Origin: a virus
Taxonomy: Duplodnaviria > Heunggongvirae > Uroviricota > Caudoviricetes
Virus record (IMG/VR): IMGVR_UViG_2531839666_000019
DNA length: 38,533 nt
Direction: 5' to 3' (one strand)
Notes under the pieces: model-generated
The model's input: the letters and a program-made list of their open reading frames with translations, nothing else
What the model was told of the DNA's origin: nothing
Database searches by the model: none
Translations under genes and position numbers: made by a program
In this document: positions 1-38,533 of the stretch, one piece after another
How the letters are laid out: each line of letters starts with the position of its first letter
Numbering within the stretch: position 1 is the first letter of the stretch

Positions 1-405
1 TCATTGGTTTACTCCCACGTTAATTGCCGCCATTGCGCTTTGAGCAATATCCATGTCTTGTTCAACGCTACCGCCGCTGATGCCAAGCCCGCCAAGCAAT
101 TTTCCGTCACGCCAGAGGGGGAAGCCGCCACCAAAAGTGACGACTTTGCCTTGCATATGGCTTTCGAGCCCGTAAAGCGGCGCGCCGGGTTGCACGGTAT
201 CAGCAAGTTTGTGGGTTGCCGTTTTCATCGCCACGGCGGTCCAGGCTTTTTTCGGTGCCAGTTCACTGCTGACCAACAGGGCATCAGGCATCCGCCAGGT
301 AACACTTTCTGTTCCGTTGGCATCAACAATGCTGATGACAACGGGATGATGCGCCGCGCGATAAATGTACCAATTTCCGTGAGATAAATTACATCGCTGC
401 GGCAT
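1..405 (-). CDS. GlcG/DUF336-family (heme-binding-like) protein; flanking host gene or terminal cargo
   Basis: 134-aa ORF with motif FGGGFPLWRDGKLLGGLGISGGSVEQDMDIAQSA typical of GlcG/DUF336; stop codon is at bases 1-3 and ATG at 405. Confidence 0.55.
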   Translation of the reverse strand: MPQRCNLSHGNWYIYRAAHHPVVISIVDANGTESVTWRMPDALLVSSELAPKKAWTAVAMKTATHKLADTVQPGAPLYGLESHMQGKVVTFGGGFPLWRDGKLLGGLGISGGSVEQDMDIAQSAMAAINVGVNQ

Positions 406-424
406 TTCAATATCTGAAAAAGAA

Positions 425-997
425 TTACAACTTAGCTTGAGTTTGGAGTTCCTCTACAGGGTGATAACGATAAATCGTCGATATACCGATATCGTAAATA
501 ATTGCCAACTGTTTCCTGCTATAGCCATTTTTGATCAGCCTTGCTATTTGTTCATGTTGCTCTTTTGTCAGTTTCGGACGGCGTCCGCCAATACGCCCCT
601 GTGCACGTGCTGCCTCAAGTCCGGCCAGTGTTCGTTCAACTATTAATTCGCGCTCCATTTCCGCTAAAGCCCCCATGACGTGAAAAAAGAAACGTCCCAT
701 GGGTGTTGACGTATCAATGCTGTCTGTAAGACTACGGAAATTAACCCCTTTTCCCCGCAGTTCCTCAATAAGAGTGATAAGGTGTTTCATGCTTCTGCCC
801 AGCCTATCCAGCTTCCAGACAACGAGCGTATCTCCTTCTGATAACGTTCTGAGCAGCTTTTTCAATCCCGGTCGGGCTGACTTTGTTCCGCTGATTTTAT
901 CCTCAAAAATCAGTTCACATCCTGCGCAGTTCAGTGCGTTTCGTTGTAAATCTGTATTCTGGTCATTTGTTGACACACGAATGTAGCCAATTTGCAT
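425..997 (-). CDS. serine recombinase, DNA invertase of the Gin/Pin/Hin/Cin family
   Basis: Protein begins MQIGYIRVSTNDQNTDLQRNAL (catalytic Ser in the YIRVST motif), has a resolvase core and C-terminal HTH, and is very close in pattern to phage Mu Gin; start trimmed from ORF-track 1192 to the ATG at 997. Confidence 0.9.
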   Translation of the reverse strand: MQIGYIRVSTNDQNTDLQRNALNCAGCELIFEDKISGTKSARPGLKKLLRTLSEGDTLVVWKLDRLGRSMKHLITLIEELRGKGVNFRSLTDSIDTSTPMGRFFFHVMGALAEMERELIVERTLAGLEAARAQGRIGGRRPKLTKEQHEQIARLIKNGYSRKQLAIIYDIGISTIYRYHPVEELQTQAKL

Positions 998-1051
998 GAA
1001 AAATATCCTCTTTGTTTTGTTAAAAATACATAGCTGGTATAGGTGGGAGTT

Positions 1052-1079
1052 AAGACGAAAACGTTGGTTTGGGGGAAGG
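1052..1079 (+). other. gix/hix-like crossover site A (variable left half, TT core at 1064-1065, conserved right half GGTTTGGGGGAAGG)
   Basis: Sequence GACGAAAACG-TT-GGTTTGGGGGAAGG matches the AAACC-NN-GGTTT architecture of Gin/Hin sites; the same right half recurs at sites B, C and, inverted, D. Confidence 0.7.
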
Positions 1080-1530
1080 CTCTGCACTACCTGTTGGTGT
1101 GCCTGTTCCGTGGCCGTCAGCCACACCGCCAGCAGGGTGGCTGAAATGTAACGGCGCAGCATTTTCTTCTGAAATGTACCCCAGGCTGGCAAAGGCTTAT
1201 CCGACCAATAAATTACCGGATTTACGGGGCGAATTTATCCGTGGCTGGGATGACGGACGAGGTATTGATGCAGGACGAGAGATACTTTCATTTCAGGAAG
1301 GCACTATCGTCTCCGGTTTTGATGATAATGATACTGGGGATATCAGTTCACTCAGCTCAACACAATACGGATTTGGTGACACTTTAACCTCTAATCAATG
1401 GGGGGCCATAAATGGCAAAAAGTGGATATTTGATGCATCCAGTAAAGGTGCCCAAAAATATGACTGGTGGGCTTATGTATCAGCTCGTCCGCGTAATATT
1501 GCATTTAATTACATCGTAAGAGCGGCATAG
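1066..1530 (+). CDS. silent alternative tail-fibre C-terminal cassette A (no ATG start; expressed only after inversion)
   Basis: Begins GEGSALPVGVPVPWPSATPPAGWLKCNGAAF, the same sequence that follows site D in the expressed tail fibre; ends with conserved RPRNIAFNYIVRAA; ORF-track start is TTG inside the gix site. Confidence 0.75.
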   Translation, partial: GLGEGSALPVGVPVPWPSATPPAGWLKCNGAAFSSEMYPRLAKAYPTNKLPDLRGEFIRGWDDGRGIDAGREILSFQEGTIVSGFDDNDTGDISSLSSTQYGFGDTLTSNQWGAINGKKWIFDASSKGAQKYDWWAYVSARPRNIAFNYIVRAA

Positions 1531-1551
1531 AAACGTTGGTTTGGGGGAAGG
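1524..1551 (+). other. gix/hix-like crossover site B
   Basis: ATAGAAACG-TT-GGTTTGGGGGAAGG, core at 1536-1537, immediately after the stop codon of cassette A. Confidence 0.7.
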
Positions 1552-1969
1552 CTCTGCACTGCCCGTTGGTGTGCCTGTTCCGTGGCCCTCAGCCACACCG
1601 CCAACAGGCTGGCTGAAATGTAACGGTGCAGTATTTTCTGCTGGGAAGTACCCCAAACTGGCACAGGCTTACCCCACCAATAAATTACCGGATTTACGGG
1701 GCGAATTTATTCGTGGCTGGGATGATGGACGTGGAGTGGACAATGGGCGAGCATTATTAAGCAGGCAGGAGGCTACAAATTTTTCTTATTACGGAGGTAA
1801 TTTCGATATTGGGTCTGGTCATTCAATCAATAACTATGACCAAATCGTTGACAACCAACCTGGATTCTCCCGTTTTTCATTTGCAGGTCCTTCGCGAGGC
1901 GATGGGGTTAATTTTGTGACCATTCGTCCTCGTAATATTGCGTTTAATTACATCGTAAGGGCAGCATGA
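1538..1969 (+). CDS. silent alternative tail-fibre C-terminal cassette B
   Basis: Same conserved N-terminal block and C-terminal RPRNIAFNYIVRAA with a different central region; starts in gix site B. Confidence 0.75.
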   Translation, partial: GLGEGSALPVGVPVPWPSATPPTGWLKCNGAVFSAGKYPKLAQAYPTNKLPDLRGEFIRGWDDGRGVDNGRALLSRQEATNFSYYGGNFDIGSGHSINNYDQIVDNQPGFSRFSFAGPSRGDGVNFVTIRPRNIAFNYIVRAA

Positions 1970-1990
1970 AAACGTTGGTTTGGGGGAAGG
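1963..1990 (+). other. gix/hix-like crossover site C
   Basis: CATGAAAACG-TT-GGTTTGGGGGAAGG, core at 1975-1976, immediately after the stop codon of cassette B. Confidence 0.7.
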
Positions 1991-2483
1991 CTCTGCACTA
2001 CCTGTTGGTGTGCCTGTTCCGTGGCCGTCAGCCACACCGCCAGCAGGGTGGCTGAAATGTAACGGCGCAGCATTTTCTTCTGAAATGTACCCCTGGCTGG
2101 CAAAGGCTTATCCGACCAATAAATTACCGGATTTACGGGGCGAATTTATCCGTGGCTGGGATGACGGACGGGGAATTGATTCAGGGCGTTTCTTGCTTAA
2201 TGCACAACCACATTCGGTTATGGATCATACTCACTATATGGAGTTATGGACCGGTGAAGGGCTTGCTGCAAACAGCACCCGTGCAGGAACAAACCCTGGT
2301 ATACTGGCTACATACGGTGATGGCGGGATTGTTAAAACAGATGAGTCAGGTGTAAAAGTTCCATCTTCACTACGTGCTATTGGCACTCGTGGTGTTTATA
2401 GATTAGGTGCCAACGGAGGGAATACAGGAACGGAAAACCGCCCCCGTAATATTGCGTTTAACTATATTGTAAGGGCTACTTAA
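1977..2483 (+). CDS. silent alternative tail-fibre C-terminal cassette C
   Basis: Same conserved block (about 125 bp identical to the expressed copy) and C-terminal motif; stop overlaps the tfa start (TAATG at 2481-2485). Confidence 0.75.
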   Translation, partial: GLGEGSALPVGVPVPWPSATPPAGWLKCNGAAFSSEMYPWLAKAYPTNKLPDLRGEFIRGWDDGRGIDSGRFLLNAQPHSVMDHTHYMELWTGEGLAANSTRAGTNPGILATYGDGGIVKTDESGVKVPSSLRAIGTRGVYRLGANGGNTGTENRPRNIAFNYIVRAT

Positions 2484-3100
2484 TGAATAATGCTGCTGCA
2501 GTACTTGATCAGAATGGTATCGCTATAACTGCAGGCGATATTACCGTTTATAACTACGATGCTGAAAACCGTGAATATCTCTCTGCCACTGTTGAATATC
2601 TCGCTTATGGTGTTGGAATTCCGGCTCACTCATGCATTGACGCGCCACCAGAAAAACGCCCCGGCTTCGCTGTCTGTCGTGATACCGACCAGAACATCTG
2701 GAAATATGTTCCAGACCACAGAGGCGAAACGGTTTACAGCACAGAGAATGGTAACGCTGTGCAAATCACACAGCCGGGAGATTACCCTTCAGATACGACG
2801 GTGAAACAGCCAGCTACCATCTATGATGTCTGGGATGGTGAGACCTGGGTGACAGATACGAGACGACAGCACGCAGCAGAACTGGAAGCTGCCGGAGCGC
2901 ATCGTCAGCAACTTGAGGAACAGGCAATGGCATCTGTTGAGCTTATTAATCTCAAACTACGAGCCGGACGCCGATTGACGCCCCAGGAGACGGAAAAACT
3001 AAACGCCGTGCTTGATTTCATAGATGCGCTTAATGCGACTGACATCAGCACTGCACCGGATATCAACTGGCCGGAAATGCCTCTGGCAGCAGCCAGTTGA
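2483..3100 (+). CDS. tail fibre assembly protein (Tfa/U-like chaperone)
   Basis: 205-aa protein with the typical Tfa N-terminal region; lies directly downstream of cassette C and converges on the expressed tail fibre. Confidence 0.75.
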   Translation: MNNAAAVLDQNGIAITAGDITVYNYDAENREYLSATVEYLAYGVGIPAHSCIDAPPEKRPGFAVCRDTDQNIWKYVPDHRGETVYSTENGNAVQITQPGDYPSDTTVKQPATIYDVWDGETWVTDTRRQHAAELEAAGAHRQQLEEQAMASVELINLKLRAGRRLTPQETEKLNAVLDFIDALNATDISTAPDINWPEMPLAAAS

Positions 3101-3106
3101 GTATAA

Positions 3107-4075
3107 TTAAGCCGCCCTCACGATATAGTTAAATGCAATATTGCGGGGGCGAGTTTCACTACCACCAGTGTTACCAATACTTCCTCGTGAATGAAGCGTT
3201 GGTGATGGAATCAAACTCCCTCCTGTATTTGCAGCATCAAGTCCCCGGCCTTGTGAATATGTTTTTTTGAAAATTGTGGCCAACTCCCATTCATCCTTTG
3301 TGTCATACCCATCGTTAGCTACAACAATATGGCGGTGTTTTTCCAGCATCCCAGTTTGAAAGCTCAATAAAGCACGTCCTGCATCAATCCCTCGCCCGTC
3401 ATCCCAGCCACGGATAAATTCGCCCCGTAAATCCGGTAATTTATTGGTCGGATAAGCCTTTGCCAGCCAGGGGTACATTTCAGAAGAAAATGCTGCGCCG
3501 TTACATTTCAGCCACCCTGCTGGTGGTGTTGCTGAGGGCCACGGAACGGGCACACCAACGGGCAGCGCAGAGCCTTCCCCCAAACCAAGGTTTTTGACAA
3601 ACAGCGCAGGATCAGGAATATCTGCGCCGTTCTGGTCTTTAGCCAGCTTTTCCGCCAGCTTGTTCAGTACCGTAGTCGCAAAGTTTGGATCATTACCGAG
3701 AGCGTCAGCCAGCTCTTTAAGCGTATCCAGTGTCTCAGGGGCGCTGCCTGCAAGCGCCGCAAGTGCTTTGGCCACAAACTCCGTCGTCGCCAGCTTTTTG
3801 CTGTTATCGCCATTTGCAGGTGTAGGTGCTGTTGGTGTGCCGGTGAATGCCGGACTGGCTTTCGGTGCATACTGGGCATGCGGGTCTGCTGCCGCGATGT
3901 GTTTCGCAAGGTCAGCCCCGCCTTTTTCAACCTGTTGCTTCAGGTACAGCGTGCGGCTGGCCAGTTGTTTACCCTGACGGTTAGAAATTCCGTCAGGCCC
4001 GCCCAGAACGGGGTCAGAGACCTCAATCTGGTAGATGCCGTCTTCCCACTGTGGGGTTTCAGGTAGATTTGCCAT
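3107..4075 (-). CDS. tail fibre protein (constant N-terminal part plus currently expressed variable C-terminal cassette D, 3107-3586)
   Basis: 322-aa protein; N-terminal tail-fibre region followed after site D by the GEGSALPVGV block and the RPRNIAFNYIVRAA terminus. Confidence 0.85.
   Translation of the reverse strand: MANLPETPQWEDGIYQIEVSDPVLGGPDGISNRQGKQLASRTLYLKQQVEKGGADLAKHIAAADPHAQYAPKASPAFTGTPTAPTPANGDNSKKLATTEFVAKALAALAGSAPETLDTLKELADALGNDPNFATTVLNKLAEKLAKDQNGADIPDPALFVKNLGLGEGSALPVGVPVPWPSATPPAGWLKCNGAAFSSEMYPWLAKAYPTNKLPDLRGEFIRGWDDGRGIDAGRALLSFQTGMLEKHRHIVVANDGYDTKDEWELATIFKKTYSQGRGLDAANTGGSLIPSPTLHSRGSIGNTGGSETRPRNIAFNYIVRAA
3573..3600 (-). other. gix/hix-like crossover site D, inverted relative to A-C, inside the expressed tail-fibre gene
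   Basis: Plus strand reads CCTTCCCCCAAACC-AA-GGTTTTTGACAA, a near-palindrome resembling hixL; core at 3587-3588; encodes FVKNLGLGEG of the tail fibre. Confidence 0.75.
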
Positions 4076-4077
4076 AA

Positions 4078-4656
4078 TTAACTGCTCCCGTGGTTGTAAC
4101 TACCGTCATAACGGGTAGTACTGTTGTATCGAATGGCGACAGACTGATATTCCAGGCTTGCCAGATGGCAGCGAGCCGGAGCAAAGGCAGCGAGCGTCTG
4201 ACGTAACAGCGCTGCCTGATCATTAGTGATGGGCTGTTGAAGGATGACCCGATAGACTGCCCAGGCTTGTGCATCGCCATGGACGAAAAGTCCGTTGTAA
4301 CTGTGTTTACCGTCGTAGCCGATCTGCCCCGTACCTTCTATCAGCTCTACTTCGCCAAAGCCAAAACGGCGGATAATTTCCCGGATTGACCACGGCGTTC
4401 CTTTATAGCGGTGTAGCTCGATAGCGGATTTGATAAGCATGCGGCGTACATCGTCCGATTCCGCCAGTTCCCAGCCATCGCCGAACAACGAGAACTGCTC
4501 GCCCAGCCATGGCAGCGCGGAACTGTCGACGATATCGACGAGACAGACCATCAGTACGCTCAGGTCGATGTTATCCAGCCGTTCGGCCAGTCTTCCCAGC
4601 GTTTTGAGACTGATATCACCCTCAAGCGGTGGCGGTAGTCGTAGCGCCTCAGCCAT
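4078..4656 (-). CDS. tail/baseplate protein, Mu gp48-like (DUF2313/YmfQ-like)
   Basis: 192-aa ORF in the conserved position between baseplate J-like and tail fibre genes. Confidence 0.6.
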   Translation of the reverse strand: MAEALRLPPPLEGDISLKTLGRLAERLDNIDLSVLMVCLVDIVDSSALPWLGEQFSLFGDGWELAESDDVRRMLIKSAIELHRYKGTPWSIREIIRRFGFGEVELIEGTGQIGYDGKHSYNGLFVHGDAQAWAVYRVILQQPITNDQAALLRQTLAAFAPARCHLASLEYQSVAIRYNSTTRYDGSYNHGSS

Positions 4657-5752
4657 CGGACACCCCTGTCACGTTAAGAGTGATTGCCGTACAGTTTGCC
4701 CATTCGTTTTCTGCAACCACCCGCAGTGCCGGTGTCACCAGTTCAACCTGGTACACCCCGGAAACGGACAATGCACTGATAATCTGGCTGGGGACAATAT
4801 CGCGTCCCAGCGTGGCGGCACGTGATGCCACCCAGTTCTGTATGGCGCTGTTAGCGTTGTCCTTTACCGACATTGCATCCTGATCACGATAGATCGTAAT
4901 CCTGGCTTCAATGGTGTAATCCACCTGAACAGGTGTTTTAGCCCGCACGGTATCAGTGAGTGGTCTGACTTTTTCGTCAGAACAGAAACTCTCTACCAGA
5001 GTGAGGATACTGCTGTCTGGCAGACCAGTGCTGAGCAGTGGATACAGCTCGACAGTACCGGGAACGGGAGAAAGAACAGCGACGTCGACAATACTGGGAT
5101 GCGCCCCCATGGCATGAAAACGGTATGCACCACGGCTTCCGGCATTGGTGAATGACTCCGGGGCCAGCCTGATACGCTCCCGGAGTCGGTCATTGTCTTC
5201 CTGCTCTGAACCGCCAGTGCTGGCCGTCAGATTGGTCACCAGCAGGTCAACGTTATCAATCTCATCAAGCAGCTGACTGACCTGAGCCGGTTGCCAGCCG
5301 TTGCCAGAGGTACCCGGCTCAGTACAGGTGGCAGGGGCATTGACCAGTTGCAAACCGGCCTTCAGCACTACATCTGTATCGGTGGCAAAAATCACGCTGT
5401 CGGAAGCGCTGACGCGGGTGCCTGCCGGGATCAGCACATCAATGGCCAGTGCCTCATCCACAGAGAACTGAAGTGTGGTGGTGGCAGGCTGCGCGGGAAG
5501 GCGGTATACACCAACCAGTTCTCCGAGGTAATCAATCATCGGCTCCCGGGAAAAGGCGACCAGATTCAGCTTCGCCGCCTCCTGTACCGCCACCCTGACC
5601 AGCATTTCGCGATAGGCCCACAGATCTATTAGCAGACGTTCTGCCTGTGCCGGGTACAACGTTTTGCCGGTATCCGCTTCATATTTCGCAATCATTTCTG
5701 CCGTGATTTTATCGGCATCGAGTTCAATAAAATCGGGTTCTGTCAGCGCCAT
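4649..5752 (-). CDS. baseplate J-like protein (Mu gp47-like)
   Basis: 367-aa ORF, position and size typical of baseplate J family; overlaps neighbours by a few bases in operon fashion. Confidence 0.75.
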   Translation of the reverse strand: MALTEPDFIELDADKITAEMIAKYEADTGKTLYPAQAERLLIDLWAYREMLVRVAVQEAAKLNLVAFSREPMIDYLGELVGVYRLPAQPATTTLQFSVDEALAIDVLIPAGTRVSASDSVIFATDTDVVLKAGLQLVNAPATCTEPGTSGNGWQPAQVSQLLDEIDNVDLLVTNLTASTGGSEQEDNDRLRERIRLAPESFTNAGSRGAYRFHAMGAHPSIVDVAVLSPVPGTVELYPLLSTGLPDSSILTLVESFCSDEKVRPLTDTVRAKTPVQVDYTIEARITIYRDQDAMSVKDNANSAIQNWVASRAATLGRDIVPSQIISALSVSGVYQVELVTPALRVVAENEWANCTAITLNVTGVSDG

Positions 5753-6090
5753 AGCAGTTCCTGAGTACGGGGTTGTCCGTCTGAGCCTTTCCAGCTCACC
5801 CGGAGCGTAAGATGTTCGCCGTCGACGGCGGGTTTAACCGACATAAGCTGGCAGCGGGGTTCCCAGCGCCTGATGGCATCGACGGATTCGCGAACCACAT
5901 GCGGAATGGCCCGGTCGACAGGCCAGTCGATATAAAGGTGCAGATTGCTGCCGAACTCTGGGCGATGCGGGTCGCTGCCGCGGGGAGTCCGCAGGATGAT
6001 CTGGATGGACTGCTGGATATCATCCAGCCCCCGGACGATTTCGCCGGGAGCCTGCAGAGCCGGTTGCCAGAATACTGAGGTCGTTTTCAT
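5743..6090 (-). CDS. baseplate protein, GPW/gp25-like (Mu gp46-like)
   Basis: 115-aa ORF with typical size and position; N-terminus MKTTSVFWQPALQAPGEIVRGLDDIQQSI. Confidence 0.7.
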   Translation of the reverse strand: MKTTSVFWQPALQAPGEIVRGLDDIQQSIQIILRTPRGSDPHRPEFGSNLHLYIDWPVDRAIPHVVRESVDAIRRWEPRCQLMSVKPAVDGEHLTLRVSWKGSDGQPRTQELLWR

Positions 6091-6161
6091 GGGGGCAGTA
6101 TTGCCCCAGTAAGAAAAGAACGATATTAAAGGGATTTAAAAAGGAGTTATTGATACGTTTG

Positions 6162-7037
6162 TTAAATTACGAAAACCTTGACGATAAGTTCTCCGTCTTT
6201 AGAAACTCTCTTCCCCTCAAGATCAGATTTCAGCCCCTCAGAATTAGTAATAAGCTGGTTCGGATCGTAGATGACACACCAGAGATTTTTGCAATCAGAG
6301 TGCCGACGATAATGCTCTATATCGATAATAAGTTCATCGCCGATTTTCTTTGCATGAGAACGATCACGAACAATTTTGGTTTCCAGTACTAATTTATGCG
6401 CAGGTAACAAAAAATCCATTCGAGTACTTGAACCAGCGTAACTTGGAGTAAACTCTTCTGGGCGGATGTCCTGAACCCATGGTCTGAGCAATGCATGGAG
6501 AAGGTCTTGCACGTCATATTCATTGCTAAAAGATAATGACTGGCTTCCTTTTCGCCTATGAGTAAGTGGATGCATTGCTCGCTGTAAGCCTTTGACCAGC
6601 CTTTCCAGTAAGTTCTCAACTTTTTCTGGCATTACTGGCTGTTGATAAGTAATTATGGTCTCTGGGTAATCCATATTGTGTGACGGGATGTGGCCTTCAG
6701 GCAACACTCGACCAAAACGATAATATCTAAGTCCATTCTCTTGTAACACAGCTTCAATTCTGTCTCGTTTTTCCTTCCATTCTGCATATTCGGGAGTACC
6801 TTCTTTTGGAGGTAAATCCATAAACTCCTCAATTACTCCGCCCAGAACTGCCAGACTATCTGTATCTGGATCTTGCCCTGCAAGAAATAACCAGTCTTTC
6901 CATTTTGTACTATGAGATCCTGCCGGAGGGTTTCCTGGTGCTCCCGAAGTAAGAAATAACGTATCTAAAGCTGCATGAGAGCCTGAGTTAGCAATGACAT
7001 CGCCAACTACTTTACATAAGGATCTTGATAACCGCAT
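6162..7037 (-). CDS. inserted accessory gene in the baseplate block; candidate PD-(D/E)xK-fold nuclease-like protein
   Basis: 291-aa ORF, visibly AT-richer than flanking genes, flanked by 71-bp and 81-bp spacers; C-terminal region contains D-x11-E-x-K (MDFLLPAHKLVLETKIV). Confidence 0.5.
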   Translation of the reverse strand: MRLSRSLCKVVGDVIANSGSHAALDTLFLTSGAPGNPPAGSHSTKWKDWLFLAGQDPDTDSLAVLGGVIEEFMDLPPKEGTPEYAEWKEKRDRIEAVLQENGLRYYRFGRVLPEGHIPSHNMDYPETIITYQQPVMPEKVENLLERLVKGLQRAMHPLTHRRKGSQSLSFSNEYDVQDLLHALLRPWVQDIRPEEFTPSYAGSSTRMDFLLPAHKLVLETKIVRDRSHAKKIGDELIIDIEHYRRHSDCKNLWCVIYDPNQLITNSEGLKSDLEGKRVSKDGELIVKVFVI

Positions 7038-7118
7038 TTAAGTCCCCGCCAAATTAGTGTTAATTAAAAAATTCTATCATATCCGCGGGAGAGGAAATGG
7101 AGTCACATACTTGAAAAA

Positions 7119-7631
7119 TTAGTGAGAGTGATGATTGGAATTCTGTCCATCTGCAAATATGTTACCAGTCGCATGGGTACTCCCTTTGATTTCAAGATTG
7201 CCGTTCACCATGATAGTGTCAGCTGTCAAATCAATGGTTTTCCCTTTCAGACTAATACCCACTGCAACCTCGATCACCACATGCTCGATACCTCCTTTGA
7301 CCGTCAGCGTATGGGTCGCGCGGTCATAACTGAACTCCGCGCCATCAGCGTACTTCGTGCCCCGGACGTTTTTATCACCGAACGGCGGTTTATCGACGTC
7401 TGAGTACACCGCGCCCAGAATAACACCATCCTCGCCGTTGGCATCGAGCAGCACCTCAACCTGCTCCCCCACGTCAGGGAGCCAGTAATCCTTGTTATCC
7501 TGGGTATTGCGCTGCAGCACGTTAAGCCAGTTTGTGCGCAGATTATCGCATTCAGGCAGACGAACGCGGGCCTGAACCCTGTCGGCATCAACGGCACTGA
7601 CCGTACCGACCTGGCGGGTGACACCAGTCAT
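7119..7631 (-). CDS. baseplate spike/assembly protein V-like (Mu gp45-like)
   Basis: 170-aa ORF with typical size, position and small beta-rich sequence. Confidence 0.7.
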   Translation of the reverse strand: MTGVTRQVGTVSAVDADRVQARVRLPECDNLRTNWLNVLQRNTQDNKDYWLPDVGEQVEVLLDANGEDGVILGAVYSDVDKPPFGDKNVRGTKYADGAEFSYDRATHTLTVKGGIEHVVIEVAVGISLKGKTIDLTADTIMVNGNLEIKGSTHATGNIFADGQNSNHHSH

Positions 7632-8782
7632 TTTTTCTTCTCCTTAATCACCGTCGATGTACTGCCATCCGGGTGATAAACCGTGAGTTTCTGAGTTTTT
7701 TGTTTTTTCCCTCTTGTGACTGGCCCCCGTGCCACTTCCAGCTCTGTGGTGTAGCCGCTGTTACGCTCAAACGCATGGCGGGCAGTGATTATCAGCCATG
7801 GACCGGATAATTGTCCAAAGCCCACCAGTTCAATTTTGTTGCCTGCTGTCAGTTGAGGCGTTCCCGTCAGCGTCAGGGAGCCGTTCTGCTGGTATTCGTT
7901 ATGTCTGGCCAGTGCTGAATCCGCTTTAATCCGGGCACTGTCCGGGTCGCTGACGCGGCTGTTAACTTTAAGTGAGTCAGCGCTGGTAACCTTACCGCCT
8001 TTGAGCTTTTTGTCGCTTTCACGGGTACCACCATCAGCTTCGTAGACGATCAGTTTTTTACTGCTGCTTTTCTGGTGTTTTACCTTTGCAGATTTATAGA
8101 CCCGGTTGATGGTGTCACGCAGGGAAAAGTGGGCCACATCCTGCGGTTTTAACTGCCTGACCGGCTCCTGACTGCGCAATGTGGCCAGATGAGAAAAAAT
8201 CAACTGGTCACTGACCACTTTCACTGCATAACCATACTCGCTGGCCAGCCGGCGCAGAAAACCCACGTCGGTTTCAGCATACTGGGTCACCCGGTCGATT
8301 CTGATGGACTCAATGCTGCCCACCAGTTTCAGCCGGTGCTTTCTGGCAATCCGACCCGCAACAGCTGCCAGCGTGGTGTTCTCAAAACCACGGCTGGATT
8401 TAGTCCGCAGAGCACTGTTAACCGAGGTGGCCACCCCACGGATAGCGACAACGGACGCGGGCGAACTCACTTCGATCTCGTCTATTGAGAATGTACCGTA
8501 GGACAGCAGTTTCTCGCCCTGATAACCCATTTTCAGCGTCAGCGTGTCACCCTTGCCCGGATACCACTTATCCAGCCAGCGGCCATCGGTGTCGTCCAGC
8601 TCCACCTCAATGGTATCGGACTCATTTTTGATGTTATCGCTCCAGACCACACGGGTGACATAAGGCGCGATATCAGAGGTGATGTTTTTCTGCAAATACC
8701 ACAGAGTGAATACCGGCGTCAGCACATCGCTGACGCCGGTTAACGCTGATGTGGCTTGCGCAGTACTGTTTATCTCAGCCAT
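7628..8782 (-). CDS. tail protein, late control D-like/baseplate hub (Mu gp44-like)
   Basis: 384-aa ORF between DNA-circularisation-like and spike genes; lysine-rich C-terminus. Confidence 0.7.
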   Translation of the reverse strand: MAEINSTAQATSALTGVSDVLTPVFTLWYLQKNITSDIAPYVTRVVWSDNIKNESDTIEVELDDTDGRWLDKWYPGKGDTLTLKMGYQGEKLLSYGTFSIDEIEVSSPASVVAIRGVATSVNSALRTKSSRGFENTTLAAVAGRIARKHRLKLVGSIESIRIDRVTQYAETDVGFLRRLASEYGYAVKVVSDQLIFSHLATLRSQEPVRQLKPQDVAHFSLRDTINRVYKSAKVKHQKSSSKKLIVYEADGGTRESDKKLKGGKVTSADSLKVNSRVSDPDSARIKADSALARHNEYQQNGSLTLTGTPQLTAGNKIELVGFGQLSGPWLIITARHAFERNSGYTTELEVARGPVTRGKKQKTQKLTVYHPDGSTSTVIKEKKK

Positions 8783-8985
8783 GGGGCAATATCCTCTTCT
8801 GTACGGGCATCTTCAGCCTCAATAACCGGGATCAGTAACAACAACCCGGAGGGCAGCACTGGCGTAATGGCCACGTGCGGATTGGCTGCAATAATCCGGG
8901 GATAGCCCAGCGGGTCACCGTAGTACTGCCATGCCAGCGAATCCCAGCGCTCTCCGTCACGGGTAATATGTTCAAGAAACATCAC
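8770..8985 (-). CDS. small tail protein (tail protein X-like)
   Basis: 71-aa ORF translationally coupled to neighbours. Confidence 0.45.
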   Translation of the reverse strand: MMFLEHITRDGERWDSLAWQYYGDPLGYPRIIAANPHVAITPVLPSGLLLLIPVIEAEDARTEEDIAPWLR

Positions 8986-9866
8986 ACACTCCTCGTCAGT
9001 ATTCTGGCGGCCATTGCACTTAATCCCGGAGACATGCGGTTGAATGCTGTGCCGGCGGCGTTAAGCTGCCCGGAAACGGTATCCAGAGCACCTGCAATAT
9101 TTCTTTTGTCCACACCACTCAGCGCCGACTGCGCCTGCTGTACATACGTGGCTGCCTCACTGGCTGTTCTGGCCAGACTGATGGCATCGGGCATGGATTC
9201 AGAGAGTACATTAAACGCCGGAATACTTTTCCCCAGAGCGCCGGATATATTACCCAGTCCGCTCATCAGTCCCGGCACACGGGTCAGCGCGACAACGGGG
9301 TTACCCTTCATTTTCTGCGCCACCCGAACGGCACTGATGGTGGTCTGGAGTACAGACTGCGCCTGTTTCGCATAGTTGACGCCGTTACGGACGAACTGCG
9401 CCACCCCGGAAGGCGATGGAACAGCACCAGATATGGCCCCGGCACCGGGAACCTGCCTGCGTATTGCCGGCGGTTGCAGAGGATTTTTCGGGTCACCGGT
9501 GTATTCCCGGAGAGACACGGTGGCACTGACAGCCAGCACGTTACCGGTGCTGTCTGTCTGCTCGCTGGTTGCGGTCACATCGGTAATCACGAACCAGCCG
9601 CGATAGTCACCGTTGCCGAAGACCAGCGCCAGTGCCTGATGGGCCTTCATGGCAGTTCGCACTCTCGCCAGCTCCACGTCGGGCACACAATAATGCTGAT
9701 GGAAGACCAGGCTTATCTGGATTTCGTCCAGCCTGTCGCCGACGAACTGCAGGCCGGGTTTACCCTCGATGCGGGCATGCTCCGCATAATCGACGCCAAA
9801 CGTGGCCTCGAAGCCGTCCCAGTAGGTAATCAGTTCAAACTCAATATCACCCAGTACGGCAAACAT
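8982..9866 (-). CDS. tail protein, Mu gp43-like (DNA circularisation protein N-terminal family)
   Basis: 294-aa ORF directly downstream of the tape measure gene. Confidence 0.6.
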   Translation of the reverse strand: MFAVLGDIEFELITYWDGFEATFGVDYAEHARIEGKPGLQFVGDRLDEIQISLVFHQHYCVPDVELARVRTAMKAHQALALVFGNGDYRGWFVITDVTATSEQTDSTGNVLAVSATVSLREYTGDPKNPLQPPAIRRQVPGAGAISGAVPSPSGVAQFVRNGVNYAKQAQSVLQTTISAVRVAQKMKGNPVVALTRVPGLMSGLGNISGALGKSIPAFNVLSESMPDAISLARTASEAATYVQQAQSALSGVDKRNIAGALDTVSGQLNAAGTAFNRMSPGLSAMAARILTRSV

Positions 9867-12332
9867 CAGCTGTACTCCTTACGTTGTTTCTGAGCCAGCA
9901 GACGCTCCAGCATTTTTTCCAGCTCATGCAGGCTCATATTCAGGGCACCAGCCAGCCCGGCAGGCGCTGCGGTTTCCTTACCATTGAGGAAAAACTGAGG
10001 ATTAAAGCTGACCTGGATACCGCCAGACGCTCCACCGCCGGTTGCAGTTGCGCCACGGCCTGAATATCCGGCAGCCATGATTTCCGGCGACGGGATACGG
10101 GGAACATCCGGTGTCATTTCAGCGGCCAGGCGCTGCCCGGCCAGTGCAGCAAGCGGAGTGGTCCGTTGCAGGCCAATGGCGGCACCCTGCGCGATATTGT
10201 CACCAAAGCCTATAAACACGCGACTCGGTGAATGGATGCCCAGCTTTTCGCTGAACCAGTCACTGATGCTGTCACCCATTCCGGTTATGCTGGTTTTCAG
10301 TGACGCCCATTTGTTTCTGATGCCATTTATCAGCCCGTCAATAAGATGACCACCGAAGTCGGTGAATTTCGCCGGCAAATCAACGCCGAGATATTTCAGC
10401 GCAGCCGCAAAGGCTTTATAAAGCAGACCTGCCGGAGACCAGTTAACCAGCAGTTTACCAATTCCCGCGATGCCGCCGTTAAAGGCTTCCTGAATGTCAG
10501 CCCAGCGCTGTTTAAACCAGCTACTGACAGCGCCCCAGTTGCGGTAGATAAGGTAAGCTGCTGCCGCGACGGCGGTGATAACGAGACCGATGGGATTCAT
10601 CAGCAGCGCCCGGCCAATCCAGAGAACGGCACGCCCGGCGCTCATAATTCCGCGAACCAGCCCCCCTGAGAGCACCCCCCCACGTCGTTCTGGTTCCTCT
10701 GGCGACGGCACCAAAGCCTGTCACCAGCCAGCGGAGTTTACCGCCTTCCCCCAGTGCGAGCATCAGACGAAGCCAGTTGGCCCGAAGTAAAACAGCATTT
10801 TTCCAGACGCTTACAAAGGGGGAAATAAGGAGATTCAGCCCAAACTTGAGACCGATAGTGGCCATCCTGAAAGCGAGTAATGCGCCCACAACCTTTATGG
10901 TGCTGCTGACGAGCTGCGGATTTGCCGCTATCCATTTGCCGACGCTGTCCATTAAAGGAATAAATGTTTCACCCAACTGGAGCAAAGCCGGACGCAAGGA
11001 TTGCCCGATGCTGATAGCAGAATCATTAAAGCCGATCTGCATTCTGCGCCAGCGACCTTCAAGCGTATCATTCTGCTTTGCAGCATCCTTATCCAGGGTA
11101 GACATTGCAGCCGGAGCATTCATTTCCTGCTTACTGGAAAGGTATTTATCCCAGCCCTGTCGCATTGACAGTAAATGGTTGACAGTCTGAATATCGGTAA
11201 AGACCTCAGCCAGACCAAATGACTCCATGAGTTTCTGCTGACCTTCCTGATCGCCTCTTGCTCCTGCAGCTTTCCATTGCTGCAAAAACGCTTTGCCTTT
11301 ACTGTCGATAAAACGGTTGGCAATCATCAGTGAAGCTTCGTACTGCGAAAAACCCTGAGCGACGTAATTCTGCATTGACCCCTGGTAATCCACCCCGGCT
11401 TTAGCATATTTCTGGATGGTATCTCCGCGGCCCATTGCTGCCAGCCAGTTGGACATATTGGTGACCGCTTCCTCTGCAGAGCCACTACCTTTACCGACCT
11501 CCAGACTGGCAACAATCTGGGTAATCGCATCTTTTCCATAAATACCACGAGCAGCGAAGGCTTTCGCCATACCGGGTAATGCTTTTGCCATATCCTTCAG
11601 CTCAAATGACCCAAGTTTGGCTCCTGTTGCCGCAATGCCAAACGCCTGTTCAAGTTCTTTCGCATCAGTGATTCTGAGTGCATCGCTGAAGGCATAAGTC
11701 ATTTTGGCAAGGTCGGTCATATCGGCTTTGGTTGCTGTAGCGGTCTTTCCAAGCATCTCTGCAAACGTTGCTGCCCGTTCGGGGGCCATACCATCAGCAA
11801 CTAATTGTCCGACTCCCCCTAACAGAGACTCCTGCAGTTGGTTAACCTTCAGCGAGGCCTGTCTGATAGCCAGGCCAATTGCACGTTCCTGTTTTGCATC
11901 CAGGTCTCCTGTGACACTGATATCCCGCAACTGTGATTCAAACGAGGCATATTGTTTAACCGAGGCCATGACCGGTGCGCCCAGCGTTCTGCCAATAGCA
12001 TAGGTTTCTGCACCCTGACCATAGAGCGCCAGGCGGTTAGCCTTCAACGCATCACCGGTGGCTGATACTGCTGACAGACGGCGCTGCTGACGTTCAATTT
12101 GCTCCATGGTGCGGCTTACCCGCAGCAACTCGCTGTTGAGATGCTGCATCCGGGAAGAACCCAGTTGACCATAACGTTCTGTTGCCCGGGTTAAGGCATT
12201 CTGGCGTTCCTGCAGACGGCGGGAGGTATCACCAAGGGAATCAAGGGCGCGTCGGGTGCCACTGACGGCTGAGCGGAAGCTGCTCCCGACAATGCCGCCA
12301 ATAATGACGCCGACTGAAAATTCACTGGCCAC
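9866..12332 (-). CDS. tail tape measure protein, reading frame broken within 10661-10681 (two ORFs 10521-12332 and 9866-10714)
   Basis: 603-aa plus 282-aa overlapping ORFs; coiled-coil-rich N part and hydrophobic segment LVRGIMSAGRAVLWIGRALLMNPIGLVITAVAAAAYLIY; removing one G from the G7 run (or the adjacent G6 run) joins the frames. Confidence 0.8.
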
Positions 12333-12424
12333 GGTGGCTATCCTCTGAAAGCAAAAAAACGGAAGGGAAGTGTCTGAACCCCATGCAGAACAGCCGCGAC
12401 TGGCGGCTGTTAAGTGATACGTTG

Positions 12425-12848
12425 TTACTGATTGTCGCCGAACTCGCTTTTGATTTGCTCTTCAGCCTGCTCCAGCCACATCTCCAGATCGTCAGTATCG
12501 AGGGCATCAATCTCCCCCGGCTGAAACCTGAACCATCTCGCCAGCAGGCCCTGCGCCTGCATCAGTGTTTTTGTCGCTCTTGCCCAGCCCAGTGATTTTC
12601 TGAAATCGTTTCTGCAGCTCCATATAGTCGGCAAGATCCATGTTATCGAGGTCTTCCGGGAGGATACCGGTGCTACGGGCAATCAGTGGTTCGTCCCAGT
12701 CTGCCGGGTCTTTGTTGATTTTGCGCACCTGCTTCAGGTCTTTTACTGTCAGGCGTTTCAGTTCAATCTGTTCAATTCTGGTACCTGCAGCAGTGGTGAA
12801 AGGATAAGACAGCGTAAAAGTATCGGACTGGGTCTGTGACATGATCAT
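12425..12848 (-). CDS. tail assembly chaperone (113-aa product 12507-12848) with a +1-frame 27-codon extension to 12425
   Basis: Position between tube and tape measure genes; second frame has an acidic C-terminus EIDALDTDDLEMWLEQAEEQIKSEFGDNQ; frames meet at a G5 run (plus-strand C5 at 12514-12518). Confidence 0.6.
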
Positions 12849-12910
12849 ACTCCTTTGTAAATTCAGAGCAGTATGTCTGGCGGTGGACGTGACGGATATT
12901 AAAGGAGATT

Positions 12911-12932
12911 AAGAAGAAGGGGCCGGAGCCCC
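12911..12932 (-). terminator. putative intrinsic terminator inside the late operon
   Basis: On the minus strand, hairpin GGGGC-UCCG-GCCCC followed by UUCUUCUU, starting 8 nt after the stop of the 93-aa gene. Confidence 0.4.
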
Positions 12933-12939
12933 TGTGATG

Positions 12940-13221
12940 TCAGCAAGTGCGAAAACCCTTGCAGTTACGCAGGAAAGCGATGAGAAGCGCCTTTCCCTCA
13001 GATTTGCCGATGCCGGAGAACCAGTGGTCGGGCGGCTCCCATGCTTCAATCAAATCGGCCAGTTTGCGGGCCTTTGAACGTGTGCAGTCAATCGGGTCAT
13101 TGGTTTTACGGGTATTAAAAAGGGTTTCCACCCCCGGAATATCAAGGAGGGTAAACCACGTACCATTTGACATGCCCAGTGACGCACATCGCCCTCCTTT
13201 GTCAGTCAGTTCAACACTCAC
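12940..13221 (-). CDS. hypothetical small Cys-containing protein between tail tube and chaperone genes
   Basis: 93-aa ORF tightly packed after the tube gene; no recognisable motif. Confidence 0.45.
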   Translation of the reverse strand: MSVELTDKGGRCASLGMSNGTWFTLLDIPGVETLFNTRKTNDPIDCTRSKARKLADLIEAWEPPDHWFSGIGKSEGKALLIAFLRNCKGFRTC

Positions 13222-13223
13222 CG

Positions 13224-13745
13224 TCAGCCCCCGATATTGATCCGATAGTCAGTCAGTTGATCAACGCCACCGACGCGGAAGATGTTGGCCAGATAGTCCA
13301 GTTGCAGCAACTCTTCACCATCCAGTACCTGTCTGATATACGTGCAGGTGAAGCTACTGGAGAACTCGGCGTTCTCGTGCTGTTTAAACGTCCCCAGCGG
13401 GTTCTTCTTGAACATAATTGTCAGGAAGGTGACCAGCGGGATTTCGTCGATCAGCCCCTGCGAGCTGTAGCGCTGGACGCTGGAGCGACACTGCAGCGCC
13501 AGCGACTTGTACGGGTTCGCGGCAGACAGCATCGCATCGCGGTAAAAGCTGTTCCATTTGATTTCGCCTTCCAGTTTGTCAAAACCAGCCGGGAGTTCCA
13601 CCTTACCCACCATCCCCAGTGCCTTGTGTTCCTGCATAATCATGGAGACATCGGGGAGTTTAACCTCCTCAGCCCGTCCCAGCAGGTTAGTACCATCCAG
13701 ATAGATGTTGGCATTCGTGATTCGGTTTATCTCAATCTTTGACAT
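13224..13745 (-). CDS. tail tube protein (Mu gp40-like)
   Basis: 173-aa ORF immediately downstream of the sheath gene, typical size. Confidence 0.75.
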   Translation of the reverse strand: MSKIEINRITNANIYLDGTNLLGRAEEVKLPDVSMIMQEHKALGMVGKVELPAGFDKLEGEIKWNSFYRDAMLSAANPYKSLALQCRSSVQRYSSQGLIDEIPLVTFLTIMFKKNPLGTFKQHENAEFSSSFTCTYIRQVLDGEELLQLDYLANIFRVGGVDQLTDYRINIGG

Positions 13746-15172
13746 CAGTTGCCCCCTTTCAGGGTTAACAGGTATTCCGAGGTGATCTCAGTCTCAAACG
13801 TCAGTCGCTCCAGCGGCGGTGGTGGCGTATATTTGTAGCTCAGCAACAGGTGCCCGGCGGCCAGCTCCGTTTCCGGATTGCGGGCCGGATCAAACCAGCA
13901 ACGGAAGCCCAGTACCGCGCCATCACCAGTCATTTTGCGACCGTAGGCGTTGACCGACTCCGTCAGTGCATCAATCAGCGCCTGAGTAATCGGCATGTCG
14001 ATGTACTGCTGGCTGAAGTAACGAATGGACTCATTGATCACATCACCGGTGCGGCGAACGTTCTCAAAGTTACGCATATGGGTGACCGTTGGCCATGCTG
14101 CCGTCCGGTTACCCCACAGACGAAGGCCGCTGCCGTAACTGCTGAATACCGTGGTGATCCCCTGTTCGTTAAGCAGGTTCACCTCGCTCTGCGGATCGTC
14201 AATCATTGCCGACAGCTGGCGCTCCACGCCGGTGATCCCCAGAATTTCCTGATTTGAGGATGACCACCAGTACCCTTTGTCCAGGTCGACTTTGGCACGC
14301 AGGCCCGCCGCACGCTGGCTCAGTGGCTCCAGACGTTCCGTGTTCGTCACCGGGTCATATACCTTCACATGCGGGTAGCACAGGCGGACACGGTCAGAGC
14401 TGGTATTAAAGTTAATGGTGCCTTCCGGGCCTCGTCCCGCCAGAGCCTGCGCAAAAGTGGTACCAACCGGCGCATCAATATAGGTTACTGCTCCCAGTTT
14501 CTCAGCCATGGCGATAAGCTCAACCGAGACGCTGTTCTGGGTGCAGAATACCGGAGCAATCAGGATTTTGGCGAAGTAGCCAAACAGGTTAAAACTGTCG
14601 TTAAGCAGCTTCATGCCGGTACGGTTGCCTGCAGCGTTAACGGTACCGATGATATCAGCCGGGGTGACTTTGGTCGGATCAGCATAGTTATAGCTGGCCT
14701 TCACCGTTGCATCTGCAGCAATGCTTTTACCCAGGTTAGTAATCACCCCGGTCTGTGCATCAAGCGAGTAGTCCTGACCTTCAACATAAGGCTGACCGTC
14801 GCTGTCCGGTTTCAGTACCAGCTGCGCGACCACCGGATTAGCCAGCCGGGCTCTGCCTGTCGCCTTGTCGAACGACACATTCTCACTGACCACAGCGGTT
14901 TTATGCACAGACGGATCGAGTACGTTAATGACCAGAACGGTGCCTGCACCATGGTCATAAATCGCATCCAGCGCCTGTGGAATGGTAAAGCCGGTGAACT
15001 GGCTGCCAAATGCCGCAGCGTCTTTCTCAGACAGGCACTGTACCAGCGTATTGACATCCCCCATTGGTGCGGTACCAATCAGGCCAATAACGGCAGATTT
15101 CACCGTTTTAACCGGGCGGGCACCGTTTTCCACTTCAATGGTTTCCGGACCATGCAGATAGTTAGCTGACAT
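13745..15172 (-). CDS. contractile tail sheath protein (Mu gp39-like)
   Basis: 475-aa ORF, N-terminus MSANYLHGPETIEVENGARPVKTVKSAVIGLIGTAP typical of sheath proteins. Confidence 0.85.
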   Translation of the reverse strand: MSANYLHGPETIEVENGARPVKTVKSAVIGLIGTAPMGDVNTLVQCLSEKDAAAFGSQFTGFTIPQALDAIYDHGAGTVLVINVLDPSVHKTAVVSENVSFDKATGRARLANPVVAQLVLKPDSDGQPYVEGQDYSLDAQTGVITNLGKSIAADATVKASYNYADPTKVTPADIIGTVNAAGNRTGMKLLNDSFNLFGYFAKILIAPVFCTQNSVSVELIAMAEKLGAVTYIDAPVGTTFAQALAGRGPEGTINFNTSSDRVRLCYPHVKVYDPVTNTERLEPLSQRAAGLRAKVDLDKGYWWSSSNQEILGITGVERQLSAMIDDPQSEVNLLNEQGITTVFSSYGSGLRLWGNRTAAWPTVTHMRNFENVRRTGDVINESIRYFSQQYIDMPITQALIDALTESVNAYGRKMTGDGAVLGFRCWFDPARNPETELAAGHLLLSYKYTPPPPLERLTFETEITSEYLLTLKGGN

Positions 15173-15416
15173 GGGCGTCCTCCGTTTTCACCTCGCTGTC
15201 ACCGCCGTTCCTGCGCTTTGGTGACTGCACAGCCGGTGTGCCGGCGGGTTTAATTTCTTCAGATACCGGCGTCAGATGCTTCAGCGCCACCAGTACCTTC
15301 ACGTAGTCATGCTCCTCCGGCAGGGAAACAGTCTTCCCCGGCCAGAGCAGGATTTCGGTTCCGTCCGACAGCGTGACGCCGCTGGCCGGGCCGGAATAGC
15401 GGTATTCTTTCATCAC
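15162..15416 (-). CDS. hypothetical protein (Mu gp38-like position)
   Basis: 84-aa ORF coupled to neighbours. Confidence 0.45.
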   Translation of the reverse strand: MMKEYRYSGPASGVTLSDGTEILLWPGKTVSLPEEHDYVKVLVALKHLTPVSEEIKPAGTPAVQSPKRRNGGDSEVKTEDAHVS

Positions 15417-15877
15417 TCGCTTTCCTCATAGTTCACTTCAGTTAACAGCGGGCCGGACGGTAAATCGCTGTCTTCGATAAAGACGCTTTCAGTCGCGAAG
15501 TCGAGGGCGTACTGCCACAGCCCCCTGACTTCACCGATAAACACCTCGCGGGTCAGCCAGATACGGCGGCGGCACCCGGGCGGGGTGTAGCCACCAAGAA
15601 TGCGGCGGACAGCATCCAGGACATTAATCGCCCCTTTTTTACCGTTGAGCTGTCGGAAGACCACCGTGACGCAGAGCTGGATAGTCTGAGGCTGGATCAC
15701 CGCACCGGTATCATCCGGCCTGTCGAAACGCGATCCTGCATAGCTCAGCAGCAACGCCCCGACAGAATGATTGAGGCGGTATTCGGACGGCTTTTCCGGG
15801 AAGTACTCAACCTGCAGCTGAGGCAGCTTCTCGCGCAACCGGGCCAGCACCGCATCAAGGACGGGCAGAACATTCAT
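15413..15877 (-). CDS. head-tail joining/tail completion protein (Mu gp37-like)
   Basis: 154-aa ORF in the conserved position. Confidence 0.55.
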   Translation of the reverse strand: MNVLPVLDAVLARLREKLPQLQVEYFPEKPSEYRLNHSVGALLLSYAGSRFDRPDDTGAVIQPQTIQLCVTVVFRQLNGKKGAINVLDAVRRILGGYTPPGCRRRIWLTREVFIGEVRGLWQYALDFATESVFIEDSDLPSGPLLTEVNYEESE

Positions 15878-16323
15878 CAGTATTTCTCCAGTAAGCCGTC
15901 ACGACCGCCGAAAGTGGCCGGGCGGCTGCGTACACGAAACTCTCCTGGCTCAGGCATATCTTTCTGAGTGGACGGCAGCCCCAGCGTAAGCCTGTTATCA
16001 CGTAACTCCTTCAGTTGCCGCAGCGCTTCTTTGTGGTCATCCTTCACCGTATCCGGGAGGTCACCTTCCGGGCGGCGGGCGTAGAGCCGGTAACGGACCA
16101 GCGTGATGGCAATGTCCCGCAGAACGGTCGGTATCTCCGCCAGCGGCAGGATATAGCGTCCGCGCAGATGGGCATCAATCAGCTCGTCGGCATAGCGGAT
16201 ACAGCTCTCCACCACACGGGTATTCACTGTCGCAGGCGAGTCGAAGTCCATCTCTTCACTGGTGAGCTCGATCAGCGTTCGTTCCGGCACCTGCTCAAGC
16301 AAATCCTCCAGGGTGCAGTACAT
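15877..16323 (-). CDS. head-tail connector protein (Mu gp36-like, DUF1320-like)
   Basis: Start trimmed from 16485 to the ATG at 16323, which abuts the upstream gene stop at 16325; MYCTLEDLLEQVPERTLIELT N-terminus. Confidence 0.55.
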   Translation of the reverse strand: MYCTLEDLLEQVPERTLIELTSEEMDFDSPATVNTRVVESCIRYADELIDAHLRGRYILPLAEIPTVLRDIAITLVRYRLYARRPEGDLPDTVKDDHKEALRQLKELRDNRLTLGLPSTQKDMPEPGEFRVRSRPATFGGRDGLLEKY

Positions 16324-16324
16324 G

Positions 16325-16663
16325 TCACACCCCGCGCAGGATACGAATGACGTCGCCTTCACCCCCGGCTTCATCAAGTGCAATACCACAGGATTTACCG
16401 TCGCCGGACTGCGGCACGGCTCTGGCCTGAGCATCTGACTGAACAGCCACACCACGGCTGACCGCAGCACCGGCCTCAACAGCAATAATGCCCAGAACGC
16501 TCACCGGCGTGCTGTCGCCGGTAACAGCATCCACTTCGGCAACCCCGAGCGCTGCGGCACCGGCTTTACAGGGGGTATTATCTGCCCCGACAAAACGCTG
16601 CTGTGCCAGTTCTGCCCCTGCCGTTACGGTTGTAATCAGAATGACCTGCTGAGTGGTTCCCAT
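16325..16663 (-). CDS. small Ala/Gly-rich head protein (possible decoration or head-associated protein)
   Basis: 112-aa ORF directly downstream of the major capsid gene. Confidence 0.45.
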   Translation of the reverse strand: MGTTQQVILITTVTAGAELAQQRFVGADNTPCKAGAAALGVAEVDAVTGDSTPVSVLGIIAVEAGAAVSRGVAVQSDAQARAVPQSGDGKSCGIALDEAGGEGDVIRILRGV

Positions 16664-16672
16664 AACGCCTCC

Positions 16673-17626
16673 TTATTTACTGATACCGGTGATGAGATAC
16701 CCGGCATCGCCACCAACCACGGCGACTTTGTAGATATCGGTATAACGGCAGTACTTCACCTTGCCACCGGCACCGTCGTATTTGTCTGCAACAGGCATCC
16801 CCTTACGGCGCAGGGTGTAGCCGAAGGACGGCTCGTTCTCGTCCGCGCTGTCCGCCCCCGGCTGCGGCTTGCCGACGTAGTGCAGCATCAGGTTGTCTCC
16901 CCAGATATCCGCCGGCACGCTGTCCCTATCCATTGCCGCTTTCATGGATGGCAGGGAGACAGGGGCACCGATGACGATCTCTTCGATCTGAAAGAGGTCC
17001 TGCAGGATCTCCGTAGTGATGCGCTTGCGTTCGTTGGCTCCGATGGCAGCCTGAATCGCCGGGTGGAACTTCAGCAGCGCCATCACGCTGGCACCCATGG
17101 TCATCAGGTTAGGACGCAGCCCCGTGGCCGTACGGACCGCTTCCATACCGGCTTCAATCACCCCGATGGGGTCCCCCTTACCACCGGCCCAGCGATCACT
17201 GGCTGTCAGTTTTTTAACGTGCCCGGTACGGTAGACCTTTTCATCCTGAGCCAGACGGGCGGCGATAAGTTCACGGCGCAGATTCACGCCATTCGTGGCG
17301 CGACGGATGGCCTTGCTCTCCTCGTTAAACATGGACTCCGCCTGCTCGCGATAGTCCACCGGCGCAGCCAGATCGTGCTCACCCAGCACCAGATCAAGCG
17401 TGCCGGTTTTCTCACGGACCAGAACATTGCTGTCCGCCCCGACGGCACGCTCAGTGTCATATTCCACAAAGGCGGTTTTCCCGAAGGTCGGCACACGCAC
17501 GCCTTCCTTGTCCGTCAGCACGACGGGGAAAATACGTTCGCCAATGAATGCGGCATTTTTATAGCCTCGGGCGATACTGGTCAGTACCGGATCAACGACA
17601 CGTTTACCTTTTAAGTAATCAGACAT
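16673..17626 (-). CDS. major capsid protein (Mu T-like)
   Basis: 317-aa ORF after the protease/scaffold gene; size and order typical. Confidence 0.8.
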   Translation of the reverse strand: MSDYLKGKRVVDPVLTSIARGYKNAAFIGERIFPVVLTDKEGVRVPTFGKTAFVEYDTERAVGADSNVLVREKTGTLDLVLGEHDLAAPVDYREQAESMFNEESKAIRRATNGVNLRRELIAARLAQDEKVYRTGHVKKLTASDRWAGGKGDPIGVIEAGMEAVRTATGLRPNLMTMGASVMALLKFHPAIQAAIGANERKRITTEILQDLFQIEEIVIGAPVSLPSMKAAMDRDSVPADIWGDNLMLHYVGKPQPGADSADENEPSFGYTLRRKGMPVADKYDGAGGKVKYCRYTDIYKVAVVGGDAGYLITGISK

Positions 17627-17640
17627 GATTTCTCCTTAAA

Positions 17641-18756
17641 TTACAGGCAGCGTGCGACAGCAGCCTCATAGCTGATGCCTTCTTTTTTGGACAGGGCCAC
17701 TGCTTTCTGATGCAGGGCCAGACGCTCAGGATCGGCTTCCGCAAACTCCGCCACATCCACCTTCACCGTGTCGCCGACACGCTCCTTTGTGGCCTGTTCG
17801 GCGAAATTCATCACCGGCTCCCCGTCGGAGAGCAATGAACGGAAGGCGGTGGCCAGCGGCGTGCGGCTTTCCCCCTCAGCAAACTCCACCGGCTTGTCGC
17901 CACCGGCGACGGCATCCAGCAGGGCAACCACCACGGAGGAGGCGCGGGGAGCCAGACGCCCCTCTGCGACCAGTTTTTCTGCAAAGGCCACATTGTCCTT
18001 ATGCAGTTGCTCCTGTCTGGCCTGTGCATCACGCGCATCGCGATCAGCAGCCTGCTGCTTCAGGCGGCGGTTCTCCTCCTGAAGGGCTTCAATCTCTTCT
18101 TTTGTCATCGATGATTCCTCGTTACTTGCGGAAGACGGCACCTGGCCTGTCTCACTGAATTGTGCACCTGCTGCATCCTGCGACGGTGTGTCGCGGTACG
18201 CCTCTTCGCGCAGATTGTTGAGCTGCCATTCCGGCAGGACTTTTTCTGCTTCGTCCAGACTGAAGCGGGCGATCAGAAAATCGCGCAGCTTTCCCCACAG
18301 GGAGGCATTCGTGATGGCCTGCCAGTCGGCGAACTCCACCACACCTTCCTCCTGCTCACTGAAGGACACCTGTTTCAGCCCCTTGACGGAAGGTGGCTGT
18401 GCCCCGAGAAAGCCCACATGGCGCAGGTAGAGCACGCCGGGCTTCGGATTGGACGGTGAATCCGGGAGGTAGAAAGAGGCGGACACTTTTTTGAATCGTC
18501 CGTCGGTGACCATCTCAGCAAACTGCGGGTCCAACTGGGCAGGCTCTGCCATCAGATCGACGCCGCTGAGCGACAGGGCTTTCACCCAGCCCCACGCCGG
18601 GTCTTCCGTTCTGGGATGACCAATCACGAGTGGTGCTTCATGGACGGACGGGTCATAGGCTTTCACGCAGGCGGCAAGATCGTCTGGCGTGAACGGCAGT
18701 TTTTTGCCGTGCATATCGGTATGAGTACCGGCTTTAAAAATGTGAATGGCTGACAT
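17641..18756 (-). CDS. head protease/scaffold protein (Mu I-like)
   Basis: 371-aa ORF, N-terminus MSAIHIFKAGTHTDMHGKKLPF, charged coiled-coil C-terminal half. Confidence 0.75.
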   Translation of the reverse strand: MSAIHIFKAGTHTDMHGKKLPFTPDDLAACVKAYDPSVHEAPLVIGHPRTEDPAWGWVKALSLSGVDLMAEPAQLDPQFAEMVTDGRFKKVSASFYLPDSPSNPKPGVLYLRHVGFLGAQPPSVKGLKQVSFSEQEEGVVEFADWQAITNASLWGKLRDFLIARFSLDEAEKVLPEWQLNNLREEAYRDTPSQDAAGAQFSETGQVPSSASNEESSMTKEEIEALQEENRRLKQQAADRDARDAQARQEQLHKDNVAFAEKLVAEGRLAPRASSVVVALLDAVAGGDKPVEFAEGESRTPLATAFRSLLSDGEPVMNFAEQATKERVGDTVKVDVAEFAEADPERLALHQKAVALSKKEGISYEAAVARCL

Positions 18757-18880
18757 TTTGCTGTCCCGCGTTATGTTGTCGGAGACAGTTTGTGAGAAAT
18801 GCAGGCCCGGCGATTTTAATCTGCTTTAGAAAACATCAGGGGAGAAGGACAGGGAAAGCAATGCGGTGAACCGGAAGCGG

Positions 18881-18924
18881 TTATAAAACAGAGGCTGTAA
18901 AGCCTTTATAAAGGTAATACAGCC
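18881..18924 (-). terminator. dyad-symmetry element, possible terminator or regulatory site between G-like and I-like genes
   Basis: GGCTGTA...TACAGCC 7-bp stem enclosing the perfect palindrome CCTTTATAAAGG, followed on the minus strand by UCUGUUUUAUAA. Confidence 0.3.
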
Positions 18925-18970
18925 CCTCATTCGCTGGCAATGATAAATCACCCGCCTGAAGAGAGAAAAC

Positions 18971-19429
18971 TCAGCGACGGGCCGCTGATTCAAGATGGCG
19001 GACAATGGTATCGAGGATGGGGATTACCACTTCAGGCTGTAGTTCTCCATCCCCCGTCACCGGCAGGAACGGGCGGGCCGGAAGTTCAACAGACTCATTA
19101 CGCCCCGTTTTACCCCCGAACTGGTGAATGGCACCGTAAACAACGTTGGTCCCCACAACAGCCTGCCGGTCGTCATGGTCGGTTGATACTGACCCCATCA
19201 GACGCCCGGTATCCTGCAGTGTCTGCCCGTCACGTTCTTCCGCTGCCAGCGAGGGCATCCACCCCGGACGCCCCTCATCAAGAAAGTTAAACTGTGTTTC
19301 CGCCAGCAGGGTTCCGGCGATTTTGCGCATCGCGGGCTCCAGGTCTGTGGCAGCAAGATCCAGCGCACGGAGGCTCCGGCGCAGGGATTTATCGTTAATG
19401 GTGATACTGACTAGGTTATCGGAAGCCAT
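18971..19429 (-). CDS. virion morphogenesis protein (Mu G/gp31-like)
   Basis: 152-aa ORF immediately downstream of the F-like gene. Confidence 0.65.
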   Translation of the reverse strand: MASDNLVSITINDKSLRRSLRALDLAATDLEPAMRKIAGTLLAETQFNFLDEGRPGWMPSLAAEERDGQTLQDTGRLMGSVSTDHDDRQAVVGTNVVYGAIHQFGGKTGRNESVELPARPFLPVTGDGELQPEVVIPILDTIVRHLESAARR

Positions 19430-19431
19430 TG

Positions 19432-20220
19432 TTATCCTCTCAGTTCCTGTTGTGCCAGTGGCTGAAACGTACCCTGATAGCGGGCCAGGTCGGGACGGTA
19501 TGCTGCCCCCGGTGCATAAGACCAGCCGACGTCGGTGGTCACCTTCGTGGTGCCGGTATTAAAGGTGGCCACGTTCCGCATTTCGCCGGTTTTCTCTGAG
19601 ACCAGTTTCAGTTCCTGGCCCATGACAGAGCCGGAGCTGATAACCTTCAGGCCACGGGCACGTACATCCGCCGCACTCAGGGCAATCACACTACAGCGGC
19701 AGCGCCAGCCGTTCGGCGGGTAAAATGCCTGCCAGAACGGGTCATCCCAGCGCAGCACCAGACCATGCAGCGCCAGATGGCTCCTGCGGGTATGGCTGTC
19801 GTTGATGCCGGTATACATCCAGTACGGCCTGTCGTCGACGTTTTCCATCTGCTCCGCCCAACGACCGGCGCTGTAGAGTACGGACATATTGGTGCGAAAG
19901 ATGGTATCGAGCCGCCACGGACTGCCCTGCTGAATGGTGACCGGCTCACCCGTTACCGGGTCAGTCGTGTCACGTGGTCCCCACCATCCCTTACGCTTCA
20001 GCACCGGCTCCAGCGCCTGCCGGAACCAGCGATCGGTTTTTCCTTCATCGACAGCCTGCTGCAGTGCCCCGCGAATATCTTCCAGGATATCCAGGCGGGT
20101 CACTTTAGCGACGGTAAAGGCGCGGGCATGGGCTTCCTGCCACATCTCCTCCCAGTCCCAGGTAATCTGATACCCTTTGGACTTCAGGTAGCTGACTGCC
20201 CGCTTCGGGGGAAGCGTCAT
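19432..20220 (-). CDS. head morphogenesis protein (Mu F/gp30-like)
   Basis: Start trimmed to the ATG at 20220 (MTLPPKRAVSYLKSKGY), 13 bp after the portal stop. Confidence 0.75.
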   Translation of the reverse strand: MTLPPKRAVSYLKSKGYQITWDWEEMWQEAHARAFTVAKVTRLDILEDIRGALQQAVDEGKTDRWFRQALEPVLKRKGWWGPRDTTDPVTGEPVTIQQGSPWRLDTIFRTNMSVLYSAGRWAEQMENVDDRPYWMYTGINDSHTRRSHLALHGLVLRWDDPFWQAFYPPNGWRCRCSVIALSAADVRARGLKVISSGSVMGQELKLVSEKTGEMRNVATFNTGTTKVTTDVGWSYAPGAAYRPDLARYQGTFQPLAQQELRG

Positions 20221-20233
20221 GCAGTACGCCAGT

Positions 20234-21727
20234 TCAGCCGTTGTCACGCTCATGCAGACGCCCCCAGATATTTGCCACAAAGAGAATGCGGGCCAGCCGC
20301 TCCTGCAGATCGTCCGTGTTCATCTGAGGGTAGAGCTCCGCCAGTTCGCCCAGCAGCTCAGACGGGTTAACCCCGTTTTCGACCCGCCTGAACAGAGGTG
20401 CCAGGACGGGTTCCAGCGTGCCATTTAACACACCTCCGTTCATCAGAATGTCCAGCGCGTCGTCAAGCTGCTGTTGTGCATCATGATCGGCGCTTATCGC
20501 CTCGGCAAACTCCGCAGGCACTGCCCCGTCCGCAACCGGTGCATCAGAGAGGTCAATATCCCCCTCCTGCAGCTGGTACTCCCGCATGAAGTACTGCGGG
20601 GTCAGGCGTAGTCCCGCGCGGGTGAGTTTTTCGTCGCGGGTGGCACGGGTGTCATCAATGGCCTCCTGTTCCCACATGGCCCAGACCGGACACGGCACAT
20701 CGCCGAAGTTCAGGGTGACCACCGTTCTGATGACCTGATTCACTGCCGCCTGAATGATGTCCGCATCCGCATCGCGGATATCAGCCGTCACCTCCAGCCC
20801 GGCCTGTGCAGAGGCCTTGTTACTGTTCGCTTCCGTGGTCTGATTCTGACCGAGTAATGCAATGGAGATCTCACTGCGTGACAGCGTGATCAGCTCGCGG
20901 AATACCTCGCTGCTGTCCGCCTTGCCATCCGCGGCTTTGAGTTCAATGCTGCTGTCATCGGGGATGGCGGCCACAGCGTCCTCCACCATCTGCTCCATGG
21001 AGTCCAGCAGTTTTTCAATCTCTGCATCATTTGCACCCCTCGGGTGCTTACCGATCACCCACGGGGAGCCAAACTTTTCGGCAAAGCGGAGCCAGAATTT
21101 CATCCCGCCTTTCTTGAAGGCGACCGGCCAGAAGCACATGGACAGGTCCGGGAAACCGTAAGGATTGTCATACGAGGCATCCTGTGCCGGCACCACGAAT
21201 TTTGACGGTGACAGCAGCTCACCCTCCACACCCGCATCACGCGCCCGGAAGCGCAGGCAGTTGTCCGTATCAAACTGAAACCACTCAGGCGGTTTGCCGA
21301 CAATATCCGTCACCGCCCACGCCCTGACCGAACGGCCCCACATGATTTCACAGGGCTGATACCCGTAGAGCACGGCATCGCTCATCTCACCGATGATGCG
21401 GGACAGATCCAGATCGTCGAGCATGTCGCGGATGAAACGGAAGACCCGGGCAGAAGCGTGACCGCGCTCCAGTCCACGCTCCAGCGATTTGAGCGCTGCT
21501 TTACGTCTGCGGATACAGCCTCCGACCAGCGGGTCGGTGCGCAGTTCGCGGTAGATACGGATATCCCGTCCCTGAGCCTTGAGAATGGGATCAGGATTGG
21601 GCAGATACATGCCCAGTCCGTAAAAGTCGATCGCGCGGCTGCGGGAGGCAATCTGCGCGGTCAGTGATTTCTGAGGCTCAGAAAAAGCAACAAATTCATC
21701 GGGTGAAACCCAGATACCCCTCGCCAT
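20234..21727 (-). CDS. portal protein (Mu gp29-like, DUF935-like)
   Basis: 497-aa ORF directly after the terminase large subunit, typical size. Confidence 0.8.
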   Translation of the reverse strand: MARGIWVSPDEFVAFSEPQKSLTAQIASRSRAIDFYGLGMYLPNPDPILKAQGRDIRIYRELRTDPLVGGCIRRRKAALKSLERGLERGHASARVFRFIRDMLDDLDLSRIIGEMSDAVLYGYQPCEIMWGRSVRAWAVTDIVGKPPEWFQFDTDNCLRFRARDAGVEGELLSPSKFVVPAQDASYDNPYGFPDLSMCFWPVAFKKGGMKFWLRFAEKFGSPWVIGKHPRGANDAEIEKLLDSMEQMVEDAVAAIPDDSSIELKAADGKADSSEVFRELITLSRSEISIALLGQNQTTEANSNKASAQAGLEVTADIRDADADIIQAAVNQVIRTVVTLNFGDVPCPVWAMWEQEAIDDTRATRDEKLTRAGLRLTPQYFMREYQLQEGDIDLSDAPVADGAVPAEFAEAISADHDAQQQLDDALDILMNGGVLNGTLEPVLAPLFRRVENGVNPSELLGELAELYPQMNTDDLQERLARILFVANIWGRLHERDNG

Positions 21728-23321
21728 CAGAATCCCTCCAGCATACGGGCCGCCTGACGACGACGGCGTGAGCTTGCCTTCACCGGCCCTTTGTTAATTT
21801 CACGGCTGGCGAAATACGCCAGCGCCAGTGCGATGGCTGAATCCCCGTGGCGTTTACCACCGTCAGCCTTTGCTTTTGAGCGTTGCTCCGGTACGCGGGG
21901 GACACCGTTCACCACCTGAACGGCCCGCAGGTCATCCAGTGTGTCTTCATCCTTTGGTAAGTCCACCAGGTTACCGTCTTCCAGTGCAGCTTTGACCGGA
22001 GGCATATGCTCCCTGTACCAGCCTTCGGTTGGCATCACCTGCTGAATCCGGCTGGAGCCGTAGCGCTGCATGGCGTATTCAGCCAGATAGGCACCATTAC
22101 CACGGGCATCAAACGCTGCACCCAGCAGACCGGGCAGGCCATCCATCAGATACCAGGTGATTTGCTCCTGCTGTCTGAACGGCACGTTACGCAGCTCCAG
22201 TACGAATGGCACGCGTCGTACCAGGTTCTTCTCCTGCAGCAGGGGATAGTCCACCGACAAATCACCGCTACGGCCAAAGTCGCGCCCCAGGAAAGAGCGG
22301 GCATCAGTGGGGAGTGCCTCCAGCAATGGTTTCAGATACTCATCAAGCCAGTCCTGCGTCTCGCGGAAGCGAACCTCATCAGACAGCAGTTCATAACCTT
22401 CCTTGCAGGTCAGACGCAATACCGGCGTATCAGCGGACATGCGGGACTCTATCAGGGCACGGGACAGCCAGGCACCGCCACCGTTGGCCGGAATACAGTC
22501 AAGCTCTTCGGATGCGCCGGCACCGTAGAATTTGTACACCGATGCCATCCAGGCCTGCTCGGAGGCCTCCGACCATTCCTTCCCGGTGCGCAGACAGACG
22601 CGCCGGAACAGCCCCTCAGATACGGCTTCCCGGAAAGTGATGCGATGTATGCTGCCTCCCTGACGTCCGGCACGGATATCCCCGATAAGCGTATTGAACG
22701 GATTGTCGTCACCGTTATGGGTGGAGATAACGTGTACCTTCCCCCCCAGATAAGCATCGCCAGCGCCGCTTTCAGCAGTTCGTCCAGTTGCTCATGGAAC
22801 GCCGCTTCGTCGATAACAATAATACCCTGACGGCCACGCAGGTTAGACGGGCGGCTGGAGAGCGCAACAATACGAAAGCCGGAGTCAGGAAATTTGATGG
22901 TGTAAGTCCTGATGTGTTTGTCGTCGTCGTCCTCTTCCCAGAATCCTTCTTCAATTTCACTGGCCGCATAGTTGAATGCCCGTGCCCACATCGCACACGC
23001 CTGAATGTATTCGACGGTCATGTCTTGGTTATAAGCGATGTAATACACATTCATCCCGCCTGCTGGCGCAGAAGAGGCGGCGGTCAGTACGTTATCGGAT
23101 GCCTCAGCCCATGTAATACCGGTACGACGGCTCTTTTCTATCACCTTAAGCGGAGAGGTGTCTGCCACCCAGCGCTGCTGGTAAGGCAACAGAACGGGAG
23201 GGGCATCCAGCGCCGAGGTATCAGGCAAAACGGGAGCAAGGTTATTCCTCCCGTCCATGGGACTCATCCCTTCGGGGCCGCCGCCAGCGGCGTTTAAAAT
23301 CACTCCGGATGATTTTGTCAT
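21727..23321 (-). CDS. terminase large subunit (Mu gp28-like), frame broken at a G7 run (plus-strand C7 at 22741-22747)
   Basis: Two overlapping ORFs (22452-23321 and 21727-22548); adding one G to the run gives a continuous protein of about 531 aa through WGGKVHVISTHNGDDNPFNTLIGDIRAGRQGGSIHRITF. Confidence 0.8.
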
Positions 23322-23863
23322 GTGGCAATCCCCAGAATCTCGCGACGAAGCGCCTGTACTGCGTCGCTTGACAGTCCGCCCTTACGGGCAATTTTCTCTG
23401 CGTTGCTGGCTGCCTGCTGCGCTCTGGCCCGCACTTCAGACTGGAACTTTTTGAGGTTGACGGACGCGCGTGACAGCGTAGCCACATTCTTCGCCACCTT
23501 CGACAGCAGGGCCACGCGTTCTTTAGGATCGACTTCGCCTTCTTCCGCCTCCTGCAACTGGACAATACTCTCGAACAGCTCGGTCTGAATAAGGGCTATC
23601 ACAGCCTCCGAACGCGCATCCTGATCGTCTGCTGCGCCTTCGGTCAGCATGCGGGCCGCTTCTGTCGCCGCACGGATAGCACCATAGCGGCGCTCAATCT
23701 TCTGTCCATAGCGATGGATAGCGGATTTGCTGATGACGTATCCCCGCTCACGCAGCAGGGACTCCAGCTCGTTATACCCGCTGAAGCCGGATTCAGTCAG
23801 CGCCCGTTCAAGCCAGCGGCGCACGTCTTCCGGCAGCTTTTCTATTGTGCTGCGTCTGGCCAT
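23318..23863 (-). CDS. terminase small subunit-like protein (Mu gp27-like, DUF3486-like)
   Basis: 181-aa ORF immediately upstream of the large subunit, with a 4-bp overlap. Confidence 0.6.
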   Translation of the reverse strand: MARRSTIEKLPEDVRRWLERALTESGFSGYNELESLLRERGYVISKSAIHRYGQKIERRYGAIRAATEAARMLTEGAADDQDARSEAVIALIQTELFESIVQLQEAEEGEVDPKERVALLSKVAKNVATLSRASVNLKKFQSEVRARAQQAASNAEKIARKGGLSSDAVQALRREILGIAT

Positions 23864-24174
23864 TATTCACTCCAGTACTTTTCCGGGCGGGCAATACCCG
23901 GACCACATTCCACGGTGTATTCCACCAGGTCTACGCCGAGGCGGGTCAGGTCAGCAAACCAGTCACCAGAAGGTTTTTTCTCCAGCTCAACCATTTTTCG
24001 GTCAGCCAGATAATCCAGTTCGCGGCGCAGCTCCAGCGGTGTGGTGTCCGGGTAGATGGCACGGGACACATCCAGCAGCAGCGTCTCGCTGGCGGTGTAA
24101 GGGCGGGTCTTGTTCAGGGCAACCAGCAGACTCCAGCGCAGGGATTCGCGGCGTACTCGGGTAATATCGACCAT
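23863..24174 (-). CDS. hypothetical protein (Mu gp26-like position)
   Basis: 103-aa ORF in the operon. Confidence 0.45.
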   Translation of the reverse strand: MVDITRVRRESLRWSLLVALNKTRPYTASETLLLDVSRAIYPDTTPLELRRELDYLADRKMVELEKKPSGDWFADLTRLGVDLVEYTVECGPGIARPEKYWSE

Positions 24175-24500
24175 TATTGACCTCCGGTATTGCGGTACTG
24201 CTGTACCACTTCCAGTTTGTTATAAAGCGCGTCCAGTTTGGCCTCAATGACTGTCTGGCCACGGATATAATCCTCTCGACGGACATAATTCAGCGGTAAA
24301 TCCGCTTTAAATCGCATAAATTCTTTTTCCAGCTCGCCCCAGTTGGAGGCGGATTGTTGCAGGGCCTGTTCAAGGGAGGCGAATCGTGCCGCCTGGCGTT
24401 CTTCTGTTTTACTGAACAACCATTTGGCGAGCCCTCCCACAAACCCCATGAAGGTGAGCAGAAAACTCACCACCGTCCAGAATTCAACCTGCAGTGTCAT
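24174..24500 (-). CDS. small membrane protein with N-terminal transmembrane helix (lysis-associated position)
   Basis: 108-aa ORF; hydrophobic stretch FWTVVSFLLTFMGFVGGLA. Confidence 0.5.
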   Translation of the reverse strand: MTLQVEFWTVVSFLLTFMGFVGGLAKWLFSKTEERQAARFASLEQALQQSASNWGELEKEFMRFKADLPLNYVRREDYIRGQTVIEAKLDALYNKLEVVQQYRNTGGQ

Positions 24501-25147
24501 TTCTGTAATCCTTCCCGTTCATCCAGCAGCGCGTTTATCTGGTTCCGCCAGCGACGACATTGCCATGCGTTGTCGATGATGTTGGCGAGAACGTCACGCT
24601 GGGAGACACCCGAATCGCGTAACCGGGTGTCAGTGGTTTCAGGTTGCCCGGTCGCTGTGCCAGAGCGGGTGCCAGTGGCGGCAACTGAGTCTGAATGACC
24701 GGTGTCGACGGATGCGTTGTCATATCCGAGTGCGGCGTTGTACTGGCGCACGAAACCGCGAGTAAACACGCACTCAATGGGATGACTCTTACCTTTTTCA
24801 TCAATCCAGCGCTGTGTGACATCGTTAATTTGCCCCTGTAGTTGTTTGTTCCGGCTCTCCAGTTGAGCAATCTGCTCAAGATAACCGGCTTCAGCCCGCT
24901 GCCCGGCGGCCACCTGCTCCTGATACCGTCTGGCCCAAGCCCGCAGCGCAGCATTCTCAAGCGTTGCCTGCGCCGTTTTGTACGCGTCAAATGCTGACTG
25001 CAACTGACTGAGCGCGGTATTACCGTCACGCTTTGCAGAGTCATGACCACTTCTGTATCCCATGGCATACAGGCCGATCAGAAAGGCATTGATAAGAATG
25101 GCCAGCAGAATGCCGCGCCACGGCAGCTTTTTAACCAGATGCCACAC
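24497..25147 (-). CDS. i-spanin (Rz-like); start uncertain
   Basis: N-terminal TM helix ILLAILINAFLIGLYAMGY followed by a coiled-coil periplasmic domain; proposed GTG start at 25147, the ORF-track start 25249 would overlap the endolysin by about 120 bp. Confidence 0.6.
   Translation of the reverse strand: MWHLVKKLPWRGILLAILINAFLIGLYAMGYRSGHDSAKRDGNTALSQLQSAFDAYKTAQATLENAALRAWARRYQEQVAAGQRAEAGYLEQIAQLESRNKQLQGQINDVTQRWIDEKGKSHPIECVFTRGFVRQYNAALGYDNASVDTGHSDSVAATGTRSGTATGQPETTDTRLRDSGVSQRDVLANIIDNAWQCRRWRNQINALLDEREGLQK
24535..24801 (-). CDS. o-spanin (Rz1-like lipoprotein) embedded in the +1 frame of the i-spanin gene
   Basis: MKKVRVIPLSACLLAVSCAS lipobox-type signal followed by a Pro-rich segment; fully nested within the i-spanin gene. 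Confidence 0.65.
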   Translation of the reverse strand: MKKVRVIPLSACLLAVSCASTTPHSDMTTHPSTPVIQTQLPPLAPALAQRPGNLKPLTPGYAIRVSPSVTFSPTSSTTHGNVVAGGTR

Positions 25148-25865
25148 AACTGCTGCCTCCCCATGTGAGATATCGCGGTGCCAGTTCGCGCAGGATGCGC
25201 TGCGGATAATGGCGGTTCTCCCGCCAGCTGGCCGCATTGCGTCCGGCATTCACCGTGGCGACATGTCCGAACCAGCGGGTGCTGTCCAGACCTTTCTGTG
25301 ATGCAAGCCGCCTGTCCCGTTGTACCCAGCCCAGACCACCGTTATAGCCTGACAGTGTCATGGCCATACGCTCGCAGTCGTTGGCGGCGCTGACGCGCTG
25401 CCACAGCCAGCGGTCATAGCTGACCAGCGCCCGGATGGCCCATGCCGGATTAAACGGCTCACGGCTGTTAAGTCCCGGCATCAGCTGACTTATCCAGTCG
25501 GCAGTGGCAGGCATGAACTGCGCCAGTCCCTGAGCACCAGCCGGCGAGACCGCATCAGGTCGCCAGCCGCTTTCCTGATGCAGTTGCGCGGCGAAATCTG
25601 CCACCGGCGCAGACAGTCCCCATTCAAGCCGGGCATTACGGATCACATCATCGCGATACTGCAGCGCAGCCTGCGGAGGCTGCGCTGCGCGGGCCTGACT
25701 GAAGAAGCCACCACACCAGAGCAGCCAGACAATCACCAGGTTGCCAGCAAGCTGCCACCAGAAGCTGTATTTATCGTTACGTGGTTCGCCGTGTCTGATG
25801 GCGGTTACGCCCAGACCAAAGGCGAACAGAATAATGAGGGTGATTTGAGGCCAGTTCATGGTCAC
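25131..25865 (-). CDS. endolysin, lytic transglycosylase (SLT domain) with N-terminal signal-anchor-like helix
   Basis: Motif AQLHQESGWRPDAVSPAGAQGLAQFMP (catalytic Glu-Ser); N-terminal hydrophobic ITLIILFAFGLGVTAI. Confidence 0.8.
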   Translation of the reverse strand: MTMNWPQITLIILFAFGLGVTAIRHGEPRNDKYSFWWQLAGNLVIVWLLWCGGFFSQARAAQPPQAALQYRDDVIRNARLEWGLSAPVADFAAQLHQESGWRPDAVSPAGAQGLAQFMPATADWISQLMPGLNSREPFNPAWAIRALVSYDRWLWQRVSAANDCERMAMTLSGYNGGLGWVQRDRRLASQKGLDSTRWFGHVATVNAGRNAASWRENRHYPQRILRELAPRYLTWGGSSCVASG

Positions 25866-26212
25866 AGTCCTGTTGCCACAGCCAGACAGACCGCTGCAAC
25901 AATCAGTGCACGGCGGATTAACGCAGCAGAAAATACAAGGTGAAGGCCGGTCTGCACAGGGAAACGCCCTTCAGCCATCAGCCTGTCTTCATGTTTCAGG
26001 TACTGACCGGGACGGGCTTTGGGGAAGAGCGAACGGTCAAGCCAGTAACCCAGCACTGCTGCCAGCGTGATGAGTGCCAGCTTGTAGATCACAACAGGCA
26101 ACTGCTGTGGCGAGACCAGAGCGATGGTGCCCAGCAACAGCACTGAGGTCAGCAGCCAGCCGCTGAGGCGAGGTTTTTTAACAGGGGGAATGAATTTTTT
26201 CAGGCTTTTCAT
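25862..26212 (-). CDS. holin-like membrane protein
   Basis: Three predicted TM helices; start trimmed to the ATG at 26212, which is preceded by AAGGAGA; ATGA overlap with the endolysin start. Confidence 0.6.
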   Translation of the reverse strand: MKSLKKFIPPVKKPRLSGWLLTSVLLLGTIALVSPQQLPVVIYKLALITLAAVLGYWLDRSLFPKARPGQYLKHEDRLMAEGRFPVQTGLHLVFSAALIRRALIVAAVCLAVATGL

Positions 26213-26342
26213 GTGTGTCTCCTTGTTTGGTGGAGACAGCATCACAAATGTGGCGGGATACGGATTTTAAAGCGCGTTATAAGTGTTCGCAGAGGGAAGC
26301 GACCAGAATGGTCGCACACAAAACATAGGGGAGGCAAGCACA

Positions 26343-26666
26343 ATGACTGAACCGAAACAGTCTGGTATTAAAAAAGGGTTCCTCTTTGGGAGCAGAATCG
26401 GAGAGCAGAATAAAACTTACACGCTAAGCTTGGATGCATGTTGTCCAACCGAAGCGATTATAGAGCTGAAAAACGTTCTGGTTGCACTTGAAGAGAGAAG
26501 AAGTCATTTCGCCAGCGGAGAAAACAACGTCATGCTAATTGGCGATGTGGCGGCGACATCACGATATAAAACCGCACCTAATCCTGCGATTCAGTTATCC
26601 TTCGACCAACGAATACTGGAAGCGGAATCAGCAGTTCCCAGAACGGTTCGTCCTCACCAGTCTTAA
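26343..26666 (+). CDS. hypothetical protein
   Basis: 107-aa ORF from the ATG at 26343, preceded by GGGGAGG; divergent from the late operon; overlaps the 3' end of the 26578-27153 gene, so one of the two may be shorter or spurious. Confidence 0.35.
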   Translation: MTEPKQSGIKKGFLFGSRIGEQNKTYTLSLDACCPTEAIIELKNVLVALEERRSHFASGENNVMLIGDVAATSRYKTAPNPAIQLSFDQRILEAESAVPRTVRPHQS

Positions 26667-27153
26667 CTGGGGCTGCTTCACCCGACCAGTAAAGCCAAGC
26701 ACGGTGATACAGTTCCAGCACCGGGCAATCACTGTTCAATAACCTCATATCTCCGCGATGCACCTGCTCATTTGTGATGACTTCATATATCGGTGCCGTT
26801 CTTATTTCGTCTTCGCCTCTCTCATCAGCCAGTAATTCCCTGAACTTCCTGACTTCACTCAGATGCTGACAGGCAAACAGTGACTGATAGCGGGAAGGTT
26901 TATCAGGAAAATGGCTACGGCGAACTAACTCAAACACCAGACCGACCAGCAGACTTCTGCTGATTCCACTGTCATCTTCCATTTTAGGGCCGGGGTTATA
27001 GAGATAGTTATACCCGTGACTCGAAAGGCCATTGGGATACATCTGATGAAGAAAAGCGGCCAGTTCTGGCATTTCAGGCTCGTATTTTCCGGTAATTACA
27101 TGACAAGGCGAAGGCAGACGACTAGCGGAATCAAGTGTGTAATACGTTCCCAT
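26578..27153 (-). CDS. hypothetical protein (accessory/cargo)
   Basis: 191-aa ORF with AAGGA upstream of the ATG; no recognisable motif. Confidence 0.45.
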   Translation of the reverse strand: MGTYYTLDSASRLPSPCHVITGKYEPEMPELAAFLHQMYPNGLSSHGYNYLYNPGPKMEDDSGISRSLLVGLVFELVRRSHFPDKPSRYQSLFACQHLSEVRKFRELLADERGEDEIRTAPIYEVITNEQVHRGDMRLLNSDCPVLELYHRAWLYWSGEAAPVKTGEDEPFWELLIPLPVFVGRRITESQD

Positions 27154-27561
27154 TCAGAAAACAATCCTTATCGAACAAACACTGCACGTAGGTAATGCAT
27201 CCAGTAAATCGCGTTAATAGAAATCATGTATCTCAAAACTTCACTCTGAACTCTGACAGTGAAAGAACGACCAGCCCGGTACCCGAACTCCGGGCTGGTC
27301 ATCGCCCCACAGGAATGCACTGTGAGCCGACCGAGGTTCAGTCAGTCTCGCGAGACCAGACTAGCCTGCCATATTTTTATAATTATAAAAGGGTTACAGA
27401 TTATGAAAATGCAGACATTCCCCATCGCTCCATGGATTGGTTGTAAACGCCGCCATGCCAGACATATTCTGGCCGATGTTTCCTAGCACGCACGAATATG
27501 AGGCAACTGACGAGAATAAATGATGCGTCAGAATGAACCGTCGACACCGTGATTTCAGGTT

Positions 27562-28173
27562 TCAAAAATCTGGAGAAGGTATATCTATCTGACCGACGTT
27601 TCGTAACCACATCTCTTGCTTTGTTTCTTTATTGGTTCGGGCGATATCATTAGCATTGTATCTGCATGTTTTAACCGCAACCTCACGAACTCGTGCTATA
27701 GGAGTATTTGTGTAGAATTTAAGATCTTCCTCTACCGCTCGTATGGCGATAAGCCCTCCACTCTGAAAACCGCTGGTTACTTTTAAAAGATCAACTCCTT
27801 GGTTATAAACGGCATTACATACGTTAGGGAACTCATCTTCTACAGTTTTGGGGATCATCAGCATATCAGGAAGACCCTGTAACACGTTATCTTCCTTTGG
27901 CCTCCATGCCCTTCCCAAAAAAGCTGTTATAGGTTGTGGTGTAGAAAGAAATGCCAATTCTATATAAAACAAACCACTGTAGTGATCGCGTAACGAATAG
28001 ACTAGTAAATGATCTTTTCCAGTTTTACTTGCATTGCTAAGTTTTATATCAAATGGTTTTTTCTGGTACTTAAGCAATCCATCAACTCCCGCATAATAAT
28101 GCTTTGAAACAGCAACAGAAAGTTGATGTACTTGGTTCGGATAATCTGTTCTATATCGTTTAATTAGCCCCAT
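27562..28173 (-). CDS. hypothetical protein, AT-rich cargo gene
   Basis: 203-aa ORF, visibly AT-richer than the phage backbone; no recognisable motif. Confidence 0.5.
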   Translation of the reverse strand: MGLIKRYRTDYPNQVHQLSVAVSKHYYAGVDGLLKYQKKPFDIKLSNASKTGKDHLLVYSLRDHYSGLFYIELAFLSTPQPITAFLGRAWRPKEDNVLQGLPDMLMIPKTVEDEFPNVCNAVYNQGVDLLKVTSGFQSGGLIAIRAVEEDLKFYTNTPIARVREVAVKTCRYNANDIARTNKETKQEMWLRNVGQIDIPSPDF

Positions 28174-28232
28174 AATAGCCTCGCAGTTATTTTCTATTTC
28201 AAAATATAACGATATTTACTATCTGGAGTGTT

Positions 28233-28269
28233 TTGTTGGTCAAGTAATAGAGCTCTACATGGGGCGGTC
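28233..28269. repeat. 37-bp direct repeat, left copy flanking IS1
   Basis: TTGTTGGTCAAGTAATAGAGCTCTACATGGGGCGGTC, identical to 29038-29074. Confidence 0.9.
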
Positions 28270-28284
28270 GGTAATGACTCCAAC

Positions 28285-28788
28285 TTATTGATAGTGTTTT
28301 ATGTTCAGATAATGCCCGATGACTTTGTCATGCAGCTCCACCGATTTTGAGAACGACAGCGACTTCCGTCCCAGCCGTGCCAGGTGCTGCCTCAGATTCA
28401 GGTTATGCCGCTCAATTCGCTGCGTATATCGCTTGCTGATTACGTGCAGCTTTCCCTTCAGGCGGGATTCATACAGCGGCCAGCCATCCGTCATCCATAT
28501 CACCACGTCAAAGGGTGACAGCAGGCTCATAAGACGCCCCAGCGTCGCCATAGTGCGTTCACCGAATACGTGCGCAACAACCGTCTTCCGGAGCCTGTCA
28601 TACGCGTAAAACAGCCAGCGCTGGCGCGATTTAGCCCCGACATAGCCCCACTGTTCGTCCATTTCAGCGCAGACAATCACATCACTGCCCGGCTGTATGC
28701 GCGAAGTTACCGACTGCGGCCTGAGTTTTTTAAGTGACGTAAAGTCGTGTTGAGGCCAACGCCCATAATGCGGGCTGTTGCCCGGCAT
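28285..28788 (-). CDS. insB: IS1 InsB (transposase reading frame, normally expressed as InsAB by frameshift)
   Basis: 167-aa ORF matching IS1 InsB. Confidence 0.9.
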
Positions 28789-28982
28789 CCAACGCCATTC
28801 ATGGCCATATCAATGATTTTCTGGTACGTACCGGGTTGAGAAGCGGTGTAAGTGAACTGCAGTTGCCATGTTTTACGGCAGTGAGAGCAGAGATAGCGCT
28901 GATGTCCGGCGGTGCTTTTGCCGTTACGCACCACCCCGTCAGTAGCTGAACAGGAGGGACAGCTGATAGAAACAGAAGCCAC
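28707..28982 (-). CDS. insA: IS1 InsA
   Basis: 91-aa protein [40 protein letters not shown]. Confidence 0.95.
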
Positions 28983-29010
28983 TGGAGCACCTCAAAAACA
29001 CCATCATACA

Positions 29011-29985
29011 CTAAATCAGTAAGTTGGCAGCATCACCTTGTTGGTCAAGTAATAGAGCTCTACATGGGGCGGTCAAAACACGGGCATAACGACCATCGGG
29101 GTTTATGTTGATGTAACAAGTTTTCCCTTTAACACCATAAGATTCAGGTATTATTGCCTGTGTAGACACCGTGAATTTAAGGGTATGCCAGCCCGATTTT
29201 TGCTTGTAGCTTGAAACCGAATGGAAATCATCTGAGTACTTATTTAACCCTGGAAACATGCTGCGTAATGCTGGGATGGAATCTTCTATTATTTTGTCGT
29301 TGGTTTTAATGTTAAAAACGCTGGTTTCAGTAGATGCTACTGCTTTAGCATTTCCCCATTTACCAGCGAACACAATCATTCCCACGAAAAATATTGCGAC
29401 AAGAACTAACGCTCCCCCCAACACTACTACATGAGGCTTCCGGCTTCTGGTTGGTACAGTCGCGACTGATTTTGCCCCGCTGTCCGATGGAGGTGATAGA
29501 GTTTTACTCTCATCACGAATATTCAGCAGATCATCAAAATAACCAAACACAGCCTGCAACTGCTCTTTGTCCAGGCCTTTAAGATGGGTTGTACCGAAAT
29601 GCTTCAGACAGTATCTGTCACGGTCAAGACGATACCTAGGGTCAGTAAGCACCATTATTTTGCTGACCAGAAGATTACAGTCCTTCATATTCTGGATCTG
29701 TTGTGCATATCTCTGGAGGATCTCAACCGCACCATGATAATCAGCCGCAGTCATTTCATTAACTGTTTTGGTATTAAGTTTCGTGTGGATCGTCATCCAT
29801 AGTTCGCGCTTACTTTCCCCCAGATCAACCAATTCATCCATCAATCTGTGTAAATCGCGTTTTTGCAGCAACGAAATTGGTTGCTGGGCAGAGGGAAGTA
29901 TGTCAGCAGAATAGTTATGAATGGTAACATCACCGCTGACAACGTTACCCACATCTCCGTTAACTGTTTGCTTCTCTTTACTCAT
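29011..29985 (-). CDS. single-pass membrane protein co-transcribed with the repressor; 3' end replaced by IS1 sequence
   Basis: 324-aa ORF; N-terminal GDVGNVVSGDVTIHNY motif, TM helix VVVLGGALVLVAIFFVGMIVFAG; last 8 codons and stop lie inside IS1; without IS1 the frame would continue leftward to a stop near 28194. Confidence 0.6.
   Translation of the reverse strand: MSKEKQTVNGDVGNVVSGDVTIHNYSADILPSAQQPISLLQKRDLHRLMDELVDLGESKRELWMTIHTKLNTKTVNEMTAADYHGAVEILQRYAQQIQNMKDCNLLVSKIMVLTDPRYRLDRDRYCLKHFGTTHLKGLDKEQLQAVFGYFDDLLNIRDESKTLSPPSDSGAKSVATVPTRSRKPHVVVLGGALVLVAIFFVGMIVFAGKWGNAKAVASTETSVFNIKTNDKIIEDSIPALRSMFPGLNKYSDDFHSVSSYKQKSGWHTLKFTVSTQAIIPESYGVKGKTCYININPDGRYARVLTAPCRALLLDQQGDAANLLI
29038..29074. 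repeat. 37-bp direct repeat, right copy flanking IS1
   Basis: Identical to 28233-28269. Confidence 0.9.
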
Positions 29986-30443
29986 TTTCTCTTTGTATTT
30001 TTGTTCATTATTCCACCTGTTCCTATGGTTACGTTACCTTTGATAACATTCCCCAGAACATCTCCATGAATAACCTGTTCCGCCCGTTCTCTGGAGGAGC
30101 CAGTCGTCAATGCCGACAAAACTGAACCTTTGACTTGTAACGGTGCTTGCCGGTAGTGCTGAAGTAACTCCATTTCATCACGTGATAAAGTTATACCTGA
30201 TGATTCCCCAGTAAGAATGAACTGTACGTTGGCCCCAATTCTTGCAAAGGCTGCAAGTAACTCACCTCCGGGAACTGCAACCCCTCGTTCATATTTCCCC
30301 CACATTTCTCTTGAAACGCCACAAAGGGCTGCTACTTCAGCCTGCTTGAGTGATAACCGCGAACGCTCAGCTTTGAACCGCGACGCGCAAAGAGAATCAA
30401 AATTCACATAAACCTCATTGACAATGAGAACAATAGTTCTCAT
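29982..30443 (-). CDS. XRE-family HTH repressor (CI-like, functional analogue of Mu c)
   Basis: HTH segment LSLKQAEVAALCGVSREMWGKYERGVAVPGGELLAAFARIGANVQFILTG; divergent from the Ner-like gene. Confidence 0.75.
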   Translation of the reverse strand: MRTIVLIVNEVYVNFDSLCASRFKAERSRLSLKQAEVAALCGVSREMWGKYERGVAVPGGELLAAFARIGANVQFILTGESSGITLSRDEMELLQHYRQAPLQVKGSVLSALTTGSSRERAEQVIHGDVLGNVIKGNVTIGTGGIMNKNTKRK

Positions 30444-30493
30444 AATCTATCACATATAAAACAAACATCATTGCATCAACAAAGGAGACAACA

Positions 30494-30682
30494 ATGACTT
30501 CCGAACAAGTTAAAACTCTCTTCCGTCAGCGTGGTATCACGTTTACCCGCTGGGCCGAAGAACACGGCTACAGCCGCAATGAGGTCTATCGTGTTCTCAA
30601 TGGACAGACCAAAGCTCGTTACGGCAAAGCCCATGAAATTGCCGTAAAGCTGGGATTAAAACCCACGTCAAATGCGGCATAA
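30494..30682 (+). CDS. Ner-like/Cro-like small DNA-binding protein
   Basis: 62-aa protein with the GY...L.G....G..IA..LGL pattern resembling Ner-family regulators; first gene of the rightward early operon. Confidence 0.6.
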   Translation: MTSEQVKTLFRQRGITFTRWAEEHGYSRNEVYRVLNGQTKARYGKAHEIAVKLGLKPTSNAA

Positions 30683-30734
30683 ATTTTCCATATATGCAAC
30701 AGGTTATCACATATTGCAAAAATGGAAATGTGAC

Positions 30735-31043
30735 ATGAGTAAAGTAAATATCTCCAGTTCCGGGACCCGCATCCTACGTGTACTCAAAGCTCTACGCGGT
30801 CACTCTCTGAACGGTGTTTCTAACGGTGAACTGGCATCAGCCCTAGATGAGTCCCCGGCGAACATCAATCGAGCACTCAATACCCTTATCGAAGAGGGAC
30901 TAGCCCTGAAACTGGAAAACGGGCGTTTCGCACCAGGCATCCAGTTGCTGCAGATCGCCATGGCCCACAGTAACGAGATGGCACGTGCACAGGATCGCAT
31001 TAACGAAATCAACCAACGTGTTATTTCAGGTAGTCGTTTGTAA
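30735..31043 (+). CDS. winged-helix/HTH DNA-binding protein
   Basis: Segment GVSNGELASALDESPANINRALNTLIEEGLA; start chosen at the ATG at 30735 (the ORF-track alternative 30672 overlaps the Ner-like gene). Confidence 0.5.
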   Translation: MSKVNISSSGTRILRVLKALRGHSLNGVSNGELASALDESPANINRALNTLIEEGLALKLENGRFAPGIQLLQIAMAHSNEMARAQDRINEINQRVISGSRL

Positions 31044-31053
31044 GGAGTAATCA

Positions 31054-31965
31054 ATGGGACGCACCAAATCACCGGTTAGCACTGAACTGAACGTCGAGGT
31101 ACCGCTGTCGGATGATCTCAATGTCAGTCTAAACGCCATGACACAGCATCGCATGGAAATCATGCAACAGTTCGGCGATGGTCTGCCCTATGAGCGCGAT
31201 CGTGTTGTCCATGAGGCACGCTTTTATATGGCACAGAGCGCTGAGGCCATGCTGGAGGCAGGTAAGCGGCTGATAATCCTTAAGGAAAATGAACCACACG
31301 GGGAGTTTATAAAGATTCTTGAAAGTGAGTTGGGGCTGGCATACCGGACATCTGTGAGAATGATGCAAGCATCGACAAAATACTTATCCCCGGCGCTGAA
31401 ACCAAATGTGCCAACGTTGGCACATTTGGGAAAAGCCAAACTTTTCGAATTAATGACAGAAGACGACGAAGAGCTTGCCGAACTGGCCGACGGCGGCACA
31501 GTTGCCGGCATGACGCTTGACGATGTTGATCGCATGTCAGTACGTGAATTGCGTCAGGCCCTGCGTGAAGCGCGCGAAACCAACGCAGCACAACAGCGTG
31601 TTCTCGCCGATAAAAATGAAAAAATAGACTCACTCTCCACCAGACTGGAGAAGAAATCCCGTATTCAGCCACCTGAGCCTGATGAAGAGGTGAAGAAACT
31701 GCGGGCGGAAGTGACCGCGTTAGCGGTTGAGGCGGAATCTGCCATCGCCGTTCGACTGTCCAGCGCTTTTGAGACACTGTGCGCATATTGTGCTGAAAAC
31801 ATGATTGATACCCCCAGAGACTTCATGGCAGGCCTGGTCTGTCAACTGGAAAGCACAGCGCGTAGCCTGCGCTCCACATTTGACCTGCCGGACGAGCCAA
31901 CAGGCGATGTCGCGCCTTCATGGCTGACTGAGCCGACGCCACAGATTAACGGGCTGGAGGCATAA
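31054..31965 (+). CDS. hypothetical early protein with central coiled coil
   Basis: 303-aa ORF immediately upstream of the transposase gene. Confidence 0.45.
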   Translation: MGRTKSPVSTELNVEVPLSDDLNVSLNAMTQHRMEIMQQFGDGLPYERDRVVHEARFYMAQSAEAMLEAGKRLIILKENEPHGEFIKILESELGLAYRTSVRMMQASTKYLSPALKPNVPTLAHLGKAKLFELMTEDDEELAELADGGTVAGMTLDDVDRMSVRELRQALREARETNAAQQRVLADKNEKIDSLSTRLEKKSRIQPPEPDEEVKKLRAEVTALAVEAESAIAVRLSSAFETLCAYCAENMIDTPRDFMAGLVCQLESTARSLRSTFDLPDEPTGDVAPSWLTEPTPQINGLEA

Positions 31966-31968
31966 CCA

Positions 31969-33738
31969 ATGAATGCTGCCCTGACTGAACGACTGGTTTA
32001 TGTCGCCCGCGCGGCACGTGACGCGGGGCATGGTAAACGCGGTGCAATATACGACGCTGCCTGTGCTGAACTTGGCATGTCCCGCGCCACTCTGCTGCGC
32101 AGGCTGAAGGAGGTATCTGTGACTGATAAACGCAAAAAACGCGCCGATGCCGGGCGCAGCGCCCTGACCCGCGACGAAGCCGCGCTGATATCTGCCACAC
32201 TGCGTGAGGCCACCCGCAAGAACGGTAAGCGTCTCTATTCCATCGCAGATGCAGTGGAAACCCTGCGGGCTAACGGCTTTATCTCCGCAGGCAGAACAGA
32301 TGAAACCACCGGTGAGTTTTTCCCGTTGTCCGAAGATGCCATCAGTCGTGCCTTGCGTAACTATGGCCTGCACCCGGAACAACTGGATGCCCCTGCGCCG
32401 CATACCGAAGTGGCCAGTCTGCATCCCAATCACGTCTGGCAGATTGATGCCTCGCTCTGCACGCTTTACTACCTGAGCAATGGACACAAAGGGCTGCAGG
32501 TGATGGACAGCGCGAAGTTCTACAAGAATAAACCCGCTAACCTTGCCCGTATCGCCAGTGACCGCGTGTGGAGTTACGAGATTACCGACCATGCCAGCGG
32601 CTGGATTTACGTTGAGTATGTGACGGGTGCGGAATCCGGTGAGAACCTGTGTTCTGTGCTTATCAACGCCATGCAGGAGCGTGGCGGCGCAGACGTGCTG
32701 CACGGCGTGCCGAAAATACTCTATCTCGACCCCGGCTCGGCAAACACCGCGGGTATGACGAAAAACATGTGCCGCTCACTGGGCATCGACCTGATAGCGC
32801 ACAAGCCGCATAACGCCCGCGCCACCGGACAGGTGGAAAAGGCGCGTGACATTATCGAACGCAAGCTGGAGCCGGGTCTGAAATTCCGGCCGGTTCACAG
32901 TCTGGAAGAACTCAACGCGCTGGCCGCGAAATGGCGTAGCCACTTTAACGCAACAGCTGTTCACAGCCGCCACGGTAAAACCCGCACGGATATCTGGCTG
33001 AAGATTACTGCTGAGCAGCTGAAAAAAGCGCCTTCCGTTGAGGTATGCCGTGAACTGGCTGTGGCGACACCAGAACTCCGCAAAGTCACGCCAAAACTTC
33101 GTGTCTCGTTCCGGGGCACTGAATTTGACGTATCAACGGTACCGGGCGTACTGGTTGGTGAAAAACTGATGATTACCCGTAACCCATGGCGCAGCGATGT
33201 GGCACAGGTGGTTCTGACCGGTGAGGACGGCCACGAGACGTTCTTCCTGGTCGAAGAGGTCAGAAAGAACGAGTTTGGCTTTGCTGAAGGCGCGGCGGTA
33301 TTTGGCGAAAGTTACAAAGCCCTGCCGGAAACACCGGCACAGACGGCGGCAAAAGAAACCGAAGCGCTGGTCACCGGTACAGACAACGCCGCAGATGCAG
33401 CTGCCGCACGCAAGGCGAAGGCGCTGCCGTTCGGCGGGCGGCTTGACCCGTATAAACATATTGATGACGCCACACTTCCGGCCTGTATACCGAAGCGCGG
33501 TCAGGTCTCTGATGTACGCAGACCGCGCACTGAACAACGTCCCATGACTCATGTGGAGGCCGCGAAAGCCCTGCGCGATAAGTTCAGCGCCGACGGCCTT
33601 ACCTGGACGCCGGAACATTACCGCCAGTTAACGGCACAGTACCCGGACGGCGTACCGGAAGCCGCACTGGATGAAGTAATGGCCACGCTGACCACGCCGG
33701 CCCGCAGCAGCGTTATCAGCATTGTTAACGGCAACTGA
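31969..33738 (+). CDS. DDE transposase (Mu A-like, integrase-core family)
   Basis: 589-aa protein with DDE-type residues in HVWQIDAS and YLDPGSAN; followed by an overlapping AAA+ partner gene. Confidence 0.8.
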   Translation: MNAALTERLVYVARAARDAGHGKRGAIYDAACAELGMSRATLLRRLKEVSVTDKRKKRADAGRSALTRDEAALISATLREATRKNGKRLYSIADAVETLRANGFISAGRTDETTGEFFPLSEDAISRALRNYGLHPEQLDAPAPHTEVASLHPNHVWQIDASLCTLYYLSNGHKGLQVMDSAKFYKNKPANLARIASDRVWSYEITDHASGWIYVEYVTGAESGENLCSVLINAMQERGGADVLHGVPKILYLDPGSANTAGMTKNMCRSLGIDLIAHKPHNARATGQVEKARDIIERKLEPGLKFRPVHSLEELNALAAKWRSHFNATAVHSRHGKTRTDIWLKITAEQLKKAPSVEVCRELAVATPELRKVTPKLRVSFRGTEFDVSTVPGVLVGEKLMITRNPWRSDVAQVVLTGEDGHETFFLVEEVRKNEFGFAEGAAVFGESYKALPETPAQTAAKETEALVTGTDNAADAAAARKAKALPFGGRLDPYKHIDDATLPACIPKRGQVSDVRRPRTEQRPMTHVEAAKALRDKFSADGLTWTPEHYRQLTAQYPDGVPEAALDEVMATLTTPARSSVISIVNGN

Positions 33739-34915
33739 GGAGGGAAACATGCTGGTACTGAAGCAGCAACTGAAAGAGGCCCGTATTCCACAGGCGGTGG
33801 TGGCGAGAGCTGTCGATGTTTCTGAGGCCACGCTGGCCCAGATTGTGAATCATAACGCGTGGCCCCGCACCAGCCCCGGAGAAGTGCGCCGGCGTCTTGC
33901 GTCCTGGCTGGAAAGTCAGGGGATTGATACAGCGAAGAGTTTTGATGCTGTACAGGGCGCGGCCACTCCCCGTACAGCGGGTACCACAGATAAAACGAGC
34001 CTCAGTGAGGAAGAGAATATGTTACTCAAAAAACAGGTGTTATTCCCGGCAACCAAAAAAGCGTTTGGTCTTTTCCGTGACCCGTTCGCCGACGAAGCCA
34101 TGCAGGGTTCTGATGATGTGTTCACCACCCCGGACATTCGCTACGTGCGTGAGGCGTTGTACCAGACAGCCCGTCATGGTGGGTTTATGGCCGTCATCGG
34201 TGAGTCCGGTGCGGGTAAATCCACGCTGCGCCGCGACCTGACTGAACGTATCAACCGCGAGAATGCGCCGGTAATTGTTATCGAGCCATACATCATCGCT
34301 ATGGAAGACAACGATGTGAAAGGGAAAACCCTGAAGGCAGCAGCTATTGCCGAAGCCATTATCAGTACCATCGCACCACTGGAAAGCATCAGACGCAGTC
34401 AGGACGCCCGCTTTCGCCAGTTGCATCGCGTCCTGAAAGACAGCAGCCAGGCGGGGTTCAGCCACGTTCTGGTGATTGAGGAGGCCCACAGTCTGCCCAT
34501 TCCGACACTGAAACACCTCAAACGCTTTTTTGAGCTGGAGTCCGGTTTCAAAAAACTGCTGTCCATCGTGCTGATTGGCCAGCCGGAACTGGCGACAAAA
34601 CTGTCTGAACGCAATATGGAAGTCCGTGAAGTCGTTCAGCGCTGTGAGGTGGTCGAACTTCTGCCTCTGGACAATAACCTTGAAGAGTTTCTGACGTTCA
34701 AACTGCAACGGGCAGGTAAACAACTGACGGACATTATGGACGCCAGTGCAGTGGATGCCATACGTGCCCGCCTGAGCAATCCGGGAAGTCATCGTAAAAA
34801 TATGGTCAGCCTGTTGTATCCGCTGGCCGTCAGTAACCTGGTGATAGCCGCCATGAATCTGGCCGCTGAAATCGGGGTTCCACAGGTCAACGCTGACGTT
34901 GTCAAAGGGGTTTAA
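33722..34915 (+). CDS. transposition ATPase (Mu B/TniB-like AAA+)
   Basis: Walker A VIGESGAGKST and Walker B HVLVIEEAH; N-terminal HTH. Confidence 0.8.
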   Translation: MLTATEEGNMLVLKQQLKEARIPQAVVARAVDVSEATLAQIVNHNAWPRTSPGEVRRRLASWLESQGIDTAKSFDAVQGAATPRTAGTTDKTSLSEEENMLLKKQVLFPATKKAFGLFRDPFADEAMQGSDDVFTTPDIRYVREALYQTARHGGFMAVIGESGAGKSTLRRDLTERINRENAPVIVIEPYIIAMEDNDVKGKTLKAAAIAEAIISTIAPLESIRRSQDARFRQLHRVLKDSSQAGFSHVLVIEEAHSLPIPTLKHLKRFFELESGFKKLLSIVLIGQPELATKLSERNMEVREVVQRCEVVELLPLDNNLEEFLTFKLQRAGKQLTDIMDASAVDAIRARLSNPGSHRKNMVSLLYPLAVSNLVIAAMNLAAEIGVPQVNADVVKGV

Positions 34916-34917
34916 TA

Positions 34918-35187
34918 ATGAAATCCACCACAGGTATCAACCAGCAAATCAGCAAAGTGCAGTCAGCCATTATGGCGCTTAAGGCGACGAACACGGATGT
35001 ACAAAGCATCACCATCAGGGGTAACAAACCTGTCATCCGCGTTTCCCGGAGTGCGCATTGCATGCGCATGCTTGAGCAGGGAAAGGCCTGTTATCTGTAT
35101 ACCGGACATGACCACAGGGGATATTTCCGTCAGGGCGTTTTCGAACTGCACGGCTGTCGCGTCGTGTGGCCGGAATCTTTGTGGTAA
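34918..35187 (+). CDS. hypothetical early protein
   Basis: 89-aa ORF, tightly packed after the B-like gene. Confidence 0.4.
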   Translation: MKSTTGINQQISKVQSAIMALKATNTDVQSITIRGNKPVIRVSRSAHCMRMLEQGKACYLYTGHDHRGYFRQGVFELHGCRVVWPESLW

Positions 35188-35214
35188 TCAGCACAACTGG
35201 AGAAATCATAAGAT

Positions 35215-35745
35215 ATGGCAAAAAGTACAAAAGGGGCAAAACGTATCAAGTCCGCAGCGGCACTCTGGGTACCGGGGACACGCGAAGAGGTCATTGAGGG
35301 AATCAGACTGCTCGGTGACGCACAACGTGAACTGGTCAGGGCTGAAACAGAAATGAATGACGCCATTGGCGATATCACCGCACGTTATGCCCCGCTCACC
35401 GAGAGCCTAAAAAAACGCATGGCCGAACTGCAGTCCGGTATTCAGACATGGTGTGAGGCACACCGTGATGAACTGACCGGCAACGGGAAGGTGAAGTTCG
35501 CTAACCTCACCACCGGCGAGGTGCAGTGGCGAAACCGTCCGCCATCAGTCAGTATCCGTGGAGCGGATAATGTTATTGAACTACTGAGACGTCTGGGGCT
35601 TGAGCGCTTTATTCGTGTAAAAGAGGAAATAAATAAAGATGCCATTCTGAATGAAAAAGAGGCCGTGAAAAATATTCCCGGTATTACCATAAAAAGTGAT
35701 ATTGAGGATTTTTCAATAATTCCTTTTGAGCAGGATGTGCAGTAA
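35215..35745 (+). CDS. gam: Gam-like host-nuclease inhibitor protein (Mu Gam family)
   Basis: 176-aa protein with N-terminal coiled coil and overall pattern of the Mu Gam family. Confidence 0.65.
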   Translation: MAKSTKGAKRIKSAAALWVPGTREEVIEGIRLLGDAQRELVRAETEMNDAIGDITARYAPLTESLKKRMAELQSGIQTWCEAHRDELTGNGKVKFANLTTGEVQWRNRPPSVSIRGADNVIELLRRLGLERFIRVKEEINKDAILNEKEAVKNIPGITIKSDIEDFSIIPFEQDVQ

Positions 35746-35842
35746 ACACACCACGTTAATTATTTAATAAAAACATTTTCTTTTTTATTCCGGCGTCAGC
35801 GCCGTGGGCTTCTGCACGCCGGAAACAGAGGAGAATTAAATT

Positions 35843-36037
35843 ATGATATTTAAATGTATTCAGTGCGAGAGGGATATAACAGCCCTGCGTTTTCACAGCG
35901 CCATCGCCGTGATGTCCGGTAAGTACCACGTACCTGCAGTACGTGTCACCCTGGTCTGTCCGTACTGCAGCCAGCATTTTTCGGCGGACGTGCCCGTCAT
36001 GGAATTCTTCCGCCCTGACAGGGAGGACGCGCAATGA
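35843..36037 (+). CDS. small zinc-ribbon protein
   Basis: 64 aa with two CxxC pairs (CIQC ... CPYC). Confidence 0.45.
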   Translation: MIFKCIQCERDITALRFHSAIAVMSGKYHVPAVRVTLVCPYCSQHFSADVPVMEFFRPDREDAQ

Positions 36038-36306
36038 TTACCCCACAGGACGCAGAAAAACGGACCCGCGAAATTGTCGCGGAATATATCCGTGAATGTG
36101 GTTGTAAAACCCCCAACCATATCCGGCTGGTATTAACCAAATTAATCAGCATGGCCGCGCAGGCTATTGTGGCGACCAACGGAAAGGAGGCTGCCCTGCA
36201 GGTACTGGTGAACACACTCACCCACACGGCAGAGCATGAGGTGCCGTACCGGATGGAAACTACTGCAGAAGGCGGCCTGCACATCACCGTCGACCGGAAG
36301 CACTGA
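36034..36306 (+). CDS. hypothetical early protein
   Basis: 90-aa ORF, translationally coupled. Confidence 0.4.
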   Translation: MITPQDAEKRTREIVAEYIRECGCKTPNHIRLVLTKLISMAAQAIVATNGKEAALQVLVNTLTHTAEHEVPYRMETTAEGGLHITVDRKH

Positions 36307-36315
36307 GGGCGCGAC

Positions 36316-36621
36316 ATGACACGAAACACCGAACTCACCCGCACCGCCCTCTACCGTCTGGCTCTGCAGCGTTTCGGGCCGGATGCACAGGCCCTGAAAC
36401 TGACAGAAGAGGCCGCCGAACTGGCGGCCAGTGCCGCCCGCAACCTGAACGGACAGGGCAGCGAAAGTGACCTCGCGGCAGAGCTGGCAGACGTGGAAAT
36501 CATGACAGAGCAGCTGCGCCTTCAGGGGATGGACCGGCTGATTGACTTCCACAAACAGAAAAAACTGGAACGCCTTGCCGCACGGCTGGGTGTCATGTAC
36601 ACCGGAGATACTGAACAATGA
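36316..36621 (+). CDS. hypothetical early protein
   Basis: 101-aa ORF, translationally coupled. Confidence 0.4.
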   Translation: MTRNTELTRTALYRLALQRFGPDAQALKLTEEAAELAASAARNLNGQGSESDLAAELADVEIMTEQLRLQGMDRLIDFHKQKKLERLAARLGVMYTGDTEQ

Positions 36622-37298
36622 CAGACCAGGATAAACACATTGAGAAACTGAAAAAGTTGCTGGCGCTGGCCGCATCCGGCAACCCTCACGAGGCCGCTCT
36701 GGCACTGCGCCGTGCCCGTAAACTGATGGATGTTCACGGCATCACACATTCCGACATCGCCATGAGTGATATTGATGAAACCATCAGTCACTACTGGCCG
36801 ACAGGCAGCCTCCGTCCACCGCGCTACATGCTGGGCCTGATGAACATCATCCGCGAGGCATTTGGTGTTAACTCCATCATTCACCCCGGCACATATCCGG
36901 GTGTGGGGTTCTACGGCAACCGGGAACGGGCTGCACTGGCTGCGTACACCTGGGAAGTGCTGGCCCGCCAGCTGAAAAAGGCGCGTCAGCAATATATCAG
37001 CGCACAGAACAAAAGAATAAAAACTGCCACCCGTACCAGCCGTGGTGACCAGTTTGCTGAAGGCTGGGTGCTGGCCGTTATCAGTGAAATACAGTCCTTC
37101 GCCCTGACCGATGACGAACGTGAACTGATGCAGCAGTGGCTGGAACATAAATACCCGCAAACGCAAACCACCAGGGCGCGTAAAGGAAGAAGCCGCAATG
37201 GCGGCGCCTCGCGCTATGCGGGGTTTCGTGAAGGGCAGAACGTCAGACTGCACCGCCCGGTCAGTGGGCAGGAACAACAGAAACTGGAGGCCAGATGA
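36618..37298 (+). CDS. phage early protein (DUF2786-like N-terminus)
   Basis: N-terminus KHIEKLKKLLALAASGNPHEAALALRRARKLMDVHGI. Confidence 0.5.
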   Translation: MTDQDKHIEKLKKLLALAASGNPHEAALALRRARKLMDVHGITHSDIAMSDIDETISHYWPTGSLRPPRYMLGLMNIIREAFGVNSIIHPGTYPGVGFYGNRERAALAAYTWEVLARQLKKARQQYISAQNKRIKTATRTSRGDQFAEGWVLAVISEIQSFALTDDERELMQQWLEHKYPQTQTTRARKGRSRNGGASRYAGFREGQNVRLHRPVSGQEQQKLEAR

Positions 37299-37525
37299 TT
37301 ACGCTATCAGGTAACAGCCGGAAATTAAAAGCCTGCCGAATATCTGCCAGATACCTTTTTGCCCGCGCCTTTTTTAAGAACGTCAGGCCGGGGATCACAA
37401 TTGGTGTTATTGCCGGACGCGAACAGGTTGAAAAATACATGTCAGGTGCATGGTGGAATAACGACCCTGTCATTGCTGCCCGTAATATTCATATCAGTTG
37501 GGGGGATATTCAGAATGACTGCTGA
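37295..37525 (+). CDS. hypothetical small protein
   Basis: 76-aa ORF overlapping the previous stop. Confidence 0.35.
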   Translation: MITLSGNSRKLKACRISARYLFARAFFKNVRPGITIGVIAGREQVEKYMSGAWWNNDPVIAARNIHISWGDIQNDC

Positions 37526-37719
37526 ATCTGTTGTATGTGCCATGTTCTGGTATTGTTTTGTCGGTTAGTGTACTGCTGAACTGCACCGCCGTTCAGGGTT
37601 TTATTCACGTTACAGTGGTGCCGGCTACTGGATTAGCTGGTCGGTGATGTTCCTGTGCTGGCCTGTGGCGCTTCCTTTATATGTCGATTATATCGGTGGC
37701 GCAGGTAAAAGGAGCAACG

Positions 37720-38172
37720 ATGATGACTAAACAACGTCTTATCCAGCTCATTCATATTGCCCGTAATGAACTGGGTATGGATGAAGACACCTACCGCCAG
37801 ATGTTACAGGGGCTGACCGGTAAAGCCTCAACCAAAGGAATGGATACCACACAACTAAACTGCGTGCTGGAATCCATGAAAAGGAAAGGCTTTCGCGTTA
37901 AGCCTGCCGGAAAAGCCAGCTCCGGTTTACCGCTGGATAACCATCCGCAGTCCAGGAAAATCCGTGCGCTATGGATTGAAATGGCTGCTGCCGGCATTGT
38001 TCGTGACCGTTCAGAAAATGCATTAGCGCGGTGGATCAAGCGGGAAACGGGCATCAGCGCCCTGCGCTGGCTCAATACTGAACAGGCAAGCAGTGTTATT
38101 GAGAAACTGAAGAAGTGGCAGCGCAGAGCTGCGGGAGTAAAACATGAGCGACCTGAATCAGTTTCGAAGTAA
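37720..38172 (+). CDS. gemA: GemA-like regulatory protein (DUF1018 family)
   Basis: MMTKQRLIQLIHIARNELGMDEDTYRQML pattern; start set at the ATG at 37720, preceded by AAAGGAG. Confidence 0.6.
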   Translation: MMTKQRLIQLIHIARNELGMDEDTYRQMLQGLTGKASTKGMDTTQLNCVLESMKRKGFRVKPAGKASSGLPLDNHPQSRKIRALWIEMAAAGIVRDRSENALARWIKRETGISALRWLNTEQASSVIEKLKKWQRRAAGVKHERPESVSK

Positions 38173-38533
38173 AGGGCCGGAACTCCTGGTGGAACTGGCA
38201 CAGCATACCTCTGAGACCGTTCGCGAGATTATTGATATTGAGCCCGCAATTGCCGACCAGATTGGTCAGGCTGTCGCGAACCGAATGATGCAGGTCTGGG
38301 GCGGGCAAAACGTTTATTTCCCAATGGGCATGGTATGGAAGGTCAGTCAGCGCGACCGGGAAATCTTCAGGGAGTTTAACGGACGCAACCACCACGAACT
38401 GGCCCGCAAATTTGGTGTTTCGCTTCAGTGGGTCTACAGCGTGGTTAAGCGGGTAAGAAAAGAAGAACTGGATCGGATGCAGGGCAAGCTATTTGCTGAT
38501 GAACCCGATGCAGATACGGAGAAAAAAGAGTAA
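38144..38533 (+). CDS. mor: Mor/C-family transcription activator
   Basis: 129-aa protein with C-terminal HTH ELARKFGVSLQWVYSVVKR; stop at the last three bases of the window. Confidence 0.7.
   Translation: MSDLNQFRSKGPELLVELAQHTSETVREIIDIEPAIADQIGQAVANRMMQVWGGQNVYFPMGMVWKVSQRDREIFREFNGRNHHELARKFGVSLQWVYSVVKRVRKEELDRMQGKLFADEPDADTEKKE

Follow-up and report, generated by a model that had tools for sequence, protein, structure and literature searches.

A BcepMu-like transposable prophage with a two-armed gene layout in Escherichia coli pduO

Burkholderia phage BcepMu (NC_005882) is said to have been described by Summer et al. in 2004. The BcepMu-like viruses are treated by Lavigne et al. 2009 (PMC2771037), where BcepMu is given two oppositely oriented gene clusters with lysogeny control at their interface, a transposase of the Tn552-IS1604 type (both in section 20) and no fibre inversion system. 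Genes 1-16 of the BcepMu record are on one strand and genes 17-52 on the other. All genes of phage Mu (NC_000929) except the repressor and the silent fibre genes are read in one direction, whereas the element analyzed here is divided into two arms. It was found in IMGVR_UViG_2531839666_000019, a stretch of 38,533 nt (positions 1-38,533) that is referred to as the window.

To obtain the gene layout, the RefSeq annotation of a 99.9% identical copy in E. coli JNEC-KY202 (designated KY202) was transferred to the window ORFs. The rightward arm runs from a small HTH protein to Mor (30494 to 38533), and 16 of its 16 genes are on the + strand. The leftward arm (425 to 30443) contains repressor, lysis, head, tail, fibre and invertase genes, all on the − strand except the invertible fibre cassettes and the fibre-assembly gene; direction changes at 30443/30494. 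A first-pass annotation had assigned early genes to the right and late genes to the left, and this is borne out by the ORFs and the transferred annotation. It had also described the whole late operon as running leftward from the same central region. The direction is right for most genes, but the + strand carries three silent fibre cassettes as well as the fibre-assembly gene, and an immunity/accessory block of ~4 kb (26578-30443), which includes the repressor, parts the switch from the lysis genes.

Using tblastn, the window was found to be colinear with BcepMu gene for gene, in mirror image, from tail fibre to Mor, with 28-77% protein identity (40 of the 59 provisional window ORFs tested). 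Matches to Mu were few, being limited to Gin, a short fibre stretch, Gam, GemA, Mor, TerL, portal, F and G. The resemblance to BcepMu-like transposable phages proposed in the first-pass annotation therefore agrees with colinearity, with transposase and ATPase identity and with the literature (see also PMC2628397). We place at roughly 95% the probability that the window represents one complete-type BcepMu-like transposable myovirus prophage of ~38.35 kb in E. coli pduO, and that two arms are the normal layout for its group. Gene content, strand layout, BcepMu colinearity, exact ends, a 6-bp target duplication and multiple insertion sites are established.

The early arm (+ strand) begins with a 62-aa HTH protein occupying the Cro/Ner position (30494-30682; 45% to BcepMu gp16), a 102-aa winged-HTH regulator (30735-31043; 33% to gp12) and a DUF3102 protein (31054-31965; 38% to gp10). 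These are followed by a DDE (rve) transposase of 589 aa (31969..33738; Pfam, 68.5% to gp09) and an AAA+ transposition ATPase of 388 aa (AAA_22 / ExeA-type, 33749..34915; Pfam, 59% to gp08). The remainder (34918..38533; KY202 annotation, Pfam and tblastn) consists of a small ORF, Gam (35215-35745), six small or unassigned genes, GemA (37723-38172) and, as the last early gene, Mor (38144-38533), the single Mor/C-family activator. Earlier calls of Gam-, GemA- and Mor-like genes were supported by Pfam (6e-41, 6e-41 and 1e-43, respectively), as was that of a short transposase. The accompanying labels “Ner-like”, “A-like” and “B-like” are apt for position and function, but these proteins are not homologues of Mu Ner, A and B. 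No match of Mu A to the transposase or of Mu B to the ATPase was obtained (tblastn, E<1e-3). By Pfam, rve occurs only in the window transposase and BcepMu gp09, while Mu A has DDE_2, HTH_Tnp_Mu_1, HTH_Tnp_Mu_2 and Mu-transpos_C. The transposase thus belongs to the rve / Tn552-IS1604 type, with gp09 rather than Mu A as its homologue, and has an ExeA-type partner, as in BcepMu. The Muvirus set of MuA, MuB, c and Ner domains is missing from the window. In Mu, MuA combines DDE_2 with Mu-specific DNA-binding domains, MuB has a C-terminal domain of its own (Phage-MuB_C), the c repressor shares the Ialpha-type domain with MuA, and Ner is of the HTH_35 type; Mu further has a separate C activator and Mu-type tail genes, all of which the window lacks. 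Nor does the window show the one-direction transcription, bar the repressor, of Muvirus (Mu, D108).

The central switch consists of a leftward XRE-type repressor gene and a rightward candidate early promoter. The repressor (29982..30443, −; 153 aa) is 39% identical to BcepMu gp17, and its HTH_31 and HTH_3 domains (Pfam), compared with HTH_Tnp_Mu_1 in Mu c, confirm the earlier call of an XRE-type rather than Mu-c-type protein. Repressor and small HTH regulator thus stand at the interface of two opposed clusters, as is typical of BcepMu-like phages. A candidate early promoter, TTGACA-17-CATAAT (30418..30446, +), was identified by motif match and agrees with consensus at 11 of 12 positions. Inside its spacer is a perfect palindrome, ATGAGAAC-AATA-GTTCTCAT (30424-30443), that overlaps the repressor start codon; judging from these motifs, it is a candidate operator, and the repressor would bind it within the early promoter. 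Downstream of the repressor and in the same direction is a gene with an intact length of 328 aa (29011..29985, −; phrog_10002, no assigned function), and the pair is conserved in a Serratia prophage. Comparison with KY202 revealed an IS1 (28270-29037) with a 37-bp direct repeat on either side (28233-28269 = 29038-29074; 28233..29074 in all, −), its own genes also being on the − strand. The insertion point is 12 codons short of the stop of the 328-aa gene, which here encodes 316 native residues plus an IS1-encoded tail. Other accessory genes on the − strand encode a DUF2441 protein (26578-27153; Pfam) and a protein of 203 aa (27562-28173) that is a degenerate paralogue of the catalytic core of the transposase. 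GC content at 26-31 kb is 0.43-0.50, versus 0.55-0.60 in the late genes.

Bases 1-346 of the window are host DNA, not phage. They hold the 3′ part of pduO (GlcG/HbpS-like domain, − strand), which is interrupted by the prophage, as established by flank joining and KY202 annotation. The prophage occupies bases 347-38533, and its right end lies ~162 bp past the window edge. The end on the fibre/invertase side (347..400) opens with TGATG and has two candidate transposase-binding sites, the 11-bp repeats GCGCGATAAAT and GTGAGATAAAT, at positions 10 and 33 counted from the terminus. Both the window element and BcepMu carry the motif SNGMGATAWWT at positions 10 and 33 of either end, although one of the four end sites of the window element begins with T; BcepMu thus shares motif and geometry at both its ends. 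The near-identical KY202 copy, also in pduO, has termini TGA...TCA (TGATG...AATCA), giving the 5′-TG...CA-3′ ends with repeated binding motifs of BcepMu-like phages, and is bracketed by a 6-bp target duplication, ACGGGA. The corresponding ACGGGA in the window is the last 6 bp of the host flank (341-346). When both KY202 flanks were joined with a single ACGGGA, intact pduO was obtained, matching many genomes at 100% identity, and this reconstructed empty site is present in 643 genomes (coverage of at least 80%). An identical right end adjoins three host sequences: pduO, the region upstream of ybaV, and yehQ. A short duplication of the target and a variety of insertion sites mark insertion by transposition. 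End repeats and a target duplication, expected of a transposable phage in the first-pass annotation, were thus found, but the duplication (ACGGGA, KY202 copy) is 6 bp rather than 5 bp.

Two other origins for the layout had been suggested alongside the BcepMu-like one. Adjoining fragments of two unrelated prophages, one a remnant with late genes and the other a distinct early module resembling a transposon, would account for the drop in GC in the central block. That block, however, is a variable accessory region, present but different in PhiKM, KP12 and BcepMu. Both arms are colinear with a single genome, BcepMu; the outermost ends form a matched pair around a single 6-bp duplication in pduO; and right end and early arm recur at two more chromosomal sites, in genomes where both arms again occur together. 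We consider such a juxtaposition extremely improbable. A Mu-type prophage with a recently inverted early region, or else an inversion or chimera that arose in assembly over 26.2-30.5 kb, deserves equally little credence. Gam, GemA, Mor, Gin and some head genes do have Mu homologues, and the central IS1 could in principle mediate rearrangements. Against this, the transposase, ATPase, repressor and Ner-position HTH protein have no Mu counterpart, the layout is shared by BcepMu, PhiKM, KP12 and a Serratia contig, and the outer ends match in their transposase-site repeats and are flanked by a target duplication. Independent complete genomes contain copies free of IS1 with 99.9% identity throughout the region, and misassembly there is unlikely because these genomes share it. 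Inversion or chimera is refuted by the empty-site reconstruction and the IS1-free copies, and exact transposon ends, 6-bp duplication, empty site and three right-end sites exclude the two-fragment origin; on these four grounds both alternatives in the first-pass annotation were discarded in favor of a single BcepMu-like prophage.

From the switch leftward, the arm comprises the repressor and a few accessory genes, lysis genes, a Mu-type head, a P2-type tail and a tail fibre in which a Gin-type invertase exchanges the C-terminal part. All features in this paragraph are on the − strand. TerS (DUF3486), two small genes, spanin, endolysin and holin occupy 23318..26212 (KY202 annotation, Pfam and tblastn), with the holin at 25862-26212 (Pfam Holin_2-3) and the SLT endolysin at 25131-25859 (Pfam SLT). 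Next are a terminase large subunit (21727..23321), frameshifted in comparison with KY202, and Mu G-like, Mu F-like and portal genes (18971..21727) with matches to both BcepMu and Mu. Protease/scaffold (17641-18756) and major capsid protein (16673-17626), both assigned from KY202 annotation and tblastn, belong to a block that also includes head-tail connector, sheath, tube and tail chaperone (12507..18756; sheath 77% and tube 68% to BcepMu). The tape-measure gene (9866..12332), also frameshifted relative to KY202, precedes P2-type tail genes V, D, X and U (7119..9866; 40-59% to BcepMu gp48-gp45). A low-GC moron (6162..7037) encodes 291 aa with a C-terminal REase_DpnII-MboI / PD-(D/E)XK domain (Pfam 4e-47) and was absent from BcepMu, PhiKM and KP12 in sequence comparison. 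P2-type baseplate genes I, J and W (4078-4656, 4649-5752 and 5743-6090; 4078..6090 overall) are 55-65% identical to BcepMu gp51, gp50 and gp49. The Mu-type terminase and head, P2-type tail and holin-SLT-Rz/Rz1 cassette characteristic of BcepMu-like phages are therefore all present; the BcepMu record itself names genes after those of P2.

The late genes appear to be served by a shared motif, TAA-N6-TTAAWATC. Four exact copies, all on the late (−) strand, were found in the four intergenic gaps by motif search, the motif having been derived from these sites. These candidate late promoters lie upstream of the holin (TAACGCGCTTTAAAATC, 26263..26279), upstream of protease/scaffold (TAAAGCAGATTAAAATC, 18812..18828), at 12895-12911, and upstream of the gpW-like gene (TAAATCCCTTTAATATC, 6122..6138). 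Allowing one mismatch gave 7 sites versus 0.45 expected, again with a motif derived from the window sites themselves. The motif also occurs at syntenic gaps in KP12 and BcepMu, and BcepMu carries TAAAGCCGATTAAAAGA at the site syntenic to the second copy. The late arm, previously described as a single operon, probably holds four transcription units.

Multiple-inversion fibre systems include Min of plasmid p15B, Cin of P1, Pin of e14 and Gin of Mu. In these, a serine invertase adjoins the fibre gene and gix/hix-type crossover sites lie within the fibre reading frame; more than two sites yield several alternative fibre C-termini. The window module likewise has a serine invertase beside the fibre gene and gix/hix-type sites. 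The invertase (425..997, −; 190 aa) is of the Gin/Cin/Pin type (Pfam Resolvase 9.5e-51 and HTH_7) and is 71.6% identical to Mu Gin. A multi-site inversion module (1058..3594) is made up of three silent cassettes for the fibre C-terminus, namely A (1058-1530, +), B (1531-1969, +) and C (1969-2483, +), together with fibre-assembly gene D (2483-3100, +) and expressed cassette E (3594-3107, −). The tail fibre gene (3107..4075, −; 322 aa) joins a constant part, 48% to the BcepMu gp52 N-terminus, to cassette E. Repeats of 220 bp start at 1058, 1531 and 1969 (+), with an inverted copy at 3375-3594, and a gix/hix-like core, TTGTCAAAAACCTTGGTTTGGGGGAA, is at about 3575-3600. Region 1058-3100 is on the + strand in the window isomer, and KY202 shows a different isomer. 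Compared with the Min, Cin, Pin and Gin systems, this module has four sites, four C-terminal cassettes and one assembly gene on a BcepMu-like backbone.

Several lesions bear on the state of this copy. A G7 run at 22741, compared with G8 in KY202, splits TerL, an intact 531-aa product in both KY202 and PhiKM, into ORFs of 289 and 273 aa. At 10682-10686, two substitutions together with a 1-base insertion split the tape-measure gene, which is intact at 821 aa in KY202, into ORFs of 603 and 282 aa. One small early ORF contains an internal stop. As sequenced, the window copy may be incapable of producing virions. Together with the IS1 within the repressor-side operon, these changes would be expected if the copy, though the same element, were dead (a cryptic prophage) and not inducible as phage, to which we assign even odds. 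The TerL frameshift is within a homopolymer run and the tape-measure one adjoins a run. Either might stem from a sequencing error, given that the remainder of the arm is only a handful of bases away from KY202. Note that the IS1 junction was found in no complete RefSeq E. coli genome.

Similarity to BcepMu extends to the position of Mor at the far end of the early arm. At the nucleotide level it is only about 25% (36% of the prophage aligns to BcepMu, and identical bases make up 24.8% of prophage length), compared with the ∼70% or more intergenomic similarity required within genus Bcepmuvirus. By this sequence measure, the two belong to the same group and not to the same genus. A Mu-type Gam, the Gin-type invertase with its four-cassette fibre module and the REase-domain moron are absent from BcepMu; conversely, the window element lacks acyltransferase gp53, gave no match to the BcepMu gp03-gp05 region (SSB, HU-like and DUF3164), and differs in central accessory genes. 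With Mu it shares a transposable myovirus lifestyle, TG...CA ends, short target duplication, homologous Gam (63%), GemA, Mor, TerL, portal, F and G, and fibre inversion by Gin (72%). The nearest isolates are Escherichia phage PhiKM (PQ738613), filed by GenBank under Bcepmuvirus, and Klebsiella phage KP12 clone KP12_2 (OM835952). They belong to the same lineage as the window element at species-to-genus level, with 86-94% identity across 70-82% of its late arm and across 55-66% of its early and central part, and they share its gene order and orientation; KP12 also has the invertase. Both differ in having a Dam methylase and other central accessory genes in place of the DUF2441, 203-aa and 328-aa set, and both lack IS1. 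In the PhiKM record, the fibre end is joined to the Mor end via a stretch annotated as a host-type gene, which is only suggestive of virion DNA bordered on either side by varying host sequence, as headful packaging from random sites would give. Of 5426 complete E. coli genomes, 640 carry the early arm.

The element entered E. coli pduO by DDE transposition. It would replicate through replicative transposition and fill its heads by headful packaging, in the manner given for BcepMu. Mor, once made, would switch on about four late promoters of the opposite arm, marked by the motif described above. The two-armed layout was already known, because published descriptions give exactly a two-cluster layout for BcepMu, and the element is an ordinary member of the BcepMu-like group as already described.

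The window is a piece of E. coli chromosome. Open reading frames (ORFs) in it were labelled by carrying over the RefSeq annotation of a near-identical prophage in E. coli JNEC-KY202, which shares 99.95-99.99% identity from 3375 to the window end, IS1 excepted. The divergent layout described in the first-pass annotation was confirmed. All 16 genes of the early arm (30494-38533) are on the plus strand, and every gene in 425-30443 is on the minus strand, except the invertible tail-fibre cassettes and the fibre-assembly gene; the genes of IS1, an insertion, are likewise on the minus strand. The start of the repressor gene (30443, minus strand) and that of the first early gene (30494, plus strand) are separated by 50 bp. 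Pfam matches support the named functions, both in the early arm, with a 589-aa transposase (rve), a 388-aa ATPase (AAA_22), Gam (Phage_Mu_Gam, 6e-41), GemA (6e-41) and Mor (1e-43), and in the leftward arm, with a 153-aa repressor (HTH_31/HTH_3), a holin (Holin_2-3), an endolysin (SLT) and an invertase (Resolvase and HTH_7). Base skews agree with this layout, AT skew being positive across the rightward arm and GC skew negative across most of the leftward one. An Rfam scan at gathering thresholds and a tRNA scan found nothing. Note that a small early ORF (37515-37730) carries an internal stop in both the window and JNEC-KY202, and is intact in strain B7A. Lying between the holin and DUF2441 genes, a 107-aa plus-strand ORF (26343-26666) is unlikely to be a gene, as substitutions are distributed 13/12/12 over the codon positions; it has a strong Shine-Dalgarno sequence and its reading frame is still open in Klebsiella phage KP12.

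To compare the element with BcepMu (NC_005882) and Mu (NC_000929), a provisional set of 59 window ORFs was searched against both genomes by tblastn. Colinearity with BcepMu is mirror-image and extends from the fibre N-terminus to Mor, with a syntenic match for 40 of the 59 ORFs. Identities to BcepMu are 77% for the sheath, 70% for the C-terminal part of TerL, 68% for the tube, 68.5% for the transposase (gp09), 59% for the ATPase (gp08), 39% for the repressor (gp17) and 45% for a 62-aa helix-turn-helix (HTH) protein (gp16). In Mu, tblastn matches were limited to Gin (72%), Gam (63%), GemA, Mor, TerL, portal, F and G, plus 25 residues of the fibre. No match in Mu was obtained with the transposase, the ATPase, the repressor or the small HTH protein. 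Pfam domains differ in the same way. Mu A contains DDE_2, HTH_Tnp_Mu_1, HTH_Tnp_Mu_2 and Mu-transpos_C, whereas the window transposase and BcepMu gp09 contain rve only; Mu B contains Phage-MuB_C, whereas the window ATPase contains AAA_22; and Mu c and Ner contain HTH_Tnp_Mu_1 and HTH_35, respectively. The labels “Ner-like”, “A-like” and “B-like” therefore stand for position and role, but the genes are analogues and not homologues of their Mu namesakes. A PDB sequence search returned no informative relative of the transposase or the ATPase (a retroviral integrase fusion at E 0.006 and ABC ATPases at 0.003).

The resemblance to BcepMu-like phages that the first-pass annotation had proposed is thus upheld by colinearity and transposase type, and also by the BcepMu record, in which genes 1-16 are on one strand and 17-52 on the other. 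The published BcepMu description reports the same two-cluster organisation with a lysogeny control region at the interface, a transposase of the Tn552-IS1604 type and a P2-like tail cassette, and presents BcepMu as having no fibre inversion system (PMC2771037).

Both ends of the element were placed. Positions 1-346 are host DNA, the 3′ part of pduO, and the prophage begins at 347 with TGATGCGCCGCGCGATAAATG. The window ends at the Mor stop codon, and the second prophage end is just outside; in JNEC-KY202 it is 162 bp further, finishing ...CAAGTCTAATCA, and the element there is 37,545 bp. Termini of BcepMu-related prophages are 5′-TG...CA-3′ (PMC2628397). In each end, counting from the terminus, positions 10 and 33 carry an 11-bp repeat (core GMGATAWWT), and the motif recurs at these positions in both ends of BcepMu. 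End repeats and a 5-bp target duplication had been anticipated; the repeats were found, but the duplication is 6 bp. ACGGGA is present at both junctions, and joining the flanks with a single copy restores a 500-bp stretch matching the intact pduO of many genomes at 100% identity. A 7-bp reading, AACGGGA, is possible through a shared A.

The first-pass annotation had offered an inversion, or two juxtaposed prophage fragments, as another origin for the divergent arms. In B7A, TW10573 and 503025 the identical right end adjoins AACAAA upstream of ybaV; in 3-72 and 8178 it adjoins ATTAAA inside a SWIM-domain gene beside yehP. Varied host junctions of this kind are the behaviour of a transposable phage. 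A recent inversion or fusion of fragments is ruled out by the same right end in different host DNA, together with the target duplication and the empty site.

The interrupted gene, pduO (1-346 and L003 42098-42765), encodes a two-domain adenosyltransferase of the propanediol-utilisation operon. The prophage presumably inactivates it, and downstream pdu genes in this lineage may be affected. The reconstructed empty site was matched at a coverage of at least 80% in 643 genomes, and only three pdu-carrying complete genomes gave no match at this coverage, which suggests that very few such genomes have the split site.

When the two halves of the window were compared with phage records by megablast, the matches were Escherichia phage PhiKM (PQ738613; 93-94%), classified as Bcepmuvirus in GenBank taxonomy, Klebsiella phage KP12 clone KP12_2 (OM835952; 86-87%) and Phi06_2974 B. 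Every feature of the BcepMu-like group that can be tested from sequence is present: the layout, the transposase type, the termini, a target duplication with multiple insertion sites, Mu-type heads with P2-type tails, and the lysis cassette. Genome-wide nucleotide similarity is 70% to PhiKM, 68% to KP12, about 25% to BcepMu and 3% to Mu. The element belongs to the BcepMu-like group but, at only about 25% similarity, is outside BcepMu's genus under a 70% rule, despite the label carried by PhiKM. Early-arm DNA (34500-38533) was found in 640 of 5426 complete E. coli genomes (about 12%). Homologues in B7A and B171 were already cited in 2008 (PMC2628397), one E. coli prophage with an invertible region of 2610 bp has been described as “most similar to BcepMu” (PMC11610265), and Bcepmuvirus prophages have been reported in ST131 isolates and among phages induced from human gut isolates of Pseudomonadota. 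The first-pass observation holds and its interpretation is supported, but the layout is already known. It carries little weight as a discovery: a divergent layout is a textbook trait separating BcepMu-like phages from Mu, and this E. coli lineage is common and has Bcepmuvirus as its existing label.

Gene content, strand layout and insertion in the manner of a transposon are shown by the sequence; the regulatory model below is read from sequence motifs and from published accounts of Mu and BcepMu. A candidate early promoter, reading rightward and matching the consensus at 11 of 12 positions (TTGACA-17-CATAAT), is located at 30418-30446. Its spacer is filled by a perfect 8+4+8 palindrome, ATGAGAAC-AATA-GTTCTCAT, that overlaps the repressor ATG and would be a natural candidate operator for a dimeric XRE-type repressor. 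Since no Shine-Dalgarno sequence is visible ahead of this ATG, the repressor mRNA may be leaderless. Neither the transposase nor the repressor contains a domain of the Mu Ialpha type in Pfam, and the Mu scheme, in which repressor and transposase compete at an operator/enhancer near the left end, probably has no counterpart here; this would agree with a switch located 8 kb from the nearest end.

Mor closes the 8-kb early arm and, as the genes scanned included no further member of the Mor/C family, it would be the single late activator. The late arm has four intergenic gaps, and one exact copy of the motif TAA-N6-TTAAWATC was found on the minus strand in each, upstream of the holin (26263-26279), protease/scaffold (18812-18828), tail chaperone (12895-12911) and gpW-like (6122-6138) genes. 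Allowing one mismatch, seven sites were counted against 0.45 expected, a count that is not independent because the pattern was derived from the four sites themselves. Two relatives give independent support. All four corresponding gaps of KP12 contain the motif, and in BcepMu the holin (gp21) and protease (gp32) genes are each preceded by TAAAGCCGATTAAAAGA, and gp49 by TAGCCGGCTTTAATATC. We read the four motifs as candidate Mor-dependent late promoters, and the cascade would then have two tiers. Late genes had been described as one operon running leftward; the direction holds, but about four late units are suggested.

Between the switch and the lysis genes is a 4-kb accessory block (a 328-aa gene, a 203-aa gene and a DUF2441 gene), whose transcription would accompany or follow that of the repressor. 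A possible terminator, formed by a stem-loop and a T-rich run behind it, is located at about 27273-27289. The 203-aa protein (27562-28173, minus strand), encoded in the same direction as the repressor, has no Pfam, PHROG or PADLOC match and shows homology to the phage's own transposase over residues 148-347 of the latter (BLASTP 5e-11; hhalign 95.5%). The first Asp of the triad is replaced by Ser, with Asp in none of the 17 aligned family members, and the Glu by Gln (His in two members); the middle Asp is retained and an RDHxSG motif is invariant across the alignment. By these residues, the protein is a catalytically degenerate copy of the transposase core. The 203-aa gene and its 328-aa neighbour are conserved in the corresponding position of a Serratia BcepMu-like prophage, where the repressor is followed by a 327-aa and 206-aa gene pair, and distant family members are found outside prophages near toxin-antitoxin or RhuM genes. 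A wider two-gene module was considered and rejected, as no similarity of the 328-aa gene was found, either to the transposase or to the gene beside a distant 203-aa homologue. We think it improbable that the 203-aa protein inhibits transpososome assembly in lysogens by a dominant-negative effect, and thereby acts as a second layer of immunity. Were this so, it would damp transposition of its own prophage or exclude superinfecting relatives; we know of no such layer in Mu-type phages. PADLOC gave no match for the central accessory genes or the small early genes.

A low-GC moron (6162-7037, minus strand; GC 0.435) encodes a 291-aa protein with a C-terminal REase_DpnII-MboI / PD-(D/E)XK domain. 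Its neighbours are the gpV-like gene on one side and, on the other, the fourth late motif, which belongs to the gpW-like gene; BcepMu, PhiKM and KP12 all lack it. In PADLOC its REase domain matches only the nuclease domain of “Aga_Helical-REase” models.

The fibre region (1058-3594) is a four-site inversion system. Repeats of 220 bp start at 1058, 1531 and 1969 (plus strand), and the fibre gene contains an inverted copy (3375-3594). Every repeat starts with a gix/hix-like core and leads into a distinct C-terminal cassette ending RPRNIAFNYIVRA. Three of these cassettes are silent and one is expressed, and the module has a single assembly gene. The window holds isomer A+ B+ C+ D+ E- and JNEC-KY202 holds B+ E+ D- C- A-, which by our derivation can be reached from the former by successive inversions. 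In the window isomer the sole fibre-assembly gene points away from the fibre gene.

Four differences from JNEC-KY202 were found: IS1, TerL, the tape-measure gene and one base lost from an intergenic T-run. IS1 (28270-29037; matched by megablast at about 28.27-29.04 kb) replaces the last 12 codons of the 328-aa gene, and no complete E. coli genome was found to share this junction. It is bounded (28233-29074) by a perfect direct repeat of 37 bp, TTGTTGGTCAAGTAATAGAGCTCTACATGGGGCGGTC, of which the IS1-free prophage has one copy. IS1 duplications are usually about 9 bp, and 37 bp is atypical. In TerL, loss of one base from a G8 run (22741) leaves ORFs of 289 and 273 aa; in the tape-measure gene, two substitutions and a one-base insertion beside a C-run (10682-10686) leave 603 and 282 aa. 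These frameshifts could be either real pseudogenisation or sequencing errors, the latter because one change is within a homopolymer run and the other beside one. If the sequence is accurate, this copy would be unable to package DNA or build tails.

For annotation, exact ends, an insertion site and a target duplication can be assigned to the window, with the warning that this prophage copy may be defective. The candidate operator palindrome and the four candidate late-promoter motifs should be useful for studying how a single Mor-type activator, encoded at the far end of one arm, controls the opposite arm.

Follow-up and report, generated by a model that had tools for sequence, protein, structure and literature searches.

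We describe a BcepMu-like transposable prophage of Escherichia coli whose tail-fibre end is very probably an active multiple DNA-inversion switch of the Min type. Among E. coli prophage copies with 100% identical flanks, the 2,523-bp region concerned occurs in six arrangements, and this comparison between genomes supports the view that the switch is real and would be active in the present strain. Throughout, "the window" refers to the whole 38,533-nt stretch of DNA that was analysed, and the "sequence-only reading" to an earlier interpretation of its letters.

In the mechanism that we propose, an invertase of the Gin/Pin family would cut four 26-bp sites at their central TT and invert the DNA between any two that are oppositely oriented. 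One site sits within the fibre gene, where the constant N-terminal shaft meets the C-terminal tip, and the other three head promoterless tips. Two of the tips (A and B) have a site at their head, with their last codons supplying the outer half of the site that follows; C and D, pointing head-outwards around a single tail-fibre assembly gene (tfa), form one double-headed segment. This would give (2+1)! x 2 = 12 arrangements, each fusing a single one of the four tips in frame to the constant part. Virions (or whatever fibre protein the operon yields) would then bear one of four receptor-binding tips, and a lysogen population would therefore be a mixture of specificities. Inversion is probably favoured over deletion.

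Invertase, crossover sites and cassettes

The serine DNA invertase of the module (425..997, minus strand; 190 aa) belongs to the Gin/Pin/Min family and matches Pfam Resolvase (4e-51) and HTH_7 (1e-13). It aligns with Mu Gin (PDB 4M6F) over 183 residues (E=6e-90) and is 74% identical to Gin, 82% to e14 PinE, and 95% to the invertase of a P2-like prophage in EPEC E2348/69. Its layout is that of a small serine recombinase, with an N-terminal catalytic domain, which in this class carries a nucleophilic serine at position 9 or 10, and a C-terminal HTH. The Ser9 nucleophile is present (YIRVSTNDQ; the S9A mutant 3UJ3 has Ala at that position), as is the DRLGR motif, and residue 114 is Met, with Val in both Gin crystal-structure sequences. 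The sequence-only reading had named a catalytically dead invertase as grounds for its own refutation; judged by Ser9, DRLGR and the Gin alignment, the enzyme is intact.

A putative recombinational enhancer lies in the 5' end of the invertase gene (912..976, minus strand), where third-codon-position conservation peaks in the first 20 codons. It consists of two Fis-type G-N13-C 15-mers, 49 bp apart (invertase nt 22-36 and 71-85), that are common to the window invertase, gin and pinE. The nearer putative 15-mer is centred ~96 bp from site A, and size and spacing are similar to those of the Hin enhancer, which is 65 bp long and ~100 bp from hixL (PMC3798978). In invertase systems of this family, a Fis-bound enhancer normally acts in cis from this part of the gene, ~100 bp from the nearest site. 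The candidate is identified by positional homology, and the switch may depend on it and on Fis.

The sequence TT-GGTTTGGGGGAAGG heads each of the four cassettes (four matches in the window versus zero expected by chance), and the 22-mer TTGGTTTGGGGGAAGGCTCTGC has exactly four copies, at 1064, 1536 and 1975 on the plus strand and 3567-3588 on the minus strand. In 100 shuffles, with up to three mismatches tolerated, the 22-mer found no match. Three of the four sites are direct and one is inverted, and each has two imperfectly inverted 12-bp half-sites around a 2-bp core common to its partners, this core being TT in 4/4 window sites and in 74/74 related sites from our compilation. Site A (1052..1077, plus strand; AAGACGAAAACG-TT-GGTTTGGGGGAA) is proximal to the invertase. 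Site B (1524..1549, plus strand; GGCATAGAAACG-TT-GGTTTGGGGGAA) has as its left half the last codons and stop of cassette A, and site C (1963..1988, plus strand; AGCATGAAAACG-TT-GGTTTGGGGGAA) the end of cassette B. The outer halves of these three sites are degenerate (xxCATrrAAACG; AAGACGAAAACG in site A) and fit the invertase consensus poorly. Site D (3575..3600; TTGTCAAAAACC-TT-GGTTTGGGGGAA on the minus strand) is closest to known sites, being identical at 22/26 positions to the e14 site CTCTCGAAAACCTTGGTTTGGGAGAA and, by eye, at ~20/26 to Mu gix TTATCCAAAACCTCGGTTTACAGGAA.

The expressed fibre gene (3107-4075, minus strand) comprises a constant 5' part of 162 codons (3589..4075) and cassette D (3107..3586; 159 codons; Collar domain and HxH core), currently fused and expressed. 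Cassettes A, B and C, on the plus strand, are promoterless, ATG-less 3' ends of tail-fibre genes. Silent cassette A (1066..1530; 154 codons, no ATG; Pfam Collar, 4e-15) has a variable core without the HxH motif and a C-terminal PRNIAFNYIVRAA; silent cassette B (1538..1969; 143 codons; Pfam Collar) also has a variable core without HxH; and silent cassette C (1977..2483; 168 codons; Pfam Collar) has a core with it. Inverted and direct repeats of ~220 nt, 85-95% identical, start at the sites and correspond to the conserved 5' part (the Pfam Collar domain) of every cassette. Joined at the central TT to A, B, C or D, the constant part yields ORFs of 317, 306, 331 and 322 aa, respectively, each with a single stop; as in Min-type systems, a variable fibre gene is put together from a constant 5' part and a choice of 3' parts. 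In public proteins, the constant N-terminus is attached to at least 8 different cores.

The sequence-only reading had described a Gin-like invertase beside three start-less plus-strand cassettes, with three direct sites and an inverted fourth inside the minus-strand fibre gene. All of these lie where it had placed them, and the central dinucleotides (1064/1065, 1536/1537, 1975/1976 and 3587/3588) agree to the base. Its inventory was nevertheless incomplete, having overlooked tfa (2483-3100, plus strand), the 12 arrangements and the degeneracy of the outer halves in sites A, B and C. A comparison of the cassette cores with fibre tips, which it had suggested, matches the T4 gp37 tip (2XGF) to cassette D (E=1.5e-17). 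Given the homology of the cassettes to receptor-binding tips, the four tips may differ in receptor and host range, as the host-range switching proposed by the sequence-only reading would require. The silent cassettes are under purifying selection (dN/dS 0.04-0.19). For cassette B, dN/dS is 0.16 against a P1-like plasmid homologue; for cassette D, it is 0.04 against a P2-like homologue.

The prophage and its single assembly gene

Except for an IS1 copy, the window appears to encode a BcepMu-like phage in full, with a transposase 97.6% identical to the one in the isolated phage PhiKM. Copies of the prophage occupy many different positions in the chromosome, a sign of recent transposition. The fibre gene sits within the late tail operon, where no promoter-like site belonging to the gene itself was found. 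Each of these features speaks against the rival that survives best, namely that the switch is real but serves mainly the host, either through fibre chimeras that mask surface receptors against other phages or by arming a tailocin-like particle. In its favour, PinQ-driven inversion of the e14 P segment makes StfE2, which blocks T2 adsorption (PMC12529663), the e14 stfE cassette has the same site and conserved head as the window cassettes, and the prophage contains both the IS1 copy and a nuclease moron. On balance, we regard a mainly host-side role as improbable. The IS1 copy is also a caution against assuming virion production.

The sole tail-fibre assembly protein of the module is encoded by tfa (2483..3100, plus strand; 205 aa; Pfam Caudo_TAP, 2e-26). 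The stop of cassette C overlaps its start (TAATG, 2481-2485), by which overlap the two are, on the face of the sequence, translationally coupled. While co-oriented with C, tfa lies tail-to-tail with D, with 6 nt between them. When D is expressed, as in the window, tfa is antisense to the late transcript, and it runs in the late-operon sense direction in only 6 of the 12 isomers. In a P2-like prophage, a D tip of 95% identity is followed immediately by a tfa of its own. The lone antisense tfa, taken with the P2-like tip's own tfa, therefore calls for caution about a functional fibre in every state.

One reading of this layout, which we offer as a doubtful possibility, is that the orientation of [C-tfa-D] provides a second layer of control, the module then encoding both the choice of tip and whether the chaperone is made or not. 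In one version, D, and A or B in some arrangements, may be chaperone-independent, with a folding class unlike that of C. In the other, half of the isomers may be deliberate fibre-less or "off" states; such isomers, if true, could suit host-protective receptor masking like that by e14 StfE2.

Arrangements and junctions among E. coli genomes

Isomers were enumerated breadth-first under a model with two single-ended segments (A and B) and one double-headed segment (C-tfa-D). Twelve are reachable; six of the 12 are observed, some of them from short-read drafts in which the 220-bp repeats may be misjoined, and all six obey the model. Seven complete mouse E. coli genomes, with 0 mismatches in 2,412 + 2,900 nt of flank, account for four of the arrangements, and the window together with its same-site relatives (L009, L011, L012 and L019) for two more. 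The constant part is 100% identical across the mouse strains with other arrangements. Cassette A is expressed in E. coli FEA3, DEF10, 3-72 and 8178, and cassette B in DEF2. In public E. coli assemblies, exact fusion proteins of the constant part are encoded with A on 127+20 contigs, with B on 224, with C on 30 and with D on 29. The sequence-only reading had predicted that inversion between D and any of A, B or C would give the constant N-terminus another C-terminus, and these six arrangements and four exact natural fusion proteins bear it out.

Whatever the isomer, the left half-site AAGACGAAAACG stays beside the invertase, and it is joined to A, B, C or D depending on the genome. Overall, 13 of the 14 pairings of left half-site and cassette are seen in DNA, and the fourteenth, const|C, is seen as an exact protein. 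The module has the features that define a Min-type system: more than two sites in both orientations, one invertase, overlapping segments and many isomers. That the segment between sites inverts is shown here by genome comparison, not by experiment. Isomer heterogeneity breaks assemblies at the module.

Cassette-specific SNPs, beginning 8 nt past the 26-bp site, always accompany their cassette, and exchange is therefore limited to ≤22 bp including the central TT; this in turn speaks for site-specific rather than homologous recombination. A process that was instead RecA-dependent, acting between the ~220-bp cassette-head repeats with the invertase incidental or inactive, could draw on repeats of sufficient length for RecA, and a 49-nt gene-conversion tract from cassette C to cassette A in the window indicates that homologous exchange does occur here. 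However, in every isomer the exchange falls between the outer half-site and the first cassette-specific SNP, and there are no chimeric cassette heads among the 13 junction types. With an intact invertase, 95% identical to one from an experimentally switching module, and a central TT in each of the 74 compiled sites, we consider RecA-driven rearrangement very unlikely. Still less credible is a non-inverting fossil whose isomers are assembly artefacts at the repeated cassette heads: drafts often break or misjoin at repeats (in Escherichia sp. MOD1-EC7003, the site is on three contigs, two of them short at 1,013 and 1,695 bp), but four arrangements come from chromosomes assembled as closed circles and identical in their flanks, all arrangements follow the orientation rule for site-specific inversion, and PCR has verified a related three-site module (PMC4272514).

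Known relatives and significance

That related module, with three sites, belongs to the P2-like prophage of EPEC E2348/69, in which whole-genome sequencing and PCR revealed four coexisting variants with three C-termini (Goldberg et al. 2014, Genome Med 6:112, PMC4272514). We compared it (NC_011601 1891695-1893703) with the window. In addition to the similar invertase, the two share an identical 14-bp core TT-GGTTTGGGGGAA, outer half-sites of the same family (AGCATGAAAACG and AAAACGAAAACG), and a double-headed [cassette-tfa-cassette] segment accompanied by single-ended cassettes. The EPEC module has one cassette fewer, and 4 isomers versus 12; its constant part is a P2-type fibre N-terminus, whereas that of the window is BcepMu-like, and its invertase lies between tail genes rather than at the phage end.

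The Min system of plasmid p15B likewise combines a Gin-family serine invertase with more than two sites in both orientations, overlapping segments, and constant 5' and alternative 3' fibre parts. Described by Sandmeier et al. (1990, PNAS 87:1109), it reportedly has six sites and 240 isomers. The window differs in having four sites and in being a transposable Mu-like prophage instead of a P1-like plasmid. Homology was found to the Min-like regions of P1-like elements (L017 and L031), as distinct from p15B min itself; the invertase region of L017 shows ~86% nucleotide identity and has the same sites. The P1-like phage 673R5 and plasmid p10044802_3 both contain the window's site sequence and conserved cassette heads, but the single tfa and a B-type cassette are found only in p10044802_3. 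Related modules, with 2-7 cassettes, occur on BcepMu-like, P2-like and P1-like elements.

The e14 Pin/P segment, with its similar PinE, shares a cassette head (stfE) and a site (CTCTCGAAAACC-TT-GGTTTGGGAGAA) with the window, but has two sites, two states and a tfa for each alternative (tfaP and tfaE). Mu Gin/G and P1 Cin/C have the same enzyme family, 26-bp sites with a 2-bp core, and a constant N-terminus (S) with alternative C-termini, which in their case determine host range; they differ in having two sites, an S-U / S'-U' organization with two chaperones, and unrelated variable parts, and the gix core dinucleotide is TC rather than TT. With four sites and a single tfa, the window is not a two-state Mu G/P1 C segment. 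In R64-type shufflons, oppositely oriented sites also give a constant 5' part (pilV) alternative 3' ends, but the recombinase (Rci) is a tyrosine enzyme, the sfx sites are asymmetric, and what is varied is the adhesin of a conjugative pilus. The only recombinase of the module is of the serine type, and the likeness to shufflons is one of function alone. Of the two resemblances drawn by the sequence-only reading, to Min or to shufflons, the first holds, and the second holds for the logic but not the enzyme.

The window module is a further case of a known kind of switch, one with a close three-site relative proven experimentally, and it opens no new field because the principle and a near-identical three-site system have already been published. 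It does yield simple rules. With n single-ended cassettes, the number of isomers is (n+1)! x 2, which gives 4 for the EPEC module, as found experimentally, and the phage tail proteins that are annotated as "partial" or "hypothetical" with a TTG start are silent cassettes. Such rules can be used to annotate genomes, to check the quality of assemblies, and to engineer the host range of phages or tailocins. For the biology of these prophages, the module offers a clean illustration from nature of combinatorial bet-hedging on host range, in which 2.5 kb of DNA and one small recombinase would provide 12 DNA states and 4 tips.

Organization of the tail-fibre module

Comparative sequence evidence indicates that the DNA beside the invertase gene is a real and active tail-fibre inversion switch, with four crossover sites and 12 isomers. 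The invertase ORF (425-997, minus strand; 190 aa) has a Pfam Resolvase catalytic domain (4e-51) and a resolvase HTH. As the sequence-only reading had proposed, it lies beside three ORF-like plus-strand cassettes, A (1066-1530), B (1538-1969) and C (1977-2483); all three encode a phage tail Collar domain (Pfam) and none has an ATG. In related modules, PGAP calls silent cassettes of this kind separate “phage tail protein” genes that start at a TTG inside the crossover site. Cassette C is translationally coupled, by TAATG at 2481-2485, to the tail-fibre assembly gene tfa (2483-3100, plus strand; Pfam Caudo_TAP 2e-26). This gene, which the earlier reading missed, is tail-to-tail with cassette D (3107-3586, minus strand) across a gap of 6 nt. 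D is the 3' part of the expressed tail-fibre gene (3107-4075, minus strand; 322 aa), which lies downstream of the P2-type baseplate genes W, J and I; we refer to the constant 5' part of this gene (3589-4075) as const.

The window contains exactly four copies of the 22-mer TTGGTTTGGGGGAAGGCTCTGC, three of them plus-strand and one minus-strand, in agreement with the three direct sites and one inverted site predicted earlier; 100 shuffles yielded 0 matches with up to three mismatches permitted. The four sites head repeats of ~220 nt that are 85-95% identical and correspond to the conserved Collar-encoding 5' part of the cassettes. On the strand of the fibre gene, site D reads TTGTCAAAAACC-TT-GGTTTGGGGGAA, where TT is the 2-bp core of the 26-bp crossover site; it is identical to the e14 site at 22/26 positions and, by eye, to Mu gix at ~20/26. 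Sites A, B and C have the core and inner half in common, and their outer halves (the side facing the flank or the preceding cassette) are degenerate: AAGACGAAAACG, GGCATAGAAACG and AGCATGAAAACG, respectively. Those of B and C are the final codons and stop of the preceding cassette.

The invertase aligns with Mu Gin (PDB 4M6F) over 183 residues (E=6e-90). Its sequence identity is 74% with Gin, 82% with e14 PinE and 95% with the invertase from a P2-like prophage in EPEC E2348/69. A catalytically dead enzyme had been named as a reason to reject the switch; its Ser9 nucleophile, which is Ala in the 3UJ3 crystal form, is intact. Residue 114 is Met (Val in both Gin crystal-structure sequences). Two G-N13-C 15-mers, 49 bp apart, lie in nt 22-86 of the invertase gene (window 912-976); both are also conserved in gin and pinE, and ~96 bp separate site A from the centre of the nearer 15-mer. 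The Hin enhancer is 65 bp long, with a Fis site at either end, and lies ~100 bp from hixL (PMC3798978). Window 912-976 matches this geometry and is a putative recombinational enhancer, by positional homology only, as the Fis consensus is too degenerate for site mapping.

Each cassette encodes a Collar domain and a variable core (50-90 residues), together with a last strand that is conserved (PRNIAFNYIVRAA). Comparison with known tail fibres, which had been suggested as a check, gave a match of the fibre to the T4 gp37 receptor-binding tip in the collar and last strand (2XGF, E=1.5e-17), as well as matches to short tail fibres. C and D contain an HxH motif, which is typical of such tips; A and B, both shorter, do not. 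Among public proteins, the const N-terminus is joined to at least eight different cores, and a P2-type fibre of 509 aa likewise carries a D-type tip. Values of dN/dS are 0.16-0.19 for B (versus the copy on a P1-like plasmid), 0.03-0.04 for D (versus a P2-like copy) and 0.11 for A; they indicate that the silent cassettes are under purifying selection, which fits periodic expression. From tip homology and the precedents of Mu, P1 and carotovoricin, we infer that the four tips bind different receptors.

Isomers and the evidence for switching

In the model, segments A and B are single-ended, each with one site head and, at the opposite end, an outer half-site; the C-tfa-D segment is headed at both ends, and both flanks terminate in outer half-sites. 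Because of these ends, single-ended cassettes must point away from const on the const side of the double-headed segment and towards const on the invertase side, and the double-headed segment is free to lie in either orientation. Breadth-first enumeration from the window state, with inversion restricted to pairs of sites in opposite orientation, arrives at 12 isomers, i.e., (n+1)! x 2 with n=2. Six of the 12 have been observed, no observed arrangement breaks the rule, and the orientation rule holds in all related modules examined. These modules have two (L008), three (L010, L029), five (L018, L021, L022, L024), six (L020) or seven (L023) cassettes. Across L020 (E. coli 12089), L023 (E. coli A33) and L031 (P1-like plasmid p10044802_3), related modules that reach 6-7 cassettes, several cassettes are frameshifted or truncated; modules of this size would permit up to 6! 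x 2 = 1,440 isomers.

Inversion between site D and A, B or C, the central proposal of the sequence-only reading, is borne out by differing arrangements with identical flanks in other E. coli genomes. Prophage copies in these genomes are 100% identical in the invertase, const, gpI and tfa, as well as in the cores of B, C and D. Seven complete mouse-derived genomes show 0 mismatches across flanks of 2,412 nt and 2,900 nt and carry four arrangements of the 2,523-bp region (arrowheads give cassette direction): const:A> B> C> tfa> <D in FEA3, const:A> C> tfa> <D <B in DEF10 and 3-72, const:B> C> tfa> <D <A in DEF2, and const:A> B> D> <tfa <C in three isolates of 8178. The window and the drafts L009 and L011, which share its insertion site, have const:D> <tfa <C <B <A, and L012 and CFIAFB20190167 (chromosome-level), with the same insertion site as the window, have const:D> <tfa <C <A <B.

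Between genomes, the four outer half-sites are fixed in place and the cassettes swap partners. As cassette-specific SNPs, from 8 nt past the 26-bp site onward, always travel with the cassette body, exchange is confined to at most 22 bp including the TT, an interval that, by this comparison, is the signature of site-specific and not homologous recombination. Of the 14 pairings of outer half-site and cassette, 13 were observed in DNA and the last (const:C) as protein. Homologous exchange between cassette heads occurs as well, because window 1088-1136 (cassette A, nt 25-73 past the crossover) differs from the mouse-strain A by eight substitutions, all of them identical to the window's cassette C, and is thus a short gene-conversion tract adjoining the site.

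The predicted in-frame joining of const to four alternative C-termini was also found. Fusion at the central TT to A, B, C and D gives open frames of 317, 306, 331 and 322 aa, and public E. coli assemblies contain the exact in-silico fusions on 127 (const-A), 224 (const-B), 30 (const-C) and 29 (const-D) contigs, with 20 further contigs for the mouse-strain variant of const-A. In whole-isomer BLAST over 5,426 complete E. coli genomes, pieces on the same strand are merged whatever their order, which makes isomers distinguished by cassette order alone inseparable by this search. Junction queries over the same genomes found const:A in 12 and const:B in 1-2, with some two-piece places ambiguous, and const:C in 0/5,426; the 30 contigs with the exact const-C protein are drafts. 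By these counts, in which the genomes are not phylogenetically independent, const:C is the rarest state.

The prophage and related systems

Window 346-38533 is one nearly whole BcepMu-like transposable prophage. The early genes are on the plus strand, including an rve transposase (31969-33738; identity 68.5% with BcepMu gp09 and 97.6% with that of PhiKM, an isolated Escherichia phage), a B-like ATPase (33722-34915), Gam (35215-35745), GemA (37681-38172) and Mor (38144-38533), and the late genes (Mu-type portal, sheath, tape-measure, baseplate) are on the minus strand. The phage end at ~346 reads ...TGATGCGCC on the plus strand, which is ...CA-3' in phage orientation. The insertion truncates a host GlcG/HbpS-family gene adjoining pduP, and the truncated gene runs on into phage DNA as a 134-aa “HbpS-like” ORF (1-405, minus strand); CFIAFB20190167 has the identical insertion site. 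Other copies lie at yehR, hycI, fepE, yicL and rnd, unrelated chromosomal sites whose scatter is as would be expected for transposition. Between baseplate genes V and W, a 291-aa ORF (6162-7037, minus strand) with a DpnII-MboI-type restriction-endonuclease domain (Pfam 4e-47; PADLOC “Aga_Helical-REase” 1.8e-30) resembles a moron, perhaps a defence nuclease, and is missing from some related prophages (L008, L020, L021). An IS1 copy between the late and early regions (~28270-29037; InsB 28285-28788, one terminal repeat at 29037) may affect prophage viability.

The prophage locus of EPEC E2348/69 has three inverted repeats and overlapping inversions of ~2.2 and 1.8 kb (Goldberg et al. 2014, PMC4272514), and its four variants, with three alternative C-termini, coexist in single colonies as seen by WGS and PCR (PMC4272514). 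It has the same site core as the window and the same “cassette> <tfa <cassette” unit, but only one single-ended cassette beside this double-headed unit, whereas the window has two. For the EPEC locus, (n+1)! x 2 gives 4 isomers, the number observed there. Given the common core and unit and the 95%-identical invertase, the window module is the next-larger version of an experimentally validated one. The P1-like phage vB_EcoM-673R5 and plasmid p10044802_3 have sites and conserved cassette heads as in the window; the former has an invertase region ~86% identical at the nucleotide level, and the latter has a single tfa and a B-type cassette.

This is the Min-type arrangement, reportedly known from p15B. 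The switch is likewise Min-type, and both its principle and a near-identical module, the three-site one of EPEC, had already been published. The likeness to Min drawn by the sequence-only reading holds; that to shufflons fails in the strict sense because shufflons depend on Rci, a tyrosine recombinase. A search of species-representative genomes for exact copies of the silent-cassette site, which carries little information on taxonomic range, matched only an Escherichia sp. and a contig that is probably a contaminant. The latter, a tiny Moraxella osloensis contig with an exact copy of the site (L035; CAXORL010000041.1, 1,268 bp), is most likely enterobacterial contamination rather than a genuine Moraxella locus.

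A single tfa for four cassettes

Every module examined has a single tfa, which points in the same direction as the C-type cassette. In the window state, with D expressed, tfa would be antisense to the late transcript, and a sigma-70 consensus scan, to which phage late promoters are invisible, found no promoter for it on the plus strand. In a P2-like prophage (L025 4001-6132), a D tip with 95% identity to that of the window has a co-oriented tfa of its own downstream, 59% identical to the one here. The D, A and B tips may need no Tfa to fold, the protein may come from another source, or the six isomers in which the segment lies as D> <tfa may lack the chaperone. This single-chaperone asymmetry is the only aspect of the module that might repay experiments.

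Follow-up and report, generated by a model that had tools for sequence, protein, structure and literature searches.

The DNA analyzed here, a window of 38,533 nucleotides from a tailed virus, carries the invertible host-range segment of a Mu-like transposable E. coli prophage. We propose that its fiber tips are exchanged by inversion, that each tip contains a split collar domain, and that the 5′ repeats of the tip cassettes are homogenized; to this account as a whole we give a probability of roughly 0.85. The tail fiber gene (4075-3107, minus strand) joins a constant part to one of four 3′ cassettes, which are interchangeable, and a Gin-like serine invertase would recombine oppositely oriented sites to generate 12 isomers with four alternative fiber tips. 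Each cassette is proposed to encode a complete C-terminal module built like domains D10/D11 of T4 gp37: the 5′ block would form the first part of the collar, the chain would then leave into a variable distal receptor-binding insertion, and after its return the conserved C-terminal strand RPRNIAFNYIVRA is predicted to complete the collar. The ∼200-nt collar repeats would additionally be homogenized by homology-driven gene conversion.

The invertible segment and its isomers

The invertase matches Pfam Resolvase (E = 5e-51) and HTH_7 (E = 1.5e-13), belongs to PHROG 125 (DNA invertase) and aligns end to end, over 183 residues, with the phage Mu Gin structures 4m6f and 3uj3 (E = 6e-90). Its gene adjoins the cassettes and starts 55 bp from the crossover site of cassette A, as in Mu. 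Each cassette begins at a 26-bp crossover site of the hix/gix type, which is imperfectly palindromic with a central dinucleotide. All four sites listed in Table 1 read TTCCCCCAAACC-AA-N12 and agree with published sites and their consensus (PMC4134206 Table 3); the right half-site GGTTTGGGGGAA and the central TT are identical to those of the EC958 Phi2 site (PMC4134206 Table 3).

Within the expressed ORF, the crossover site encodes ...VKNLGLGEG... at the constant/variable junction, and all four cassettes are in frame from the codons GGG GAA GGC. On this reading, inversion swaps the 3′ end of the fiber gene in frame. The TTG “starts” assigned to cassettes A, B and C are spurious: each of these cassettes is the silent 3′ end of a gene, and this anatomy explains why such ends get annotated as separate “phage tail protein” genes. 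The fiber gene comes after P2 I-like (4078-4656) and baseplate J (4649-5752) genes, and its 322-aa product matches a tail fiber family (PHROG 3100, E = 1e-132) over residues 1-322. A single copy of tfa is present in the segment, coupled to cassette C, whose stop codon overlaps the tfa start (TAATG), and convergent with cassette D. Tfa of cassette C and Tfa of cassette E share 61% identity and diverge more in their N-terminal part, which is suggestive of a Tfa divergence tied to cassette type. Judged by these features, the locus fits the Din family (Gin/Hin/Cin/Pin/Min) of invertible tail-fiber switches; by analogy, switching would depend on Fis and an enhancer, which in this family usually sits in the 5′ portion of the invertase gene.

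Table 1. Features of the invertible segment (positions in the window)
Feature	Position	Strand	Details
Gin/Pin/Cin-type serine DNA invertase, 190 aa, starts MQIGYIRVSTNDQ	425..997	-	Pfam Resolvase + HTH_7; Gin structures; PHROG 125
Crossover site, head of cassette A, 26 bp	1052..1077	-	minus strand = TTCCCCCAAACC AA CGTTTTCGTCTT
Silent cassette A, 152 aa + stop	1072..1530	+	5′ collar block 1072-1263; center ∼1297-1485; 3′ motif 1486-1527
Crossover site, head of cassette B, 26 bp	1524..1549	-	
Silent cassette B, 141 aa	1544..1969	+	5′ block 1544-1735; 3′ motif 1925-1966
Crossover site, head of cassette C, 26 bp	1963..1988	-	
Silent cassette C, 166 aa	1983..2483	+	5′ block 1983-2174; 3′ motif 2439-2480
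Tail fiber assembly protein (Tfa)	2483..3100	+	Pfam Caudo_TAP, E = 2e-26; PHROG 105
Cassette D, 157 aa, expressed at present	3107..3580	-	5′ block 3580-3389; 3′ motif 3151-3110; stop 3109-3107; Pfam Collar at residues 174-221 of the full fiber protein
Crossover site in expressed fiber gene, 26 bp, TTCCCCCAAACC AA GGTTTTTGACAA	3575..3600	+	inverted relative to the other three sites
Constant 5′ part (Sc) of tail fiber gene	3601..4075	-	with cassette D, 322-aa ORF 3107-4075

Public E. coli assemblies contain the same phage, defined by zero mismatches in tfa, the invertase and at least 1.5 kb of Sc/I/J, in six of the 12 possible isomers, which express D, A or B. All six belong to the 12 that can be reached by inversions. 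In E. coli 8178, FEA3 and JNEC-KY202 the expressed fiber gene joins its constant part to cassette A, and strain DEF2 expresses cassette B. Since these six isomers occur in independent assemblies, we conclude from comparative evidence that the switch is active. The isomer junctions change exactly at the 26-bp site in all isomers: the flank-specific half-site (GACGAAAACG, CATAGAAACG, CATGAAAACG or GTCAAAAACC) swaps, while the cassette body stays with its head. For two sister loci, EC958 Phi2 (PMC4134206) and the E2348/69 prophage (PMC4272514), inversion evidence from PacBio or PCR has been published.

Conserved cassette ends and the collar domain

In a protein alignment of the four cassettes, columns 1-76 are almost wholly invariant and all four sequences end with RPRNIAFNYIVRA(A/T), confirming the shared C-terminal motif of the first-pass annotation. 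Over the first 192 nt past the crossover site, A and C are 98.4% identical, and both share 94.8% with D, which bears out the near-identical 5′ sequence reported for these three cassettes. The length of this block had been given as 125-190 bp but is really ∼192-220 bp, and the region had been ended at 3370, which cuts off cassette D's own 5′ block (3389-3580, with the crossover site at 3575-3600). Cassette B is indeed more diverged, with 88-90% nucleotide identity to the others and seven amino acid changes, compared with none or one among A, C and D. Uninterrupted identity extends over at most 111 nt (A-C), 128 nt (C-D) and 73 nt (A-D). A repeat search returned inverted repeats of 220-232 nt, in which D is 95% complementary to A, 94% to C and 85% to B; this similarity is far above chance.

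The central 57-82 residues, in contrast, show pairwise identities of only 21-29% at the protein level and can hardly be aligned; the variation lies in the middle of the cassettes, as had been claimed. The centers differ in length instead of showing scattered-site changes, and by this reasoning we rejected a diversity-generating retroelement or hypermutation. The wider family was represented by 121 full-length domains, taken from clusters formed at ≤50% identity. Here residues 7-75 and 144-157 mostly stay under 1 bit of column entropy and the stretch separating them reaches 3-4 bits, although this profile is partly circular because the domains were picked with a profile that weights the conserved blocks. 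Almost all of these domains (115 of 121) end at the C-terminus of their protein.

Conservation at both ends combined with variation in the middle is what a discontinuous domain hosting a variable insert would produce. The Pfam domain Collar (PF07484) matches all four cassettes (E ∼1e-14 to 1e-15; 52-56 bits at a gathering cut-off of 24), and a cassette profile matches the T4 gp37 tip (2xgf, E = 5e-20) via both conserved ends: the N-terminal block aligns to gp37 residues 811 to ∼881 and the C-terminal motif to the last gp37 residues, ...NIAFNYIVRL. The profile also matches T4 gp12 (1ocy, 5iv5), and RPRNIAFNYIVRA aligns with VKNIAFNYIVRL of gp37 and RPWNISLNYIIK of gp12. In gp37, the collar D10 is discontinuous (residues 811-881 and 1010-1026), and the receptor-binding needle and tip, D11 (882-1009), are inserted into it (PMC6957217). 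By this homology, the conserved 5′ block and the C-terminal motif appear to make up a single discontinuous collar domain, each contributing one half, and the variable center appears to correspond to D11 and would mediate receptor binding. The D10/D11 architecture thereby supports the earlier localization of the receptor-binding determinant to a short central region. By analogy, the cassettes are also expected to adopt a trimeric fold.

Structure prediction, suggested by the first-pass annotation, was run on cassette D. The AF2 monomer reaches a pLDDT of 88-95 at residues 10-55 and 87 in the last strand, and a fold comparison with the PDB ranks 2xgf_A first (E = 3e-6) and gp12 next. Confidence is confined to the collar parts; the center has a pLDDT below 50, and the model was rejected as a guide to it. 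The short tail fiber of phiTE (9cuy/9mjn) is the best sequence match in the PDB (E = 7e-22), yet was discarded as a template, since only residues 3-92 are modeled in the map (PMC11972413) and the collar region has no structure there.

The centers of cassettes C and D each contain one HxH (HTH in C, HRH in D), the metal-binding motif of gp37-type inserts; it sits where gp37 has its first HxH and is present in ∼40% of the family members, and cassettes A and B lack it. Because the inserts are shorter than in gp37 (57-82 versus 128 aa) and HxH is restricted to C and D, their fold may differ from a gp37-like needle. The split architecture would provide a structural rule for both interpreting and engineering the host-range cassettes that are common in E. 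coli prophages: keep the collar halves and swap the insert.

Probable homogenization of the 5′ block

The two conserved ends differ at the DNA level. The synonymous difference is 0.29 in the 5′ block versus 0.70 in the 3′ motif, while the nonsynonymous difference is comparable (pN 0.02 and 0.03, respectively); these values derive from 529 nonindependent pairs from 11 independent loci, and the 3′ motif offers only ∼10 synonymous sites. Within the window, pS of the 5′ block is 0.04-0.30. Identity of the 5′ block ignores cassette type (93% within the same type versus 91% between different types), whereas that of the 3′ motif follows it (95% versus 80%). Six copies of the same phage show 21 distinct differences, of which 19 lie in the 5′ blocks, at nt 14-111 from the crossover site; these mostly switch to states present in a paralog. 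Along the block, pS is 0.20-0.26 over the initial 129 nt and rises to 0.41 over the final 63 nt. These patterns point to gene conversion in the 5′ block, presumably by a homology-driven mechanism: the 3′ motif would be conserved as protein only, and the 5′ block homogenized as DNA as well. An earlier proposal that the long 5′ block could support homologous exchange independent of the invertase holds as far as gene conversion is concerned, on the evidence of pS, cassette type and patches; whole inversions free of the invertase lie outside this evidence. Each cassette repeats ∼200 nt of collar-coding DNA because the crossover site sits upstream of the collar.

Identity of the 5′ block is 91.7% within and 90.9% between loci. 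With so small an excess we rejected locus-level concerted evolution; homogenization looks pool-wide rather than locus-specific. For the patches in L013 and L004, simple reciprocal crossovers were likewise rejected, since the expected reciprocal products are absent and short-patch conversion fits better.

Could the patchy differences be assembly or polishing artefacts from cultures of mixed isomers? In L013, the expressed cassette A departs from the A of the window only at nt 17, 20 and 44. These are precisely the positions at which B and D share a base that differs from A, the pattern expected of a majority-vote consensus, and some patches seen in a single assembly could have arisen this way. 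As a general explanation we consider this unlikely. Three assemblies produced by two laboratories (L002, L011 and L012) carry an identical 8-nt patch in cassette A (nt 17-65); A sits there in three different isomer contexts, both expressed and silent, and the patch includes 62G, a state absent from every paralog in that phage. Moreover, no assembly artefact can produce the low block pS across the 11 independent loci.

Even less probable is that gene conversion plays no part and the collar fold alone conserves the 5′ block as protein, the near-identity of the A, C and D DNA being incidental. The block is kept as protein across the 121 family domains, it matches Pfam Collar, and the differences among A, C and D are nearly all synonymous. 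However, the equally constrained 3′ motif does not share the about threefold synonymous deficit of the 5′ block, which makes pure protein constraint unlikely as the sole cause; neither the indifference of the block to cassette type nor the clustering of paralog states among copies of one phage fits it.

For the 3′ motif, one could argue that RPRNIAFNYIVRA is conserved as a docking site for the single shared Tfa chaperone instead of completing the collar, given that one tfa serves four cassettes. This is very improbable: the same motif ends T4 gp37 (NIAFNYIVRL) and gp12 (NISLNYIIK), fibers that rely on gp38 and gp57A and not on a Caudo_TAP protein; its residues belong to the collar domain D10 in gp37; Tfa reportedly binds the distal part of the fiber with its N-terminal domain (PMC9608196); and tfa is antisense to the fiber operon in six of the 12 isomers. 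We give least credence to the idea that the long inverted repeat itself is the recombination substrate, the invertase needing ∼200 bp or switching being mainly RecA-driven: although repeats of 220-232 nt exist and conversion patches within them mark homology-driven events, all isomer junctions shift precisely at the 26-bp site with exchange of the flank half-site, cassette B is used as readily with a block only 85-90% identical (L012), and Din-family invertases are known to require no more than 26-bp sites and an enhancer (consensus sites in PMC4134206 Table 3).

Gene conversion in a domain-coding repeat raises the tentative idea, against which we would still bet, that the collar-coding 5′ block has two roles, as a protein domain and as a portable homology arm kept uniform by conversion. 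If true, Mu-like, P2-like and P1-like phages would be able to acquire, lose and exchange cassettes by way of this arm; loci with two to six cassettes are seen, and the same cassette types occur behind different constant parts. One possibility is that conversion starts at aborted double-strand breaks of the invertase, which are repaired from a paralogous cassette. Protein-only constraint on the 3′ motif, set against added DNA homogenization of the 5′ block, would make this locus a small, clean case of concerted evolution beside a site-specific recombination site.

Comparison with known systems

The locus resembles the Din family, namely Gin and the G segment of Mu, Cin and the C segment of P1, Pin of e14 and Min of p15B, in its Gin-close serine invertase, the 26-bp sites at the constant/variable junction of the fiber and the adjacent tfa. 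The classical multi-site example is Min of p15B, which has six crossover sites; in P1, the C segment carries inverted repeats of 0.6 kb whose outer ends hold cix. Unlike Mu, in which Sv is served by the Tfa U and Sv′ by U′, a single Tfa accompanies four Collar-type cassettes here; no Collar domain was found for Mu Sv or Sv′.

T4 gp37 (PDB 2XGF) and gp12 (1OCY, 5IV5) share the discontinuous collar with a variable receptor-binding insertion between its parts. The C-terminal strand of gp37 is nearly identical (NIAFNYIVR), and in cassettes C and D an HxH lies where the insert starts. T4 differs in its insert of 128 aa (57-82 aa here, with A and B lacking HxH), in its chaperones gp38 and gp57A and in having no inversion switching. 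R64-type shufflons also provide one gene, pilV, with many alternative 3′ ends through multi-site inversions, but use the tyrosine recombinase Rci on sfx sites, whereas a serine invertase acts here on another site type and another target gene; the locus is shufflon-like in logic only.

Among the closest systems is EC958 Phi2 (Forde et al. 2014, PMC4134206), with the same right half-site GGTTTGGGGGAA and central TT next to a DNA invertase gene. Its site lies inside a 227-bp inverted repeat of 96% identity (220-221 nt and 94-95% here), and its inversion was observed in PacBio reads (PMC4134206). It was described with two alleles on a 2067-bp segment, compared with four cassettes, 12 isomers and a Mu-like transposable backbone in our case; the architecture of site, repeat and Collar was already published for EC958 Phi2 (PMC4134206). 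Multi-cassette shuffling is likewise known, from the shufflon-like P2-like prophage of EPEC E2348/69, where Goldberg et al. (2014, PMC4272514) report four coexisting variants with three alternative C-termini at a locus containing three inverted repeats, verified by WGS and PCR; that study does not analyze the domain logic of the cassettes. The P2-like E2348/69 locus L005 carries the same cassette family, with a D-type cassette convergent with tfa, and is a candidate for the published locus: the description fits, in a paper that gives no coordinates. It differs from ours in its P2 H-type constant part (521-aa fiber) and its three cassettes. Host-range switches of this kind are well known in phages; the locus described here is an ordinary example, and the current understanding of such switching stays unchanged by our results.

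Conserved ends, variable centres and a split collar domain

A protein alignment of the four cassettes bore out the earlier observation that conserved ends enclose a variable middle. The first ~76 residues form nearly invariant columns among cassettes A–D and all four end with RPRNIAFNYIVRA(A/T), whereas the centres are scarcely alignable (21–29% identity over 57–82 residues). Over the first 192 nt, the DNA of the 5′ block is 98.4% identical between A and C, 94.8% for A–D and C–D, and 88–90% between B and the other three, and the encoded residues show 0–1 changes when A, C, and D are compared, against 7 for B. Inverted repeats between D and the other cassettes span 220–232 nt (D versus A 95%, versus C 94%, versus B 85%). 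The shared 5′ block, first put at 125–190 bp, is closer to 200 bp, and the interval first assigned to the cassettes, ending at 3370, leaves out the 5′ block of D itself (3389–3580); the remaining description was accurate. In the RefSeq entries of 13 related E. coli prophage loci (L001–L013), silent cassettes are regularly annotated either as “missing N-terminus” pseudogenes or as separate “phage tail protein” CDSs, an artefact noted earlier for EC958 (PMC4134206).

Features of the cassette locus and its surroundings
Feature	Coordinates	Strand	Description
GlcG/HbpS-like host gene	1-405		truncated; adjoins prophage end
Serine invertase	425-997	-	Resolvase + HTH_7 domains
Cassette A	1072-1530	+	homologous gene end, head to tail with B and C
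Cassette B	1544-1969	+	homologous gene end, head to tail with A and C
Cassette C	1983-2483	+	homologous gene end, head to tail with A and B
Crossover sites of A, B, C	1077-1052, 1549-1524, 1988-1963	-	26-bp motif
tfa (tail fibre assembly)	2483-3100	+	Caudo_TAP; ATG overlaps stop of C
Cassette D	3580-3107	-	3′ part of 322-aa tail fibre ORF 4075-3107
Crossover site of D	3575-3600	+	26-bp motif, within expressed gene
P2 I-like, baseplate J and W genes			upstream of fibre gene
Mu-type portal	20234-21727		in window
rve transposase	31969-33738		in window
AAA ATPase	33722-34915		in window

All four cassettes match Pfam Collar, and a four-cassette profile matches the tip of T4 gp37 (2xgf, E=5e-20) and T4 gp12 (1ocy, 5iv5). 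In the profile match, the N-terminal block aligns with gp37 residues 811–~881 and the C-terminal motif with the last residues of gp37 (VKNIAFNYIVRL) and gp12 (RPWNISLNYIIK). In gp37, domain D10 consists of residues 811–881 and 1010–1026 and has a collar fold common to gp12, while the receptor-binding needle and tip, D11 (882–1009), is an insertion into D10 (PMC6957217). Cassette conservation ends exactly at this boundary (K881/AHSHS versus ...EK/HRH... in cassette D). An AF2 model of D reaches a pLDDT of 88–95 in the N-terminal block and 87 in the last strand, with a poor centre, as would be expected of a monomer from an intertwined trimer; among PDB folds the model most resembles 2xgf_A (E=3e-6), then gp12. 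Taken together, these matches, alignments, and the shared domain boundary indicate a single split domain, with the conserved blocks as its two parts and the variable centre as a distal insertion between them. The first-pass annotation had placed the receptor-binding determinant in this centre; by analogy to gp37 and gp12, the centre would bind the receptor.

An HxH motif occurs in C (HTH, ~2215–2223) and D (HRH, ~3331–3339, minus strand) but in neither A nor B. Both copies lie exactly at the gp37 insert start, the position of the first iron-binding HxH. The cassettes may split into metal-binding and metal-free insert classes.

A search with the cassette profile returned 16,936 cluster representatives at E≤1e-3. 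The protein C-terminus coincides with the domain end in 115 of 121 full-length domains. In these domains, which were picked by a profile giving weight to the conserved blocks, column entropy is mostly <1 bit at residues 7–75 and 144–157 and 3–4 bits between, and ~40% carry HxH at residues 82–84. Four family members (P0122, P0128, P0155, P0196) are 1271–1667 aa long and each has 3–5 separate profile matches; these could represent several collar modules per ORF or a gene-calling fusion of cassettes. Eleven E. coli loci contain 11 cassette types, with 2–6 cassettes per locus, behind Mu-like or P2-like constant parts, and in a P1-like phage related DNA likewise adjoins the invertase.

Homogenisation of the 5′ block

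Protein constraint is equal in both conserved blocks (pN 0.02 and 0.03), but the synonymous difference is lower in the 5′ block (0.29) than in the 3′ motif (0.70); among the window's own cassettes, it is 0.04–0.30 in the 5′ block. Identity of the 3′ motif follows cassette type (same type 95%, different types 80%); that of the 5′ block is independent of it (93% and 91%). Between copies of this phage, 19 of all 21 distinct differences fall within the 5′ blocks, at nt 14–111, and most are switches to the state of a paralogue. An 8-nt patch in A recurs unchanged in three assemblies, made by two laboratories and representing three isomer contexts (L002, L011, L012), which speaks against an assembly artefact. 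Patches unique to L004 or L013 could be artefacts. Strand exchange by serine invertases takes place at a 2-bp core, so that such patches require a homology-driven process. These data support the suggested homologous exchange in the form of gene conversion of the 5′ block; inversion independent of the invertase lies outside this support.

Cassette switching and prophage context

Every cassette is headed by a 26-bp site, TTCCCCCAAACC-AA-N12, whose right half-site and central dinucleotide are identical to the published EC958 Phi2 crossover site (PMC4134206 Table 3). The alignment of the invertase to Mu Gin runs end to end (E=6e-90). The same phage was found in six arrangements, with 0 mismatches in the invertase, tfa, and at least 1.5 kb of the constant fibre part and the I and J genes.

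Arrangements of the same phage (X, C-tfa-D unit; + and -, orientation of the unit in window coordinates)
Locus	Arrangement	Expressed
Window	A+ B+ X+	D
L004	B+ A+ X+	D
L002, L003	X+ B- A-	A
L011	X- B- A-	A
L012	A+ X- B-	B
L013	B+ X- A-	A

In all arrangements, the flank-specific half-site is swapped at the 26-bp site, and a simple model of inversions between oppositely oriented sites reaches 12 isomers, including all six observed. The cassette switch is active.

The four cassettes are accompanied by a single tfa, which is translationally coupled to C (TAATG at 2481–2485) and in every case convergent with D. The unit of C-tfa or E-tfa followed by opposite-strand D is unbroken in all 13 related loci. 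Six of the 12 isomers, that of the window among them, carry tfa antisense to the fibre operon, so D would be produced with no co-transcribed Tfa; the same would hold for A and B in half their isomers.

The transposase, AAA ATPase, portal, and tail gene context identify a Mu-like transposable prophage. The GlcG/HbpS-like gene at its end neighbours pduP, and the L004 and L013 strains share this insertion site. In mouse E. coli from Zurich and Harbin, an identical phage (L002, L011, L012) lies elsewhere, within a SWIM zinc-finger gene and beside yehR; the differing sites fit Mu-like transposition. Within the baseplate module, beside the W-like gene, 6162–7037 (minus strand) encodes a protein of 291 aa whose restriction endonuclease domain is of the DpnII/MboI type (PF18742, E=4e-47); RefSeq copies are annotated as PD-(D/E)XK nuclease. 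The gene resembles a moron or defence gene within a tail operon.

Comparison with known systems

Setting the enhancer aside, the locus has the defining features of the Din-family switches (Gin, Cin, Pin, Min) and operates like them; the presence of a serine invertase as recombinase rules out an R64-type shufflon. In the sister locus EC958 Phi2, the 26-bp site lies within a ~220-bp inverted repeat encoding a Tail Collar domain, and inversion was seen directly in PacBio reads (PMC4134206). Multi-cassette shuffling is published for an E2348/69 prophage, where inversion was seen directly by WGS and PCR (PMC4272514). The split-collar explanation and the synonymous-site contrast are tidy yet unsurprising. 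The initial observation was real and rightly interpreted, this kind of locus is already known, and T4 gp37 and gp12 follow the same domain logic as the cassettes.

Follow-up and report, generated by a model that had tools for sequence, protein, structure and literature searches.

Among the described DNA-inversion systems, the Min system of p15B (E. coli 15T-) offers a close comparison for the locus studied here, which lies in a window of 38,533 nucleotides, the whole stretch of DNA that was analyzed. In p15B more than two crossover sites are located in the 3' part of the tail-fibre gene, as in our locus, where each site is made of one tail joined to one head. Both systems have the head half-site TTCCCCCAAACC and an AA core. 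The mix sites also have tails of the form CGTTTT... as here, site A being 1 nt from mixMI''L' and site B 2 nt from mixMr''N' (PMC3241671, Table 3). Sites A, B and C show 1-3 mismatches to mix sites, and site D is closest to pixL and pixR (4 mismatches each). However, six sites are listed for p15B against four here, and p15B is a P1-related plasmid prophage, whereas the present prophage is Mu-like, transposable and chromosomal, and its fibre is short (322 aa). A P1-like phage shares the layout of a stop codon followed by AAACG, TT and GGTTTGGG, and its invertase is 93% identical to that in the window.

A second related system is the G segment with Gin of Mu/D108. The window invertase and D108 Gin are 74% identical, the invertase gene adjoins the invertible segment at the prophage end as in Mu/D108, and the gixL site in D108 S is at the position homologous to the fibre site here (PLFIQNVGLQE in D108 and PALFVKNLGLGE in the window). 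Moreover, fibre residues 137-167 match Mu S residues 144-174. Mu differs in having two sites with a TC/GA core and an inverted repeat of 34-36 bp, against four sites with a TT/AA core and repeats of ~215 nt here, and in having its own assembly gene for each orientation (U or U') against a single assembly gene here. In Hin/hix of Salmonella the sites are 26 bp with an AA core, as in our locus, and the hix half-site TTATCAAAAACC is similar in sequence to the constant-part tail TTGTCAAAAACC; however, Hin inverts a promoter between two sites, whereas coding cassettes are exchanged here. The R64 shufflon also has nested inversions that provide alternative C-termini for one protein, but the likeness is by analogy only. 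Its recombinase Rci is a tyrosine recombinase acting on 19-bp sfx sites, and membership in an R64-type family was rejected because the sole recombinase at the present locus is a serine enzyme.

Goldberg et al. 2014 (PMC4272514) described a three-site 'shufflon' in the P2-like prophage carried by EPEC E2348/69, where four isomers coexist in single-colony cultures, in unequal proportions, as detected by sequencing and PCR. That locus has the same heads, an identical B-type tail (AGCATGAAAACG) and the same cassette-tfa-cassette block, and its invertase shares 178 identical residues with ours. The differences lie in the number of sites (three there, with four variants; four here, with 12 arrangements), in the prophage type, and in the fibre, which is of the long P2 H-type in E2348/69 with mixQ''R' as its constant-part site. 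In a megablast search against phage genomes, no full-length relative of our locus was found.

Positions 425-4075 of the window thus compared very probably form a multiple DNA-inversion system of the Min type, which lies at one end of a transposable Mu-like E. coli prophage (table 1). The sites occur in both orientations and four cassettes serve one 5' part, as is characteristic of the Min type; under this assignment the invertase would be orthologous to Min of p15B. The mechanism is already textbook: in site layout, invertase and logic the locus follows Min, Gin and the three-site locus of EPEC, and nothing is mechanistically new.

Table 1. Features of the inversion locus, in window coordinates.
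Feature	Position	Strand	Description
Serine DNA invertase gene	425..997	-	190 aa, Din/Gin/Min type; Pfam Resolvase 4.4e-51, HTH_7 1.4e-13
Candidate Fis-dependent recombinational enhancer	913..976	-	putative, within the 5' end of the invertase gene
Crossover site A	1052-1077	+	tail L AAGACGAAAACG; core TT 1064-1065; head GGTTTGGGGGAA
Silent cassette A	1066..1530	+	ORF, Collar domain; 154 codons from core; stop TAG 1528-1530
Crossover site B	1524-1549	+	tail GGCATAGAAACG = 3' end of A; core TT 1536-1537; head GGTTTGGGGGAA
Silent cassette B	1538..1969	+	ORF, Collar domain; stop TGA 1967-1969
Crossover site C	1963-1988	+	tail AGCATGAAAACG = 3' end of B; core TT 1975-1976; head GGTTTGGGGGAA
Silent cassette C	1977..2483	+	ORF, Collar domain; stop TAA 2481-2483
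Tail fibre assembly protein gene	2483..3100	+	205 aa; Pfam Caudo_TAP, 2e-26
Cassette D	3107..3586	-	at present fused in frame to the constant part
Crossover site D	3575-3600	-	tail TTGTCAAAAACC = constant part; core TT (+ strand AA 3587-3588); head GGTTTGGGGGAA
Constant 5' part of tail fibre gene	3587..4075	-	163 codons, ending ...KNL

The invertase and its candidate enhancer

The invertase aligns over its full length to the Gin crystal structures 4m6f/3uj3 (E = 5.6e-90), with the catalytic Ser9 in YIRVSTNDQ, and it can be placed in the Din family (Hin, Gin, Cin, Pin, Min). Enzymes of this family are small serine recombinases of about 190 aa, in which a catalytic N-terminal domain bears the nucleophile Ser9/10 and a helix-turn-helix forms the C-terminus, and the invertase has this build. 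Gln151, Arg154 and Leu155 of Hin are the Fis-contact residues, conserved in Fis-dependent invertases (PMC3798978). In the window, Gln150, Arg153 and Leu154 (...HEQIARLI...) align with these residues; by homology with Hin and Gin, the enzyme would depend on Fis. NCBIfam assigned neither the invertase nor the fibre nor the assembly protein to a specific family, all matches being far below the cut-offs, and the assembly protein had no match in PDB.

A recombinational enhancer consists of two Fis sites and normally lies within the 5' end of the invertase gene. By its title, Kahmann et al. 1985 (cited in PMC3798978) places a stimulating site within gin. Conservation at the DNA level in the 5' end is common to gin of Mu/D108 and the invertase gene here: among codons for the same amino acid, 22 of 32 are identical to D108 gin in codons 1-40 against 33 of 97 in codons 41-183, an excess of synonymous-site conservation in codons 1-40 (P = 0.0008, Fisher's exact test). 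This region contains two G...C 15-mers (962-976 and 913-927), spaced 49 bp, the nearer centre lying 95 bp from the core of site A, which we take to be putative Fis sites from the layout of the hin enhancer. Their match to a Fis consensus is unconvincing, and the enhancer is therefore given as a candidate.

By homology with Hin and Gin, invertase dimers would bind the four 26-bp sites, with a Fis-bound enhancer probably located near the start of the invertase gene (first ~120 nt). The enzyme would then cut the TT/AA core of two oppositely oriented sites, presumably exactly at TT, rotate the strands and rejoin them. The DNA between the two sites would become inverted and the heads would swap between tails, so that the fibre tip would be exchanged among four cassettes, probably switching the host range.

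Crossover sites within the coding sequence

Four 26-bp crossover sites are directly visible in the window, A, B and C on the plus strand and D inverted, and the core dinucleotide is the same at all partners. The sites were predicted to be embedded in coding sequence, and both the four sites and the frame bear this out. The half-site GGTTTGGGGGAA and the TT/AA core are common to all four. The inner motif AAACSWWGGTTT is found at the four sites only (0.02 expected by chance), and the 14-mer GGTTTGGGGGAAGG has exactly four copies in the window (at 1066, 1538 and 1977 on the plus strand and 3573-3586 on the minus strand). Each cassette contributes its first 20 nt as a head, and these 20 nt are identical in A, B, C and D. 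Of the four tails, one is the flank on the invertase side, two are the 3' ends of cassettes A and B, and the fourth is the constant part of the fibre gene. The conserved half-site of the original prediction thus stands, but not as an isolated 14-mer: it opens a repeat of 212-232 nt (~215), 85-95% identical among the four cassettes, which is the collar-domain head (phage tail collar domain) of each cassette. After shuffling, the tail is what defines a site.

The frame can be read directly at D, where AAA AAC CTT GGT TTG GGG GAA GGC gives KNLGLGEG, in agreement with the earlier reading that the conserved half encodes Gly-Leu-Gly-Glu-Gly. The TT core makes up the final two bases of the Leu codon CTT just before this peptide. 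Any cassette joins in frame, because the constant-part tail ends in CTT and every head begins GGT TTG GGG GAA GG. In both A and B, AAACG and then the TT core come directly after the stop codon, so the stop had rightly been placed shortly upstream of the next core for these two cassettes; the spacing, however, is exactly 5 bp rather than 5-7 bp, and cassette C has no downstream site. It is also evident at sites B and C that the 3' end of the preceding cassette forms the variable left half, as had been proposed, since these halves consist of the terminal bases of that cassette plus AAACG.

When the left half was compared with the reverse complement of the right half over 12 positions, D matched at 8 of 12 and A, B and C at 5 of 12 each; D alone had been predicted to be nearly palindromic. 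We also compared the half-sites by eye, in a 12-nt register, with the family consensus in Table 3 of PMC3241671, which prints it with 11 characters: in this comparison the heads match fully, the constant-part tail matches at 6 of 7 specified positions, and the other tails match at 4-5 of 7. As read directly from the half-sites, the three weak tails (those of sites A, B and C) have AAACG in common and differ only at distal positions.

Cassette D is the C-terminal part of a 322-aa ORF (3107-4075) with the Collar domain at residues 174-221. The fibre gene is preceded by the P2-type baseplate genes I, J and W. The end of cassette C (2481-2483) overlaps the start of the assembly-protein gene, the sole one within the invertible region. 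The inversion switch also accounts for the annotation in RefSeq, where each silent cassette is entered as a 'phage tail protein' gene of its own.

Natural isomers and the interval of exchange

Three possible inversions had been predicted; instead, twelve arrangements of the blocks [A], [B] and [C-tfa-D'] are reachable by computation, with four alternative fibre tips. Six of the twelve were observed directly among near-identical prophages in other E. coli genomes, with cassettes 99.5-100% identical: a b X (the window), b a X, X b' a', X' b' a', b X' a' and a X' b'. Cassette A, silent in the window, is fused to the constant part in other genomes, the Sc-B fusion is present in strain DEF2, and each tail is found joined to three or four different heads. 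The inversion switch thereby accounts for assembly differences at this locus between otherwise identical strains.

The natural isomers also give the crossover interval without experiment. Eight genomes represent four arrangements, which require at least four inversions. In all eight, the 215-nt heads are unchanged whatever tail they are joined to and the tails retain their last base; the exchange therefore took place between tail -1 and head +21, an interval of 22 bp that contains the TT core. The resolution is 22 bp and not the dinucleotide because the sites are identical over that stretch. Together with the adjacent Gin/Min-type invertase and the gix-homologous position, these exchanges support the prediction that the sites are real recombination sites.

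The ~215-nt inverted repeats, at 85-95% identity, are long enough for RecA-dependent homologous recombination, which might produce the same inversions away from the 26-bp sites. Recombination of another kind is indeed seen in the lineage inserted in the pdu operon (the window, CFIAFB20190167 and JNEC-KY202), where mosaic heads have exchange points at +39..51 and +57..67, that is, 39-67 nt into the repeat; some recombination in the repeats therefore occurs away from the core. These mosaics are non-reciprocal, however, as in gene conversion rather than inversion. Among the eight genomes and at least four inversions there is no chimeric head, and every exchange lies within the leading 20 nt of the ~215-nt repeat, on the margin of the homology, where homologous recombination would be least expected. 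Under evenly spread crossovers we estimate the probability of this pattern to be below about 1e-4. An intact invertase and Min-type sites are also present, and it is highly improbable that homologous recombination made these inversions; as the main driver it was rejected on the positions of the junctions.

Site-specific inversion of the window's own copy is likely, judging by its relatives. In the promoter/terminator scan, no promoter-like site reading into the cassettes was detected, and the invertase had no sigma-70-like promoter. The latter result could be taken to mean that the locus is a frozen relic whose cassettes are leftovers of past duplications and no longer recombine in this prophage. 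However, the invertase ORF is intact, with its exact sequence on 825 public contigs, and the four cores and the first 20 nt of the four heads are identical. Moreover, strains with the same insertion site and identical cassettes have different arrangements. A relic is thus hardly credible. The inversion switch would set the likely host range of a transposable prophage that is common in E. coli.

Unequal fibre variants and a possible second switch

All four fusions occur in public assemblies. The exact sequence is found on 127 + 20 contigs for Sc-A, 224 for Sc-B, 30 + 10 for Sc-C and 29 for Sc-D, where the contigs are not independent samples and the matching E. coli records total 1,633. The proportions are unequal, with A:B:C:D at about 147-200 : 224 : 40-45 : 29. 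Plausibly, the imperfect half-sites would lead to differing recombination efficiencies and so to a bias in the fibre produced, as the original prediction held.

The same skew could also come from combinatorics, selection and clonal sampling. The twelve states comprise A:B:C:D = 4:4:2:2, favouring A and B two to one. The weak tails may be about equal in use, as AAACG next to the core is common to them and none has the complete distal TTC of the family consensus, from which the A and B tails retain only the C; each tail has already been joined to three or four heads, and the counts come from contigs that are not independent. On the other hand, the observed skew exceeds 2:2:1:1, and one inversion in the EPEC three-site homologue has a ratio of about 90:10, the other differing from one colony to the next (PMC4272514). 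We consider it quite possible, though tentatively so, that the unequal variants reflect the twelve-state combinatorics with selection and clonal sampling and not the half-sites.

A further consequence of the arrangements concerns the assembly gene. It lies downstream of the fibre gene and on the same strand in six of the 12 arrangements. These six include every arrangement that expresses C and half of those with A or B as the expressed cassette, but none that expresses D. The orientation of the C-tfa-D' block might then act as a second switch, combining the choice of fibre tip with fibre maturation on or off. We regard such a switch as unlikely; it would need the assembly protein to be required and to have no promoter of its own. 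In the other six arrangements, the window's own state among them, the assembly gene is antisense.

Crossover sites within the fibre coding sequence

The 14-mer GGTTTGGGGGAAGG occurs in exactly four copies in the window, at 1066, 1538 and 1977 on the plus strand and at 3573-3586 on the minus strand, and its inner motif AAACSWWGGTTT is restricted to the same four places (chance expectation 0.02). As originally predicted, the 14-mer encodes Gly-Leu-Gly-Glu-Gly in the reading frame at site D, where the fibre gene reads AAA AAC CTT GGT TTG GGG GAA GGC (K N L G L G E G) and the TT core forms the final two bases of a Leu codon. Site D comes closest to a palindrome: its tail matches the reverse complement of the head at 8 of 12 positions, versus 5 of 12 in each of sites A, B and C; the differences in these three weak tails are confined to distal positions. 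Stop codons had been placed 5-7 bp before the next core, but in cassettes A and B the gap is exactly 5 bp rather than a range: in both, AAACG alone separates the stop (1528-1530 and 1967-1969) from the core. The end of cassette C, TAATG, overlaps the start of the assembly gene and has no crossover site after it. The conserved half does not stand alone as a half-site; it forms the first bases of a 212-232-nt repeat with 85-95% identity among the four cassettes. This repeat encodes the collar domain, and the cassettes therefore diverge only about 70 codons past the crossover point. The cassette ends are alike too (RPRNIAFNYIVRAA or ...RAT in every case), which explains why the "variable" tails of sites B and C resemble each other.

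Features of the inversion locus and of the surrounding prophage
Feature	Coordinates	Strand	Description
Truncated host gene	1-405	-	GlcG/HbpS family; left end of window
Serine recombinase gene	425-997	-	190 aa
G...C 15-mer	913-927		presumed candidate Fis site
G...C 15-mer	962-976		presumed candidate Fis site
Site A	1052-1077	+	tail AAGACGAAAACG, core TT, head GGTTTGGGGGAA
Cassette A ORF	1069-1530	+	one phage tail collar domain
Site B	1524-1549	+	tail GGCATAGAAACG, core TT, head GGTTTGGGGGAA
Cassette B ORF	1541-1969	+	one phage tail collar domain
Site C	1963-1988	+	tail AGCATGAAAACG, core TT, head GGTTTGGGGGAA
Cassette C ORF	1980-2483	+	one phage tail collar domain
Tail fibre assembly gene (tfa)	2483-3100	+
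Site D	3600-3575	-	tail TTGTCAAAAACC, core TT, head GGTTTGGGGGAA
Fibre gene	4075-3107	-	322 aa
291-aa ORF	6162-7037	-	directly downstream of baseplate W in gene order
Mu-type portal protein	20234-21727
rve-type transposase	31969-33738
AAA ATPase	33722-34915

The recombinase has Resolvase and HTH_7 domains, aligns over its full length with Gin crystal structures (E = 5.6e-90), retains the catalytic Ser9, and shows 74% identity with D108 Gin and 93% with the invertase of a P1-like phage. In the window invertase, Gln150, Arg153 and Leu154 align with Hin Gln151, Arg154 and Leu155, the residues that contact Fis and that Fis-dependent invertases reportedly share (PMC3798978). Compared with the target sites of the Din family (Table 3 of PMC3241671), site A, in that table's orientation (TTCCCCCAAACC AA CGTTTTCGTCTT), is one base from p15B mixMI''L', site B is two bases from mixMr''N', and site C is three bases from each of two mix sites, while the tail of site D resembles a hix half-site. 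The D108 site gixL (TTATCCAAAACG TC GGTTTACAGGAA) falls within gene S at ...PLFIQNVGLQE..., a position homologous to ...PALFVKNLGLGE... of the window fibre, and the constant part matches Mu S between its own residues 137-167 and residues 144-174 of S. Embedding of the site in coding sequence is thus nothing new but an inherited property. The locus belongs to the Min-type multiple-inversion systems of the Din family, an already known kind, and the original prediction was sound in its observation and essentially right in its interpretation.

Natural arrangements and the point of exchange

A megablast search of complete E. coli genomes yielded prophages arranged differently from the window. With the blocks a = [A], b = [B] and X = [C-tfa-D'] (prime, inverted), the window is a b X, and the other arrangements are b a X (CFIAFB20190167), X b' a' (three isolates of strain 8178), X' b' a' (FEA3), b X' a' (3-72, DEF10, JNEC-KY202 and GABEEC10) and a X' b' (DEF2). 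The invertase, cassettes, assembly gene and constant part of the rearranged prophages are 99.5-100% identical to those of the window. In a state-space search, inversions between oppositely oriented sites reach 12 arrangements, 6 of which are observed, and each tail is found joined to three or four different heads.

Eight genomes carry a "mouse-type" sequence, and reaching their four arrangements takes no fewer than four inversions. Throughout these eight, the 215-nt cassette heads are invariant whatever tail precedes them, the last tail base (G or C) is kept, and the first head-distinguishing base is at +21; every exchange thus took place within the 22 bp TT GGTTTGGGGGAAGGCTCTGC. This interval includes the core and lies at the extreme margin of the homology, the least likely place for homologous recombination. 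In the lineage whose prophage lies in the pdu operon (window, CFIAFB20190167 and JNEC-KY202), the heads of about 215 nt (1066-1277, 1538-1762, 1977-2189 and 3374-3586 in the window) are mosaics of one another, with non-reciprocal exchange points at +39..51 and +57..67; heads are fixed in the non-pdu lineage. Such mosaics suggest gene conversion among the repeats, which we regard as a slower side process distinct from the inversion mechanism. Against the original refuting condition, recombination mapping away from the core, the result is nonetheless not wholly clear-cut. The A head of the window is C-like until about +72.

Usage of the fusions and a candidate enhancer

By exact-sequence look-ups in public assemblies, fusions of all four cassettes to the window's own constant part were found.

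Contigs carrying each cassette fused or silent
Cassette	Fused	Silent
A	127 + 20, plus 47 + 6 other 317-aa members	79, plus 503 close variant
B	224	306
C	30 + 10	280 + 54
D	29	299

State counting predicts A:B:C:D = 2:2:1:1; the contig counts, which are not independent samples, are more skewed, but this skew is no more than suggestive. The nearest system studied by experiment is the P2-like prophage of EPEC E2348/69, whose three sites carry the same heads; it also has an identical AGCATGAAAACG tail, mixQ''R' as its constant-part site, and an invertase with 178 residues identical to that of the window. All four of its isomers occur together in single-colony cultures, with one inversion near 90:10 and the other variable between colonies (Goldberg et al., PMC4272514). 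These unequal proportions are a precedent for the unequal efficiency that was proposed for the sites of the window.

Among codons for the same amino acid in the invertase gene and D108 gin, 22 of 32 are identical in codons 1-40 (window 878-997) versus 33 of 97 in codons 41-183 (P = 0.0008, Fisher's exact test), so that synonymous sites are much more conserved there than in the rest. This points to DNA-level constraint on the first ~120 nt of the gene and would fit a putative embedded enhancer. By its title, the 1985 paper of Kahmann et al. (cited in PMC3798978) places a stimulating site inside the invertase gene, and the hin enhancer lies ~100 bp from hixL (PMC3798978). The two G...C 15-mers are 49 bp apart, and the centre of the nearer one is 95 bp from the core of site A. 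By comparison with the layout of the hin enhancer, both are candidate Fis sites.

Prophage context and the single assembly gene

The fibre gene is followed by baseplate genes I, J and W of P2 type, and the early and late genes are divergently oriented. The interrupted, truncated host gene varies with strain (pdu/GlcG, a SWIM-domain gene beside yehR, hyc, fepE and otsA). With its rve transposase, AAA ATPase and Mu-type portal protein, and its presence inside different host genes, the prophage is transposable and Mu-like (window 1-405 and 30672-34915). Cassette number in relatives is 2, 3, 5 or 6, with the site layout unchanged; the family-wide range between strains is 2-6, and the C-tfa-D' core block is constant. 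At the position of the 291-aa ORF, the matching prophage of CFIAFB20190167 has a gene of equal length annotated as a PD-(D/E)XK nuclease domain protein, and strain 2014C-3075 has baseplate protein V directly; the ORF may be an inserted accessory gene.

In RefSeq, the silent cassettes of identical prophages are separate "phage tail protein" genes or pseudogenes, starting at TTG within the crossover site (window 1069, 1541 and 1980). No Shine-Dalgarno-like sequence was seen upstream of these TTGs when the sequence was read directly, and the gene calls are probably annotation artefacts.

A single fibre assembly gene is present in the invertible region, flanked by the convergent cassettes C and D (block 1977-3586). 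It would have to serve four tips; in Mu and D108, each orientation brings an assembly gene of its own. In 6 of the 12 arrangements this gene shares the strand of the fibre gene; cassette D, which is the one expressed in the window's own state, is expressed in none of these six.

Follow-up and report, generated by a model that had tools for sequence, protein, structure and literature searches.

A single tail-fibre assembly gene, tfa, placed where two converging chains of fibre cassettes meet, is, by sequence comparison, the normal, conserved design of multi-cassette fibre switches and not a defect. The locus lies in a 38,533-nt stretch of viral DNA (the window) and is a Gin/Min-type tail-fibre shufflon that ends a transposable BcepMu-like E. 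coli prophage. It holds four cassettes, of which D is now fused to the constant part of the fibre, and one tfa antisense to the expressed fibre gene. A preliminary description had reported this arrangement, and open reading frames, coordinates and domains all agree with it; a search of the 38.5-kb window with purpose-built HMMs of the two Tfa subfamilies yields no second tfa. The features of the locus are as follows.

425–997, minus strand: serine DNA invertase of the Gin/Hin/Cin/Pin/Min family (Pfam Resolvase, E 4e-51; HTH_7, E 1e-13), in the same direction as the fibre gene
998–1056, no strand: fixed border from the invertase start to the first crossover site, containing the conserved block TGGTATAGGT
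1057–1079, plus strand: crossover site A, hix/gix-like, GAAAACG-TT-GGTTTGGGGGAAGG, with the central TT at 1064–1065, as read from the sequence; within a 220-nt inverted repeat with D (95%)
1069–1530, plus strand: silent cassette A (Pfam Collar, E 4e-15), head without HxH, without its own tfa
1528–1551, plus strand: crossover site B, straight after the cassette A stop codon
1541–1969, plus strand: silent cassette B (Pfam Collar, E 3e-15), head without HxH, without its own tfa
1967–1990, plus strand: crossover site C, straight after the cassette B stop codon
1980–2483, plus strand: silent cassette C (Pfam Collar, E 2e-14), HxH head (DHTHY), the sole cassette coupled in cis to tfa
2483–3100, plus strand: tfa, tail-fibre assembly gene of the lambda Tfa / e14 TfaE type, 205 aa (Caudo_TAP, E 2e-26)
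3107–4075, minus strand: expressed tail-fibre gene, 322 aa, with Collar in its cassette D part
3107–3592, minus strand: cassette D, now fused to the constant part (Collar, E 6e-14), HxH head (KHRHI)
3563–3590, minus strand: crossover site D, TTGTCAAAAACC-TT-GGTTTGGGGGAAGG, in the opposite orientation to sites A, B and C
3593–4075, minus strand: constant N-terminal part of the tail fibre, following a P2 gpI-like gene at 4078–4656

The invertase adjoins the invertible DNA and is a small serine recombinase with a Resolvase catalytic domain and a C-terminal HTH (Pfam). It shares 95% amino acid identity with the recombinase of an IncY P1-like plasmid shufflon, and the border block TGGTATAGGT is kept in three invertase sub-lineages. 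Crossover sites of this invertase family are inverted and ~26 bp long; here all four contain the core AAAAC(C/G)-TT-GGTTT, an imperfect dyad with an asymmetric central dinucleotide, and D forms an inverted-repeat pair with each of A, B and C (220–232 nt, 85–95%). Four sites and four cassettes give overlapping invertible segments and 12 possible isomers, six of which have tfa antisense. The invertase would recombine the four hix-like sites, such that any of the four C-terminal cassettes could join the constant fibre N-terminus.

Alternative arrangements are found in natural genomes, which indicates that inversion does occur. In E. coli FEA3 and DEF10, one and the same prophage occupies the same site and differs in segment order alone (H-A / B / C-tfa / <D in FEA3; H-A / C-tfa / <D / <B in DEF10). 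CFIAFB20190167 differs from the window by an exchange of A and B, and the constant part of the fibre is 100% identical among isomers with other heads. The earlier expectation that inversion would bring tfa into line with the fibre gene holds for a single inversion of D with A, B or C but fails for multi-step isomers, as L016, L019 and L064 show, each with A expressed and tfa antisense. Two cassette chains run inward from the fibre and invertase borders and meet at the junction of C-tfa and D; C is thus always accompanied by Tfa, A or B in half of their isomers, and D never, since no isomer of this architecture can make D co-oriented with tfa.

Each cassette is, by its alignment, a predicted complete collar domain of the T4 gp37/gp12 type that carries a variable inserted head. 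The first ~78 and last ~14 residues (RPRNIAFNYIVRAA) of the cassette alignment are conserved and flank a hypervariable head insertion of ~50–90 aa with one HxH motif or none. The motif, which binds metal at the base of the head in tips of this type, occurs in C and in D, where it aligns to AHSHS of gp37, and is missing from A and B. The best PDB sequence match to cassette D is the T4 gp37 tip 2XGF (E 1.5e-17), which it matches in two stretches, the collar and a C-terminal NIAFNYIVR strand; in gp37, the collar domain (D10) carries D11 as an insertion (PMC6957217). We rejected a self-chaperoning C-terminal domain in D, which falls in the same length class as the other cassettes and has Pfam Collar only. 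The extreme C-terminus was likewise rejected as a self-chaperone: the RPRNIAFNYIVRAA strand is common to A, B and D and represents the closing strand of the collar.

Relatives of this shufflon carry three to nine cassettes. Every complete shufflon retains one tfa, and the number is exactly one in 11 of the 12 complete loci with at least three cassettes; L004 and KP12, relatives with two cassettes, likewise have one tfa each. In an IncY P1-like plasmid (L169) there is one tfa for seven cassettes, and the convergent topology is that of the window. Across 13 one-tfa loci with at least two cassettes, tfa is antisense to the fibre in eight and sense in five. Two tfa genes are always present in the lineage with a 70%-identity invertase, which has a different border, and are also found in L007 and L032, which nevertheless have the window-type border. 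At ~60 of ~75 Enterobacterales loci, a collar cassette is followed directly by a ~200-aa Tfa. The asymmetry had initially been regarded as unusual, which is correct in comparison with Mu, P1 and e14, whereas among Min-type collar-fibre shufflons a single tfa is standard.

The tfa product matches Caudo_TAP (PF02413) over residues 80–200 with 93.1 bits (gathering cutoff 22.1) and has no PDB sequence match. It belongs to a ~200-aa group whose members include genes annotated as tfaE next to D-type heads at e14-type loci, and is 62% identical to the TfaE-like protein of L007. The gene is under purifying selection. Its ATG overlaps the TAA stop codon of cassette C (TAATG), and it converges on the fibre gene, with 6 nt (3101–3106) separating the two stop codons. 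The ~200-aa relatives all lie directly behind a fibre 3′ end and share its orientation, and tfa is always 0–2 nt behind a cassette.

The identity of that cassette varies. A tfa gene directly follows 9/9 copies of cluster C and 26/56 of D, compared with 0/8 of A and 0/11 of B. It is next to none of the eight copies of cl6, an 81% relative of C that forms the expressed head of L169, where tfa is antisense. The split among D copies and the difference between C and cl6 mean that a following tfa is not a property of head type. The N-terminal domain of Tfa, which is the fibre-binding domain in Mu (PMC9608196), is conserved (mean 57%) relative to the heads (23%), and its identity follows that of the shared collar (rho 0.74) but not that of the head (rho 0.14), so one Tfa could serve all four cassettes if expressed. 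A role for Tfa as the private, head-specific chaperone of C is weakened by this independence from head identity, and also by the C-like head that never has tfa and the D-type heads that sometimes do.

We give an even chance to a reading in which cassettes without their own tfa assemble without a cis-encoded Tfa, and tfa is tied to the cassette that it follows. The single Tfa would be made solely through translational coupling, as downstream partner of the cassette preceding tfa, and cassettes without their own tfa, including D in its current state, would trimerise into working fibres without cis-encoded Tfa. Tfa would therefore act as a helpful or cassette-linked accessory for a small collar-type tip, not as an obligatory chaperone. 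We infer that Tfa is dispensable for D and that tfa is not expressed while D is in use.

Selection on the cassettes speaks for this reading. D copies without their own tfa have a dN/dS of 0.046 at a dS of 0.38 (21 distinct sequences), and cassette clusters that never have tfa range from 0.12 to 0.22. D heads are nearly identical with or without tfa next to them, and the tfa-less D copies are more diverse than those with tfa, which argues that they are not recent decaying copies. Purifying selection on tfa-less D copies indicates that D-state fibres are very probably functional.

Collar fibres also occur in phages that have no tfa. Rahnella P2-like prophages have the order J-I-H(collar)-sheath, with no tfa between the fibre and sheath genes. 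The sole fibre tip of a tfa-less P2-like prophage of Rahnella laticis is 77% identical to cassette A, and another Rahnella P2-like head is 74% identical to a head that has tfa elsewhere. Further collar fibres without an adjacent tfa are present in Rosenbergiella, Photorhabdus and Xenorhabdus. Phage PhiKM was discarded as a tfa-less D-type phage, as its partial record breaks off the fibre gene 42 residues into the cassette. Folding of D without a dedicated chaperone is the best supported of the three options in the preliminary description, but not by way of a self-chaperoning C-terminal region.

Several observations count against independence from Tfa, among them the collar–Tfa pairing at ~60 of ~75 Enterobacterales loci and the one tfa retained by every complete shufflon. 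The gp37 / Ur-lambda Stf receptor-binding family is reported to have a chaperone directly downstream in all cases (PMC9659904), and folding of gp37 needs T4 gp38 (PMC6957217). At 26 e14-type loci, the same D head is accompanied by a conserved TfaE-type gene of its own, co-oriented with it, which suggests that D benefits from Tfa.

We then consider whether tfa is expressed independently. A consensus scan reveals no sigma-70-like promoter on the plus strand of 400–4400, and no consensus sigma-70 promoter on either strand of the border at 998–1056; such scans see sigma-70 consensus sites only, and an activator-dependent promoter may escape them. By eye, the invertase border contains only a weak TTGTTA-15-TGgTATAGG, and the same border is also present in two-tfa relatives. 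A candidate late-promoter motif, CCTTTAATATCCGT, derived from the gaps upstream of late gene blocks and unvalidated, is enriched in the window (nine matches compared with 2.0 expected) and absent from the plus strand of 998–3100. An independent tfa promoter, another of the original options, finds no support: the plus strand contains neither a sigma-70-like site nor the candidate late motif, and tfa sits 0–2 nt behind a cassette. Still, tfa may be expressed from the invertase side.

Such expression would suit a generic Tfa that serves the whole set of four collar cassettes and is produced in each isomer by inward transcription from both fixed borders, an explanation we consider unlikely but still worth weighing. 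The late operon would enter at the fibre side and an unrecognised promoter within 998–1056 would serve the other, while tfa, at the meeting point of the chains, would always be the last gene of one chain. The conserved N-terminal domains, which correlate with the collar, support this, as do the one tfa at the convergence point of every complete shufflon and the two tfa genes that always accompany the different border of the 70%-identity lineage. In addition, a Shine-Dalgarno-like AAGGG precedes tfa itself by 9 nt, the conserved border block resembles an extended −10, and a passage of PMC9659904 citing Montag 1989 describes T4 gp38 as replaceable by lambda Tfa. However, no promoter on the plus strand passes the consensus scan, the final T, which is critical, is missing from TATAGG, and its −35 partner is both weak and variable. 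The same border is also found in the two-tfa relatives L007 and L032. The silent cassettes have no start codon, which would leave up to 1.4 kb of untranslated RNA before tfa, a late transcript through D would run antisense to tfa, and collar-fibre prophages without any tfa exist. The fuller proposal, two transcriptional entry points with a head-independent Tfa at the convergence produced in all 12 isomers, we regard as slightly more doubtful again. If true, it would be an economical design, with one generic chaperone for an expandable library of receptor-binding heads.

Alternatively, cassettes without their own tfa may need Tfa and receive it in trans from TfaE- or lambda-Tfa-type genes of co-resident prophages (e14-like, lambdoid), which we find improbable. 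The number of places with homologous invertase/cassette/tfa modules does reach 18 in an E. coli genome (median 2), ~400 E. coli genomes have D-like heads beside tfaE, and Tfa N-terminal domains are conserved across heads. Trans supply would nevertheless require that another, usually silent, prophage be co-expressed at the right time, would make infectivity depend on host genotype, and leaves the retention of exactly one tfa in the shufflon unexplained. Least probable by our estimate is the last of the original options, that tfa-antisense isomers, including the present D state, yield fibre-deficient or poorly infective particles at a cost tolerated as bet-hedging: the gp37/Stf family reportedly depends on gp38/Tfa (PMC9659904, PMC6957217) and the consensus scan finds no independent tfa promoter on the plus strand, but D is never co-oriented with tfa and yet its tfa-less copies are under strong purifying selection and more diverse than those with tfa, and tfa is antisense in 8/13 one-tfa loci as assembled.

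Collar tips of the gp37/Stf type are favoured modules for engineering the host range of phages and tailocins, and are generally assumed to need an adjacent Tfa/gp38 chaperone. Here a large natural switch family maintains many such tips, under purifying selection, on a single chaperone gene, and certain related phages do without one altogether, which implies either that small collar tips fold without Tfa or that a generic Tfa is expressed by some other route. In both cases swappable receptor-binding cassettes would be easier to design, and the growth of shufflons by addition of bare cassettes would be explained. For annotation, a silent cassette without its own tfa should not be labelled a pseudogene.

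The window shares features with several known systems. The FR-phi shufflon of Enterobacter (PMC13418256) and the shufflon of an EPEC P2-like prophage (PMC4272514) are alike in mechanism. Both have a Gin-type recombinase and experimentally documented switching among multiple fibre isoforms, with three or four variants coexisting per lysogen culture; assembly genes are not discussed in either report. FR-phi was locked in each state by deletion of gin; of the three locked isoforms, just one could infect the test host, a result interpreted as receptor specificity (PMC13418256). The cassette is homologous in sequence to collar domain D10 of gp37, with the NIAFNYIVR strand and, in D, the aligned HxH motif, although the gp37 needle is far longer than the head insertion of the window. 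In T4 gp37/gp38 and Ur-lambda Stf/Tfa, a chaperone of 184–207 aa is encoded directly downstream (PMC9659904), an arrangement found in the window for C only and not for A, B or D.

The Mu G segment (Gin) and the P1 C segment (Cin) have the same order of constant fibre part, invertible segment and invertase. As in the window, the invertase is co-oriented with the fibre gene, crossover takes place inside the fibre coding sequence, and the variable part is succeeded by a Caudo_TAP gene. The invertible DNA of Mu and P1 has two sites, and each of its two variable parts comes with an assembly gene, U or U′, whereas the window has four sites, four variable parts and one assembly gene, and its tips are of the collar type (gp37-like), not the Mu S type. 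In the e14 P segment (PinE; stfE-tfaE / tfaP-stfP), cassette D corresponds to the e14-type collar head, and D-head DNA matches ~400 E. coli genomes at 82–91%, beside tfaE. At e14-type loci, D is followed directly by its own TfaE and opposed by a cassette with a short Tfa, while D of the window has no tfa.

The Min systems of p15B and of IncY P1-like phage-plasmids likewise place a serine invertase beside more than two crossover sites with overlapping invertible segments, and fuse several alternative 3′ cassettes to a single constant 5′ part of the fibre. Multiple inversion by p15B Min was reportedly described by Sandmeier et al. in 1990–92, and the likeness is to that description. The IncY plasmid NZ_CP026725.1, with an invertase 95% identical to that of the window, has six silent cassettes and then tfa, converging on the S gene, which is the same topology with one tfa. 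The window differs from these systems in having four cassettes compared with six or seven, a fibre of 322 aa compared with 974 aa in the P1-like Min-type system, and the backbone of a transposable BcepMu-like myovirus, not P1.

The window carries a single tail-fibre assembly gene, tfa, antisense to the expressed fibre gene, and on this point ORFs, Pfam domains and coordinates bear out the preliminary description. Silent cassettes A, B and C and tfa lie between the invertase and the fibre gene:

425-997, minus: serine invertase (Resolvase and HTH_7)
1069-1530, plus: cassette A, without a start codon (Pfam Collar)
1541-1969, plus: cassette B, without a start codon (Pfam Collar)
1980-2483, plus: cassette C, without a start codon (Pfam Collar)
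2483-3100, plus: tfa (Caudo_TAP gene, E 2e-26), downstream of cassettes A, B and C
3107-4075, minus: expressed tail-fibre gene with its D end, coming after a P2 gpI-like gene
4649-5752: baseplate J-like ORF, called by similarity only, which precedes the fibre gene with other baseplate genes

The ATG of tfa overlaps the TAA of cassette C (TAATG), and the stops of tfa and the convergent fibre gene are 6 nt apart. The start of D recurs in inverted orientation at the start of each of A, B and C, over 220-232 nt (85-95%), and each of these repeats contains a hix-like core, AAAAC(C/G)-TT-GGTTTGGGGGAAGG, that abuts the stop codon of the preceding cassette.

In an alignment of 14 cassette types, the first ~78 residues and the RPRNIAFNYIVRAA end are invariant and flank a hypervariable stretch of 50-110 residues. 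Among solved structures, the T4 gp37 tip (2XGF, E 1.5e-17) is the best relative, and its match covers the N-terminal collar part, including the first HxH, and the C-terminal NIAFNYIVR strand; further matches are to T4 gp12 and another short tail fibre. The gp37 needle D11 is inserted into collar domain D10 (residues 811-881 and 1010-1026; PMC6957217). Together, the alignment, the 2XGF match and this arrangement indicate that each cassette is a complete collar domain with an inserted head. By the same alignment and match, the shared C terminus is the closing collar strand and not an intramolecular chaperone, such as the self-chaperoning C-terminal region earlier suggested as a check for D. C and D each contain one HxH motif; A and B contain none. 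Across the window and surveyed relative loci L005-L049 (alignment A1), heads fall into three classes by the motif after the collar: HxH, shared with gp37 and gp12; QGDAIRNI, shared with the short tail fibre of PDB 9cuy; and neither (A and B). All three include members with and without an adjacent tfa.

The segment bounded by crossover sites C and D is the only one with two cassette ends facing inward, so every isomer consists of two chains, which start at the fibre and invertase borders and meet at the tfa/D junction. In every isomer tfa directly follows C, and in none does it share a strand with D; A and B are found with or without tfa on their own strand, depending on the isomer. The earlier expectation that inversion with site A, B or C makes tfa co-oriented holds for a single inversion, and always for C; over all isomers, both situations occur for A and B. 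tfa is antisense to the fibre gene in 6 of the 12 isomers. Natural one-tfa loci have it antisense (8) or sense (5), both classes being seen in assemblies; of the loci with tfa antisense, 5 express D, 2 express A and 1 expresses another type.

The best explanation, to which we give about an even chance, is a standard Min-type collar-fibre shufflon, in which the tfa product would be made solely together with the cassette directly upstream and the other heads, at present including D, would assemble without cis-encoded Tfa. The main rival, which we consider rather unlikely, is a generic Tfa transcribed from the invertase side whenever the gene is antisense to the fibre gene. Tfa indeed appears not to be head-specific: whichever head precedes them, all those encoded after collar cassettes belong to a single ~200-aa group that shares a conserved N-terminal domain. 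In a comparison of 19 cassette/Tfa pairs, heads average 23% identity, collars 80% and the Tfa N-terminal domain 57%, and identity in that domain correlates with collar identity at rho 0.74, for which common descent may be partly responsible, and with head identity at rho 0.14. The Mu fibre is bound by the N-terminal domain of its assembly protein (PMC9608196), and T4 gp38 is replaceable by lambda Tfa (work cited in PMC9659904). Whether tfa follows a cassette bears no relation to head type either: one head, at 81% identity to C, is never found with tfa and is the one expressed on an IncY plasmid, where tfa is antisense.

The promoter of its own earlier suggested for tfa is unsupported by promoter scan, border, late motif or gene position. 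No sigma-70-like site was found on the plus strand over 400-4400, a scan that an activator-dependent promoter could escape. The conserved invertase border, common to relatives with two tfa genes, offers no more than a weak extended -10-like block, and a candidate late-promoter motif is absent from the plus strand of 998-3100. tfa starts 0-2 nt behind a cassette in all cases. No terminator lies between the convergent tfa and fibre gene, and the late transcript therefore probably continues across tfa in antisense. Elsewhere, CCTTTAATATCCGT, a candidate late-promoter element of the BcepMu-like phage, recurs upstream of late gene blocks (12892-12905, 6119-6132 and 26260-26273, all minus), with 9 matches at up to 3 mismatches versus 2.0 expected in the window.

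Screening the 38.5-kb window with purpose-built HMMs of the two Tfa subfamilies brought up no second tfa. Supply of Tfa in trans by other prophages, a minor rival explanation, is improbable. Tfa is usually present beside collar tips, directly following the collar cassette in about 60 of some 75 Enterobacterales loci. There are clear exceptions. Two P2-like prophages of Rahnella, ordered J-I-H(collar)-sheath-tube, leave no room for it:

L144, 7458-9782: collar-type H, leading straight to sheath gene FI without gpG/tfa
L150, 7458-9772: the same arrangement

Of the two Rahnella heads, that of L150 shares 77% identity with cassette A, and the other is 74% identical to one with tfa elsewhere. Further tfa-less collar fibres occur in Rosenbergiella, Photorhabdus and Xenorhabdus.

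D-type heads (n = 56) are virtually identical with (26, in e14-type loci) or without (30) their own co-oriented TfaE-like gene. D copies without tfa have a dN/dS of 0.046 at dS 0.38 (21 distinct sequences), and cassette clusters never accompanied by tfa, A and B among them, give 0.12-0.22. Because D is never co-oriented with tfa, this low dN/dS argues strongly against the assembly-deficient D-state fibres raised earlier, and tolerance of defective isomers is very improbable.

A survey of 80 IMG/VR loci and E. coli relatives found exactly one ~200-aa tfa in 11 of 12 complete loci with at least 3 collar cassettes, the single exception being a palindromic duplicate. The one-tfa layout is real and conserved, and belongs to a known kind of system; the asymmetry previously called unusual is so against Mu, P1 and e14, but not within its own class. 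A single tfa is likewise present in relatives with two cassettes, among them L004 (C-tfa / D) and phage KP12. The same prophage backbone also occurs with the classical layout, an assembly gene on each side (loci L007 and L032). In IMG/VR contig L080, the palindromic duplicate of the cassette-tfa-D unit (4092-8503) gives two tfa copies; it is either a true duplication or an artefact of assembling a population of mixed isomers.

The closest known systems are the Min-type multiple inversion of p15B, by description, and its P1-like relatives, since the window's invertase shares 95% identity with that of an IncY P1-like phage-plasmid whose array has the same topology, with tfa placed behind six silent cassettes and convergent with a 974-aa S gene. 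The module is common to about 200 plasmids. In all, the locus of this IncY phage-plasmid (NZ_CP026725.1; L169, 6005-12969) holds seven collar cassettes and one tfa, convergent as in the window, and the expressed head is the C-like type never seen with its own tfa in surveyed loci. Tail-fibre shufflons have been experimentally shown in EPEC (PMC4272514) and FR-phi (PMC13418256).

Inversion takes place in nature: one prophage, at an identical site in both strains, reads H-A|B|C-tfa|<D in E. coli FEA3 and H-A|C-tfa|<D<B in DEF10, and in strain CFIAFB20190167 the insertion site is that of the window but A and B have changed places. The prophage belongs to the transposable BcepMu-like phages and encodes:

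31969-33738: rve transposase
33722-34915: MuB-like AAA protein

Its close relatives occupy four different chromosomal sites. At 1-425 the prophage end adjoins a GlcG/HbpS-family gene, annotated as truncated in the identical insertion of CFIAFB20190167 (pdu locus); other strains carry the phage family at yehR, hycI and gsk, as expected for transposition.

The late and early gene blocks are separated by a low-GC accessory region that contains an IS1 transposase ORF (28285-28788, minus), with a small overlapping ORF running on to 28982. Pfam gives no match for the neighbouring ORFs 27562-28173 and 29011-29985. An ORF of low GC (~43%), 6162-7037 (minus), lies between the baseplate V and W genes and encodes a DpnII/MboI-like PD-(D/E)XK nuclease (PF18742, E 4e-47). 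Present in relatives L003 and L007 and absent from L004, it looks like a moron, possibly defence-related.

Follow-up and report, generated by a model that had tools for sequence, protein, structure and literature searches.

Why should a Mu-like prophage of Escherichia coli carry a nuclease gene between two genes for its baseplate? The prophage examined here (IMG/VR record IMGVR_UViG_2531839666_000019) was analysed over a stretch of 38,533 nucleotides, referred to below as the window. In this region an acquired gene, whose product has 291 amino acids, separates the gene of a V-like baseplate spike protein from that of a W/gp25-like baseplate wedge protein (Table 1). An earlier note, based on the nucleotide sequence of the window, had described the minus-strand ORF at this position, and both its existence and its spacers were confirmed: 81 bp on the V side (7038-7118) and 71 bp on the W side (6091-6161). 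The questions that follow are where this DNA came from, what the protein is, and what it may do for the prophage or its host.

Table 1. Features of the nuclease locus and its flanks (positions in the window)
Feature	Position	Strand	Basis or remark
W/gp25-like baseplate wedge gene, downstream flank	5743..6090	-	PF04965, E 4.2e-12; record annotation
Ancestral V-W intergenic spacer, kept beside W	6091..6144	-	aligns with the entire V-W spacer of empty-site relatives
Hairpin GGGGCA-AUAC-UGCCCC in the ancestral spacer	6092-6107	-	conserved; abuts the W start codon; fold z = -3.0 versus shuffles
Acquired insert of ~974 bp, ends placed to +/-2 bp; made up of the 5' regulatory spacer, the ORF for the nuclease and a 3' tail of 17 bp	6145..7118	-	junction alignments with empty sites L002, L003 (PhiKM) and L004 (KP12)
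ORF, 291 aa, ATG start, WP_001371051.1	6162..7037	-	stop codon 6162-6164 included
PD-(D/E)xK REase domain, aa 140-291	6165..6620	-	Pfam PF18742, REase_DpnII-MboI
Catalytic motif D208 (6414-6416), E219 (6381-6383), K221 (6375-6377)	6375..6416	-	invariance in homologues
Linker, aa 114-139, variable, low-confidence	6621..6698	-	pLDDT <50 for residues 116-132; most variable stretch of the alignment
N-terminal domain, aa 1-113, five helices and a beta-hairpin, predicted death-like/CARD-like fold	6699..7037	-	predicted
Shine-Dalgarno-like GGGGA, 5 nt before ATG	7043..7047	-	read from sequence
Putative extended -10 element TGATAGAAT, within the 5' spacer of 81 bp	7071..7079	-	read from sequence; no -35 element
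V-like baseplate spike gene, upstream flank	7119..7631	-	PF04717, E 3.5e-7; record annotation: phage baseplate assembly protein V

Origin and boundaries of the insert

Junction alignments revealed that the inserted DNA starts directly after the stop codon of the V-like gene (7119-7121), which is the insertion point. Relatives lacking the gene possess a V-W spacer of their own, ~55 bp long, that survives in the prophage as positions 6091-6144; the inserted DNA therefore corresponds to 6145-7118. This also qualifies the suggestion that the late operon is tightly packed except at this locus, because the two spacers are real but other gaps exist in the operon and the V-W genes of relatives were already separated. 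The insert is bordered by neither direct repeats nor a target-site duplication, and only A-run microhomology was found at the junctions. The V-W junction is moreover a mosaic boundary, as the identity to one empty-site relative is 99.1% for W and 90.2% for V.

The base composition of the insert is clearly foreign. Its GC content is 41.6%, compared with a mean of 53.6% (sd 4.8) for windows of the same size, only 0.9% of which are as poor in GC, and the GC3 value of the gene is 0.34, versus 0.58-0.68 in five neighbouring genes. The gene is thus AT-richer than its surroundings, as had been proposed, and its separate acquisition is confirmed by this composition together with the empty sites found in related prophages.

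Among 636 E. coli genomes holding the V and W flanks, an intact insert is present in 12, and the nuclease gene is absent from ~97% of the related E. coli prophages; homologues at the V-W position in most relatives were thus not observed, but the opposite. The two flanking genes are adjacent in all 60 records drawn at even intervals from the ranked list of E. coli genomes, as well as in phages KP12 and PhiKM, which lack the nuclease gene, and the gene can indeed be said to split a conserved baseplate block. Only one sublineage is occupied in E. coli: the genomes whose best match is at least 99% identical all carry the gene (18/18), either intact or IS-disrupted, and no diverged relative is occupied at the V-W site among the matches listed. 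In 7 carriers the nuclease gene is disrupted by IS elements; B7A, 503025 and ATCC 43896 are disrupted carriers, and JNEC-KY202 and WS3294A have the gene intact. A role as a structural protein of the virion was rejected in view of this absence from most related prophages and by the IS disruptions in some carriers. The view of the V-W junction as a general hot spot for cargo was likewise rejected, since V and W are adjacent in all of the sampled E. coli relatives and no other cargo was seen there.

The cassette brings its own candidate expression signals. A scan of the spacers found neither a canonical sigma-70 promoter nor a terminator; the putative extended -10 element listed in Table 1 was missed by the consensus scan because it has no accompanying -35 element. 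The homologue locus of Salmonella (L009) has an identical element, equally far from the ATG.

A nuclease domain joined to a helical N-terminal domain

The C-terminal half of the protein was confirmed, at the level of sequence, as a PD-(D/E)xK nuclease domain of the PF18742 family, and nuclease activity is predicted for it. PF18742 is the sole Pfam match of the protein (160 bits versus a gathering cut-off of 27, E 4e-47), aligning residues 143-286 with positions 2-147 of the 150-position model. The D/E/K arrangement noticed earlier in this region holds, but its spacing has to be corrected from D-x11-E-x-K to D208-x10-E219-x-K221. All of 42 close homologues and all of 105 diverse members of the family keep these three residues, and E194/E195 and D239 are invariant alongside them; the catalytic residues are thus intact and the nuclease assignment stands. 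The C-terminal half also has the alpha/beta core fold of restriction endonucleases, with BamHI, BstYI, BglII and OkrAI as its best structural matches. It is well known that all four of these enzymes cut around a GATC core.

The N-terminal ~150 residues had been reported to contain no recognisable motif, and in agreement with this the N-terminal half has no sequence match in Pfam, NCBIfam or the PDB; the isolated domain found no Pfam family even at E <= 10. Structural modelling predicts a death-like/CARD-like fold, similar to the "death domains" of animal immunity, and the closest structural matches are the death-like/CARD domains of the proteases of CARD-NLR and CARD-gasdermin systems (PDB 8ss1, 9frr). 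Neither a comparison of the domain profile with PDB sequences nor a Foldseek search against the PDB lent support to the death-fold idea; the assignment is a prediction.

As judged from sequence searches, the helical domain of ~113 residues, previously undescribed, appears to be restricted to this nuclease family. A word-indexed search with residues 1-116 for other architectures gave only fragments of the same family. The matches to the N-terminal domain alone that emerged from an exhaustive search (P0214, P0233, P0198) have tails that look out of frame and are probably frameshift artefacts, while P0166, considered as a new architecture, merely has a Cys-rich N-terminal extension added. Other N-terminal domains of the PF18742 family are not recognisable as remote homologues (hhalign, no probability >=50% in 101 comparisons). 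An HMM search of six-frame translations of the window and of loci L001-L018 for a second copy of the domain retrieved only the gene itself.

A solitary gene on many mobile elements

The protein has about 3,400 relatives in databases, and its exact 291-aa sequence is present on 809 contigs. Most of the close homologues come from Dam-positive enterobacteria, and intact homologues of ~70% identity occur in Pseudomonas aeruginosa and Burkholderiales, with no linked DNA methyltransferase. It is well established that P. aeruginosa and Burkholderiales lack Dam. Conservation of the sequence across orders is very high. The homologues are scattered over numerous unrelated sites, non-phage islands and chromosomal loci among them, and their neighbours differ wholly from one context to another; many reside in non-phage islands beside defence genes. 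In two lambda-type phages they lie at the same terminase-portal junction, one copy adjoins the Dar anti-restriction genes of P1, and in P. aeruginosa the homologue belongs to a four-gene block with a trypsin-like protease, found at two different genomic sites. What spreads over many genera and types of element is a one-gene cassette.

No partner genes lie nearby. The window encodes no ATPase or protease adjoining the nuclease gene and no pAgo, and no DNA methyltransferase is annotated in the prophage. Likewise, none of the homologue contexts examined contains a pAgo gene, and no DNA methyltransferase was found among the called neighbours in ~20 homologue loci. The weak PADLOC match to pAgo of a neighbour in L017 (E 2e-4) belongs to a protein of the Schlafen/AlbA_2 type. 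The only methyltransferase-like neighbour, in L031, gave weak or faint matches to generic SAM-methyltransferases, not to a DNA methyltransferase family. A hidden downstream partner was also rejected, because none is encoded in the window and the small 3' ORFs of other contexts are mutually unrelated; the Bflower ORF common to the Pantoea and P1-like copies is an exception among them.

Proposed function and its alternatives

On balance we consider it probable that a BcepMu-like transposable prophage has here acquired a moron, encoding a self-contained anti-phage defence or superinfection-exclusion protein whose nuclease is under N-terminal control. The case for the immunity or exclusion function suggested by the earlier note has gained strength: immune systems are documented to use this nuclease domain as an effector module, and the homologues travel as cargo of mobile elements or defence islands. 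The acquired cassette, with its own promoter-like region and placed after the V stop codon, would have no part in building the virion but would allow expression of the two-domain protein from the lysogen. PF18742 nucleases serve as killing or degrading effectors in other bacterial immune systems; here the nuclease would stay switched off in the absence of an infection cue, which would be relayed by the N-terminal domain. As in other death-fold domains, this action probably involves regulated self-association, bringing the nuclease domains together; the enzyme so activated would stop the infection by degrading invading DNA, host DNA or both. A more specific proposal, which we make tentatively and regard as rather doubtful, is that of a self-contained "death-fold nuclease", in which the N-terminal death-like/CARD-like module itself senses the phage cue, self-associates into higher-order assemblies, like its eukaryotic counterparts, and switches on the fused nuclease through proximity, needing neither NLR nor protease nor Argonaute as a partner. 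If true, death-fold signalling would here be reduced to its minimal form, a single protein, which phages and other mobile elements would have spread across Proteobacteria.

Four other explanations have to be weighed against self-contained defence. The protein might be the effector half of a split system, inert by itself, whose N-terminal adaptor docks onto a cognate domain of a host-encoded sensor (NLR/STAND-type, protease or Argonaute-like). Known bacterial CARD/death-like domains do act through partner proteins, the closest characterised nuclease, bAgaN, requires a pAgo, and the protease-containing block of P. aeruginosa could be read in the same way. However, the trypsin-like neighbour there has no copy of the N-terminal domain, no second copy exists in any of the flanking regions (~20), and comparison with conserved neighbour proteins by hhalign gives probabilities below 1%. 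The complete change of neighbours between contexts also speaks against a split system, as does the presence of the domain, at the level of sequence, on this nuclease only, and a one-gene cassette distributed over so many genera and elements is hard to square with a host-specific partner; we judge this reading unlikely. An orphan endonuclease of the DpnII/MboI type, directed at unmethylated GATC, from which the Dam of the host would give protection while incoming or rapidly replicating, under-methylated DNA is cut, is distinctly unlikely. It would agree with the namesakes of PF18742, which are of similar size, with the GATC-core cutters among the structural matches and with the prevalence of Dam-positive hosts. 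Against it stand the lack of an adjacent DNA methyltransferase in any context, the intact homologues in taxa without Dam, the non-specific DNase activity of the nearest characterised relative, and an N-terminal domain with the look of an adaptor fold instead of a DNA-recognition domain.

A free-standing homing endonuclease, or a purely selfish nuclease spreading by cutting empty alleles during co-infection, would also look like this: a lone AT-rich gene placed between genes of a conserved late operon, accompanied by a regulatory region of its own and found in a minority of relatives; the mosaic boundary at the insertion site and the shared terminase-portal junction of the two lambda-type phages are consistent with it. 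Nevertheless, we consider homing very improbable, given the many unrelated sites of the homologues, the restriction to one E. coli sublineage with no diverged relative occupied among the matches listed, and the lack of a recognisable DNA-binding module in the protein; cross-order conservation of this degree and a nuclease family of immune effectors are, in addition, atypical for homing endonucleases. Finally, the protein could serve counter-defence, as a death-like/CARD-like decoy against CARD-dependent immunity of the host or as a nuclease attacking host or competitor DNA during lytic growth. A CARD-only protein of Acinetobacter phage 133 inhibits a CARD-gasdermin system, the late operon would also transcribe the gene, as no terminator intervenes, and the copy next to the Dar genes fits such a role. 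A decoy, however, needs no strictly conserved catalytic nuclease domain, many homologues lie in non-phage islands next to defence genes, and CARD-NLR systems are not known to be common in E. coli. This last explanation is extremely improbable.

Comparison with known systems

The nearest characterised protein is bAgaN (EcbAgaN), the nuclease associated with long-B pAgos in BPAN systems (PMC10620215; PDB 23wq; PADLOC "Aga_Helical-REase"). The two share a homologous C-terminal PD-(D/E)xK REase with the D-E-x-K motif (PADLOC E 1.8e-30, query residues 136-274 versus positions 224-362 of the 378-position model; phmmer E 2e-5, residues 142-253 versus 230-344 of EcbAgaN) and a layout in which a flexible linker connects two domains. 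On this analogy the 291-aa protein may be an abortive-infection effector with the activity of a non-specific, metal-dependent DNase. In contrast to AgaN (~390 aa), it has an unrelated N-terminal domain and is encoded by a solo gene on mobile elements, whereas the Argonaute gene is adjacent in BPAN; an Argonaute system was rejected, since no pAgo occurs in the prophage or in homologue contexts. Detocs is reported to use a PF18742 nuclease as its effector as well, but that effector (DtcC) carries a receiver domain and is accompanied by DtcA kinase and DtcB genes, while here PF18742 is the only Pfam match and these neighbours are lacking.

DpnII and MboI share with our protein the Pfam family of the nuclease domain and, approximately, its size. 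They differ by their cognate methyltransferase, which has no counterpart in the contexts examined, and Dam-negative taxa are among the carriers of the gene; a classical R-M system was rejected for the absence of a methyltransferase from the prophage and from homologue contexts. Like free-standing homing endonucleases of phages, the present gene lies between conserved phage genes and is carried by some relatives only, but no diverged relative among the matches listed is occupied at the same site and the homologues are not confined to phages.

With the bacterial CARD-NLR and CARD-gasdermin systems (Wein et al., bioRxiv 10.1101/2023.05.28.542683; LypABC, PMC13236601) the protein would share the idea of a death-fold module controlling a cell-killing effector. 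In those systems the CARD resides on a trypsin-like protease encoded in an operon with an NLR-like ATPase, whereas here the domain is fused to a nuclease. Effector-associated domains (EAD) and bacterial death-like domains (bDLD) fused to effectors (Kaur, Burroughs, Iyer, Aravind; PMC8195603, PMC7159879) provide a similar layout, a terminal helical adaptor-like domain attached, in our case through the linker, to an REase-fold effector. Their defining second adaptor copy on a sensor protein was found in none of our loci, however, and neither Pfam nor profile comparisons assign the domain to a named EAD or bDLD family. Such systems are enriched in multicellular bacteria; the carriers of this gene are ordinary unicellular enterobacteria and phages. 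A functional analogue is GAPS1, a single-protein defence triggered by a phage capsid protein (bioRxiv 10.1101/2023.03.28.534373). It needs its C-terminal PD-(D/E)xK domain for defence, is presumed to have its sensor at the N-terminus, is carried by mobile islands and arrests growth once activated. GAPS1 (WP_005477165.1) is larger, has 14 residues between its active-site D313 and K328 (12 here), and its listed E. coli homologues have accessions other than that of our protein; from the published description it probably represents a different family.

Significance

A literature search found no paper naming the 291-aa protein and none describing a death-fold-nuclease defence system. If our interpretation holds, the gene would represent a widespread, uncharacterised single-gene anti-phage system. 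The PF18742 nuclease, known so far in the service of Argonaute and Detocs systems as their subordinate effector, would then also occur as a stand-alone protein with its own N-terminal control domain, and bacterial death-fold-like domains would extend from multi-gene protease/NLR systems to direct fusion with a nuclease. A moron within the baseplate operon of a Mu-like phage also sits where one would not normally look for cargo. The gene (~870 bp) is small and easily cloned, its catalytic residues are obvious targets for mutation, and natural IS-knockout strains exist. Defence-finding tools miss it, and it currently goes under the wrong labels "transposase" or "hypothetical".

Acquisition of the nuclease gene

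Between the V-like spike gene and the W/gp25-like wedge gene lies the 291-aa minus-strand ORF described in the earlier note, present exactly as claimed, with spacers of 81 bp and 71 bp; a gpD-like hub gene is located upstream of this region and J-, I- and H-like genes downstream (see table). The AT-richness claimed relative to its neighbours also holds: the insert has a GC content of 41.6%, where the window averages 53.6% (sd 4.8, same-size windows), only 0.9% of such windows are as GC-poor, and GC3 is 0.34 in the nuclease gene compared with 0.58-0.68 in five neighbouring genes. This strong compositional anomaly, together with empty sites in E. coli genomes and in phages KP12 and PhiKM (V-W gap of ~55 bp), bears out the proposal that a separately acquired gene splits a conserved block.

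The V/W flanks were found in 636 of 5,426 complete E. coli genomes, only 12 of which contain an intact insert, while flanks of 99% identity or more occur in 18 genomes, all of them (18/18) carrying the nuclease gene, intact or disrupted. Sampling 60 records evenly down the E. coli ranking revealed V-W adjacency in every one (span 1,016-1,111 bp) and no alternative cargo at the junction, so the acquisition was a one-off in a minor sublineage, and a hot spot was rejected. No target-site duplication or terminal repeats were found around the insert, only A-run microhomology. Compared with the empty-site relative from strain IGC_RcoliRes_1.1, W is 99.1% identical and V only 90.2%, thus the V-W junction is also a recombination (mosaic) boundary. 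The W-proximal hairpin, part of the ancestral spacer and not of the insert, shows conservation among relatives with an empty site, and its fold is better than that of shuffled sequences (z = -3.0); it might regulate W translation or mRNA stability.

Features of the nuclease locus, its disrupted copies, its homologues and the host prophage
Feature	Position	Strand	Remarks
V-like spike gene	7119-7631		PF04717; one side of nuclease ORF
Extended -10-like element TGATAGAAT	7071-7079		putative, read from sequence; in 81-bp 5' spacer
GGGGA	5 nt before ATG of nuclease ORF
Nuclease ORF	6162-7037	minus	291 aa, ATG start
Foreign DNA	6145-7118		starts immediately after V stop codon (junction alignments)
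Ancestral V-W spacer	6091-6144		retained beside W (junction alignments)
Hairpin GGGGCA-AUAC-UGCCCC	6092-6107	minus	abuts W start codon
W/gp25-like wedge gene	5743-6090		PF04965; other side of nuclease ORF
ORFs of second AT-rich accessory region	26578-27153, 27562-28173, 29011-29985
IS2 disruption	strain B7A (L019), viral-contig copy (L014)
IS2 + IS100 disruption	strain 503025 (L021)		IS100 on top of IS2
ISCro1 disruption	strain ATCC 43896 (L020)		IS66 family
P. aeruginosa homologue	loci L005-L008, 5516-9304		conserved four-gene block, two different genomic sites
Salmonella homologue			island beside TIR/bSEFIR and DUF4365-TPR genes, several integrases
Dickeya homologue			integrative element at ssrA/smpB, integrase-proximal cargo position
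E. coli homologue			small integrase/AlpA/resolvase element
Pantoea homologue			toxin/immunity-like region
Permianibacter homologue			adjoins Shedu-type SduA_C gene
Burkholderiales homologue			chromosomal site
P1-like homologue			beside ddrB/DarA
Homologues in two lambda-type head modules			between large terminase and portal; one beside Schlafen/AlbA_2 gene
Beta-flower ORF (PF21784, 99 aa)	P1-like loci L015/L016, 6923-7222; Pantoea locus L026, 6130-6429		directly downstream of homologue

A conserved nuclease with a family-specific N-terminal domain

Residues 143-286 match the Pfam family PF18742 (REase_DpnII-MboI) with an E value of 4e-47 and 160 bits against a cut-off of 27, and D208, E219 and K221, as well as E194/E195 and D239, are invariant in 105 diverse family representatives. 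The protein is therefore a PF18742 member and the PD-(D/E)xK nuclease that had been suggested, as is also reflected in its RefSeq name ('PD-(D/E)XK nuclease domain-containing protein', WP_001371051.1). The proposed D/E/K arrangement is real; its spacing, given as D-x11-E-x-K, had been miscounted by one residue and is D208-x10-E219-x-K221. PHROGs assigns the protein to phrog_29450 (annotated as unknown function), an NCBIfam search gave no match, and PADLOC matches the nuclease half only, with Argonaute-associated 'Aga_Helical-REase' models (E 1.8e-30). Detocs systems, too, are listed with PF18742 among their alternative effector domains. Of the proteins with a solved structure, only EcbAgaN is related by sequence (E 2e-5), a dimeric two-domain protein with a C-terminal REase fold and a D-EVK motif which, when activated by a long-B Argonaute, acts as a Mn2+-dependent non-specific DNase, leading to abortive infection (PMC10620215).

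Residues 1-113 are conserved to the same degree as the nuclease domain (invariant residues include R2, S4, C8, H21, the GAPG-PP loop, W46, K47, W49 and E70/E71). This isolated domain has no match in Pfam even at E <= 10, nor, as a profile, among PDB sequences, and no other architecture containing it was found in word-indexed or exhaustive HMMER sequence searches. Modelled alone (pLDDT 92.8, pTM 0.86), it forms five helices followed by a beta-hairpin, and ~15 of its top 60 structure matches are death, CARD or pyrin domains (MyD88, CRADD, UNC5H2; the pyrin domains of AIM2, NLRP3 and NLRP10; the SP100 CARD), a pattern repeated with the full-length model. On the other hand, scores about as good were obtained for helical bundles that are unrelated (bromodomains, cullin and Cas12 fragments), and Foldseek against PDB returned nothing significant. 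Judged from the model, a death fold is somewhat more likely than not.

A word-indexed search identified 3,375 relatives, the best 120 of which are full-length ~290-aa proteins (67-100% identity) of Escherichia, Salmonella, Yersinia, Dickeya, Serratia, Pantoea, Pseudomonas, Alishewanella, Permianibacter and Burkholderiales; the identical protein is encoded on 809 contigs. When 1.84 billion representatives were scanned exhaustively with HMMER, 2,983 matches resulted; in nearly all of them similarity is confined to the REase domain (query residues ~135-290), and the N-terminal region differs. Among the 105 representatives, Pfam names few of these regions (DUF2321, DUF5763, double zinc ribbon, one AbiJ_NTD3, one MIR); in family representatives their median length is ~130 aa (range 90 to 288 aa), and hhalign found none related to the domain of the window protein. 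The family thus combines a single conserved nuclease with many exchangeable N-terminal domains, a design typical of immune effectors with variable sensor/adaptor modules. Many entries are named 'transposase' (one fragment 'IS4 family'), a label to which the sequence gives no support and which looks like a propagated annotation error.

Genomic contexts, disrupted copies and expression signals

Mobile DNA of many kinds, including prophages, integrative elements and defence-type islands, carries the homologues as solo cargo. [quoted passage not shown] No second copy of this domain was found by HMM in the flanks (window and loci L001-L018), and hhalign against conserved neighbours gave probabilities below 1%. 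No linked DNA methyltransferase, Argonaute or NLR-like ATPase was present in any homologue context examined, and the annotation of the whole prophage contains neither a DNA methyltransferase nor an Argonaute. Downstream neighbours show no relationship to one another, apart from the beta-flower ORF common to the Pantoea and P1-like copies, and none of the downstream ORFs of other contexts is encoded in the window. The beta-flower ORFs of the P1-like element and Pantoea chromosomes are 92% identical; homologue and ORF appear to have moved as a two-gene segment.

The nuclease gene (876 bp) is broken in 7 of ~19 E. coli carriers, including four other ETEC genomes counted by the same partial match as 503025. 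Three different insertion sequences (IS2, IS100 and ISCro1) are involved. The rate of independent inactivation is high, and the gene is clearly dispensable for prophage and host; the disruptions may reflect a fitness cost, preference for AT-rich targets or the IS load of ETEC lineages.

The Salmonella locus has the TGATAGAAT nonamer at an identical distance from the ATG, and the Dickeya and P1-like copies share with the window a TTTCC-rich block of the 5' spacer, which indicates that this spacer travels with the gene. A consensus promoter scan of the spacer called none, because a -35 is absent, and no terminator was found in a scan after the gene; transcription thus probably reads through both from the late operon and into it. 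The gene is presumably expressed in the lysogen.

Possible function

We are almost certain that this is an acquired accessory nuclease gene and not a tail component. The most economical reading, towards which we lean, is that of a single-protein defence or exclusion nuclease given by the prophage to its host, as the earlier note had considered. It is suggested by the foreign one-gene cassette, the intact PF18742 nuclease, the family-specific N-terminal domain, the solo mobile spread and the lack of nearby partners. The fold prediction, taken with the way in which death-fold domains and REase dimers function, suggests a mechanism in which the N-terminal domain would keep the nuclease off until an infection cue triggered its regulated self-association, switching the nuclease on.

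It is unlikely that the nuclease is instead an effector needing a trans-encoded partner. Somewhat less probable is an orphan GATC enzyme of the DpnII type that relies on host Dam for protection: P. aeruginosa and Burkholderiales lack Dam, yet they contain intact homologues with no methyltransferase linked to them. A free-standing endonuclease of the homing or another selfish type is more doubtful still, since the insertion sites of homologues are many, unrelated and partly non-phage, and a counter-defence decoy would be the most surprising of these outcomes.

The nuclease protein resembles the EAD-effector architecture, but the second adaptor copy of EAD systems is missing here; GAPS1 is a functional analogue, likened by description and not by sequence. 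BPAN/AgaN, Detocs, type II R-M and CARD-NLR identities were rejected, a defining feature of each having been looked for and found lacking. Our literature search turned up no publication that describes this protein or the fusion of a death fold to a PD-(D/E)xK domain. The gene is a plausible, widespread and easily testable candidate for a new family of single-gene defences, and it might also represent a minimal form of bacterial death-fold signalling.

The host prophage

A complete E. coli prophage of the BcepMu-like type (Mu-like, transposable) makes up the window. Strain JNEC-KY202 contains an essentially identical copy (99.9% or more across the collinear stretches that were compared), which interrupts the pdu operon and has genes for a DDE transposase, an ExeA/MuB-like protein, Gam and Mor. 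In the reference genome the prophage is flanked by partial GlcG/HbpS-like and cob(I)yrinic acid a,c-diamide adenosyltransferase fragments (14302-14646 in locus L001, 12597-13265 in L013); the prophage apparently splits a pduO-type gene, matching Mu-like transposition into a random target. In the tail-fibre region (~1259-3594) the window is inverted with respect to the JNEC-KY202 copy, to which it is nearly identical elsewhere. This fits an invertible host-range switch resembling the Mu G segment, which would be driven by the adjacent Gin-like recombinase (gene at ~425-997) and is seen here in its alternative orientation.

A second AT-rich accessory region (~26500-30000; 973-bp windows down to 39.6% GC), located between the lysis genes and a repressor-like HTH gene, encodes one DUF2441 protein and two proteins without Pfam or PADLOC matches. 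An IS1 (28270-29037), absent from JNEC-KY202, resides in the 3' end of the 324/328-aa gene of this region. By a simple mononucleotide expectation, GATC is under-represented in the prophage (87 sites, ~149 expected), and the insert contains 6 such sites (~3.6 expected).

Follow-up and report, generated by a model that had tools for sequence, protein, structure and literature searches.

The DNA analysed here (hereafter the window) is a stretch of 38,533 nucleotides from the IMG/VR record IMGVR_UViG_2531839666_000019, and the element that hosts the gene under study is a BcepMu-like transposable prophage lying in pduO of Escherichia coli O128:H2 strain 9.0111. On the minus strand, the tail genes are arranged in the order sheath, tube, Phage_TAC_7 chaperone, tape measure, gpU-like protein, gpX, gpD and baseplate V (Table 1). 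The tape measure gene comes after the chaperone pair and before the baseplate and tail-completion genes, and its identity is fixed by the Phage_TAC_7 chaperone directly upstream; at its other end, base 9866 is common to the end of its stop codon and the start of the gpU-like gene. As written, the gene is divided between two ORFs of 603 and 282 aa, which are in different frames and, according to the ORF listing, overlap by 194 nt. The 603-aa ORF runs into an Arg-rich, out-of-frame tail of about 52 residues after residue 549 and stops at 10521, and residues 1-11 of the 282-aa ORF are likewise an out-of-frame read-in. The original prediction had taken the two ORFs for a single tape measure gene of about 820 aa, and this was borne out by near-identical prophages, which carry a single gene of 2466 nt encoding 821 aa. 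An IS1 element is inserted in the prophage, and the sequence on the far side of IS1 was seen in the sibling assembly GCA_005045715.1 (RRFJ01), which agrees with the window in its pduO insertion and in its IS1 junction. A scan of the whole window against Rfam gave no hits.

Table 1. Positions of the tape measure locus, its frame break and the other features of the window referred to in the text
Feature	Position	Strand	Remarks
P2 gpU-like tail protein	8982..9866	-	PF06995 on the homologous gene
Tail tape measure gene	9866..12332	-	Net +1 frame break as written; one 2466-nt ORF (821 aa) in relatives
Downstream ORF, 282 aa	9866..10714	-	From residue 12 ('GGVLSGG...') corresponds to tape measure residues 551-821
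Upstream ORF, 603 aa, GTG start	10521..12332	-	Residues 1-549 correspond to the tape measure protein of relatives
Neighbouring G6 run	10661..10666		Coding strand (10666-10661); same in window as in relatives; G5 in dataset ERR10936125
Lesion	10675..10686		Plus strand C7-A-C-G-T-C-G; C8-A-G-T-G in JNEC-KY202; A-C6-A-G-T-G in ATCC 43896 (CACACCCCCCAGTG)
Tail assembly chaperone (Phage_TAC_7, P2 gpE-like)	12507..12848	-	E = 1.5e-22; directly upstream of the tape measure gene
Second frame break, terminase large subunit	22741..22747		C7 in window, C8 in relatives; gene split into 289-aa and 273-aa ORFs

Both pieces matched the same family profiles. In phrog_28, positions 106-651 were matched by the 603-aa piece (E = 3.7e-79) and positions 638-770 by the 282-aa piece (E = 9e-36), and in phrog_5690 the corresponding positions were 122-549 and 640-893. 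PF10145 (PhageMin_Tail) matched the 603-aa N-terminal piece with 57 bits (E = 2.9e-15), the cut-off being 33.2 bits, and PF10145 and PHROG 28 are the profiles that mark a tape measure protein. The tape measure genes of BcepMu-like and P2-like phages (BcepMu gp44, phiE255 gp18 and P2 gpT) occupy the same position, from the Phage_TAC_7 chaperone to gpU/gpX/gpD, and their products have PF10145 in the N-terminal half, as found here. BcepMu gp44 and phiE255 gp18, of about 843 and 867 aa as estimated from the aligned DNA spans, show 41% and 42.5% identity to the 821-aa protein, continuous over residues 1-820, and protein identity in the tape measure ORFs rises to 92-93% for Klebsiella phage KP12 and Escherichia phage Phi06_2974 B. 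These results indicate that the locus is one tail tape measure gene of 821 aa, of the BcepMu gp44 / P2 gpT type. All of the homologues named are single ORFs, whereas the window gene is written in two frames.

The two-frame layout could be taken at face value, either as two functional proteins or as one protein produced by a programmed +1 frameshift or by transcriptional slippage on the G7 run at the break. This run is located where the ORFs overlap, and slippage on it is possible in principle; programmed frameshifting is normal in the tail chaperone gene pair, which adjoins the locus. Nevertheless, neither the layout nor a slippery site is conserved: the close relatives and the cultured phages KP12, BcepMu and phiE255 have one continuous ORF, and the run itself is missing in relatives, the sequence being GGTGGTG in KP12 and GGGTGGTG in Phi06_2974 B. 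The Arg-rich, out-of-frame end of the upstream ORF also argues against this reading, and we regard both forms of it as extremely improbable. As a possible case of a naturally split gene we considered PhiKM, the only phage record with two such features, and rejected it, the gene there being split by a sequencing gap.

The exact edit and its distribution among relatives

On the coding strand, the window reads AAC-G-AC-G-T-G7 where the prophage of E. coli JNEC-KY202 reads AAC-ACT-G8, the G7 run being positions 10681-10675 of the window (C7 of the plus strand, 10675-10681). The lesion therefore consists of two extra G's, 1 and 4 nt upstream of the run, and of G7 replacing G8, with a net change of +1. 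At this site the window reads GACGTGGGGGGG, whereas ACTGGGGGGGGTG would correspond to an intact gene and ACTGGGGGGGTG to a real -1 pseudogene. The break had been predicted to lie in the adjacent G7 and G6 runs; it is indeed at G7, but the two extra G's lie ahead of that run and G6 is not involved. Removal of one G from either run was expected to join the ORFs, and both removals did give an uninterrupted ORF of 821 aa, with 2 residue differences from the protein of the relatives (L550T and G551W) when the G was taken from G7 and 6 when it was taken from G6. The joined length is that of the related tape measure proteins used for comparison (821 aa in L001, L002, L003 and L005). A plain miscount of a homopolymer was considered and rejected, as the alignment contains a cluster of three edits and the G7 run is partly made by the change itself. 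Mutation by template switching or at a quasi-palindrome was also rejected, because no direct or inverted copy of the novel sequence longer than 6 nt was found within about 280 nt.

The prophage of JNEC-KY202 is the closest relative and shares the pduO insertion site with the window. Over about 34 kb, with the invertible tail-fibre segment left out, the two differ by 2 isolated SNPs and by indels at three sites, at all of which the window has a contracted homopolymer (the tape measure cluster, C8 to C7 in the terminase gene and an intergenic T6 to T5). The JNEC-KY202 prophage contains only two homopolymers of at least 8 bases, located exactly at the two frame-break sites, and the only two G/C runs of at least 7 in the window are again the sites of the tape measure and terminase breaks. 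This coincidence of the long G/C runs of the window with both breaks is more than chance. In all of the 25 E. coli complete genomes listed, the 2467 nt of the window gene matched over 2466 nt, annotated as one 'phage tail tape measure protein'. When the comparison was narrowed to a 101-nt stretch around the break, it spanned 100 nt in 25 of the 25 complete genomes holding the stretch, and none of them matched at 100%. One long continuous ORF (821 aa) was present in every relative and absent from the window as written, and we attribute its absence there to sequence error.

For the exact 603-aa product, EII23942.1 of E. coli 9.0111 (O128:H2; 2011 JCVI draft) is the sole record, and no contig of the collection encodes it. 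The exact window allele was found neither in viral_contigs, where the intact G6-T-G allele also gave no match, nor in genome_contigs, where the search pattern matched both the window and the intact alleles. Strain 9.0111 is a JCVI draft with the WGS accession AEZZ (PMC3359367); as to the sequencing platform of AEZZ / 9.0111, the papers found give strain, serotype and centre only.

If the window were literally correct, a complex deletion-insertion converting ACTG to GACGT beside the G run would have inactivated the gene of a decaying prophage. Frame breaks in both essential late genes and the presence of IS1 would agree with such decay, and G-rich tracts are real mutation hot spots; in four other datasets, indels occur in the two G runs of the tape measure gene. 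Simple -1 alleles were seen in other datasets only (L011 to L014), and SRR35987464, ERR499297, ERR10936125 and SRR28250663 carry such alleles. The allele of the window, however, is absent from the 25 complete genomes, from viral_contigs and genome_contigs and from exact-product look-ups elsewhere, and two insertions of the same base 2 nt apart before a homopolymer have no simple mechanism and no nearby template. Moreover, the ratio of indels to SNPs against the closest relative is 3:2, and the usual ratio in real divergence is far below this value. Since the pattern also corresponds to a textbook 454 error, as described below, we consider a literal mutation quite unlikely.

Flow-space pattern of the lesion

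Both sequences were turned into flowgrams using the flow order TACG (PMC3045300). The flowgrams of the window and JNEC-KY202 were equal in length and in phase (55 flows for a short test sequence and 127 flows for a longer one), and they differed at three successive flows of the same nucleotide only, from (8,0,0) to (7,1,1) on the plus strand and from (0,0,8) to (1,1,7) on the coding strand. Among 1545 variants made by the same class of edit, just 2 had this property; this stricter count replaced an earlier null model, which was too permissive in that 56% of its variants were 'in phase'. The flow-space hypothesis was framed post hoc, with the data already seen, and this weighs against an artefact.

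A carry-forward error of the same form has been published, in which GACTGGG becomes GACGTGGG (Huse et al. 2007, PMC2323236). In accordance with such errors, the inserted base at the lesion is the nucleotide of the run and stands ahead of it with few bases between, and the change affects nothing but successive flows of one nucleotide, the rest staying in phase. The resemblance to 454 carry-forward and incomplete-extension (CAFIE) errors (PMC2323236) extends to the insertion of run nucleotides in their own flow slots and to the undercalling of the run by one, whereas the present case is unlike them in having two successive spurious flows instead of one and in the error being kept in the assembly consensus, the platform here being a presumed one. 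In such an event, a fraction of the template strands would be ahead of phase, so that the long G run would be incorporated one and two cycles early. As a result, each of the two G flows before the main one would yield a spurious G (AAC-[G]-AC-[G]-T), and the signal of the main G flow would drop from 8 to 7; the net gain of 1 nt would make one ORF appear as two overlapping ORFs.

The Logan assembly of SRR063742, which we take to be an early SRA run, showed 0 mismatches to the window over 20.9 kb and three further 1-nt homopolymer deletions. These extra deletions are a flow-type error profile; the end of the contig is about 36 nt short of the lesion.

From these results, we consider it likely that the frame break arose at a G8 homopolymer in flow-based (454) pyrosequencing, as an error of base calling or of the consensus. 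The original prediction had left the choice between homopolymer sequencing error and a decaying prophage; error is favoured, because the allele is on record for a single 2011 draft only, carries the 454 signature in flow space and belongs to a set of three indel differences that are all homopolymer contractions, and decay is the less favoured of the two. The intact gene of the relatives, the agreement of the only two 8-base homopolymers of JNEC-KY202 with both break sites, the restriction of the 603-aa product to one JCVI draft, the error profile of the SRR063742 assembly and new bases lacking a nearby direct or inverted template all point to an artefact. Against this, two spurious calls and one undercall at a single site of a consensus would be unusual even for 454. 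The coding strand probably reads AAC ACT GGG GGG GGT GCT in reality, as it does in JNEC-KY202. We infer 454 reads as the source of the data, G8 as the true run and, therefore, a functional tape measure protein.

Possible slippage at the G8 tracts and the terminase break

Real slippage at this tract nevertheless appears to occur, which counts against a purely artefactual origin. The plain ACT-G7 (-1) allele is present in SRR35987464 and ERR499297, where a near-identical prophage carries ORFs of 562 aa and 259 aa; the two datasets have SNP 4552A in common and are 2 SNPs from the window, and SRR35987464 has no other indel in 17 kb. A slipped-strand contraction from G8 to G7 could therefore also be real in 9.0111, in a decaying prophage, with the extra G's as noise; the written sequence would still be wrong. 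That the window too calls G7, that its terminase gene is broken at the other G8 tract and that the IS1 insertion shows real lesions in the prophage would all be in line with this. However, SNP 4552A is absent from the window and from the intact JNEC-KY202, which indicates that the G7 of SRR35987464 and ERR499297 arose on a separate branch, and the length at the site is intact in 25 of 25 complete genomes. The flow values also favour the longer run, as calls of (1,1,7) would require the total signal to reach 7.5 or more, which fits a true G8 and not a true G7, for which conservation of signal would predict (1,1,6). Slipped-strand pseudogenes of prophages resemble the present case in having the break at a G/C tract of an essential late gene, and simple -1 alleles are found at both tracts elsewhere, but they differ from intact relatives by the gain or loss of one unit, unlike the window allele, which is a cluster of three edits with a net change of +1 and not a simple change of run length. 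We judge a real contraction in 9.0111 unlikely.

The C7 allele of the terminase gene is seen again in other assemblies, an NCTC PacBio one and a Logan one that is otherwise clean, and this recurrence also speaks against an artefact. It suggests that the prophage lineage may already be defective and under relaxed selection. A related explanation is that, in this family of BcepMu-like prophages, the G8 tracts of the terminase and tape measure genes are slippage-prone and recurrently, perhaps reversibly, switch off virion production in lineages of E. coli, the window representing one off state blurred by sequencing noise. Hints of this are the location of both breaks at the only two 8-base runs of the relative and the simple -1 alleles that several unrelated datasets have at the terminase run and at the two G runs within the tape measure gene; we hold such a switch to be very unlikely.

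Because the break looks like a 454 error, the tape measure gene is most likely intact and ordinary. In annotation, the two ORFs should either be joined into a single tape measure gene or carry a frameshift flag, and they are no evidence that the gene is split, that the site serves recoding or that the prophage is dead. The TACG flowgram comparison may be reusable for other old drafts, in which differences that collapse onto successive flows of one nucleotide would flag artefacts of the 454 era. If the break were real, it would mean no more than that this prophage is unable to make tails, as is often the case with prophages.

Two reading frames of one tape measure gene

The two minus-strand ORFs at the tape measure locus (603 and 282 aa) lie in different frames and overlap by 194 nt, and the original prediction that removal of one G from either of two nearby G runs would join them held for both runs. 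Each deletion gives an ORF of 821 aa, which differs from the relatives at 2 residues when the G is taken from the G7 run and at 6 when it is taken from G6. The 603-aa and 282-aa pieces match consecutive positions of phrog_28 (106-651, then 638-770) and phrog_5690 (122-549, then 640-893), and the N-terminal piece matches PF10145. The expectation of a single protein of about 820 aa also agrees with the relatives, because ATCC 43896, 2014C-3075, Klebsiella phage KP12 and E. coli JNEC-KY202 all show a stop-free translation of 821 aa. Taken together, the ORFs, the run positions, the one-G joins and the consecutive profile matches indicate that the split-gene observation is correct; as tape measure genes go, this one is ordinary.

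Among the matches listed, 25 complete E. coli genomes matched the whole 2467 nt with 98.8-99.9% identity, and all 25 covered 2466 nt of their record and were annotated as a single 'phage tail tape measure protein'. At the break, a stretch of 101 nt in the window corresponds to a 100-nt span in all 25 complete genomes holding it, none of which matched the window at 100%. The cultured phages BcepMu (gp44) and phiE255 (gp18) gave one unbroken alignment across residues 1-820. Recoding, or two functional proteins, is highly improbable; no relative conserves a programmed frameshift or a natural division into two proteins, and the G run is wholly absent in KP12 (GGTGGTG) and Phi06_2974 B (GGGTGGTG). 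Two tape measure features are annotated in only one phage record, PhiKM, where a sequencing gap causes the split.

The surrounding prophage

The window is a BcepMu-like transposable prophage, with Mor, GemA/gp16, Gam, a MuB-like ATPase and a MuA-like transposase in its early-gene arm, and lysis genes, Mu-type head genes and a P2-type contractile tail in the other. Because the window starts in the 3′ part of pduO, the propanediol operon is interrupted by the prophage; this interruption is shared with JNEC-KY202, the closest relative overall, at an identical pduO insertion site. The resolvase/invertase gene adjoins the pduO part, and beyond it the tail-fibre region, which contains several direct and inverted cassettes resembling one another and varies among relatives, looks like an invertible host-range segment.

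By-hand reading of the window placed the extension ORF ('...FQPGEIDALDTDDLEMWLEQAEEQIKSEFGDNQ'), which comes after the tail chaperone gene, at +1 (equivalently -2) with respect to the chaperone frame, unlike E/E' of P2, for which -1 is usual; CCGGGGGAG is found in the overlap immediately ahead of the chaperone stop. The gene with the restriction endonuclease domain lies between those for baseplate V and W/gp25 and appears to be accessory cargo of the prophage; ATCC 43896 has an IS66-family element at this locus. An Rfam scan of the whole window returned no family matches.

Features of the window, with tail genes listed in gene order
Feature	Position	Strand	Remarks
Complete IS1	28270-29037		768 bp; flanks 28233-28269, 29038-29074
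Intergenic T5	27373-27378		T6 in JNEC-KY202; plain contraction
Terminase large subunit, first ORF	22452-23321	minus	289 aa
Terminase C7	22741-22747		C8 in relatives; plain contraction; splits the gene
Terminase large subunit, second ORF	21727-22548	minus	273 aa
Sheath	13745-15172	minus	first in tail gene order
Tube	13224-13745	minus	after sheath
Phage_TAC_7 chaperone	12507-12848	minus	PF10109, E=1.5e-22; after tube
Chaperone extension ORF	12425-12682	minus	
Tape measure, 603-aa ORF	10521-12332	minus	
Coding-strand G7	10681-10675	minus	
Coding-strand G6	10666-10661	minus	
Tape measure, 282-aa ORF	9866-10714	minus	
gpU-like protein	8982-9866	minus	after tape measure ORFs
gpX, gpD, baseplate V		minus	follow gpU-like protein in that order
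DpnII/MboI-type restriction endonuclease domain	6162-7037	minus	291 aa; PF18742, E=4e-47
Tail-fibre region	~1057-3594		
Gin-type resolvase/invertase	425-1192		
HbpS-like 3′ part of pduO	1-405		

The lesion and indels in other assemblies

Over the whole 2467 nt, differences between the window and ATCC 43896 were confined to a cluster at 10675-10686. Compared with JNEC-KY202 outside the invertible tail-fibre segment, the window has isolated SNPs at two positions, 9654 and 31913, and indels at three sites, which include the terminase C7 and the T5, a third homopolymer contraction at a site that is T6 in all relatives except the assembly of SRR063742 (T5). At the tape measure site, the coding strand reads AGAAC-ACT-GGGGGGGG-TGCTC in JNEC-KY202 versus AGAAC-G-AC-G-T-GGGGGGG-TGCTC in the window, so that the window gains two G's, located 1 and 4 nt before the run, and loses one within it, a net change of +1. 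In the 37.7-kb prophage of JNEC-KY202, just two homopolymers reach 8 bases or more, and they coincide exactly with the break sites in the tape measure and terminase genes. A template-switch origin was rejected, as no template lies nearby.

Simple -1 indels were found in both of the same tape measure runs (equivalent to window 10661-10681) in other datasets (L011-L014). In SRR35987464 and ERR499297, G8 is shortened to G7 (ACT-G7), which gives ORFs of 562 and 259 aa, the second run is shortened from G6 to G5 in ERR10936125, and an NCTC PacBio assembly labelled Klebsiella oxytoca reads G5-T-G (first run G6 to G5). The G7 of SRR35987464 may well be real because no further indel was present in 17 kb.

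The picture for the terminase break, as real or as sequencing error, is mixed. Among 611 complete E. coli genomes, no match to the window there reached 100% (best identity, 99.1%), and nearly all listed matches spanned 112 nt against the 111-nt query. The exact 289-aa product is also encoded by GCA_900448755.1, a PacBio assembly from NCTC, and by the Logan assemblies of SRR063742 and SRR28250663; the SNP background differs in two of the three. C7 on another SNP background is found in the PacBio assembly and in a Logan assembly that is otherwise clean.

The IS1, with InsA and InsB intact, truncates a hypothetical gene from 328 to 324 aa. A direct duplication of 37 bp lies on its two sides, whereas the usual IS1 target duplication is about 9 bp. 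Its right junction is also found in the independent assembly GCA_005045715.1 and the element is real; the otherwise identical SRR063742 contig has an empty site.

From the simple indels and the recurring terminase C7, the tracts look like real hot spots, and the tape measure tract is a recurrent indel site, through real mutation or sequencing. The same indels and the IS1 also count in favor of a real G8-to-G7 frameshift beneath added sequencing noise. However, SNP 4552A is common to SRR35987464 and ERR499297 and absent from the window and the intact JNEC-KY202, and therefore their G7 arose on another branch; we consider such a frameshift in the window unlikely.

The lesion in flow space

The window and JNEC-KY202 sequences were converted to flowgrams, successive nucleotide flows in the 454 order TACG (PMC3045300). 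The two were of the same length, in phase throughout, and differed solely in three successive flows of one nucleotide: C flows changed from (8,0,0) to (7,1,1) on the plus strand, and G flows from (0,0,8) to (1,1,7) on the coding strand. When all 1545 distinct variants with this kind of edit were enumerated (the run shortened from 8 to 7 and two single bases inserted within 8 nt), 45 altered flows of the run nucleotide alone, and only 2, one of them the window, altered the run flow and two adjacent cycles. Error of this kind has been described for 454 data (Huse et al. 2007). A few percent of strands ahead of phase would give an early signal multiplied by the run length, and the main flow would be lowered by the same loss. 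We infer that (1,1,7) calls require 7.5 or more in total signal, as expected if the true run is G8 but not if it is G7.

By exact look-up, the 603-aa product was found only as EII23942.1, 'phage tail tape measure protein, TP901 family [Escherichia coli 9.0111]', and the same strain is the source of EII24492.1 (the 289-aa terminase fragment) and EII24331.1 (the IS1-truncated 324-aa protein). Strain 9.0111 is an O128:H2 Stx2 strain with a draft, AEZZ, from the J. Craig Venter Institute (PMC3359367); its sequencing platform was not found in print. The Logan assembly of the apparently early SRA run SRR063742 had no mismatches with the window across 20.9 kb, shares its terminase C7 and T5, and carries three additional single-base homopolymer deletions, a flow-type error profile; its contig ends at about window 10722, by coordinates some 36 nt short of the lesion. 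All of this is consistent with 454 data for 9.0111 or a sibling strain, without amounting to proof.

Of the two origins first proposed, sequencing error or prophage decay, error is thus favored: the break is probably an artefact of pyrosequencing, with the gene itself intact. It is quite unlikely that the sequence as written is a real complex mutation. A true pseudogene in strain 9.0111 is possible but less likely than an artefact. The useful outputs are a corrected annotation of the tape measure gene and the flow-space test.
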